DNA from: a virus
Taxonomy: Duplodnaviria > Caudoviricetes
IMG/VR virus record: IMGVR_UViG_3300022178_002083
Span: 1-27,751 of that record
Direction: 5' to 3' (one strand)
DNA length: 27,751 nucleotides
Below the pieces are notes generated by a model. That model did no database searches. It saw nothing but the letters and a program-made list of their open reading frames with translations, and had not been told where the DNA came from. Shown piece by piece: positions 1-27,751 of the stretch (position 1 is the stretch's first letter; every line of letters begins with the position of its first letter). Position numbers and translations under genes: made by a program.

Positions 1-1
1 A

Positions 2-187
2 TTACACGCAACGGAGTGGTTTAAGACTAAGTTCCCAGAGCGTTACGACTACCTAATGAAAGCTGCACAGCAGAAGTGGAAGATACCTACGGCCACTCTA
101 GCTGAGTTACATGAGGACACCAAGGCCGATGGTTCAGACTTTGGTGTTAAGTATTACGAGATGATAAAAGGAGTTATAAATGAATGA
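2..187 (+). CDS. 5'-truncated phage protein, C-terminus (possibly NinG/HNH-like)
   Basis: Open frame from the window edge, LHATEWFKTKFPERYDYLMKAAQQKW...KGVINE*. Its stop overlaps the next ATG (ATGAATGA). The family guess is weak. Confidence 0.55.
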   Translation, partial: LHATEWFKTKFPERYDYLMKAAQQKWKIPTATLAELHEDTKADGSDFGVKYYEMIKGVINE

Positions 188-266
188 TTGGCTAACTGGT
201 TCTGCATTAGTTATCATAATAATAAATGCCTTTATAATGATATGGATTGCATTGGAGGACAACTAA
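180..266 (+). CDS. small single-pass membrane peptide (28 aa)
   Basis: Read manually: MNDWLTGSALVIIIINAFIMIWIALEDN*. AAGGAG RBS upstream; TAATG coupling to the next ORF. Confidence 0.65.
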   Translation: MNDWLTGSALVIIIINAFIMIWIALEDN

Positions 267-367
267 TGAAGATGGATTATGAATATTGGCTAAACCTAAG
301 TATGATACTGTTCCTGATAATTATTATCGGGCTAATGATTAGAGACTATGGAGAGTATTTAAAATGA
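266..367 (+). CDS. small single-pass membrane peptide (33 aa)
   Basis: MKMDYEYWLNLSMILFLIIIIGLMIRDYGEYLK*. GGAGG RBS upstream; ATGA overlap with the next ORF. Confidence 0.65.
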   Translation: MKMDYEYWLNLSMILFLIIIIGLMIRDYGEYLK

Positions 368-441
368 GTGTAACATTGGAGTTTGCGTTGATAGCTTGTT
401 GTGTGATGTTGATAGCAATAGCAATATGGGGGAATGATTAA
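364..441 (+). CDS. small single-pass membrane peptide (25 aa)
   Basis: MSVTLEFALIACCVMLIAIAIWGND*. GGAGAG upstream; TAATG coupling to the ORF at 441. Confidence 0.6.
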   Translation: MSVTLEFALIACCVMLIAIAIWGND

Positions 442-716
442 TGTTACCTACAGACTCACAACAACGTAAAGACATACCCATATATCGTGGGTTTATAGCG
501 TACTTTCCAGACGCAATCGTCGAGGTTACTAAGCAATCCGTTGCAGGTAGTAAACAACACCACGGTGATGATGTCTGGTGGGATAAGAGTAAGTCTAGTG
601 ACGAACTCGATGCCCTTATGCGCCATATGCTAGAAGGGGATTGGGCTGCGGTGGCCTGGCGAGCAATGGCCAACTTACAAAGGAAATGTGATGCCCTACA
701 GCACAAAGAAATGTGA
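441..716 (+). CDS. DUF5664-like dATP/dGTP diphosphohydrolase domain protein
   Basis: YFPDAIVEVTKQSVAGSKQH...W...DALMRH...AAVAWRAMANLQ matches the family pattern as I recall it. Confidence 0.7.
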   Translation: MLPTDSQQRKDIPIYRGFIAYFPDAIVEVTKQSVAGSKQHHGDDVWWDKSKSSDELDALMRHMLEGDWAAVAWRAMANLQRKCDALQHKEM

Positions 717-1521
717 ACAGATTAGAAAGCGTGTAGATGAAATAGGTATCTACGAGACAGCACTAGAATATGGTATCTCAATGGAGAGCGTTAAACGTGC
801 TATGAGATATATAAAACCTAAGAAGGAGGATGAAAGTGCATTTGAAAGAAAGCGAAATTGCGTACTTAATGGGGGAAATACAGTTCTTGTCATCGGAGAC
901 CTGCACTCTCCCTTTGACCTTGAAGAGTATTTTGGTTTCGTTTGCGACGTTGCGGATGAATACAAGCCAAACCAAGTAGTATTCATTGGTGATGTTGTAG
1001 ACAATCATTACTCAAGCTACCACGAGACCGACCCAGATGGTATGGGTGGTCGTGATGAACTTGACCTAGCTGTTGATAGATTGAAGCGTTGGTACATGAG
1101 ATTCCCAGAGGCCTATGTAACTATAGGTAACCACGACCGCATGGTGATGCGTAAGAGTCAGACATCACATATACCACGCAGATGGATTAAGAGTTACGCT
1201 GAAGTACTAGAAACAGACAACTGGTACTTCACAGATCGAGTAGACATTGATGGTGTACAGTATATCCACGGTGAGGCAGGTACTGCCAGGACTAAGTGCA
1301 AGATGGATATGATGTCTACAGTACAAGGACACCTACATACCCAGGCCTATGTTGATTGGCAAGTGGGTCGTAAGTTCAAAGTCTTTGGTATGCAAGTGGG
1401 ATGCGGCATTGACTTCAATTCGTATGCTATGGCGTATGCCAAATCTGGTAAGAAGCCTGCCATAGGGTGTGGTGTGGTGATAGATGGTGAAGTGGCTATA
1501 AACAGGATGATGAAACTATGA
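688..1521 (+). CDS. calcineurin-like metallophosphoesterase with a possible N-terminal HTH
   Basis: Motifs GDLH, GDVVD, GNHD, HG and GHLH in canonical order. The N-terminal IYETALEYGISMESVKRAMR is HTH-like. Confidence 0.88.
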   Translation: MMPYSTKKCEQIRKRVDEIGIYETALEYGISMESVKRAMRYIKPKKEDESAFERKRNCVLNGGNTVLVIGDLHSPFDLEEYFGFVCDVADEYKPNQVVFIGDVVDNHYSSYHETDPDGMGGRDELDLAVDRLKRWYMRFPEAYVTIGNHDRMVMRKSQTSHIPRRWIKSYAEVLETDNWYFTDRVDIDGVQYIHGEAGTARTKCKMDMMSTVQGHLHTQAYVDWQVGRKFKVFGMQVGCGIDFNSYAMAYAKSGKKPAIGCGVVIDGEVAINRMMKL

Positions 1522-1730
1522 TCAGATTAGAACTACAGGTGGACAACTACACGGTTGTTATACAGCGAGAAGATGCCGAAGGCGTTGATGACTGCGTTAG
1601 TATGCTTAACGAGATATTCGACTGCCATCCCAATATAGAGGGTGAGATTGAACTGATTGAGGAGGAAGATGATAATATATACATCGAGCCTAATCAGCCT
1701 AAAGATCACATAGAACACGAAGGAATGTAA
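1518..1730 (+). CDS. small acidic hypothetical protein
   Basis: 70-aa D/E-rich ORF with an ATGA overlap to the upstream gene; last + strand gene before the terminator. Confidence 0.7.
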   Translation: MIRLELQVDNYTVVIQREDAEGVDDCVSMLNEIFDCHPNIEGEIELIEEEDDNIYIEPNQPKDHIEHEGM

Positions 1731-1782
1731 CTTAAACTAAGGAAAGGAGAAAATCCCTTACCCAAAAACTATTGCTGATGAT

Positions 1783-1806
1783 GCCCCTGTAACAAGGGGC
1801 TTTTTT
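1783..1806 (+). terminator. rho-independent terminator at the convergence of the two arms
   Basis: GCCCCT-gtaaca-AGGGGC followed by TTTTTT. Confidence 0.8.
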
Positions 1807-1830
1807 ATTGCCAGTATATAAATACTAAAC

Positions 1831-1992
1831 TCATTTGACTGGAGTGATTCTGAAGTGACCTATCATAAGTTCGATAGTTGAGTTACCATAAAGTTGTCTA
1901 CAGGCCTTCTCAAGGACTTGTCCCCGGTTATATTCATTTACTTCTACTACTGTTTCATTACCTGCTCTATCGACAACTCTATACATAGACAT
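1831..1992 (-). CDS. hypothetical protein (53 aa)
   Basis: Start re-called at ATG 1992 (MSMYRVVDRAGNETV...), preceded by a GGAGGAG RBS. The longer ORF-track start runs through hairpins. Confidence 0.65.
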   Translation of the reverse strand: MSMYRVVDRAGNETVVEVNEYNRGQVLEKACRQLYGNSTIELMIGHFRITPVK

Positions 1993-2010
1993 AACTCCTC
2001 CGTTAAGGTT

Positions 2011-2050
2011 AAAAAAAATAAAAGGGCATGGTGGTTTTAACGACTGCCCT
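2011..2050 (-). terminator. probable terminator after the holin-like gene
   Basis: Minus strand AGGGCA-(16 nt)-TGCCCT followed by TTTATTTTTTTT. Confidence 0.5.
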
Positions 2051-2103
2051 ACACCGCTAAACAGGGGAGAAAATGTAAAAACCCCCAGGTTAACCACCTA
2101 ACC

Positions 2104-2529
2104 TTATTTGACTTGAGATGATCCGAAGTAAAATCCTACCAATGCTAACATAGTCTGTCTAACCTCTGGTAGTAAAACGTATCCCTGTAATTCAATCCAA
2201 CCATTTCCTTTAGCAAACATATCACCAAAGAGGAATCCAAAAACGCCTCCTGTTGATCCTGCCTCAATAGTAACTGGTTCATTGAAGAATGCAAGTATGA
2301 ATGGCGCAAATATTACAGCGAATAATGTACACAGAGCAATAACCCTGCGAATCCATACACCGCCCGCACCTGTTCTTTTGGCCGCAGCATCAGCAGAAGC
2401 ATCCGCAGCACCTTGTTTCTTGAGCATACCTTCAAGCATTTGAGCTTGGTTCTGTGTATTGGCGGCAATGAGCTTCATAATGAAACCACTCATACTACCA
2501 CCAAGCATAGCTAATAGTTCTACACTCAT
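2104..2529 (-). CDS. holin-like multi-pass membrane protein
   Basis: Hydrophobic N-terminal helix, central TM (VIALCTLFAVIFAPFILAFF) and C-terminal LVGFYFGS typical of 3TM-holin-like phage proteins; lies at the end of the late operon. Confidence 0.65.
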   Translation of the reverse strand: MSVELLAMLGGSMSGFIMKLIAANTQNQAQMLEGMLKKQGAADASADAAAKRTGAGGVWIRRVIALCTLFAVIFAPFILAFFNEPVTIEAGSTGGVFGFLFGDMFAKGNGWIELQGYVLLPEVRQTMLALVGFYFGSSQVK

Positions 2530-2762
2530 CTATATCTCGCTGTTTTTTTAGCAATCTTCTTGGGCTGTTTAACGAATTGCTTACCCTGTTTGTTACCTTT
2601 TGCTTTCGCACGATTGGTTGCTGCCTTCTCAGCAGGAGATAATGATTTCCACGCAGCGTCTGGAAGGTATCTTTTTTTACCCTTCGAGGGTTTGCCATCT
2701 GATGTACGCCACTTCTGTTTCGTCCATTTGTTGAGCATAGTCTGTGGCTTCTTCATTGCCAT
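2526..2762 (-). CDS. basic protein, DUF5872-like C-terminal half
   Basis: KWTKQKWRT...RYLPDAAWKSLSPAEKAATNRAK...GKQFVKQP; very Lys-rich. Confidence 0.7.
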   Translation of the reverse strand: MAMKKPQTMLNKWTKQKWRTSDGKPSKGKKRYLPDAAWKSLSPAEKAATNRAKAKGNKQGKQFVKQPKKIAKKTARYR

Positions 2763-2938
2763 TAGTCTCTGTAGCCTCCACCTTTAGCCTTGTACTGACG
2801 AGCCAACATCTGTGCCTTACGAGCCGACCATTGGCCTGGCTTACCACCTTTACCACTTGCTTTGATGCGATTGAATAGTGTCTTACGCATTCCTGGTTTA
2901 GTGTAGTTACCTGCCTCGTTGACTCGTGACTTCTTCAT
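2762..2938 (-). CDS. basic protein, DUF5872-like N-terminal half (58 aa, missing from the ORF track)
   Basis: MKKSRVNEAGNYTKPGMRKTLFNRIKASGKGGKPGQWSARKAQMLARQYKAKGGGYRD*; coupled to both neighbours. Confidence 0.75.
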   Translation of the reverse strand: MKKSRVNEAGNYTKPGMRKTLFNRIKASGKGGKPGQWSARKAQMLARQYKAKGGGYRD

Positions 2939-3135
2939 CGCAGTAACTTGCCTCCGAGTATAGCAATACCTGCTAGTACAATACCGACAAACAGCGCACG
3001 GCCGATCATCAATGATGTTGTGTCTACTACCTTAAGTATCTGTCCGAGTACCGGGAGGTGCTTACTATCAATATACTTAGAAGCAGTTGATACCCACTCT
3101 TTTTCTTTCACGCTAAAGCTACCATCTGCTTTCAT
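2935..3135 (-). CDS. small membrane protein with a C-terminal TM
   Basis: 66 aa, TM ALFVGIVLAGIAILGG; overlaps both neighbours. Confidence 0.7.
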   Translation of the reverse strand: MKADGSFSVKEKEWVSTASKYIDSKHLPVLGQILKVVDTTSLMIGRALFVGIVLAGIAILGGKLLR

Positions 3136-3680
3136 TATCGATTCCTCGCTAGTAGTAGTAGGCCACCTGCTAGTCCAACCATGCCAATAGCGGCAGGTTC
3201 AGGAACAACTGTTAGCTCTGCATCGCTGTATATTTTAAAATCAACTGTACCTAAAGACTCAGGATCATAGCTTGTGATAACAGCCACTAGCTCGTTAGAG
3301 AACTCAACGTCTTCGAGGTAGAAAAATAATCCATCTTCAAGCTCTTCATTACCATCATCGTCTGAGGCCTGGAGAGTGTAGACTTCAGCGAACCCAGATG
3401 TGCCATCGAACATACGATTCTCTATTGAGTACAGGTAAAGGTATGGGTCGTTGTAGTCATACTCATCTTGGTATGAGAACAGGTCTGCATCGTAGTTGTC
3501 GAAGGTTACAGTAGCATCACCATCTGTGTAGATACGGAACACGTCATAGTGAAACTTCTCCTGCTCATCAAAGAAGTAGTTTCCTTCTGATAAGGTAGCA
3601 GTCAAATCGTATTCGTAATCCGCATAGGCTGAAATACCTACACCCAACATCAAAGCTATACTCAATAATAATTTCTTCAT
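3135..3680 (-). CDS. secreted PEP-CTERM sorting-domain protein
   Basis: Signal peptide MKKLLLSIALMLGVGISAYA. Acidic beta domain with DPYLYLY...ASDDDG (PPC/DVUA0089-like). C-terminal VVPEP, TM helix, then RNR. Confidence 0.85.
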   Translation of the reverse strand: MKKLLLSIALMLGVGISAYADYEYDLTATLSEGNYFFDEQEKFHYDVFRIYTDGDATVTFDNYDADLFSYQDEYDYNDPYLYLYSIENRMFDGTSGFAEVYTLQASDDDGNEELEDGLFFYLEDVEFSNELVAVITSYDPESLGTVDFKIYSDAELTVVPEPAAIGMVGLAGGLLLLARNR

Positions 3681-3681
3681 C

Positions 3682-3834
3682 CTACTTTCTCTTGGTTACC
3701 CATCTTATAAACTTTCTGAACTTGTTGTTTTTAGGCAGAAACATAGAGATAGTTGCTAGGATTCCAAGTGTAGCTACACCTGCACCGATCAAGTTATCCT
3801 GTATCTGCTCCATAATAATCTTTAAATAAATCAT
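3682..3834 (-). CDS. small membrane protein (50 aa, missing from the ORF track)
   Basis: MIYLKIIMEQIQDNLIGAGVATLGILATISMFLPKNNKFRKFIRWVTKRK*: one TM plus a basic tail; fills the gap exactly with an ATGA overlap. Confidence 0.7.
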   Translation of the reverse strand: MIYLKIIMEQIQDNLIGAGVATLGILATISMFLPKNNKFRKFIRWVTKRK

Positions 3835-4352
3835 ATATCGCTCCCATCTGACTCGTTGTTGAGATTGTTGGGTACTGCACCATTAGCGAATGCGTCTTTC
3901 ACCGCTTGTTCTGCCTCACTCACTTCTGTCTTACCTTCGCCCACCTTGATGCCCATAAACGACTTGGTCTTGGGTATCTCTTGATCAGAGAACTTGGAGC
4001 CTTCGGGTGGTGTGATTGTACCTGTGGTGTTTAGCTCCTGTATCATAGGTGCGGCTTCTTGTACGATCTGTACTGAGTTGTCTACGATTGCGTCTGCTTG
4101 GAAGTATGTAGCAGAGCTAAGTGCGATAACGCCTGATGCACCAATGCTTTGAGCCTGTGCGATGGCTGTGCTGATTACAGTTTCTTTTGCGATCTCGGCT
4201 GATACTTCGATAGCACCAGAGCCTATGGATTCGGTTACTGTTTCCTTGCCAGAGTAGATATCATTAGGCTTCTCCACCTTAATCTTCTCACCGCTACTTT
4301 CGGTGGAAGTGATGTAGCCCTCAATGATTACCTTCTGACCATCCTCAATCAT
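3831..4352 (-). CDS. hypothetical protein
   Basis: 173-aa ORF, co-oriented and overlapping its neighbours; no motif recognised. Confidence 0.7.
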   Translation of the reverse strand: MIEDGQKVIIEGYITSTESSGEKIKVEKPNDIYSGKETVTESIGSGAIEVSAEIAKETVISTAIAQAQSIGASGVIALSSATYFQADAIVDNSVQIVQEAAPMIQELNTTGTITPPEGSKFSDQEIPKTKSFMGIKVGEGKTEVSEAEQAVKDAFANGAVPNNLNNESDGSDI

Positions 4353-4587
4353 CTAGTTCCCATCTAAACAATACTTCATTAACAACACTAGCTACTTCGT
4401 CTGATGTGAGTGCTGTATAATCTGAAACTTCTAATGCAAACGTACCTGCATCGGTTTGCTCTGGAACAGTAATGTATTGAGTTGTGTTATCTCCATCCCA
4501 ACCTAATGGGCATTGTAGTCGGCCTTCTTCTTCAGCCTTTGCCCAAGCATTTGCCTCGTTTGTAAATACTAAATAACTACCAATCAT
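4345..4587 (-). CDS. hypothetical protein, possible tail accessory/chaperone
   Basis: 80-aa acidic ORF coupled to the upstream tail-like gene. Confidence 0.6.
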   Translation of the reverse strand: MIGSYLVFTNEANAWAKAEEEGRLQCPLGWDGDNTTQYITVPEQTDAGTFALEVSDYTALTSDEVASVVNEVLFRWELDD

Positions 4588-5504
4588 ACGCTTAACCCAT
4601 TTAATGCACCTATTAATGAATTTTGTTCATCTAAACTCAATGATCTGTCAAATATACAAGCACAAGATAAGTTAAAGTTTTGACCTGCTGATCTAAACGT
4701 AGAGCCAACTCGCCATCCACCAATACCAAATCTAGTTGTAGCAGGTTCAGTAATTGTACCGCAGTCATCTGTATTATCTACTGGACTTTGGTTGTCGTGT
4801 CTAACTCGTCTACTTGTTGTACTTGTGTGAACTGAGTAGATTGATTTACCAACACTAGTTGTAGGACTTAATGTAATAGAAGCAGTTTTAAGAGATGAAC
4901 CAAAGTCATCCGCTTTGTATATTTCATCACCGCCTGTTATCTGTGTTGTTAGCTGTCTATGTGCGGCTCCGTGTACTGGAACAAAACCAAAACTTGTTCC
5001 ACCACTACTTGCATTATAGTAAGTAAATAATGGGTTGGCATAACTTGTATTAGAATCACTTTGAGGTCTGTATCTAGCACCAAATGTTAGGTCGCCATCA
5101 AAGTCCGCTCTAGTACCTATAGCTGATATATCAAGGCTGTGAACAAAATCATTTTGAAAACTTATAGAACGCTCTGAAGCTGAACCACGCAATGGTTGAT
5201 ACCCTACTGTTCCCATCTGCAAGTGAGTGTTAGATGAGTTACTGCCACCTGCCACTTGGTCATACATCTTTGCTACACGAGCAGTAGTACCACTAGCAAA
5301 CGTATCGTATGTAGAACCCCAAAGCTCTTCCTCAGTAAAGTCCTGTTCAGCCGCATCACTAGCTCGTCTAAGTCGTACAATAGGCTGATTGCTATGCATG
5401 ATATCTGTAGAGCCATACACAGCAAAAGGATTTAAGTCAGCTAATGCACTACTTCCCTCATATCTAGGAAATGAGATATTACCTAATGACAGATTTAAAT
5501 GCAT
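4584..5504 (-). CDS. putative tail/receptor-binding protein (lectin/LamG-like beta-sandwich)
   Basis: S/T/G-rich. VRLRRASDAAEQDF...VAKMYDQ and C-terminal IFDRSLSLDEQNSL resemble concanavalin-like phage tail domains. Confidence 0.55.
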   Translation of the reverse strand: MHLNLSLGNISFPRYEGSSALADLNPFAVYGSTDIMHSNQPIVRLRRASDAAEQDFTEEELWGSTYDTFASGTTARVAKMYDQVAGGSNSSNTHLQMGTVGYQPLRGSASERSISFQNDFVHSLDISAIGTRADFDGDLTFGARYRPQSDSNTSYANPLFTYYNASSGGTSFGFVPVHGAAHRQLTTQITGGDEIYKADDFGSSLKTASITLSPTTSVGKSIYSVHTSTTSRRVRHDNQSPVDNTDDCGTITEPATTRFGIGGWRVGSTFRSAGQNFNLSCACIFDRSLSLDEQNSLIGALNGLSV

Positions 5505-5845
5505 TACGAAGTCGCTGTTTCAATATCCAAAGGAACAACTACAACAATTTGACTTGCTGTTATGTAACCATTTGCAGGTAAGATGAAAGGCCGAGTGCTG
5601 TTTTTAGCTGCGATAAATCCAACGCTATCACCTGCTGATGGTGTTCCTGATGCAGCTGATCCTACTTGAATTTTGAAGTAGCAGTCAGTCGAGCTAGTAT
5701 TGTGTACTTCAACAATAAGCTCATCAGTTTCAGATAATCTTTCTCCTGTTCCTGCAGAAGCTATCTGTATAGCACCAGAAGTCTTTAAGCCACCAACCTG
5801 TATGGTCGTACCTTTACCTCCGAATTGTTTTGCCGGGATTCCCAT
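5504..5845 (-). CDS. putative small virion structural protein
   Basis: 113 aa, beta-rich, AGGAG RBS, TAATG-coupled to the 306-aa gene. Confidence 0.6.
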   Translation of the reverse strand: MGIPAKQFGGKGTTIQVGGLKTSGAIQIASAGTGERLSETDELIVEVHNTSSTDCYFKIQVGSAASGTPSAGDSVGFIAAKNSTRPFILPANGYITASQIVVVVPLDIETATS

Positions 5846-5867
5846 ATAATTTCTCCTATCTGGTTAG

Positions 5868-5900
5868 AATTATTAATATATTTTATAAATCTTTGTCAAG
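5868..5900 (-). promoter_or_regulatory. possible sigma70-type promoter
   Basis: TTGACA at 5894-5899 (minus) in an AT-rich intergenic gap; no consensus -10 at 17 bp. Confidence 0.4.
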
Positions 5901-5909
5901 TTTAAACTC

Positions 5910-8900
5910 TTAATAAGTAGGTAATTTAATTCTTTTCACCTTCTTCTTCTTTTTCTCTGTTCTAGTTTGCATTGATAAACCTACAAACTCACCTGCTAGC
6001 TCCGTAGCTATCTCGTTAAATGCGTGGTCGTTCTCTATGCCTTCCCATACATTCGCAAGAGATATAGGCATTGCTCTCTCACCTAGTACACGATACCAGG
6101 CAATGTCTTCTCTGGTTACGTACCGCTTACCAGTAAGTAGCTCTGCACTACCGCTGATCCATGGCGATGCTTTGTATTTAAAGAACGTGTTAAGAGCCTG
6201 CTGTGTTATGTCTACCTTCACTTCTTCACCAGACAATCTCTTAACGGCCGCATCACTTGCTTTAGCTAGTAATCTGAAGTTCGGCCCCATGCCTGCAAAC
6301 AAGTCCATTCTAGTTCTTCCAAACTTAATTAAGCCAAAGTCAGACTCTTCTGGGTCATCGCCAACCTCTGCGCCTGCTAGTAGTGCAAATCCAAATACAA
6401 TAGAGTAGGTTGTAATTAGTGATGCCCATTGTTTAGCTATCTCTTCAGCTACGGCTCTCTCTTCGTTCTTAACGAAACCTTTGTACATCTTGCCAACTGC
6501 CTCTGGTGCTACAAAGAATCTAGATGCTGCGAATCGTGGTGAGAACATCAATGTAGATAAGAACTGCGCCCCTGCTTCAAGCTGATATAAGTCTCCACGG
6601 CCAGACGCTGTATTGATGTAGTGGGCCATAGATTTTAGCTCAAGCTGTGTAGCGTTAGGATTAGCCTCTACGAATGCGTCAAACGCTGCGGCTCTCATAA
6701 CATTCAACATGATAACCATGTGACGCTCTGATGCACCCATAACCACAGATACTGGTTTACCTACTCCCGGTAGCTTGTATATTACGTCCAATGCTTTCGA
6801 GCTAAATGCCTCTTCCGATATATTCAAACCTGTATCTAGTGATGAGAAGAATAAACCTGCACCCTCTCGTATAAGTGACATCTCATCGTTTTCTAATATA
6901 GTCATCACTTGACTAGCAAAGGTAGGATCAAGCATAGCTTTTGCTGCTATACCAACCGATTTGACAAACTCCTTAGGATGACGCACACCAAGTAAGAAAC
7001 CCTGTCTGAATACAGCAGACATATCAGCGGTAGCCATAAACGCACGAGGTAGTGCCGCCCAATCAGCTATCTGCTCAAATGTAGTTCTTGGTTTGAGGTC
7101 GTTAATTGCACGTCTAATTAAACGCTCGTTTCTGGCCTGGACATCTAGCAGAAGTTTTAACTCCTCATCCATTATCTCTTTTTTCTCTTTAGGGTTGAGA
7201 TAAGTAGCGAAGTCACGCTCATTCATTATGCGCTCTTGCTCCGCTATTTTAGCCTTAACATTCTCTTTACGCTTCTCTTCGAACTTGATCTGTTGTGCCT
7301 GCTGATACCACTCGGTGTCACGAATCTGCTGTCTTAGCTCCTCGATAGTCTCACCGTATCCCATTGGGTCTGTGATCTGTGGCTTTTCTTTTTCTGGCAG
7401 TCTACCAGTTGCAAGTATCTCGTTTAGTTCACCTATGCGATCTTGCTGACGTAGTAGCTTCTGCTTCTCTTTAATGCTGAGTTGTACATCGTTAAGCTGT
7501 TCTCTTTGCTTGGGTGCTACATTAGCTCTGTACCATCCTGCGACTTGATTGCTTAGTTCTTCTAGTCTAGCCTTTTGCTCGGCTTCTACTCTAGCTTTAC
7601 GCTCTGCATCATTCTTAATGCGTCTAGCTTCTTTGATCTGTAGCTCTAGCTCTTTGATCTCTGTGCGGAATGCCTCTAGTCTTTGTGACTGTGGGTGACG
7701 AGTGTTGCGAGCAAACTTAGGTGGCTCACCGTAGTCAATGATAGTGCGTAGCAGTAGAAGTCTATCTTGCGCTCGGAGTTCAGCACGTTTGGTAAACAGT
7801 TGTTCAGCGGCTTTCTTAATGCGCTCTGACTGTTCTTTCTTCTGTGGCCGTATAGGACGAGATATCTCATCTAAGTATATTTCGATGTTACTAATCTCTG
7901 TAAGCATACGAGCAACGGCCGCATCTTCTTTTACACTAGCTGAGTGCGCTTCTTTTAGCTTGTTAAGTATGTTGCGTAAATTCTGTACCTCTGCTGACTT
8001 AGGACGCTGTACACGTTTAGGATCAAATATTTCATCCATTGCATTGTTAATCTGAACCATCAAGTCTGACTGTAAAGTCAACGCCTTCAACACTTTACGT
8101 GCTTCTGATTCAGTCTTAGGTATACGCTGAATACGGCCAGATATAGCACCATATATATCGAAGTCTAATACATCTGGTAGTACGCCTCTAATCTCACCAA
8201 CGATATCATCGAGGTCTCTGTAACCCTCTTGTATTAATACTTTAGCCATCTCACGAATGTCTGTAGCCAGGCTAGGTGATATTGCATACATCTGAGACTT
8301 ACCAAATCCAGTAATGTCATATCCCTTCTTCTGCATGCGTTCAATGAGTTTGTCTTTTTGTGACAGAGTTTTCTTACCTGCTTTTGTTCCGACACTCTTA
8401 ACTTCTTGATCTATAAATAGCTTGCCTGCTTTTCTGTCTTGATCACGAACAGTAGTTTCTTGTTTGCGTCTGTAATCTTCCACAGCCTGTCTACTTGCTT
8501 CAAACTCCTCAGACAACTCGCTTAAGTTCTTAAGCTCTTCTTCAGTTAAATCATCTGTGTTGCCTAGTCGTTGTTTAGCGTATGTGGCTCGTCTAATTAT
8601 AGATACGAGTGAGTAGTCTTCGTTAAGAGCTATTCTTCTCGCATTTAACGCACGGCCAGTAGCAGAACCAGAACGAGCATCTGCTCTCACTAGTAGGCTG
8701 ATTTCTGCTAGTCTGTCTTCATACTGCTTGCTTAAATCTACAATAGTGTTCTGGCTAGTAGATTGCTCAATAGAGTCTCTGATCTCATTAAGCTCATTGC
8801 GTAGCTGAGTAACACGATACACAAGCATGGCGTGTTGCTGATCGCTGAGTATAAGATCATTCTCAAGAGCATCGATAGCTAAGTTTTTAACATCTATTGG

Positions 8901-11900
8901 GTCTGCGTTTTTGGCAGCGTTAGCTATTAGTGTAGAGAATCGTTTTGCCTGCTGTATTGGTAGCTCACCTAAGTTCAATGTTCTCATTAGGATTTTGATT
9001 TCTTTTAACGTGAGCTTTGTCTGACCTTCTAATTGTTCATCGTCATACAAGAACTCTTCGTCTACGTAATCTTCGTACCAGTCATCAGCGTCATCAGGAA
9101 CATACTCTGTATTTTCTTCTTCAAACTCTTCGTATGTATCCTCATTATATGTTTGTTCTTCCTCTAAAATCTCTTGCTCTCTACGAGCTTCTTGCTGTCT
9201 AGCTTTCTCTAACTCGGCTTCAAGGAAGTCATCTGGCAACTGAGCCTTACCAATCATGGGTGCTATAAACTCTTTACTAATAACACCTTGTATACCGTTA
9301 CCTAACATAGCACGGTTAAGTGCAACATTTGGTGTTAGTTCAGCATCTGTAGGTAAGTTCATGTACGCTAGATACATTGGCGTTGTAGCACGTTTAATTA
9401 AGAAGCCTGTATTCTCATCGGCCTCTCTTATTTGCTTAGTAGTAGCACCATAGTAGTTAGCTGTGTATTTTAATCCTTTTTCTCTAACCATTGTACGTAC
9501 TGGTAGTGCAACACGCATAACGCCAGACGAACCTACTAGAGTACCATCTGGTAAGACCTTCTTCTGCTTAATACCTTTTTTGCGTAGCTTCTCGTCATAT
9601 AAGAAGTTAGCTGTTAATGCATTACCTGCTGAACCCTGTGGTCTGTATTCACCATCTCCACCGGGATTAATAAACGCATCGTCAATGCTATATACGCCTG
9701 CTGTAACCTTAGTAAGCAAGTTTGCTAACACTTGTGTTACTTTACCTGTTCTAGCACCACGACCACCTGTAAACTGTGCAGCCTCATCAACTGGTGCATC
9801 TTTAAAGAATGGACGCATAGCTTCATACCAGTCACCATCTCTATGCTCTTTAGGTGCTTCTGGTAGAGGTGTAAGTGATGCACGTACAATCAACCGATGC
9901 CTGGTCGAGTTTCCACCGTAGTCTGCTGCGTTTGGTGTAAGCTCTTCAAAGTAGTATCCCGCCTTCTGTAATGCTTTGCGGATGACATTGTATTGTTCTG
10001 AATCCTGGTATGCAGGTGCATTTTCAATCGTAAGGTTTTTAGGTTTTACCTCTGTGATTATTCTAGCTAGTTTACGAGCAATCTTCATCTCTAACTTGAA
10101 GTCTTCCTCTGTAACTTTACCTTTTATTCTAGCCGCACTAAATGCCTGGCAAGGTGGTGACATATGTATGAACTGTACACCTTTGTCTATAAGTGTCTGT
10201 GGTTTTAACTTAAGTATGTCTGTAGGAACTTCTGCTGCGCCATGCACTAAGTTATAGTTATCTACAATACCTTGCTCGATCTCAGCTGTTGCTTTTACAT
10301 CAAACCCTAGTAGTTTACCTATACCTAACTCTACTGTACCCATACCAGAAAAGAATGTTGCTATTGGCAATCTAGTATCTTCTTCGATGGGTAACTGGAA
10401 CTTAGCATCATCACGTAAAATCCCTAGTGTTTCTTTCTGCGCTTGCTTCTGCAAACGGAACTTAGGATGATCTGGTGTTACTACATCTGCATTCTTAGCG
10501 AATACTAGCCCACCAATCTGTACAACTTCGTCTGCACCTAGTACAGGCATCCCAACTTTCTCACCCTCTCTAACGTAGAAAAACGAGCGTCTGAAGGGAT
10601 TGTATCCGATCTGAGTCCAAGTAGGGTCGTTCATGACTTCTTCAGCGAGAGCATAGTTTTCTTGGTCTGTAGAGTCTATATACTCACCTTGCATCACAGA
10701 CACAGAAGTTTTGGCTATTTGACCTACCGCAATCTTGGTTGCTGTCATAGTTGGTGACACCATGCGTACATTCTTGGCTCTAGCTGTAGCTGTATACGCA
10801 ATAGCTTTGCCACCCTTGGCATGCATAGTAACTACATACTGGCCTATAGGGTTGCCGTCTGCATCTTTCTTGGTATATGCAGGTATATCGAGTCTTAGTC
10901 CAACAATCGTGCCTGCCTCTGGCTTCTTATTAACTAATGGTGCTTGGTCTTTCTTCAGCACATCTTTCATTTGTTTGGCAGTTGGTAGCTGTGGTAGCAC
11001 ATCAAATCTACGAATAGGGTCAAACTTCTGCTGTATCTCTACAAACTGCTCATATGTAATCTCATTCGCAAAGTAACGCTTGATAGCTTCTACTACTTGA
11101 GGTATGCGATCAAAGTTAAGCATATAGTCCGATGATAGCTGTGCTTTGCCTTGTGGTGCTACCTGGGCAACCTTAGATACACCACTAGTAGGGTAGAACT
11201 TTTTAAGGCCGTCACCCTCAACATAAGTCCCGGTTGTAGGATCAATGACGGCAGTATCCCACATATACCGATCTTTCAGAATATGTAGCACAGGCCGATC
11301 ACCGTTTTCAGATACAATCGCAAATGGGTACGACTCGTGTTCGTATGTTTCGTGTAGTTTTAATGGCCCACGTATTTCTACTACAGCGTATATCTCACCG
11401 CCTTGTTGTCTGGAAACTGTAGGTTGACCTTCTACGGCATTCTTGAGGATTGGTTCAGCTAACATCTCAGCTATGTGACGTAGTCCTACTGTGCCTAGAT
11501 CACCCTTTTGTCTCTCAGCTATTTTAAGAGCAGATGTTTCTTTTTGAGTCTGCCCCTTCTTAACTTCGCCTTTTGGTCTTTCGTAAATTTTAATGCTGTC
11601 GTAGAACGCTAATAGGTCTTTGCCAAGCTCTTCATTTTGTTTAGCTAGTTTGCCAATCTCACGGATTACCTCATTAGCAAATGCACCTCTTTGTTTGAAT
11701 GTAGATACCAATGCGCCTAGCTTTGTTCTAATCTGAGATAGGTCTGCTGTGTCTAACTTAATATGTCTACTTGCTTTCTTGAGGATAGCATCTAGTTCGG
11801 CCTGGCTTAGAGGGAAGTCTGGGTCTAAGGCCATATCAGCAAACAAATCAACAATAGCATTCGAGCCTAGTGTAGAACCAAACTCTTTGCCACGAGGTGC

Positions 11901-14900
11901 TGATGTTAGTGCCATGCGTACTGTGCCACCGTTCTCTACGCCCGCTTTGTTTAGTACGTTAAGTAGGGCTGTTGCACCCCCTTTTGTACTAGCCCAGAAG
12001 TATCCTTGCTCGTTGTACTTGATTGGGTAGTACATACCACCCTTACCTTTTACTAGTATTCTGTTGCCACGAGATATAGAACCAGAGAACAATGCATCTG
12101 GTTGGTGCAATACAATAGAGCTATCCGCAAAGTCTCGTATGCTTCTGTCCCTAGTAATGTAGCCATCCTTCTCTAATTCACGAAACTCTGATGAGTCCAC
12201 ATCATAGAAATATGTCATGCCAGTATCTAGGTCAGAATAACTAGGTTGGAACTTACTTCGACCAAAAGCTGTTTCACCTTCGGATTTGTAGCCTTGAACT
12301 TGTTCTAATCCTATTTCGTCTAGTAAGGCTAAGTCCTCCTCTAAGATGCGCTCACCTCTAGTAGTTTTACCTGCTATGACTTGTAGTAGCTCAATAGCAC
12401 GGCCCTCGCTAGATACTGGTATGACACCCTTAAATATCGTAGCTAAGAAATCTTGTATTCTAGCTTTGAGGCTAGGTTGTAACGCATCGAAGTTATCGGC
12501 TAATATACCCGCTAGTTCTGCTATAACCTCTTCGTTTATATCTTCTTTTATACGTTCGCCTGCCGCAATGTAATACTCACCATCGGCAACACGATCTTCT
12601 TGCAACATCTCCATACCTTCACTAATTAAGCGATCAGAGTATGCAAGGTAAGTAGCTCTAAAGTTAGCTATTCTTTGACGCTGTTTTGCAGGTAGCTTGG
12701 TTTTTGCAAGCATATCATTTAGAATACGATCAGCAGCTACACGAATGTTTTCATCGCTCTTAAACTTCTGGTGAAACACAGCATGTACTACTTCGTGGGC
12801 TACAGTACCCTTTGTGGCTGTTTCTGGGTTAAGCAGAATGCTACTCTTCATATCGTAGTAGCCGTTTCCTATAGAACCAGTTTTGTTAATAAAATCTTGT
12901 TCACTCTGAGCAAATTCAATTGTTACATTAGGTGCTACACCACGTAATGCAATCTCTGCTCTGCGAACCATTTTTTGACGTTGTTTTTCTAGTCTGCGTC
13001 TTTTGCCTTTGTTTTCTTTCTTACGTTTAGGTTGTTCGGATACTTCTGGCTCTGGCGTTTCGAGTGATTCTTCTACTTCTATTTGTTTGCCATCTTTCTC
13101 AACCAACTGTTTAACAGCAGCGTTACGTGCCTCCTCAACAGTCTGTCCTTCTTCTATAATAAGGTTATCGTCATAATCACCATTTAATATCTTAGCAATT
13201 ACCGTTTGAGCAGTTGCATCTACTTCGTATTCATTATCGAACTCAATTCCTTCGACTTGAAATCCTTTGCGCTCTGGCTCATCTAATGCTTCTGGGGTTA
13301 CTTCTTCTGGCTCTTCGGCCTCACCTTTTATAGCTTCATCGTAGGCTTGATTGATAAGTGTATTATATTCCCGTCGGGCATCCATGTTGCCGTACACAGC
13401 ATTAACAAATACATCAGCCTTTGCTTCGTCTCTAATTAATCCTCTTAGTTCTGCCTCGCTATAAATTGTAGCAAACTGGTCGAAGTCATAGTCTGTAAGA
13501 ATCTCGCCCTGCATTGTAACCAGGCCAGTTTCATCATAGATTTGTCCTGCCTTCTGTTCTTCGATCTTAAACTTCTTGGCTAGTTCAATTCCATCATATG
13601 TCTTATTGATTTCTTGAGTTACGGCCTTAAAAGTAGACTCATTACCTGCCGCATTTGCCATTTCACGAGCATATTCTTTTGCTTGAGCAGGCGTAAAACC
13701 CATATCTATAAGGTTTGATTCTGTTTGAGTTATATAGTTTTTAGCCTGTATACCCCTCATAGCAGCGCCGGGTACCGCTAGTACACTTGATATACGCAAT
13801 GCACCTATAGTTGAGTCTTTAAATCCATCAAAAAAATCTACTTTTTCTTTGTTGAGGCCATACTTTTCATTAGCAACACTAACACCTTGGTTGTATATTA
13901 GATTATATAAAGCCTGCTGACTGTTTTCTTCTAGTACGTTTTCTAAAGAAAGGCCCGCTGTTTTAGCTAGGTGTCCTACAAAAGTAGTAGTGAATTGACG
14001 TTGTAGTTTTGCAGGGTTAACATTTAACTTACCTGCTAATTTTATAAATGCTTTTGACTGATAGTATTCAATAGCACCAGAGCCTGCTGCATAAACACTA
14101 GCCATTGCGTTAGCTAGACCGTATCTTTCCATTAAAGCGTCATACTCTTCATCATTACCAGTAAACTCTTCTCTGGTGGGTAGTATTCTTGGTACGTCAA
14201 ACAAATTTTCAAATGCCTCAAGACTGTGTTTCTTTTCTTGAGAATACATAAAAGCTATACCATATTGAATAGGAAGAAAACCACCTGCTAGGTTGGGTGC
14301 GTTACTAAGAGTAGCCGCAATAGCAGCAGATATAGAAAAGAAGTTCTCATCTCCCGCCTTAGTTCGTAACTCTTCCATATCGGTTTTCATTCCTTCAGGA
14401 ACAAGTTCAATAAACTGGTCTATCTTAGAAGCAATAACCTGCGCTTTTTGTTTAGCACGTTTCTTTTCATCTTCTGTATCTAATGGATTAAAGGTATTAG
14501 TCATACCATCTAGCATAGGATTGCCTGTGGTAATATTTCCAGATGCTGTATTTAATGTAAAAATTCTTGATGCTTCTTCGAGTACACCTTCAGCAGATGT
14601 AAGAAACTCACCTACTGTGCCGCTAACGTACTCTCCAAATTTCATTTCCTCAAAGTCACCGCTGTAATATTGGAACTCTCTGCCTAGCTCCTCTTTAATA
14701 GCCGTGTAATCGATCATAGGTGTATCGACTTTGAATCTTTGTCTAATAAACGCATCGACCTCTTGATCGTCCATCTGACGGCCATATTGAGCGTTAAATC
14801 CACTTCCGTATCTTTGTCTAACAAACTCCCTCGTAGCGACACGATCGACCTGTAGCATACCCATATCGCTGCTGTAGAACTCTCTGTCAGACAAGTCGGT

Positions 14901-15002
14901 TGTTTCACGAACTGGATTGTACATCAACGCATCAAATGGACTATGAGTCAAAGTGCGGGCAGTAGGAACACTACCCCCAAGTGGTCTTTTATTTTCTAGC
15001 AT
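5910..15002 (-). CDS. giant polyvalent internal virion/ejection protein (gp16 position) with zincin metallopeptidase and C5-cytosine DNA methyltransferase domains
   Basis: 3030 aa, last of three genes after tail tubular B. HEVVH at 12783-12797 with downstream NEEVIAE. MTase motifs FFSGMG, SPPCQAFS, IENAP, RHR and LGNGI between ~10370 and ~9250. Long coiled-coil C-terminal half. Confidence 0.85.
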   Translation of the reverse strand: MLENKRPLGGSVPTARTLTHSPFDALMYNPVRETTDLSDREFYSSDMGMLQVDRVATREFVRQRYGSGFNAQYGRQMDDQEVDAFIRQRFKVDTPMIDYTAIKEELGREFQYYSGDFEEMKFGEYVSGTVGEFLTSAEGVLEEASRIFTLNTASGNITTGNPMLDGMTNTFNPLDTEDEKKRAKQKAQVIASKIDQFIELVPEGMKTDMEELRTKAGDENFFSISAAIAATLSNAPNLAGGFLPIQYGIAFMYSQEKKHSLEAFENLFDVPRILPTREEFTGNDEEYDALMERYGLANAMASVYAAGSGAIEYYQSKAFIKLAGKLNVNPAKLQRQFTTTFVGHLAKTAGLSLENVLEENSQQALYNLIYNQGVSVANEKYGLNKEKVDFFDGFKDSTIGALRISSVLAVPGAAMRGIQAKNYITQTESNLIDMGFTPAQAKEYAREMANAAGNESTFKAVTQEINKTYDGIELAKKFKIEEQKAGQIYDETGLVTMQGEILTDYDFDQFATIYSEAELRGLIRDEAKADVFVNAVYGNMDARREYNTLINQAYDEAIKGEAEEPEEVTPEALDEPERKGFQVEGIEFDNEYEVDATAQTVIAKILNGDYDDNLIIEEGQTVEEARNAAVKQLVEKDGKQIEVEESLETPEPEVSEQPKRKKENKGKRRRLEKQRQKMVRRAEIALRGVAPNVTIEFAQSEQDFINKTGSIGNGYYDMKSSILLNPETATKGTVAHEVVHAVFHQKFKSDENIRVAADRILNDMLAKTKLPAKQRQRIANFRATYLAYSDRLISEGMEMLQEDRVADGEYYIAAGERIKEDINEEVIAELAGILADNFDALQPSLKARIQDFLATIFKGVIPVSSEGRAIELLQVIAGKTTRGERILEEDLALLDEIGLEQVQGYKSEGETAFGRSKFQPSYSDLDTGMTYFYDVDSSEFRELEKDGYITRDRSIRDFADSSIVLHQPDALFSGSISRGNRILVKGKGGMYYPIKYNEQGYFWASTKGGATALLNVLNKAGVENGGTVRMALTSAPRGKEFGSTLGSNAIVDLFADMALDPDFPLSQAELDAILKKASRHIKLDTADLSQIRTKLGALVSTFKQRGAFANEVIREIGKLAKQNEELGKDLLAFYDSIKIYERPKGEVKKGQTQKETSALKIAERQKGDLGTVGLRHIAEMLAEPILKNAVEGQPTVSRQQGGEIYAVVEIRGPLKLHETYEHESYPFAIVSENGDRPVLHILKDRYMWDTAVIDPTTGTYVEGDGLKKFYPTSGVSKVAQVAPQGKAQLSSDYMLNFDRIPQVVEAIKRYFANEITYEQFVEIQQKFDPIRRFDVLPQLPTAKQMKDVLKKDQAPLVNKKPEAGTIVGLRLDIPAYTKKDADGNPIGQYVVTMHAKGGKAIAYTATARAKNVRMVSPTMTATKIAVGQIAKTSVSVMQGEYIDSTDQENYALAEEVMNDPTWTQIGYNPFRRSFFYVREGEKVGMPVLGADEVVQIGGLVFAKNADVVTPDHPKFRLQKQAQKETLGILRDDAKFQLPIEEDTRLPIATFFSGMGTVELGIGKLLGFDVKATAEIEQGIVDNYNLVHGAAEVPTDILKLKPQTLIDKGVQFIHMSPPCQAFSAARIKGKVTEEDFKLEMKIARKLARIITEVKPKNLTIENAPAYQDSEQYNVIRKALQKAGYYFEELTPNAADYGGNSTRHRLIVRASLTPLPEAPKEHRDGDWYEAMRPFFKDAPVDEAAQFTGGRGARTGKVTQVLANLLTKVTAGVYSIDDAFINPGGDGEYRPQGSAGNALTANFLYDEKLRKKGIKQKKVLPDGTLVGSSGVMRVALPVRTMVREKGLKYTANYYGATTKQIREADENTGFLIKRATTPMYLAYMNLPTDAELTPNVALNRAMLGNGIQGVISKEFIAPMIGKAQLPDDFLEAELEKARQQEARREQEILEEEQTYNEDTYEEFEEENTEYVPDDADDWYEDYVDEEFLYDDEQLEGQTKLTLKEIKILMRTLNLGELPIQQAKRFSTLIANAAKNADPIDVKNLAIDALENDLILSDQQHAMLVYRVTQLRNELNEIRDSIEQSTSQNTIVDLSKQYEDRLAEISLLVRADARSGSATGRALNARRIALNEDYSLVSIIRRATYAKQRLGNTDDLTEEELKNLSELSEEFEASRQAVEDYRRKQETTVRDQDRKAGKLFIDQEVKSVGTKAGKKTLSQKDKLIERMQKKGYDITGFGKSQMYAISPSLATDIREMAKVLIQEGYRDLDDIVGEIRGVLPDVLDFDIYGAISGRIQRIPKTESEARKVLKALTLQSDLMVQINNAMDEIFDPKRVQRPKSAEVQNLRNILNKLKEAHSASVKEDAAVARMLTEISNIEIYLDEISRPIRPQKKEQSERIKKAAEQLFTKRAELRAQDRLLLLRTIIDYGEPPKFARNTRHPQSQRLEAFRTEIKELELQIKEARRIKNDAERKARVEAEQKARLEELSNQVAGWYRANVAPKQREQLNDVQLSIKEKQKLLRQQDRIGELNEILATGRLPEKEKPQITDPMGYGETIEELRQQIRDTEWYQQAQQIKFEEKRKENVKAKIAEQERIMNERDFATYLNPKEKKEIMDEELKLLLDVQARNERLIRRAINDLKPRTTFEQIADWAALPRAFMATADMSAVFRQGFLLGVRHPKEFVKSVGIAAKAMLDPTFASQVMTILENDEMSLIREGAGLFFSSLDTGLNISEEAFSSKALDVIYKLPGVGKPVSVVMGASERHMVIMLNVMRAAAFDAFVEANPNATQLELKSMAHYINTASGRGDLYQLEAGAQFLSTLMFSPRFAASRFFVAPEAVGKMYKGFVKNEERAVAEEIAKQWASLITTYSIVFGFALLAGAEVGDDPEESDFGLIKFGRTRMDLFAGMGPNFRLLAKASDAAVKRLSGEEVKVDITQQALNTFFKYKASPWISGSAELLTGKRYVTREDIAWYRVLGERAMPISLANVWEGIENDHAFNEIATELAGEFVGLSMQTRTEKKKKKVKRIKLPTY

Positions 15003-15004
15003 TA

Positions 15005-16693
15005 TTATCCTTCTGCCGGGAGTTGGCCTTGTCTTTCAAGTTCTCGCTGTGCATCAGTAGCCCTTCTTACTCCTGGGTCACCTGTGCTTAATTTTGGTGG
15101 AATATAATATTCTTCAAAGATAGTTGGTCTAGCTAGAGGTGTGTTAACCCCAAATGCTTTCTGGAATATGACTTTTGTTTTATACTCTAGGTACTCACCA
15201 AACTGTTCATTAATAAAATCATATACAACATTTCTGTTATTAATGTTATCTACTAGGTTTCCATCATTATCAAACTGTAGTCGAGCAGAGCCAACTTGTT
15301 CAGCTCGTGCGGCAGTTGCTCTAAATTCATCTCTAGCAGTTATTTGTTTCATTCTGCCAGTACCTCTTTCAACGGTAACTTCTGGCTCTTTACCAATAAC
15401 AGCCTTTCTGCCTTCTTTAATAAAGTTCATGATGGCCTGGCGTTTAAGCACCATGTCACCTTTTTTCATTTCTATTGGCATAAAGGTAGTAGCGTCATCG
15501 TACATATTCCAATAGTTCTCCCACACCCATGCGTCATCGCTGTCGTACACACTTTCTTTGTTACCTTTTACAAATACATTGAATCCTTGTGGTGTACGCA
15601 TAGCGTCTAACATCTCTTCTTTGTACGCTACCTTTAATTGTTCTGGCATATTGCTAGTTGTAACCAATTCAAATATACCGTCAAACTCTGCGGCAGAATC
15701 ACCTCTAAATGTACCAGACCACAACTTTTGTATTCTTGCATCTAATACATCTAAATCAACAGCATCTTCTACGTCCACGTATCCTGTTCTTAAAGTATCG
15801 ATTTGACGTTGTATTTGTATCTTGTAGGCCGCTCTTTGTGCTTCTGGTATATCTAGTGCTGCTAGTTGGTCAAAATCAAGAGTGCCTGCTTTTAGCATCT
15901 TCTCTGCTTCATCTATATTTGTAGATATTGTTTGATTGTAGTATTTAGTAGCAGCTTCGTTAGCTATTTGTAGAACCATGCCTTGGTCTGATTCGCTCAT
16001 GCTTTTATATCTAGGGTCTTCAGTTAACGCATTAATTTGATCTAATGTAGTTGCTGATTTAGCTTTAGACTCAAAGTATGCTTTGTTTGTTTCAGATATA
16101 AAATTGTCTTTGCTTACTGTTGTTATGTATCCTGCCTCAACCATTTGATCTAGCTGATCTATACCTTTATCATACTTCTCTGTATCACCAGATAACATTA
16201 GAAGAGACGCTTCTTCCTGTATGGTTGAAATATAATTAGCTGTAGACTTCTTCACACGGTCGAGTCTCTCGGACTGTATCATGTTGCCAAAGTCCATATC
16301 AGCACGTTCCATAATACGGCCGATTACTCTATCTGAGTAACCTTTGTTTTGTAGCACGTTTCGAAACTCAAGAATTCTGGGTTGCAACACTTTTTCTTCG
16401 TAGTTCATAAACCCTATTTCTGGTCTTTTTCTTAATATTTCTTCTTTTTCAAGTAGCATTTGATTCTGGAAATCAAGCATCAGTTGATTAGCTTCTGATT
16501 CAGCAGCCTCATCTTTTAGTAGTTCGTATCTTTCGATGCCCTTCTGTACACCTTTACCCAGGTTCTCTATGCCACCTGCTATGCTATCTGCAACCTGGCC
16601 AAGTGCTTGTATCTCTGCTGATGGGTCATACTGCACACCCGGTGCTTGGTCACTAACTCTAGATTGTTGCTGAAATAATGGTATCTTTGGCAT
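15005..16693 (-). CDS. internal virion/ejection protein (gp15 position)
   Basis: 562 aa, helical, MPKIPLF N-terminus typical of this position; synteny. Confidence 0.65.
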   Translation of the reverse strand: MPKIPLFQQQSRVSDQAPGVQYDPSAEIQALGQVADSIAGGIENLGKGVQKGIERYELLKDEAAESEANQLMLDFQNQMLLEKEEILRKRPEIGFMNYEEKVLQPRILEFRNVLQNKGYSDRVIGRIMERADMDFGNMIQSERLDRVKKSTANYISTIQEEASLLMLSGDTEKYDKGIDQLDQMVEAGYITTVSKDNFISETNKAYFESKAKSATTLDQINALTEDPRYKSMSESDQGMVLQIANEAATKYYNQTISTNIDEAEKMLKAGTLDFDQLAALDIPEAQRAAYKIQIQRQIDTLRTGYVDVEDAVDLDVLDARIQKLWSGTFRGDSAAEFDGIFELVTTSNMPEQLKVAYKEEMLDAMRTPQGFNVFVKGNKESVYDSDDAWVWENYWNMYDDATTFMPIEMKKGDMVLKRQAIMNFIKEGRKAVIGKEPEVTVERGTGRMKQITARDEFRATAARAEQVGSARLQFDNDGNLVDNINNRNVVYDFINEQFGEYLEYKTKVIFQKAFGVNTPLARPTIFEEYYIPPKLSTGDPGVRRATDAQRELERQGQLPAEG

Positions 16694-16702
16694 AACTAAT
16701 TC

Positions 16703-17305
16703 CTATGGTCTTCGTAAATATGAAGGTATCTGGTTACCCGTTAAATTAAATACTGGCTCTGGCATTGCTCTTGTAACAAAACTGTCAACTCGTATTGAAG
16801 GGTCTAACTGAAATGGTGTTTCTGTCGTTCCGGGAACATCAAATGATGAAGCAATTTTACCTACTCCAGAAAGTATACCACCTAGCAATGTAGCTCTAGA
16901 TTTTACTCTAGATAAGTAAAGTGCATTCTGACCTTGATATAGTGTCATGTCTTTACCTGCTCTTGCGTGTTGAGCCTCAATCATTCTTGTTCTTCGGTTA
17001 TTGTTTGCTTCTAGAGACATCTCTTCTATCTGTTCGAGCATAACCTCTAGTGGTGTATCTTCTGTAATTACAGCACCGCCTTTAGCAAACCCTGCTTTTT
17101 GTGTAGCCTGTAGCCTGCGAAACTGTCTATTTGCTATATCGCTTTCGGCTCTTGATGCGTACTCAATCGCTAACGCTTTGTTTTCATATAACTTAGCATT
17201 GTACTCTGCTGCTTGTGCTTCAGCTTGTCCTTGCGCTCGTTGCGCTTTAGCCGATATACTTGCACCGATAACACCTGTAAATGCGCTTACTAATGTTCCA
17301 AACAT
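16703..17305 (-). CDS. internal virion/ejection protein (gp14 position)
   Basis: Gly/Ala-rich hydrophobic N-terminus, AQAAEYNA, QKAGFAKGG and a late Gly-rich segment; synteny. Confidence 0.7.
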   Translation of the reverse strand: MFGTLVSAFTGVIGASISAKAQRAQGQAEAQAAEYNAKLYENKALAIEYASRAESDIANRQFRRLQATQKAGFAKGGAVITEDTPLEVMLEQIEEMSLEANNNRRTRMIEAQHARAGKDMTLYQGQNALYLSRVKSRATLLGGILSGVGKIASSFDVPGTTETPFQLDPSIRVDSFVTRAMPEPVFNLTGNQIPSYLRRP

Positions 17306-20300
17306 TATCTTACTCCTCCTGTATCAACTCGTGGCATCATTGATAGAATAGTGCAAGGTGATGGGTCATCCGCTACAACGTACACAGTTTGTAAATATTC
17401 TGGTGCGTTGGCTAAACGGACTATTGCAGTCTCAGATACCATGCCCGTACCTTCAAATTGAACAGGGCTTAGATCGGCTGTTGCTTCTGTTTGTCCGCAC
17501 TTTGCGCTAACTGTATCTTTAAATCTTAATGTGGCCATGCTTGCATTTAATTTAGAACCACTTGTTGTTCCGCTTCTTGTTTGTAGGTTTAAATATAGCG
17601 GTGCTAATACGCCTGTGTATTCTTTACCTATAACCACTCGTGAGTAAGTAGAATCACCTAGTTTATATACTGTAGCTTTACTAGAACCAGATGTTGAGAA
17701 TGTTTCAGTACCACCAGTTAGATCGGTCGTAATAACGGTTGTACTCGTAATGCTTCCAGACTCTAAAGTATATTTACTATTCGGGTTTGTTGTACTGTAA
17801 CCCAGGCCACTAACATTGATAGTATCACCTTCAGCCAGGCCGTGTGCAGCAGAGAAGGTAAGTTTCAAGTGATTAGCGTTATCCGAAGCGATTTCAGCAG
17901 CACTAATAGTAAGATCGGTAGAACTACCAATATTTAAATCACCATCTGAATCTACTACACCAGTAAATGTTGTCGTACCATCTGCTACAACTTTTAACGT
18001 TTCACCAATAGCATAGTCGTAACCACTTATAGTGCCTGTTGATAGGCTTGTAGCTGTGCTGTAGTAGTCCATTCCGTTGTACTGCGTTACATAGTTTGTA
18101 CCCCACTCTCTGTCATCGAGTCTGCAAATGTAACGAACCTCTGCGCTGTTAACTGTTAGTTTAATGGAAACATAAACGGCATCTGCGCCAGAAGCTGTTG
18201 GTAACACAGTTACGCTTTCAAACGCACCTGTACACTTATGTCGATGCCAACCAACTACTTTCTGGTCACGCTCGTATGTCATTCCTACTAGTTGGTTGTC
18301 GCTGTTAATAGTCCACACTATGTTATCTGGTTGCTGTTGTAGTGCAATGGCTTTGAAGTTATCACCCGCAATGTGTTCTGCAACAAGCGTTAGGTCTGGT
18401 GCTATGTAGTCTTGTGAGTCAAAGTTAAATACCCACTCACGTAGCTTCTTGCCCTGCCTCATAACAAACAGCACAGCAGAGTTTACCAATAGGCCTGCTA
18501 TTGAGTTAGAGCCGTATGTTGTTTTACGCTTAATGTCAAACGATGTTGGTGTTACAGGTTTGTTATCAGATTCTGCACCTAACGACCACTCGCTTCCTGA
18601 TGTTCCAATAATAAGCTGACGGTGAGGTACAAGCCATTGTATGCCGTCTAGTTGACCAGACGCAATCGTTAGCCTCATTGGTGAGGTATCTAACGTAGAT
18701 GTTTTAAAGTTAAAAAAGTTATCTGTTTCACTTAACCATAAAGTGTTTGGATTGTTGGCTGTACCTGCATATACTAGTCTGCTTTCAAAAAATGCAAGTG
18801 TATCTGGAAATCCTCTGTGATTAGAAAACGCACCTTCAGACCATCTTGTCATTTCTGGATTAACTTCAAACCAATGGCCGTCAGCTATCTGTTGAGTTAA
18901 GCTGTCTCCGTCACTTGCGCTTACAGCTATTAAGCATTGATAGTATTGTGATGTAGTAGTAAAGTTGTACTTTTTGTTAGCACCTGTTGTATCAGCTACC
19001 CAGAACAACTCACTACCATCTGTAGTATCATCGTAAAAAGAAGCTGTAATAGTAGTAGATGTAAATTCACTAGCTGTACTAAATTCACCTGCTGCAACAA
19101 AGTCTGGATTAAAAAATAATATTTTATTATTAGCTCTGTCTGCACAATAAATTTGATTAACAGATGCATCACTAATCCCGGTAATATCTGTAACTATAGA
19201 TGTTCCCGCAGCAGGGTCTCCATTTACTGTAATACTACCTTTTGCAATAGATACATTATCAAAATAATAAACAGATTCTTGTGAAAAAGAAGAGGATAAT
19301 TTTTCTATATAAATTCTTCTAGTTGAGGATGCATCATCTGGGCCTTTTTTGGCAATAAGTCTGTATCCAACGTGCTTGGCTGATAAATAAAATTTACCAT
19401 TTAATACTCCTAATCCATAAGGTATATAACATTGTTGATTTTCATATAGGCCTTGCCCTGCGGTCGGATTCATAAAGTTAGCAGCTTGAACCTGGTATAC
19501 TTGCGATTCGTTAGTGCCATCAATATCATATTCATACACTCTATATCCTCTAAAACCAGACTGGTCACCATCAGCAAAACCAGTAATGGTTCTAGCTGTG
19601 TAACCACCTAAAACATAAATATGATTACTGTAGTATGCTAAATCCAAACCGTCATTGTTGTTGCTGTCTACAGAGGTTGCAGTCCATTGGTCGTATGGCA
19701 TAAAGTTGTCAGAGCTATCTTTTGTAAATACATGAACAAGTCTATTTTGATCTATAGCATAGTATTTTGCATCACCGTATGCACCACCACGCATATTATC
19801 TAGTCCACCAGATGTAGTAATCGAGGCAACGTCAAATGTTAAGTTGGCTGCACCACCACCGCCTAATGCACTATCTTGAATAGTAAATGTATCGTTAACA
19901 GCGTAGTTTTTACCAGACGTACCTAATACTGTAACAGTAGCTGCACCAGTTCCAGATGCTACCACTACTCGTATTCTAGCTCCAGAACCAGAGCCTGCGT
20001 TACTTATTCCAGTTGTAGTTCCGTCTACGAAATCATAAGTGCCTGCTGTTCTACTTGAGTCTGCCCCGCTAACTGTATCTACAGTAGCTAGTATTCCTGA
20101 GAAAGCAGATAAGTCTTTTGATACAGATGCAAACTCTAAACCACTTGGAACCTTAACTTTATCGCCAATACTAAACGCTGTGTCTGCTGCCCAAGATGTT
20201 GTGTAATCGCCAATAGAATCTTGAAAGTCAGATATTACGGTTCCAACCACTTGCGTAGCTGAAGTGTAACTTGTAATTCTAACCAATGAGTTTACAGTAG

Positions 20301-21225
20301 TAGATGTAGGAATTAAAGATACCTGGCAATGGCCGATGTTATCGGTTCCTTTTTCATATTGCACTCGAAGAAATGTGTTATTTCCTTCTATTGATGGTGA
20401 TGATACAGCAAAGTTTTTTGCTTCATTTGTCGCATCAATGTTCGTAGTATCGCAAACCGTTATGTAGGTAGAATAACTAACACCGCCATCAAGACTTCTT
20501 TCAATAGTAACCCTACCAGTCCAAGTGCCACCAGTTTCAAAATCCCAACTTGTATTAGACACGTTAATTGGATCGCTTATTCCAGATGCTGTAAATTCTT
20601 TTTCTAAAGATATGTTTCCGCTAAGTCTGGCCGCTTCAAAAGAAAAGTAACCACCAACCATATTAGAGTTAAATAAATCTTGAGATGATGTTAATACTGT
20701 TTCTCCATCTTTAGATGATGTAGTAATTTTTATTGTTTGATCTGTGTTCTCATTAAGTAGCGGTGGGAAAGTCCACTCTACTTCACTCATAGACCAACTA
20801 GTGTCGCTTAATCTCTTTATCTCTTGTGGCTCGTGATCTTTGTGGGCTAGAAACAATATGTCTGCTGATTGTGTAAACTGTATATCATTCAGGTCGGCTG
20901 TAGTATATGGTGATGTCAAAAGTATGTCTGCTCCACCGCTTTGATGTGGAGAGTCATTCTTCCATACCCGAACATACAGGTTGCCAAACTCTAGCAGGTA
21001 GTTTTCGCTTACACTAAATGTAAATGGTATCAGCCTAACTTTACCACTATGAGAGCTACCTAGGTATTTTGTGCCAGGCCGTTTAGTTGCACCACCGTAT
21101 GGCAGGGGTACAAAGTTCTCCATCTTCAAACAGCTCTTGTTGTAGATTCCGTCTACGTCTTCACGAGCATACAGGTATGGAGAAACCTCACCACCATTAA
21201 AGTTGTTTATGGGTAGCTTGGCCAT
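17305..21225 (-). CDS. tail tubular protein B / nozzle (T7 gp12-like) with large insertions
   Basis: NNFNGGEVSP...GGATKRPGT, RLIPFTFS, FPDTLAFFESRLVYAG, DLTLVAEHI and VVGWHRH motifs; 1306 aa. Confidence 0.85.
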   Translation of the reverse strand: MAKLPINNFNGGEVSPYLYAREDVDGIYNKSCLKMENFVPLPYGGATKRPGTKYLGSSHSGKVRLIPFTFSVSENYLLEFGNLYVRVWKNDSPHQSGGADILLTSPYTTADLNDIQFTQSADILFLAHKDHEPQEIKRLSDTSWSMSEVEWTFPPLLNENTDQTIKITTSSKDGETVLTSSQDLFNSNMVGGYFSFEAARLSGNISLEKEFTASGISDPINVSNTSWDFETGGTWTGRVTIERSLDGGVSYSTYITVCDTTNIDATNEAKNFAVSSPSIEGNNTFLRVQYEKGTDNIGHCQVSLIPTSTTVNSLVRITSYTSATQVVGTVISDFQDSIGDYTTSWAADTAFSIGDKVKVPSGLEFASVSKDLSAFSGILATVDTVSGADSSRTAGTYDFVDGTTTGISNAGSGSGARIRVVVASGTGAATVTVLGTSGKNYAVNDTFTIQDSALGGGGAANLTFDVASITTSGGLDNMRGGAYGDAKYYAIDQNRLVHVFTKDSSDNFMPYDQWTATSVDSNNNDGLDLAYYSNHIYVLGGYTARTITGFADGDQSGFRGYRVYEYDIDGTNESQVYQVQAANFMNPTAGQGLYENQQCYIPYGLGVLNGKFYLSAKHVGYRLIAKKGPDDASSTRRIYIEKLSSSFSQESVYYFDNVSIAKGSITVNGDPAAGTSIVTDITGISDASVNQIYCADRANNKILFFNPDFVAAGEFSTASEFTSTTITASFYDDTTDGSELFWVADTTGANKKYNFTTTSQYYQCLIAVSASDGDSLTQQIADGHWFEVNPEMTRWSEGAFSNHRGFPDTLAFFESRLVYAGTANNPNTLWLSETDNFFNFKTSTLDTSPMRLTIASGQLDGIQWLVPHRQLIIGTSGSEWSLGAESDNKPVTPTSFDIKRKTTYGSNSIAGLLVNSAVLFVMRQGKKLREWVFNFDSQDYIAPDLTLVAEHIAGDNFKAIALQQQPDNIVWTINSDNQLVGMTYERDQKVVGWHRHKCTGAFESVTVLPTASGADAVYVSIKLTVNSAEVRYICRLDDREWGTNYVTQYNGMDYYSTATSLSTGTISGYDYAIGETLKVVADGTTTFTGVVDSDGDLNIGSSTDLTISAAEIASDNANHLKLTFSAAHGLAEGDTINVSGLGYSTTNPNSKYTLESGSITSTTVITTDLTGGTETFSTSGSSKATVYKLGDSTYSRVVIGKEYTGVLAPLYLNLQTRSGTTSGSKLNASMATLRFKDTVSAKCGQTEATADLSPVQFEGTGMVSETAIVRLANAPEYLQTVYVVADDPSPCTILSMMPRVDTGGVR

Positions 21226-22256
21226 TATTCAAATGTACCATAAGAAGTTTGTGAGAAAGGCGGTGACGAATTAGAAGTCATATTGTTGGATGTATAAGTT
21301 GCTTCCAACCACTCACTATCGAGAACTGGACTTGGATTCTTTTCAAATCCGTTAACACGCTTGGCCTCTGGGATATGTACATTTAGAAACTCATCCATAA
21401 GTCTTTCTTCTAAGTCTCTGTCACCATTAATCCCGGTGGCTAACTTGGCCGCAAGTAATGTAATAAACGCCTCTCTAAACAGGCTGTCATGTTCACCCCT
21501 TGTTTTTTTACCAAGAGTATCGTATTTGTGTAATGAAATTAATCTGTTAAAACGGATGTAAATATCTGGCTCATTACACATAATGCCATCTTCATCCATC
21601 GTCCAATAAACATTAGGTGTTACTCGCTCGTTTACTTCTTGAGTATTTGTAACATAAATTACTCTTACGCAGTTATCAGGAGTTTGAAATCTATGTTTCC
21701 ATGTTGGTTGAGGCCTAAATTCTTTTACTTCCATTTCGGTTACACTAGAAGCATATGCAGATACAGTTGTCCAACCAGATAATGGAGGAACAGTTTCTGT
21801 TGTTACGTTTTCAATAATTGCAGTTTTAACACCACCAGAGTTTTTAGTATAAATAATCCAACGATCTGTAACGTATTCTATAGTCTGCGTTGTAGACCAA
21901 ACATTGTCATCTGGATCAGCAGCATCTGAACCTTCATCTTGTACGGCATAATCAGCACGAGCAATGCCTACAAATGGTTTACAGTCATATCTTTTTTCAT
22001 CTAAATTAGGAATACCTGGGTCTTTAAATGTAACTGAAAATTGTCTAATAGGTAATCTGTTATGTGAAACAGTTACACTCCAGTCGTGCATTCTGGATAT
22101 ATATTGAATGCAATAATCGTAGTGTAATCTACATAAGTCTGCAACTAGGCCTGTGTCTGTGTCAAAGTTTGTAAGAAACGATCTGTTGTTGCCGAGCTTA
22201 CTTAATGCCATATTGCACAGCTGCTCTTTTGTTAAACTCACTAATCTATCAGGCAT
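21225..22256 (-). CDS. tail tubular protein A / adaptor (T7 gp11-like) with an insertion
   Basis: LCNMALSKLG...HDWS and FREAFITLLAAKLA motifs; position between capsid and nozzle genes. Confidence 0.8.
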   Translation of the reverse strand: MPDRLVSLTKEQLCNMALSKLGNNRSFLTNFDTDTGLVADLCRLHYDYCIQYISRMHDWSVTVSHNRLPIRQFSVTFKDPGIPNLDEKRYDCKPFVGIARADYAVQDEGSDAADPDDNVWSTTQTIEYVTDRWIIYTKNSGGVKTAIIENVTTETVPPLSGWTTVSAYASSVTEMEVKEFRPQPTWKHRFQTPDNCVRVIYVTNTQEVNERVTPNVYWTMDEDGIMCNEPDIYIRFNRLISLHKYDTLGKKTRGEHDSLFREAFITLLAAKLATGINGDRDLEERLMDEFLNVHIPEAKRVNGFEKNPSPVLDSEWLEATYTSNNMTSNSSPPFSQTSYGTFE

Positions 22257-22270
22257 AGTTGCTCCAAATT

Positions 22271-22300
22271 AAAAAAAGGGTAAGGGGGGACTAGCCCCCC
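22271..22300 (-). terminator. terminator after the capsid/decoration genes
   Basis: Minus strand GGGGGG-ctagt-CCCCCC, ttaccc, then TTTTTTT; analogous position to T7 Tphi. Confidence 0.7.
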
Positions 22301-22306
22301 ATGGTA

Positions 22307-22744
22307 TTACTGATCTGTAGAGATCAAGATGTAGCCTTCGATAGAGTCAGAACTCATCGCACCTGCATTGAAGGTAAGGATAAGTTTCTCCCCACCGACA
22401 GCATAGGCAACACCGTCAGTCTTATCACCAGTAGCTCCTTCTGGGAACAAGATAGTACCCGCAGAAGTTAAGTCCTCGTTAGCGAGGAGAGCGTCTGGCT
22501 CCGCTACTGTACCAAGGTCAACCTGGTTAGCAGAAGCGATAGCTGTGTGTAACAATGATACAGCAAGTACCTTTGCGTTGTCTGGTAAAGTACCAGTCAA
22601 TGTAACAGTATCACCAGTCATGTCAGCATGATCTGTAGTGAATTTTACAGGGATGTACTTGATGTTACCGAGGTAATCAGAAGCATCCTGTAAGTTGTTA
22701 GCGGTATTGATTGCTGTAACGATATCTGAATTGAAGTTAGCCAT
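22307..22744 (-). CDS. putative capsid decoration/cement protein
   Basis: 145 aa, beta-rich (LPDNAKVL...VDLG), immediately downstream of the MCP with an AGGAG RBS and before the terminator. Confidence 0.6.
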   Translation of the reverse strand: MANFNSDIVTAINTANNLQDASDYLGNIKYIPVKFTTDHADMTGDTVTLTGTLPDNAKVLAVSLLHTAIASANQVDLGTVAEPDALLANEDLTSAGTILFPEGATGDKTDGVAYAVGGEKLILTFNAGAMSSDSIEGYILISTDQ

Positions 22745-22760
22745 TATATATCTCCTCTTC

Positions 22761-23756
22761 TTAAGATTCTAAACAAGGAACAACGACAACTTTTTCTTCT
22801 TCCATGCGGACAGCACCGAACTCTGCCTTCATGTAAGCGTAGTAGTTGAATGATTTATCAGCCCGTTCACTAATCTTAGTAGTCATGTCGGGGTTGATTT
22901 CCAACAACGCAGCATCTGGCATAAATGCATAAGCAGCACGAGTGTTAGAACTATCCGTGTTGCTCCATGTGCCAGTTGTTGTATTGATGTCACCGTCATC
23001 TGCATTGATGTCTGTTGAGTCGTAAGCAGTAGTTTTATCCGCATCCATATAAGGAAGGATATTGCTAATGCAGAACTTCGCACCCATGTAGTCATAAACA
23101 GTTCCTACAGACTGATCAACAGGACGTTGAGAGGTGTAGTCAAAGTTAATGAAGTTATCATCATCCATCATGTCTTTCCATTGTTTCCAAGAAATCTTGA
23201 AAATAGGAGCTTGTGTGTCGATGTCTACGTTGTTGCTACCGAATGCTTCTAGAGCAGCTAAGAACTTCTTATAAGTGAAGCCTTCCGCAGTTCCTGAAGT
23301 AGTTACGTCAACTTCGATGAAGTTAGATGTACCAAGTTCAGTATCTGTTTCACCTTCAACGCCACCTTTAGCCGTACCCAAAAGAGCTTGGTCAAGGATG
23401 ATGTCTTCCTGGCGAAGGAACTTATTCTTCATGATAGCTAACTTAGCAGCACGAGGATCAACTCCCATCTTACTTACGTCAGCCCAATCCATGAACTGGC
23501 CGTCTTGGTAAGATACACGAGATGTCCGTCTACGGCTGTAGTCGATGTCTGATACGGGTGAGTCCCCGAAACGATTGACAACCTTTGAAGGTAGGCCGCC
23601 ACCTGCTGTGCGTTGGTAAACACCTTCTTTACGGAACAGATCGCCAGTAGCAAGCTGTACGTAAGGACGAAGTTTACCGCCTTTGACTTCAACCGTCTCA
23701 CGAATAGCACGGTCAAAACCAATCACGTATGTATTGAGCAAATTTCCTGCTCCCAT
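22761..23756 (-). CDS. major capsid protein
   Basis: 331 aa. KLRPYV, DYSRRR, RQEDIILDQALLG and ISERADKS...FGAVRMEEEKVV match BPP-1/pelagiphage-type capsids; follows the scaffold. Confidence 0.88.
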   Translation of the reverse strand: MGAGNLLNTYVIGFDRAIRETVEVKGGKLRPYVQLATGDLFRKEGVYQRTAGGGLPSKVVNRFGDSPVSDIDYSRRRTSRVSYQDGQFMDWADVSKMGVDPRAAKLAIMKNKFLRQEDIILDQALLGTAKGGVEGETDTELGTSNFIEVDVTTSGTAEGFTYKKFLAALEAFGSNNVDIDTQAPIFKISWKQWKDMMDDDNFINFDYTSQRPVDQSVGTVYDYMGAKFCISNILPYMDADKTTAYDSTDINADDGDINTTTGTWSNTDSSNTRAAYAFMPDAALLEINPDMTTKISERADKSFNYYAYMKAEFGAVRMEEEKVVVVPCLES

Positions 23757-23896
23757 AATAATTCTCCGTTAAGTAATTAATAATCAGTTTTAGTCGGCTC
23801 TGAGTGTCCACACCATGTGGGTCTAGCCTAATATTAGGTTCTCACCTTAGATCATCGTACAGGCTCTTGCGAGGTATCCGTTTCAAATCTGACAGC

Positions 23897-23925
23897 CTTA
23901 TATAAAACTATTACAATCTTGTCAA
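23897..23925 (-). promoter_or_regulatory. sigma70-like promoter for the capsid gene
   Basis: Minus strand TTGACA (23920-23925), 17-bp spacer, TATAAG (23897-23902). Confidence 0.7.
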
Positions 23926-23932
23926 GATAATA

Positions 23933-24772
23933 TTAATAATTATTAAACTGAATCTCTGCTTGTTTTTCTAGCAACTGCGCTCGCTCACGTAGAAGACTCT
24001 GATAAGTTGCATCAGAAGTGTTTGGGTGTGCGTATAGTTTGCTATCAAGTTCAGCAAGTTGATCGCTAATAGTATGAATATTATCCATAGTTCGAGCTTC
24101 AATAACTTCATCGTTATCAAGCAACGGTACTACATTCTCAAACCAGGCCTTTACGAACTCTGGGTTGTTGGCAATAGTAGGGTCATCTTTGAACTCGCCT
24201 AGACCTAGAAAGTCTAATGAGTTTGCTACCTTGGCTAAGTTGTAATCGTACTGATCACCTTTCCACTCATTGCGTAGTGAAGTCTCAGCTTCGTGTAGTT
24301 GCGCTTCGTACTGTCTATCGGAGTCACCTAATGACTGGCCAACCTTTTCTAGCTCCCAATCAACCAGAGCTTGTGCTGCTTCCTTAGACAAACCATTCTC
24401 GTAAGCAAACTGCTTAAACTCATTGATTCGCTCTTCGTCAACATCAACCCCTTCGGGTGCGTTGTAGTTGATATCGTATTCATCTGGTGATGAACCGATG
24501 CCCATTAGTTCGTTGCGCTTTGCAATGTCAGCTTCGCTTTCTGATGCCCAGAACTCTTCAGCTTTGCGTCCCGCCATACTTTGTGCGTTGATAGCACCTT
24601 TGACTAAGTCGACAGGATTATCGTATTTAGACCAGATTGAGTGGTTACCCAACTCGTCTGGTAGTGACTCACGCCATGATTGATTAAACTTCCCATCATC
24701 CGTGAGAATATCAACAGGCTGTGTTGCAGTTTCCTCAACTGAGGGTGCTTCGACAGGTGTCTGTTCTTCCAT
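23933..24772 (-). CDS. capsid scaffolding protein
   Basis: 279 aa, acidic. WRESLPDEL, PDEYDI, GLSKEAAQAL and LRNEWKG motifs; directly upstream of the MCP. Confidence 0.8.
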   Translation of the reverse strand: MEEQTPVEAPSVEETATQPVDILTDDGKFNQSWRESLPDELGNHSIWSKYDNPVDLVKGAINAQSMAGRKAEEFWASESEADIAKRNELMGIGSSPDEYDINYNAPEGVDVDEERINEFKQFAYENGLSKEAAQALVDWELEKVGQSLGDSDRQYEAQLHEAETSLRNEWKGDQYDYNLAKVANSLDFLGLGEFKDDPTIANNPEFVKAWFENVVPLLDNDEVIEARTMDNIHTISDQLAELDSKLYAHPNTSDATYQSLLRERAQLLEKQAEIQFNNY

Positions 24773-24787
24773 GTATTACCTCTTTGG

Positions 24788-24925
24788 TTAGTATTTTGTC
24801 ATAAGGGTCTTCTTTTTCTTCTTACCCTTTTTAAGAGCCTTTAAATCTGCTCCAGTAATTTTATTACGTGGTTCAGCTACAGCAGCCATTTTCTTCTGCT
24901 TGCTCGAATATTTTGAATACGGCAT
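24788..24925 (-). CDS. small Lys-rich protein (45 aa, missing from the ORF track)
   Basis: MPYSKYSSKQKKMAAVAEPRNKITGADLKALKKGKKKKKTLMTKY*; GGAGG RBS; fills the gap. Confidence 0.7.
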   Translation of the reverse strand: MPYSKYSSKQKKMAAVAEPRNKITGADLKALKKGKKKKKTLMTKY

Positions 24926-25210
24926 TTAGCACCTCCATCTACGCCTTGCGGCCTTTCCTCTTTCGCCAGTCCAACCTCTAGACCTAGCACAAAATGATTT
25001 ACGTCTTTTAGCAGCTTTACTTCCAGGCTTTACTTTACCAGTAACAGCAGTTTTAAGTTTGCTACCCGGATTTGCTCTGCGGTGAGCGGCAACACCTTTA
25101 GCGGTCATACCTGCACCCTCTTTAGCAGAACGATAGTTGCGACCTTTACCTTTAGTTGTTTTTGGTATTGCTTTTTCTTTCTTTCTAGAAAGCAAGGTTC
25201 GTTTGGGCAT
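24926..25210 (-). CDS. basic protein, DUF6321-like
   Basis: GMTAKGVAAHRRANPGSKLKTAVT...RRKSFCARS...RRRWRC; AGGAG RBS. Confidence 0.7.
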   Translation of the reverse strand: MPKRTLLSRKKEKAIPKTTKGKGRNYRSAKEGAGMTAKGVAAHRRANPGSKLKTAVTGKVKPGSKAAKRRKSFCARSRGWTGERGKAARRRWRC

Positions 25211-25772
25211 TCTCTTCTCCTAACTCTTGTTGAAAACTTACTTCTTCTAAATCCCACTCTGGGTCTTGATTCAACAGACGCTTAAAGTTCTTGTATGCTC
25301 TATTGGGGACTTGTGTGAAATATTTACTAGAACTAAAATCACCCTTTGCAAAATTTTTATACTTCAACTCAGAACCTATTTTCCGAGTATGAATCAGCTT
25401 AAGTACTTCTGTTTCAGCCTCACTAAATTCTTTTATCTCTTTCATCATGTTGGGGAACTTCTTCATCCAGTATGGCCCCATGTTAAATGTAAGATCAATA
25501 AGAGCTGCTTTCTGGCTAACACTTAGCGAATCAAATCCCACAATGCCTTTAGCTGCTTTGTAATGGCTTTCAAAATCTTTCTGAAATAATCTTTCAAGGT
25601 ATGCTTCATTTACGATATCTCCTTCTTTATATTTCTTCAGTTCATCTTTGGTCAGCCTGTGACCAGTACCCATGGTTAAATAACCACGCTTGTCTTCATA
25701 TACATAGTTTCTAAAGCCTTCATTGCTTCTAACCATTAGCTTTAGTTTTCTTTTGAACTCTTCTTCATTCAT
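25185..25772 (-). CDS. GH24 (T4-lysozyme-like) muramidase
   Basis: Start re-called at ATG 25772 (MNEEEF, ATGAATGA overlap). NEGFRNYVYEDKRGYLTMGTGH gives the E-x8-D-x5-T triad; also ALIDLTFNMG. Confidence 0.85.
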   Translation of the reverse strand: MNEEEFKRKLKLMVRSNEGFRNYVYEDKRGYLTMGTGHRLTKDELKKYKEGDIVNEAYLERLFQKDFESHYKAAKGIVGFDSLSVSQKAALIDLTFNMGPYWMKKFPNMMKEIKEFSEAETEVLKLIHTRKIGSELKYKNFAKGDFSSSKYFTQVPNRAYKNFKRLLNQDPEWDLEEVSFQQELGEENAQTNLAF

Positions 25773-25971
25773 CTTCTGATATGATTGCCTCGATGTATCT
25801 GTACATATCTTGTGTTCCATTGCGATAGGCGCAGTCAGCATGACTAAGCTCAGAGCCTGCCTGCACATCAATATTGCAAAAGTCTCTAAGATCATCTAAT
25901 ACCTCTGAACCCTCTGGAGTTTTAAAGACACGTTTGTACGCTGATATTAAGTTAGCTAGTTCGTGTGACAT
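25765..25971 (-). CDS. conserved small protein downstream of the portal (Bbp19-like)
   Basis: YKRVFKTPEGSEVLDDLRDFC...AYRNG motif; TAATG-coupled to the portal. Confidence 0.75.
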   Translation of the reverse strand: MSHELANLISAYKRVFKTPEGSEVLDDLRDFCNIDVQAGSELSHADCAYRNGTQDMYRYIEAIISEDE

Positions 25972-27620
25972 TACTCTCCCAGGTCTAAGCCTTCGGCCAG
26001 TAAGCTATCTGGTGCTACTGAGCCACTAAGTTTCTGAGCCGCATCTGCCAGAGCAGGCATCTGTTGCATCTGTTGTTGTTCTGCCATAGCTGCCGCTTTA
26101 GCTTCACGTTCTTCTGCTACTACCGTAGGATCATTAAGAACATTCATGCTTGAGCTATTGGCGTACCAGATTTCACGGAATAGTTTATCTGGGTCAACAT
26201 TGTCTAGTGATTGTAACATATTGGGATCAAGCTGTGCTAACTCACCAAACATACGAAGAGTAGTAACTGCCCCCATAGTCTCGAACGACTTCGTTGCCAT
26301 TGAGAGTCGGCCTACATAATCGACCTCGTATTCCGGGCTATCAATAAGCTCCTGCGGAATTGGGGGCAAGAGTTTCTTCTTAGCAAGTATGTAGTACACG
26401 TGGTTCATAACAGGAGTAACGTGTTCTTCTACATAGCGAGCCACGAAAGGTGCAAGCTGCATTAAATCGGTTGTCATACGCTCCTGAACTTCAGTAGCCG
26501 TCATGTTGCGGTAAGCATCTAATGGACGGAACAACTGGTTGAAGAACATACGCTTGATAGAATCATCGTGTAGCTTATACATCTCCAACGCAATGCCTGG
26601 GTCACCGTTTGGTGCTAGACGTTCTGGCTTGCCATTAGGGTTAGTAGCCCGCCAACGAATGAAAGACCCTGCACGACTAGACATACCAGAAACGCTATCA
26701 TCGTCAGGGATCAACCATTGAGGATTAGCGTGTTGTTCAGCCGATGCGACCATAGAGCGATAGATAACGTTGGTACGCCTAGCTGTGCCGAGAACCATAC
26801 TCATGGGTGAACGACCATATATCTCTTCGTTGCCCACCATGAATCTAGAAACTTTGTATGGGTTGAAGTCGAATCCACTCTCTTTGACCATAGTGCCTGT
26901 ATCACGGCATACGTGGTAAGATGCGAATGGCTTCTCAGTAGACTTCTTGCCTTTGGGGTTGTAGTCCATACGAGGTTGCACACATTGAATGAATGTGAAC
27001 TTCTTGTCTGGATTGTTCTGCATTTGGTTTTCGATGTTTTGGAACTCAGCAGCTTGTAACGCTTCAATGCCAAACTTCTGTATGGCCTGGCGTAATGTCA
27101 GCTTGTATTCACGAGCTACAGTATCTACTTCACCTAAATGGTTCTCATCAATGCGGATGTTAGACACGATAACATTTTTAAATCGTATAACATTTCTGTC
27201 ATCTTCTTCTAGTGATAGGCAGTTAGTGCCAAAGCAACCTAGAGACAACAACGCCTGGAACGCTTCTTGAGAAAAGTTAGAACCAATCAATACCTGATGG
27301 ATGATACGGCTCACTTCTTCAAAGTAGTTAGCTACATTCTCATTAGCCATCATCATGGGAGATGGGTGACGATACTTAGCCCACACAGTATTCGGTGGAA
27401 ACATATGAGAAAAGAAACCAGAGGCAAAGTTGTAGTTAGCCTCGATGCACGTATCAATCAGACGTTGTGGTGGTTTCTCTTGACCGCCAATACGAATGCG
27501 ATTGATGTTGTCATTAGTCTGATAGCACCAGTCGGCACACTCCTGCCACAGGTTCATCCAATTCCCATGAACATGAGCGTTCATAGAATCGTATTTTTTA
27601 ATAATTGATTTAGCGTCCAT
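25971..27620 (-). CDS. portal protein (head-to-tail connector, T7 gp8/Bbp21 family)
   Basis: 549 aa with WQECADW, FGTNCL, YGRSP and MTATEVQER motifs. Confidence 0.93.
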   Translation of the reverse strand: MDAKSIIKKYDSMNAHVHGNWMNLWQECADWCYQTNDNINRIRIGGQEKPPQRLIDTCIEANYNFASGFFSHMFPPNTVWAKYRHPSPMMMANENVANYFEEVSRIIHQVLIGSNFSQEAFQALLSLGCFGTNCLSLEEDDRNVIRFKNVIVSNIRIDENHLGEVDTVAREYKLTLRQAIQKFGIEALQAAEFQNIENQMQNNPDKKFTFIQCVQPRMDYNPKGKKSTEKPFASYHVCRDTGTMVKESGFDFNPYKVSRFMVGNEEIYGRSPMSMVLGTARRTNVIYRSMVASAEQHANPQWLIPDDDSVSGMSSRAGSFIRWRATNPNGKPERLAPNGDPGIALEMYKLHDDSIKRMFFNQLFRPLDAYRNMTATEVQERMTTDLMQLAPFVARYVEEHVTPVMNHVYYILAKKKLLPPIPQELIDSPEYEVDYVGRLSMATKSFETMGAVTTLRMFGELAQLDPNMLQSLDNVDPDKLFREIWYANSSSMNVLNDPTVVAEEREAKAAAMAEQQQMQQMPALADAAQKLSGSVAPDSLLAEGLDLGE

Positions 27621-27751
27621 TAGCCTAAAGTATCTTTTCCTGTACCACCAAGTCGTGATGTAAGTATTGTGGATTGATAGCCCCTACGCTGTTTAGCCTG
27701 TGACTTAGCTAAATCTACTTGGCCAGAAACATCTTTACGCTGTACAGGTGG
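27620..27751 (-). CDS. 5'-truncated small pre-portal virion protein
   Basis: ...QRRGYQSTILTSRLGGTGKDTLG*, a C-terminus typical of the gene preceding podoviral portals; TAATG coupling. Confidence 0.7.
   Translation of the reverse strand, partial: PPVQRKDVSGQVDLAKSQAKQRRGYQSTILTSRLGGTGKDTLG

Follow-up and report, generated by a model that had tools for sequence, protein, structure and literature searches.

Survival of CCGG sites within CCSGG in an uncultured phage carrying two C5 cytosine methyltransferase genes

Every CCGG site of the phage described here lies within CCSGG, two C5 cytosine methyltransferase genes are carried by the phage, and among its relatives the possession of methylases matches the retention of CCNGG sites. 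Judged from sequence comparisons, shielding by methylation very probably accounts for the confinement of CCGG to CCSGG, and the shield is likely to be encoded by the phage itself. A methyltransferase encoded in two frames, outside the window (the whole 27,751-nt stretch of DNA analysed), would be the source of the CCSGG mark with a probability of roughly 0.45.

1924..26336, no strand assigned: 14 CCGG sites (1924, 3051, 5833, 6767, 9661, 11230, 13768, 15016, 16639, 16830, 19178, 21433, 25066 and 26333), every one within CCSGG.

The coordinates of these sites in the original prediction were exact, the recount again placing 14 of 14 within CCSGG (seven as CCCGG and seven as CCGGG), and its figure of about 30 CCWGG sites compares with a count of 34. 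The expectation of about 50 CCGG sites made there holds as a base-composition figure but is lowered by better null models, namely 22 under a synonymous-codon shuffle and about 28 under an order-1 Markov model, so that the overall deficit of CCGG is mild and the effect sits in the flanks. Exact counting, which had been proposed as a check, found no CCGG outside CCSGG (DCCGGH) across the genome; in the window the codon shuffle predicts 17.9 +/- 3.8 such sites, with zero reached in 0 of 400 shuffles, and CCSGG occurs 14 times against 4.6 expected.

1..40, no strand assigned: window edge, continued by contig L195 (contig overlap).

No extension of the left edge was found among viral contigs, and L195 was supplied by a metagenome scan. 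Out-of-sample DNA came from L195 (7,968 nt) and L005 (2,924 nt), both continuing the same phage and 99.9-100% identical to the window in the overlaps. These extensions add eight CCGG sites, all eight within CCSGG, giving 22 of 22 in the 38.6-kb composite genome built from the window and the parts of both contigs. The hexamer CCCGGG is absent against 1.5 expected, a number too small to inform.

Methylation of CCSGG is known from enzyme catalogues to block cutting of the HpaII/MspI type; no paper stating this was found in the literature search. In the preferred interpretation, the hosts would carry a CCGG-cutting restriction enzyme of this type, and during replication the two-frame enzyme would convert the second C of CCSGG into 5-methylcytosine in both strands, whereby an embedded CCGG would be marked at the outer C of one strand and the inner C of the other and would resist the cutter. 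A new CCGG with any other flank would stay unmarked and be selected out, and CCGG sites inside CCSGG would be neutral and could accumulate, their number being about 2.5 times that of the codon null. CCWGG may be shielded likewise, by another cassette of the same enzyme or by a domain of a virion protein, which would methylate DNA on entry.

22761..23756, minus strand: major capsid protein (PF19821), used as the query for finding relatives.
25971..27620, minus strand: portal protein (PF12236), used for the family tree.

By capsid, no named phage exceeded 30% identity, the nearest being pelagiphages of the HTVC010P type, and a GTDB search gave one match, a Rickettsiales MAG contig with a homologue of the beta chain of the two-frame enzyme and no capsid match. 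The main contrast was drawn among 10 relatives at least 90% complete. Five of them contain PF00145 (two matches each) and keep CCWGG at 23-40 sites, and the five without PF00145 have no CCWGG (21-36 expected), no CCSGG and no other CCGG, which supports the shielding logic. Methylases of the PF01555 family were absent from the 19 records scanned. The Pro-Gly codon pair always spells CCNGG, and none of 10 methylase-negative records has this dipeptide, although 9-23 copies would be expected in each, whereas each of seven methylase-positive ones has it 9-20 times. On the terminase tree a single branch separates the methylase-positive phages from the rest, and the portal tree does not reject a single methylase-positive clade (p-AU 0.37), which brings the contrast of five against five close to one contrast. 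The capsid tree rejects such a clade (p-AU 4e-8), and this suggests that genes were exchanged and that hosts were therefore shared.

L195:11521-12804, minus strand, outside the window: alpha chain of the two-frame C5 methyltransferase.
L195:11544-12818, minus strand, outside the window: beta chain of the same enzyme, with five cassettes.
L195 arm, outside the window: DnaB-like helicase and replication initiator.

In the two-frame methylase, motifs I-VIII and X lie on the large chain and motif IX on the separate one. Both reading frames are open, and a 156-nt indel leaves both intact; the repeat cassettes lie on beta, and the corresponding stretch of alpha is poorly conserved. Beta homologues number 1,773, with a Pfam domain in 0 of the 120 listed. 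Of 318 beta loci 80 were kept, and association with sites was analysed in 33 dereplicated loci, the cassette classes coming from automatic clustering alone. The site most strongly associated with the class of the third cassette was CCSGG (p 1e-3 among 110 tests), which after Bonferroni correction becomes 0.11 and is not significant; the shielding index gave p 0.03. One locus with this class, L143, has no CCSGG, and other cassette classes match the division into purged and not purged equally well (class 9: 0 of 22). The cassette of a relative discussed below, G042, belongs to a different class from the third cassette, with two carriers, L140 and L181, lacking CCSGG. At most, the associations are suggestive of each cassette setting one target site. 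Assignment of CCGG to the second cassette class was rejected, as the studied phage has this class but no bare CCGG, and no association was detected.

The two chains of M.EcoHK31I are encoded in overlapping frames. Its large chain is described as carrying motifs I-VIII plus X and its small chain motif IX, so that the enzyme here would likewise consist of two polypeptides with motif IX on a separate chain, but M.EcoHK31I places its predicted recognition domain in the large chain and has a single target, YGGCCR, whereas the repeat cassettes here are on beta (PMC3404938). Bacillus temperate phages have multispecific C5 methyltransferases with arrayed recognition domains, comparable to the candidate cassettes here, which are reported to protect against many restriction systems (PMC3459991; PMC12707154). 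One of these, the prophage methylase BCE_0393, is described as marking GCWGC, GGCC, CCGG, GGWCC and CCWGG, which are sites of the type found to vary among the phages studied (PMC3459991; PMC12707154). Unlike in the Bacillus-phage enzymes, the candidate cassettes here are on a second chain in an overlapping frame, are gained or lost within one population (L194 with four vs L195 with five), have specificities deduced from site counts alone, and are accompanied by a second methylase in a likely virion protein.

5910..15002, minus strand: protein of 3030 aa, encoded by the final gene of a T7-like run of tail/internal-virion genes.
9258..10397, minus strand: C5 cytosine methyltransferase domain, aa about 1536-1915 of this protein (PF00145, motifs and fold).

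From its position in the gene order, the 3030-aa protein is likely an ejected core protein. The methyltransferase domain earlier placed at aa ~1538-1917 is present: PF00145, the sole match in a Pfam scan of the protein, covers aa 1550-1777 (71 bits), and the last conserved motif lies near aa 1900. Motifs I, IV (catalytic Cys), VI, VIII and X occur in order; the catalytic Cys, motif VI, the Arg pair of motif VIII and motif X do not vary in any of the eight copies aligned, and motif I deviates from the consensus in some relatives. The structure model (pLDDT 75.6) has a HhaI-like fold, with DNMT2, M.HhaI and M.HaeIII as the best matches (TM 0.42-0.56); as these include the tRNA-acting DNMT2, action of the domain on DNA is something we infer. 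PDB and fold searches yielded no target sequence for it. Like DarB of phage P1, it would be a DNA methylase within a very large, likely virion-carried protein that acts on incoming DNA; DarB belongs to a polyvalent dyad in which an N6-adenine methylase is fused to an SF2 helicase (PMC5512222), unlike the C5-cytosine domain found here, for which the Pfam scan revealed no helicase.

This domain, which appears intact and is modelled as a C5 methyltransferase, could itself recognise CCNGG and alone explain the retention of both CCSGG and CCWGG, marking DNA at entry or assembly, although we regard this as somewhat doubtful. It is better conserved with respect to relative G002 (70% identity) than the whole protein (62%), CCWGG is kept in every counted record that has it and is absent from G042, which lacks it, and the domain is missing from the giant proteins of four methylase-negative relatives that were scanned or searched. 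However, G042 (65% complete), whose last virion protein is complete (1699 aa) with no match to the domain and whose beta chain has two cassettes, contains 10 CCSGG against 2.9 expected, 2 other CCGG against 12.2 and no CCWGG against 8.7. Similarly, G050 (100% complete, no virion domain) has 35 CCSGG against 15.2 and 12 other CCGG against 27.5. Restriction sites surviving in overlap with CCWGG occur in G050, G046 and G062, all without the domain, and G072 has the domain yet no CCSGG, which with 0.2 expected is uninformative. None of the five complete genomes has the domain apart from the two-frame enzyme, and its own effect can therefore not be isolated. Of the proposal that the phage's methyltransferase domain makes the mark, the existence of the domain is thus upheld, but with a second C5 methyltransferase and the pattern in G042 and G050 the domain is probably not the main CCSGG source. 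Nor is the single CCNGG specificity of the ScrFI/SsoII type proposed there required: the studied phage retains both CCSGG and CCWGG, and the two are decoupled in G042 and L190, which keep CCSGG and have no CCWGG.

13764..13776, plus strand: the sole RGCGCY and the sole GGYRCC of the window, both overlapping the CCGGG at 13768 (site scan).

In 21 genomes picked by hand, survivors of five other purged sites (GGWCC, GGYRCC, RGCGCY, GDGCHC and RGATCY) had 74 ends that were eligible, of which 12 adjoin CCNGG where 2.65 would be expected (nominal Poisson value 2e-5); the matches are not independent, as two share site 13768 and some genomes are close kin. In the studied phage, four of the five survivors adjoin CCNGG. 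These survivors support shielding by methylation and, together with the out-of-sample sites and the methylase-free relatives, lend support to the shielding logic of the original prediction.

Its caveat that a host methylase could be responsible still stands. A solitary CCNGG/CCSGG enzyme, or the methylase part of the system of the usual host, might place the mark, with methylase-positive and methylase-negative phages infecting different hosts, a reading that we consider unlikely. The single terminase clade and the weak cassette-to-site mapping speak for it, as does G036 (100% complete), which keeps GGCC (27 against 48 expected) with no PF00145 or PF01555 match and indicates that sites can be retained without a detected phage methylase. 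Methylation of CCWGG and CCNGG is also described as common across diverse bacteria (PMC11954522). However, the two groups have a purged set in common (CGCG, GDGCHC, RGATCY and GGYRCC), a sign that their hosts overlap, capsid genes of the groups are intermingled, and every site relieved in the methylase-positive group contains a target of C5-methylase type.

It is far less plausible that no shielding exists and that the DCCGGH classes are removed singly by several cutters of hexamers (RCCGGY, WCCGGW and others). RCCGGY and WCCGGW account for five of the six empty classes, and the GCGC flank table of the window shows piecemeal patterns, the flanks of GCGC being shaped jointly by avoidance of CGCG, RGCGCY and TGCGCA. 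Yet the sixth class (GCCGGA/TCCGGC) is also empty against 3.7-5.8 expected. All six are at zero in the composite (Markov expectations 7.4, 6.0, 3.8, 5.8, 2.4 and 3.6; codon-shuffle expectations 5.7, 6.6, 4.7, 3.7, 2.2 and 2.5) and in the relatives L142 and G009, and nearly so in L190 and G042, and the CCSGG enrichment and the CCNGG-adjoining survivors would be left unexplained. Chance or protein constraint, with CCSGG remaining solely where Pro-Gly forces it, as it might at the six of 14 window sites encoding this dipeptide, has a negligible probability, given that the abundant CCWGG can encode Pro-Gly (6 of 13 use it), that the other eight sites have other contexts, that 8 of 8 sites out of sample lie within CCSGG, and that relatives exist without any Pro-Gly.

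Combining shielding by the two-frame enzyme with the virion-protein domain, we tentatively propose a self-made shield of two layers, an injected C5 methylase and a two-frame enzyme with swappable one-site cassettes, whose targets could be decoded from the genome sequence by itself through conditional site survival (the third cassette being CCSGG) and which would regain protein sequence space; as a whole this is possible rather than probable. On this reading, Pro-Gly, Gly-Pro and, in G038, Ala-Ala are closed to relatives without the shield. The findings tie the site statistics of an uncultured phage to named enzymes and supply a candidate target for one cassette of a large methylase family, as well as for the C5 domain of a protein that is likely injected. 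If the cassette mapping holds, exchangeable cassettes of one site each would lend themselves to use as programmable methylases.

Methylation at overlapping Dcm sites blocks enzymes such as AvaII and BanI, for which no paper was found in the literature search. The present pattern resembles such blocking, in that overlapping methylation would block a second enzyme, and also the known avoidance by which phages lose restriction recognition sites (PMC6286503). Unlike known avoidance, it leaves no exceptions other than sites overlapping a shielded one, and its effect extends to the proteins: the unshielded relatives have no Pro-Gly and no or one Gly-Pro, and G038 has no Ala-Ala. Site avoidance has a measurable protein-level cost, whole dipeptides being missing from proteomes of about 10,000 residues, which would explain why methylase carriage pays.

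The CCGG signal of this phage is real and strong. An exact site scan placed all 14 CCGG sites of the window where the original prediction had put them, each (14/14) inside CCSGG (CCCGG or CCGGG). A synonymous-codon shuffle of the window gives 22 expected CCGG, 17.9 of them outside CCSGG, where none was observed, and 4.6 CCSGG against the 14 present. The remainder of the genome was supplied by the metagenome contig L195 (99.9% identical to the window) and the viral contig L005, whose ends share a 63-nt overlap; together they add eight CCGG sites, 8/8 in CCSGG, for a whole-genome count of 22/22. Relative to positions 1809-1811 of the window, L195 carries about 53 extra nt (8178-8230). Cutters of RCCGGY and WCCGGW could be the cause of the missing CCGG flanks, but all six hexamer classes of CCGG outside CCSGG are empty (6/6), including a class beyond the reach of both.

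Also absent from the genome are CGCG, CCAGC, CASTG, GGWCC, AAGCTT, RGATCY, GDGCHC and CYCGRG, and this set of missing sites is a picture of heavy restriction-site avoidance. The asymmetric sites missing from the window, CCAGC (0 vs 42), CCCAGT (0 vs 6) and AACCGC (0 vs 7.7), point to type IIS/III systems in the host; CCAGC is retained by most methylase-positive relatives. GGCC in the window is double the codon null (63 vs 31.6), making it a further candidate methylase target.

The window is a 27.7 kb podophage segment, 74% complete, with the following genes, labelled after the T7 gene order:
portal, minus strand
lysozyme, minus strand
capsid, minus strand
tail genes, minus strand
internal virion protein, minus strand
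562-aa protein, minus strand
3030-aa protein, minus strand, probably packaged in the virion, with an internal C5 cytosine methyltransferase domain (virion domain)

Most likely, an enzyme cutting CCGG is one of the many cutters of the hosts, and the phage would methylate CCSGG and CCWGG. Marks on the second C of both CCSGG strands would sit within the embedded CCGG and would block this cutter. Site counts, genes and the co-occurrence of the two are direct observations; the nuclease, the marks, the enzyme that makes them and packaging in the virion are inferred.

Phage anti-restriction methylation is already known, and the present case is a new variation on it. The work cited here concerns polyvalent proteins and DarB (PMC5512222), M.EcoHK31I (PMC3404938), multispecific methylases of Bacillus phages (PMC3459991; PMC12707154, section 65), phage site avoidance (PMC6286503) and CCWGG/CCNGG methylation in bacteria (PMC11954522), together with PMC3141236. 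In the openly accessible literature, no description was found of conditional CCGG survival, of dipeptide loss via site avoidance, or of an ejection protein bearing a C5 methylase; polyvalent proteins with C5 domains may be tabulated in the supplements of PMC5512222.

Methylation of CCNGG would predict that other purged sites persist where they overlap it. Survivors of GGWCC, GGYRCC, RGCGCY, GDGCHC and RGATCY were tabulated in 21 genomes chosen by hand, a motif being taken in per genome only if below 20% of expectation; HpaII, MspI, NciI, ScrFI, AvaII and BanI are enzymes for the sites considered here. Among 74 eligible survivor ends in these genomes, 12 adjoin CCNGG against 2.65 expected, the hits being partly dependent. 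In the window phage 4/5 survivors do so, three at CCSGG (two at the common site 13768) and one at CCWGG. Shielding by methylation is well supported, and the survivor geometry does not discriminate between the Cs that may be marked.

The capsid protein led to 53 related loci, and a PF00145 search matched 11/40 records. Among the ten relatives at least 90% complete, this search gave five with two methylases each and five with none. The methylase-free five contain no CCWGG (21-36 expected), no CCSGG and no other CCGG; CCWGG is near expectation in the methylase-bearing five. Since Pro-Gly is always encoded by CCNGG and Gly-Pro by GGNCC, site loss is visible in protein. In ORFs of at least 100 aa, Pro-Gly is missing from 10/10 methylase-negative records (G015, G031, G034, G036, G038, G020, G021, G032, G033 and G035, five being fragments) and numbers 9-20 in 7/7 methylase-positive genomes; Gly-Pro occurs at most once in methylase-negative records of 5,000-10,600 residues each. 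Ala-Ala in G038 is 0 vs 40 expected. GATC is wholly missing in G034, G038 (L043, L050), L032-L034, L047 and L055 and retained by other relatives; G041 has a reversed pattern (other CCGG 8 vs 5.8; CCSGG 0, weak with 1.4 expected).

Two observations count against reading these relatives as a natural experiment. Methylase-positive phages form one side of a single branch in the terminase tree (G004 substituting for the window), and a single positive group is not rejected by the portal tree, although it is by the capsid tree; for G012, which gave no methylase match, the positive label came from its sites and the type of its protein. Secondly, G036 retains GGCC, and no methylase was found in this complete genome or in the fragments G033 and G035. 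G033 likewise retains GGCC, and G035 retains GCGC and CGCG.

The arm missing from the window encodes a second C5 methyltransferase in two overlapping frames, the alpha chain with motifs I-VIII and X, the beta chain combining motif IX with five repeat cassettes. Relatives have 4-6 cassettes, shuffled, and in L194, from the same phage population, a 156-nt deletion relative to L195:12042-12190 takes out exactly the second. P0002 and P0003 also resemble shorter beta alleles. Beta relatives were present in 318 viral loci, of which 80 were kept; the sole GTDB match of the beta chain, a sequence match and no host assignment, lies on a Rickettsiales MAG contig (L251, 32% identity).

The shielding in the original prediction is well supported, and the virion domain, its candidate enzyme, becomes the second-best option, as G042 and G050 show the CCSGG pattern without that domain. 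G042, with a complete last virion protein and a two-cassette beta chain, has CCSGG at 10 vs 2.9, other CCGG at 2 vs 12.2 and CCWGG at 0 vs 8.7; L190 (only 31% complete) resembles it, and the complete G050 has a weaker form. CCSGG shielding is therefore possible without the virion domain and apart from CCWGG. Cassettes of 83 loci were clustered automatically; the loci formed 38 groups, 33 used and five dropped as short or partial. The class of the window phage's third cassette associates with CCSGG (p 1e-3 of 110 tests, failing Bonferroni), with L143 as a counter-example, and other classes match the purged/not-purged count equally well. The virion domain appears intact, and since every counted carrier retains CCWGG, its target may be CCWGG or CCNGG as a whole. 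Distant copies (27%) occur in proteins of 2,000 aa from phages with a higher GC content (G073, G074 and G076), where CCGG is not avoided.
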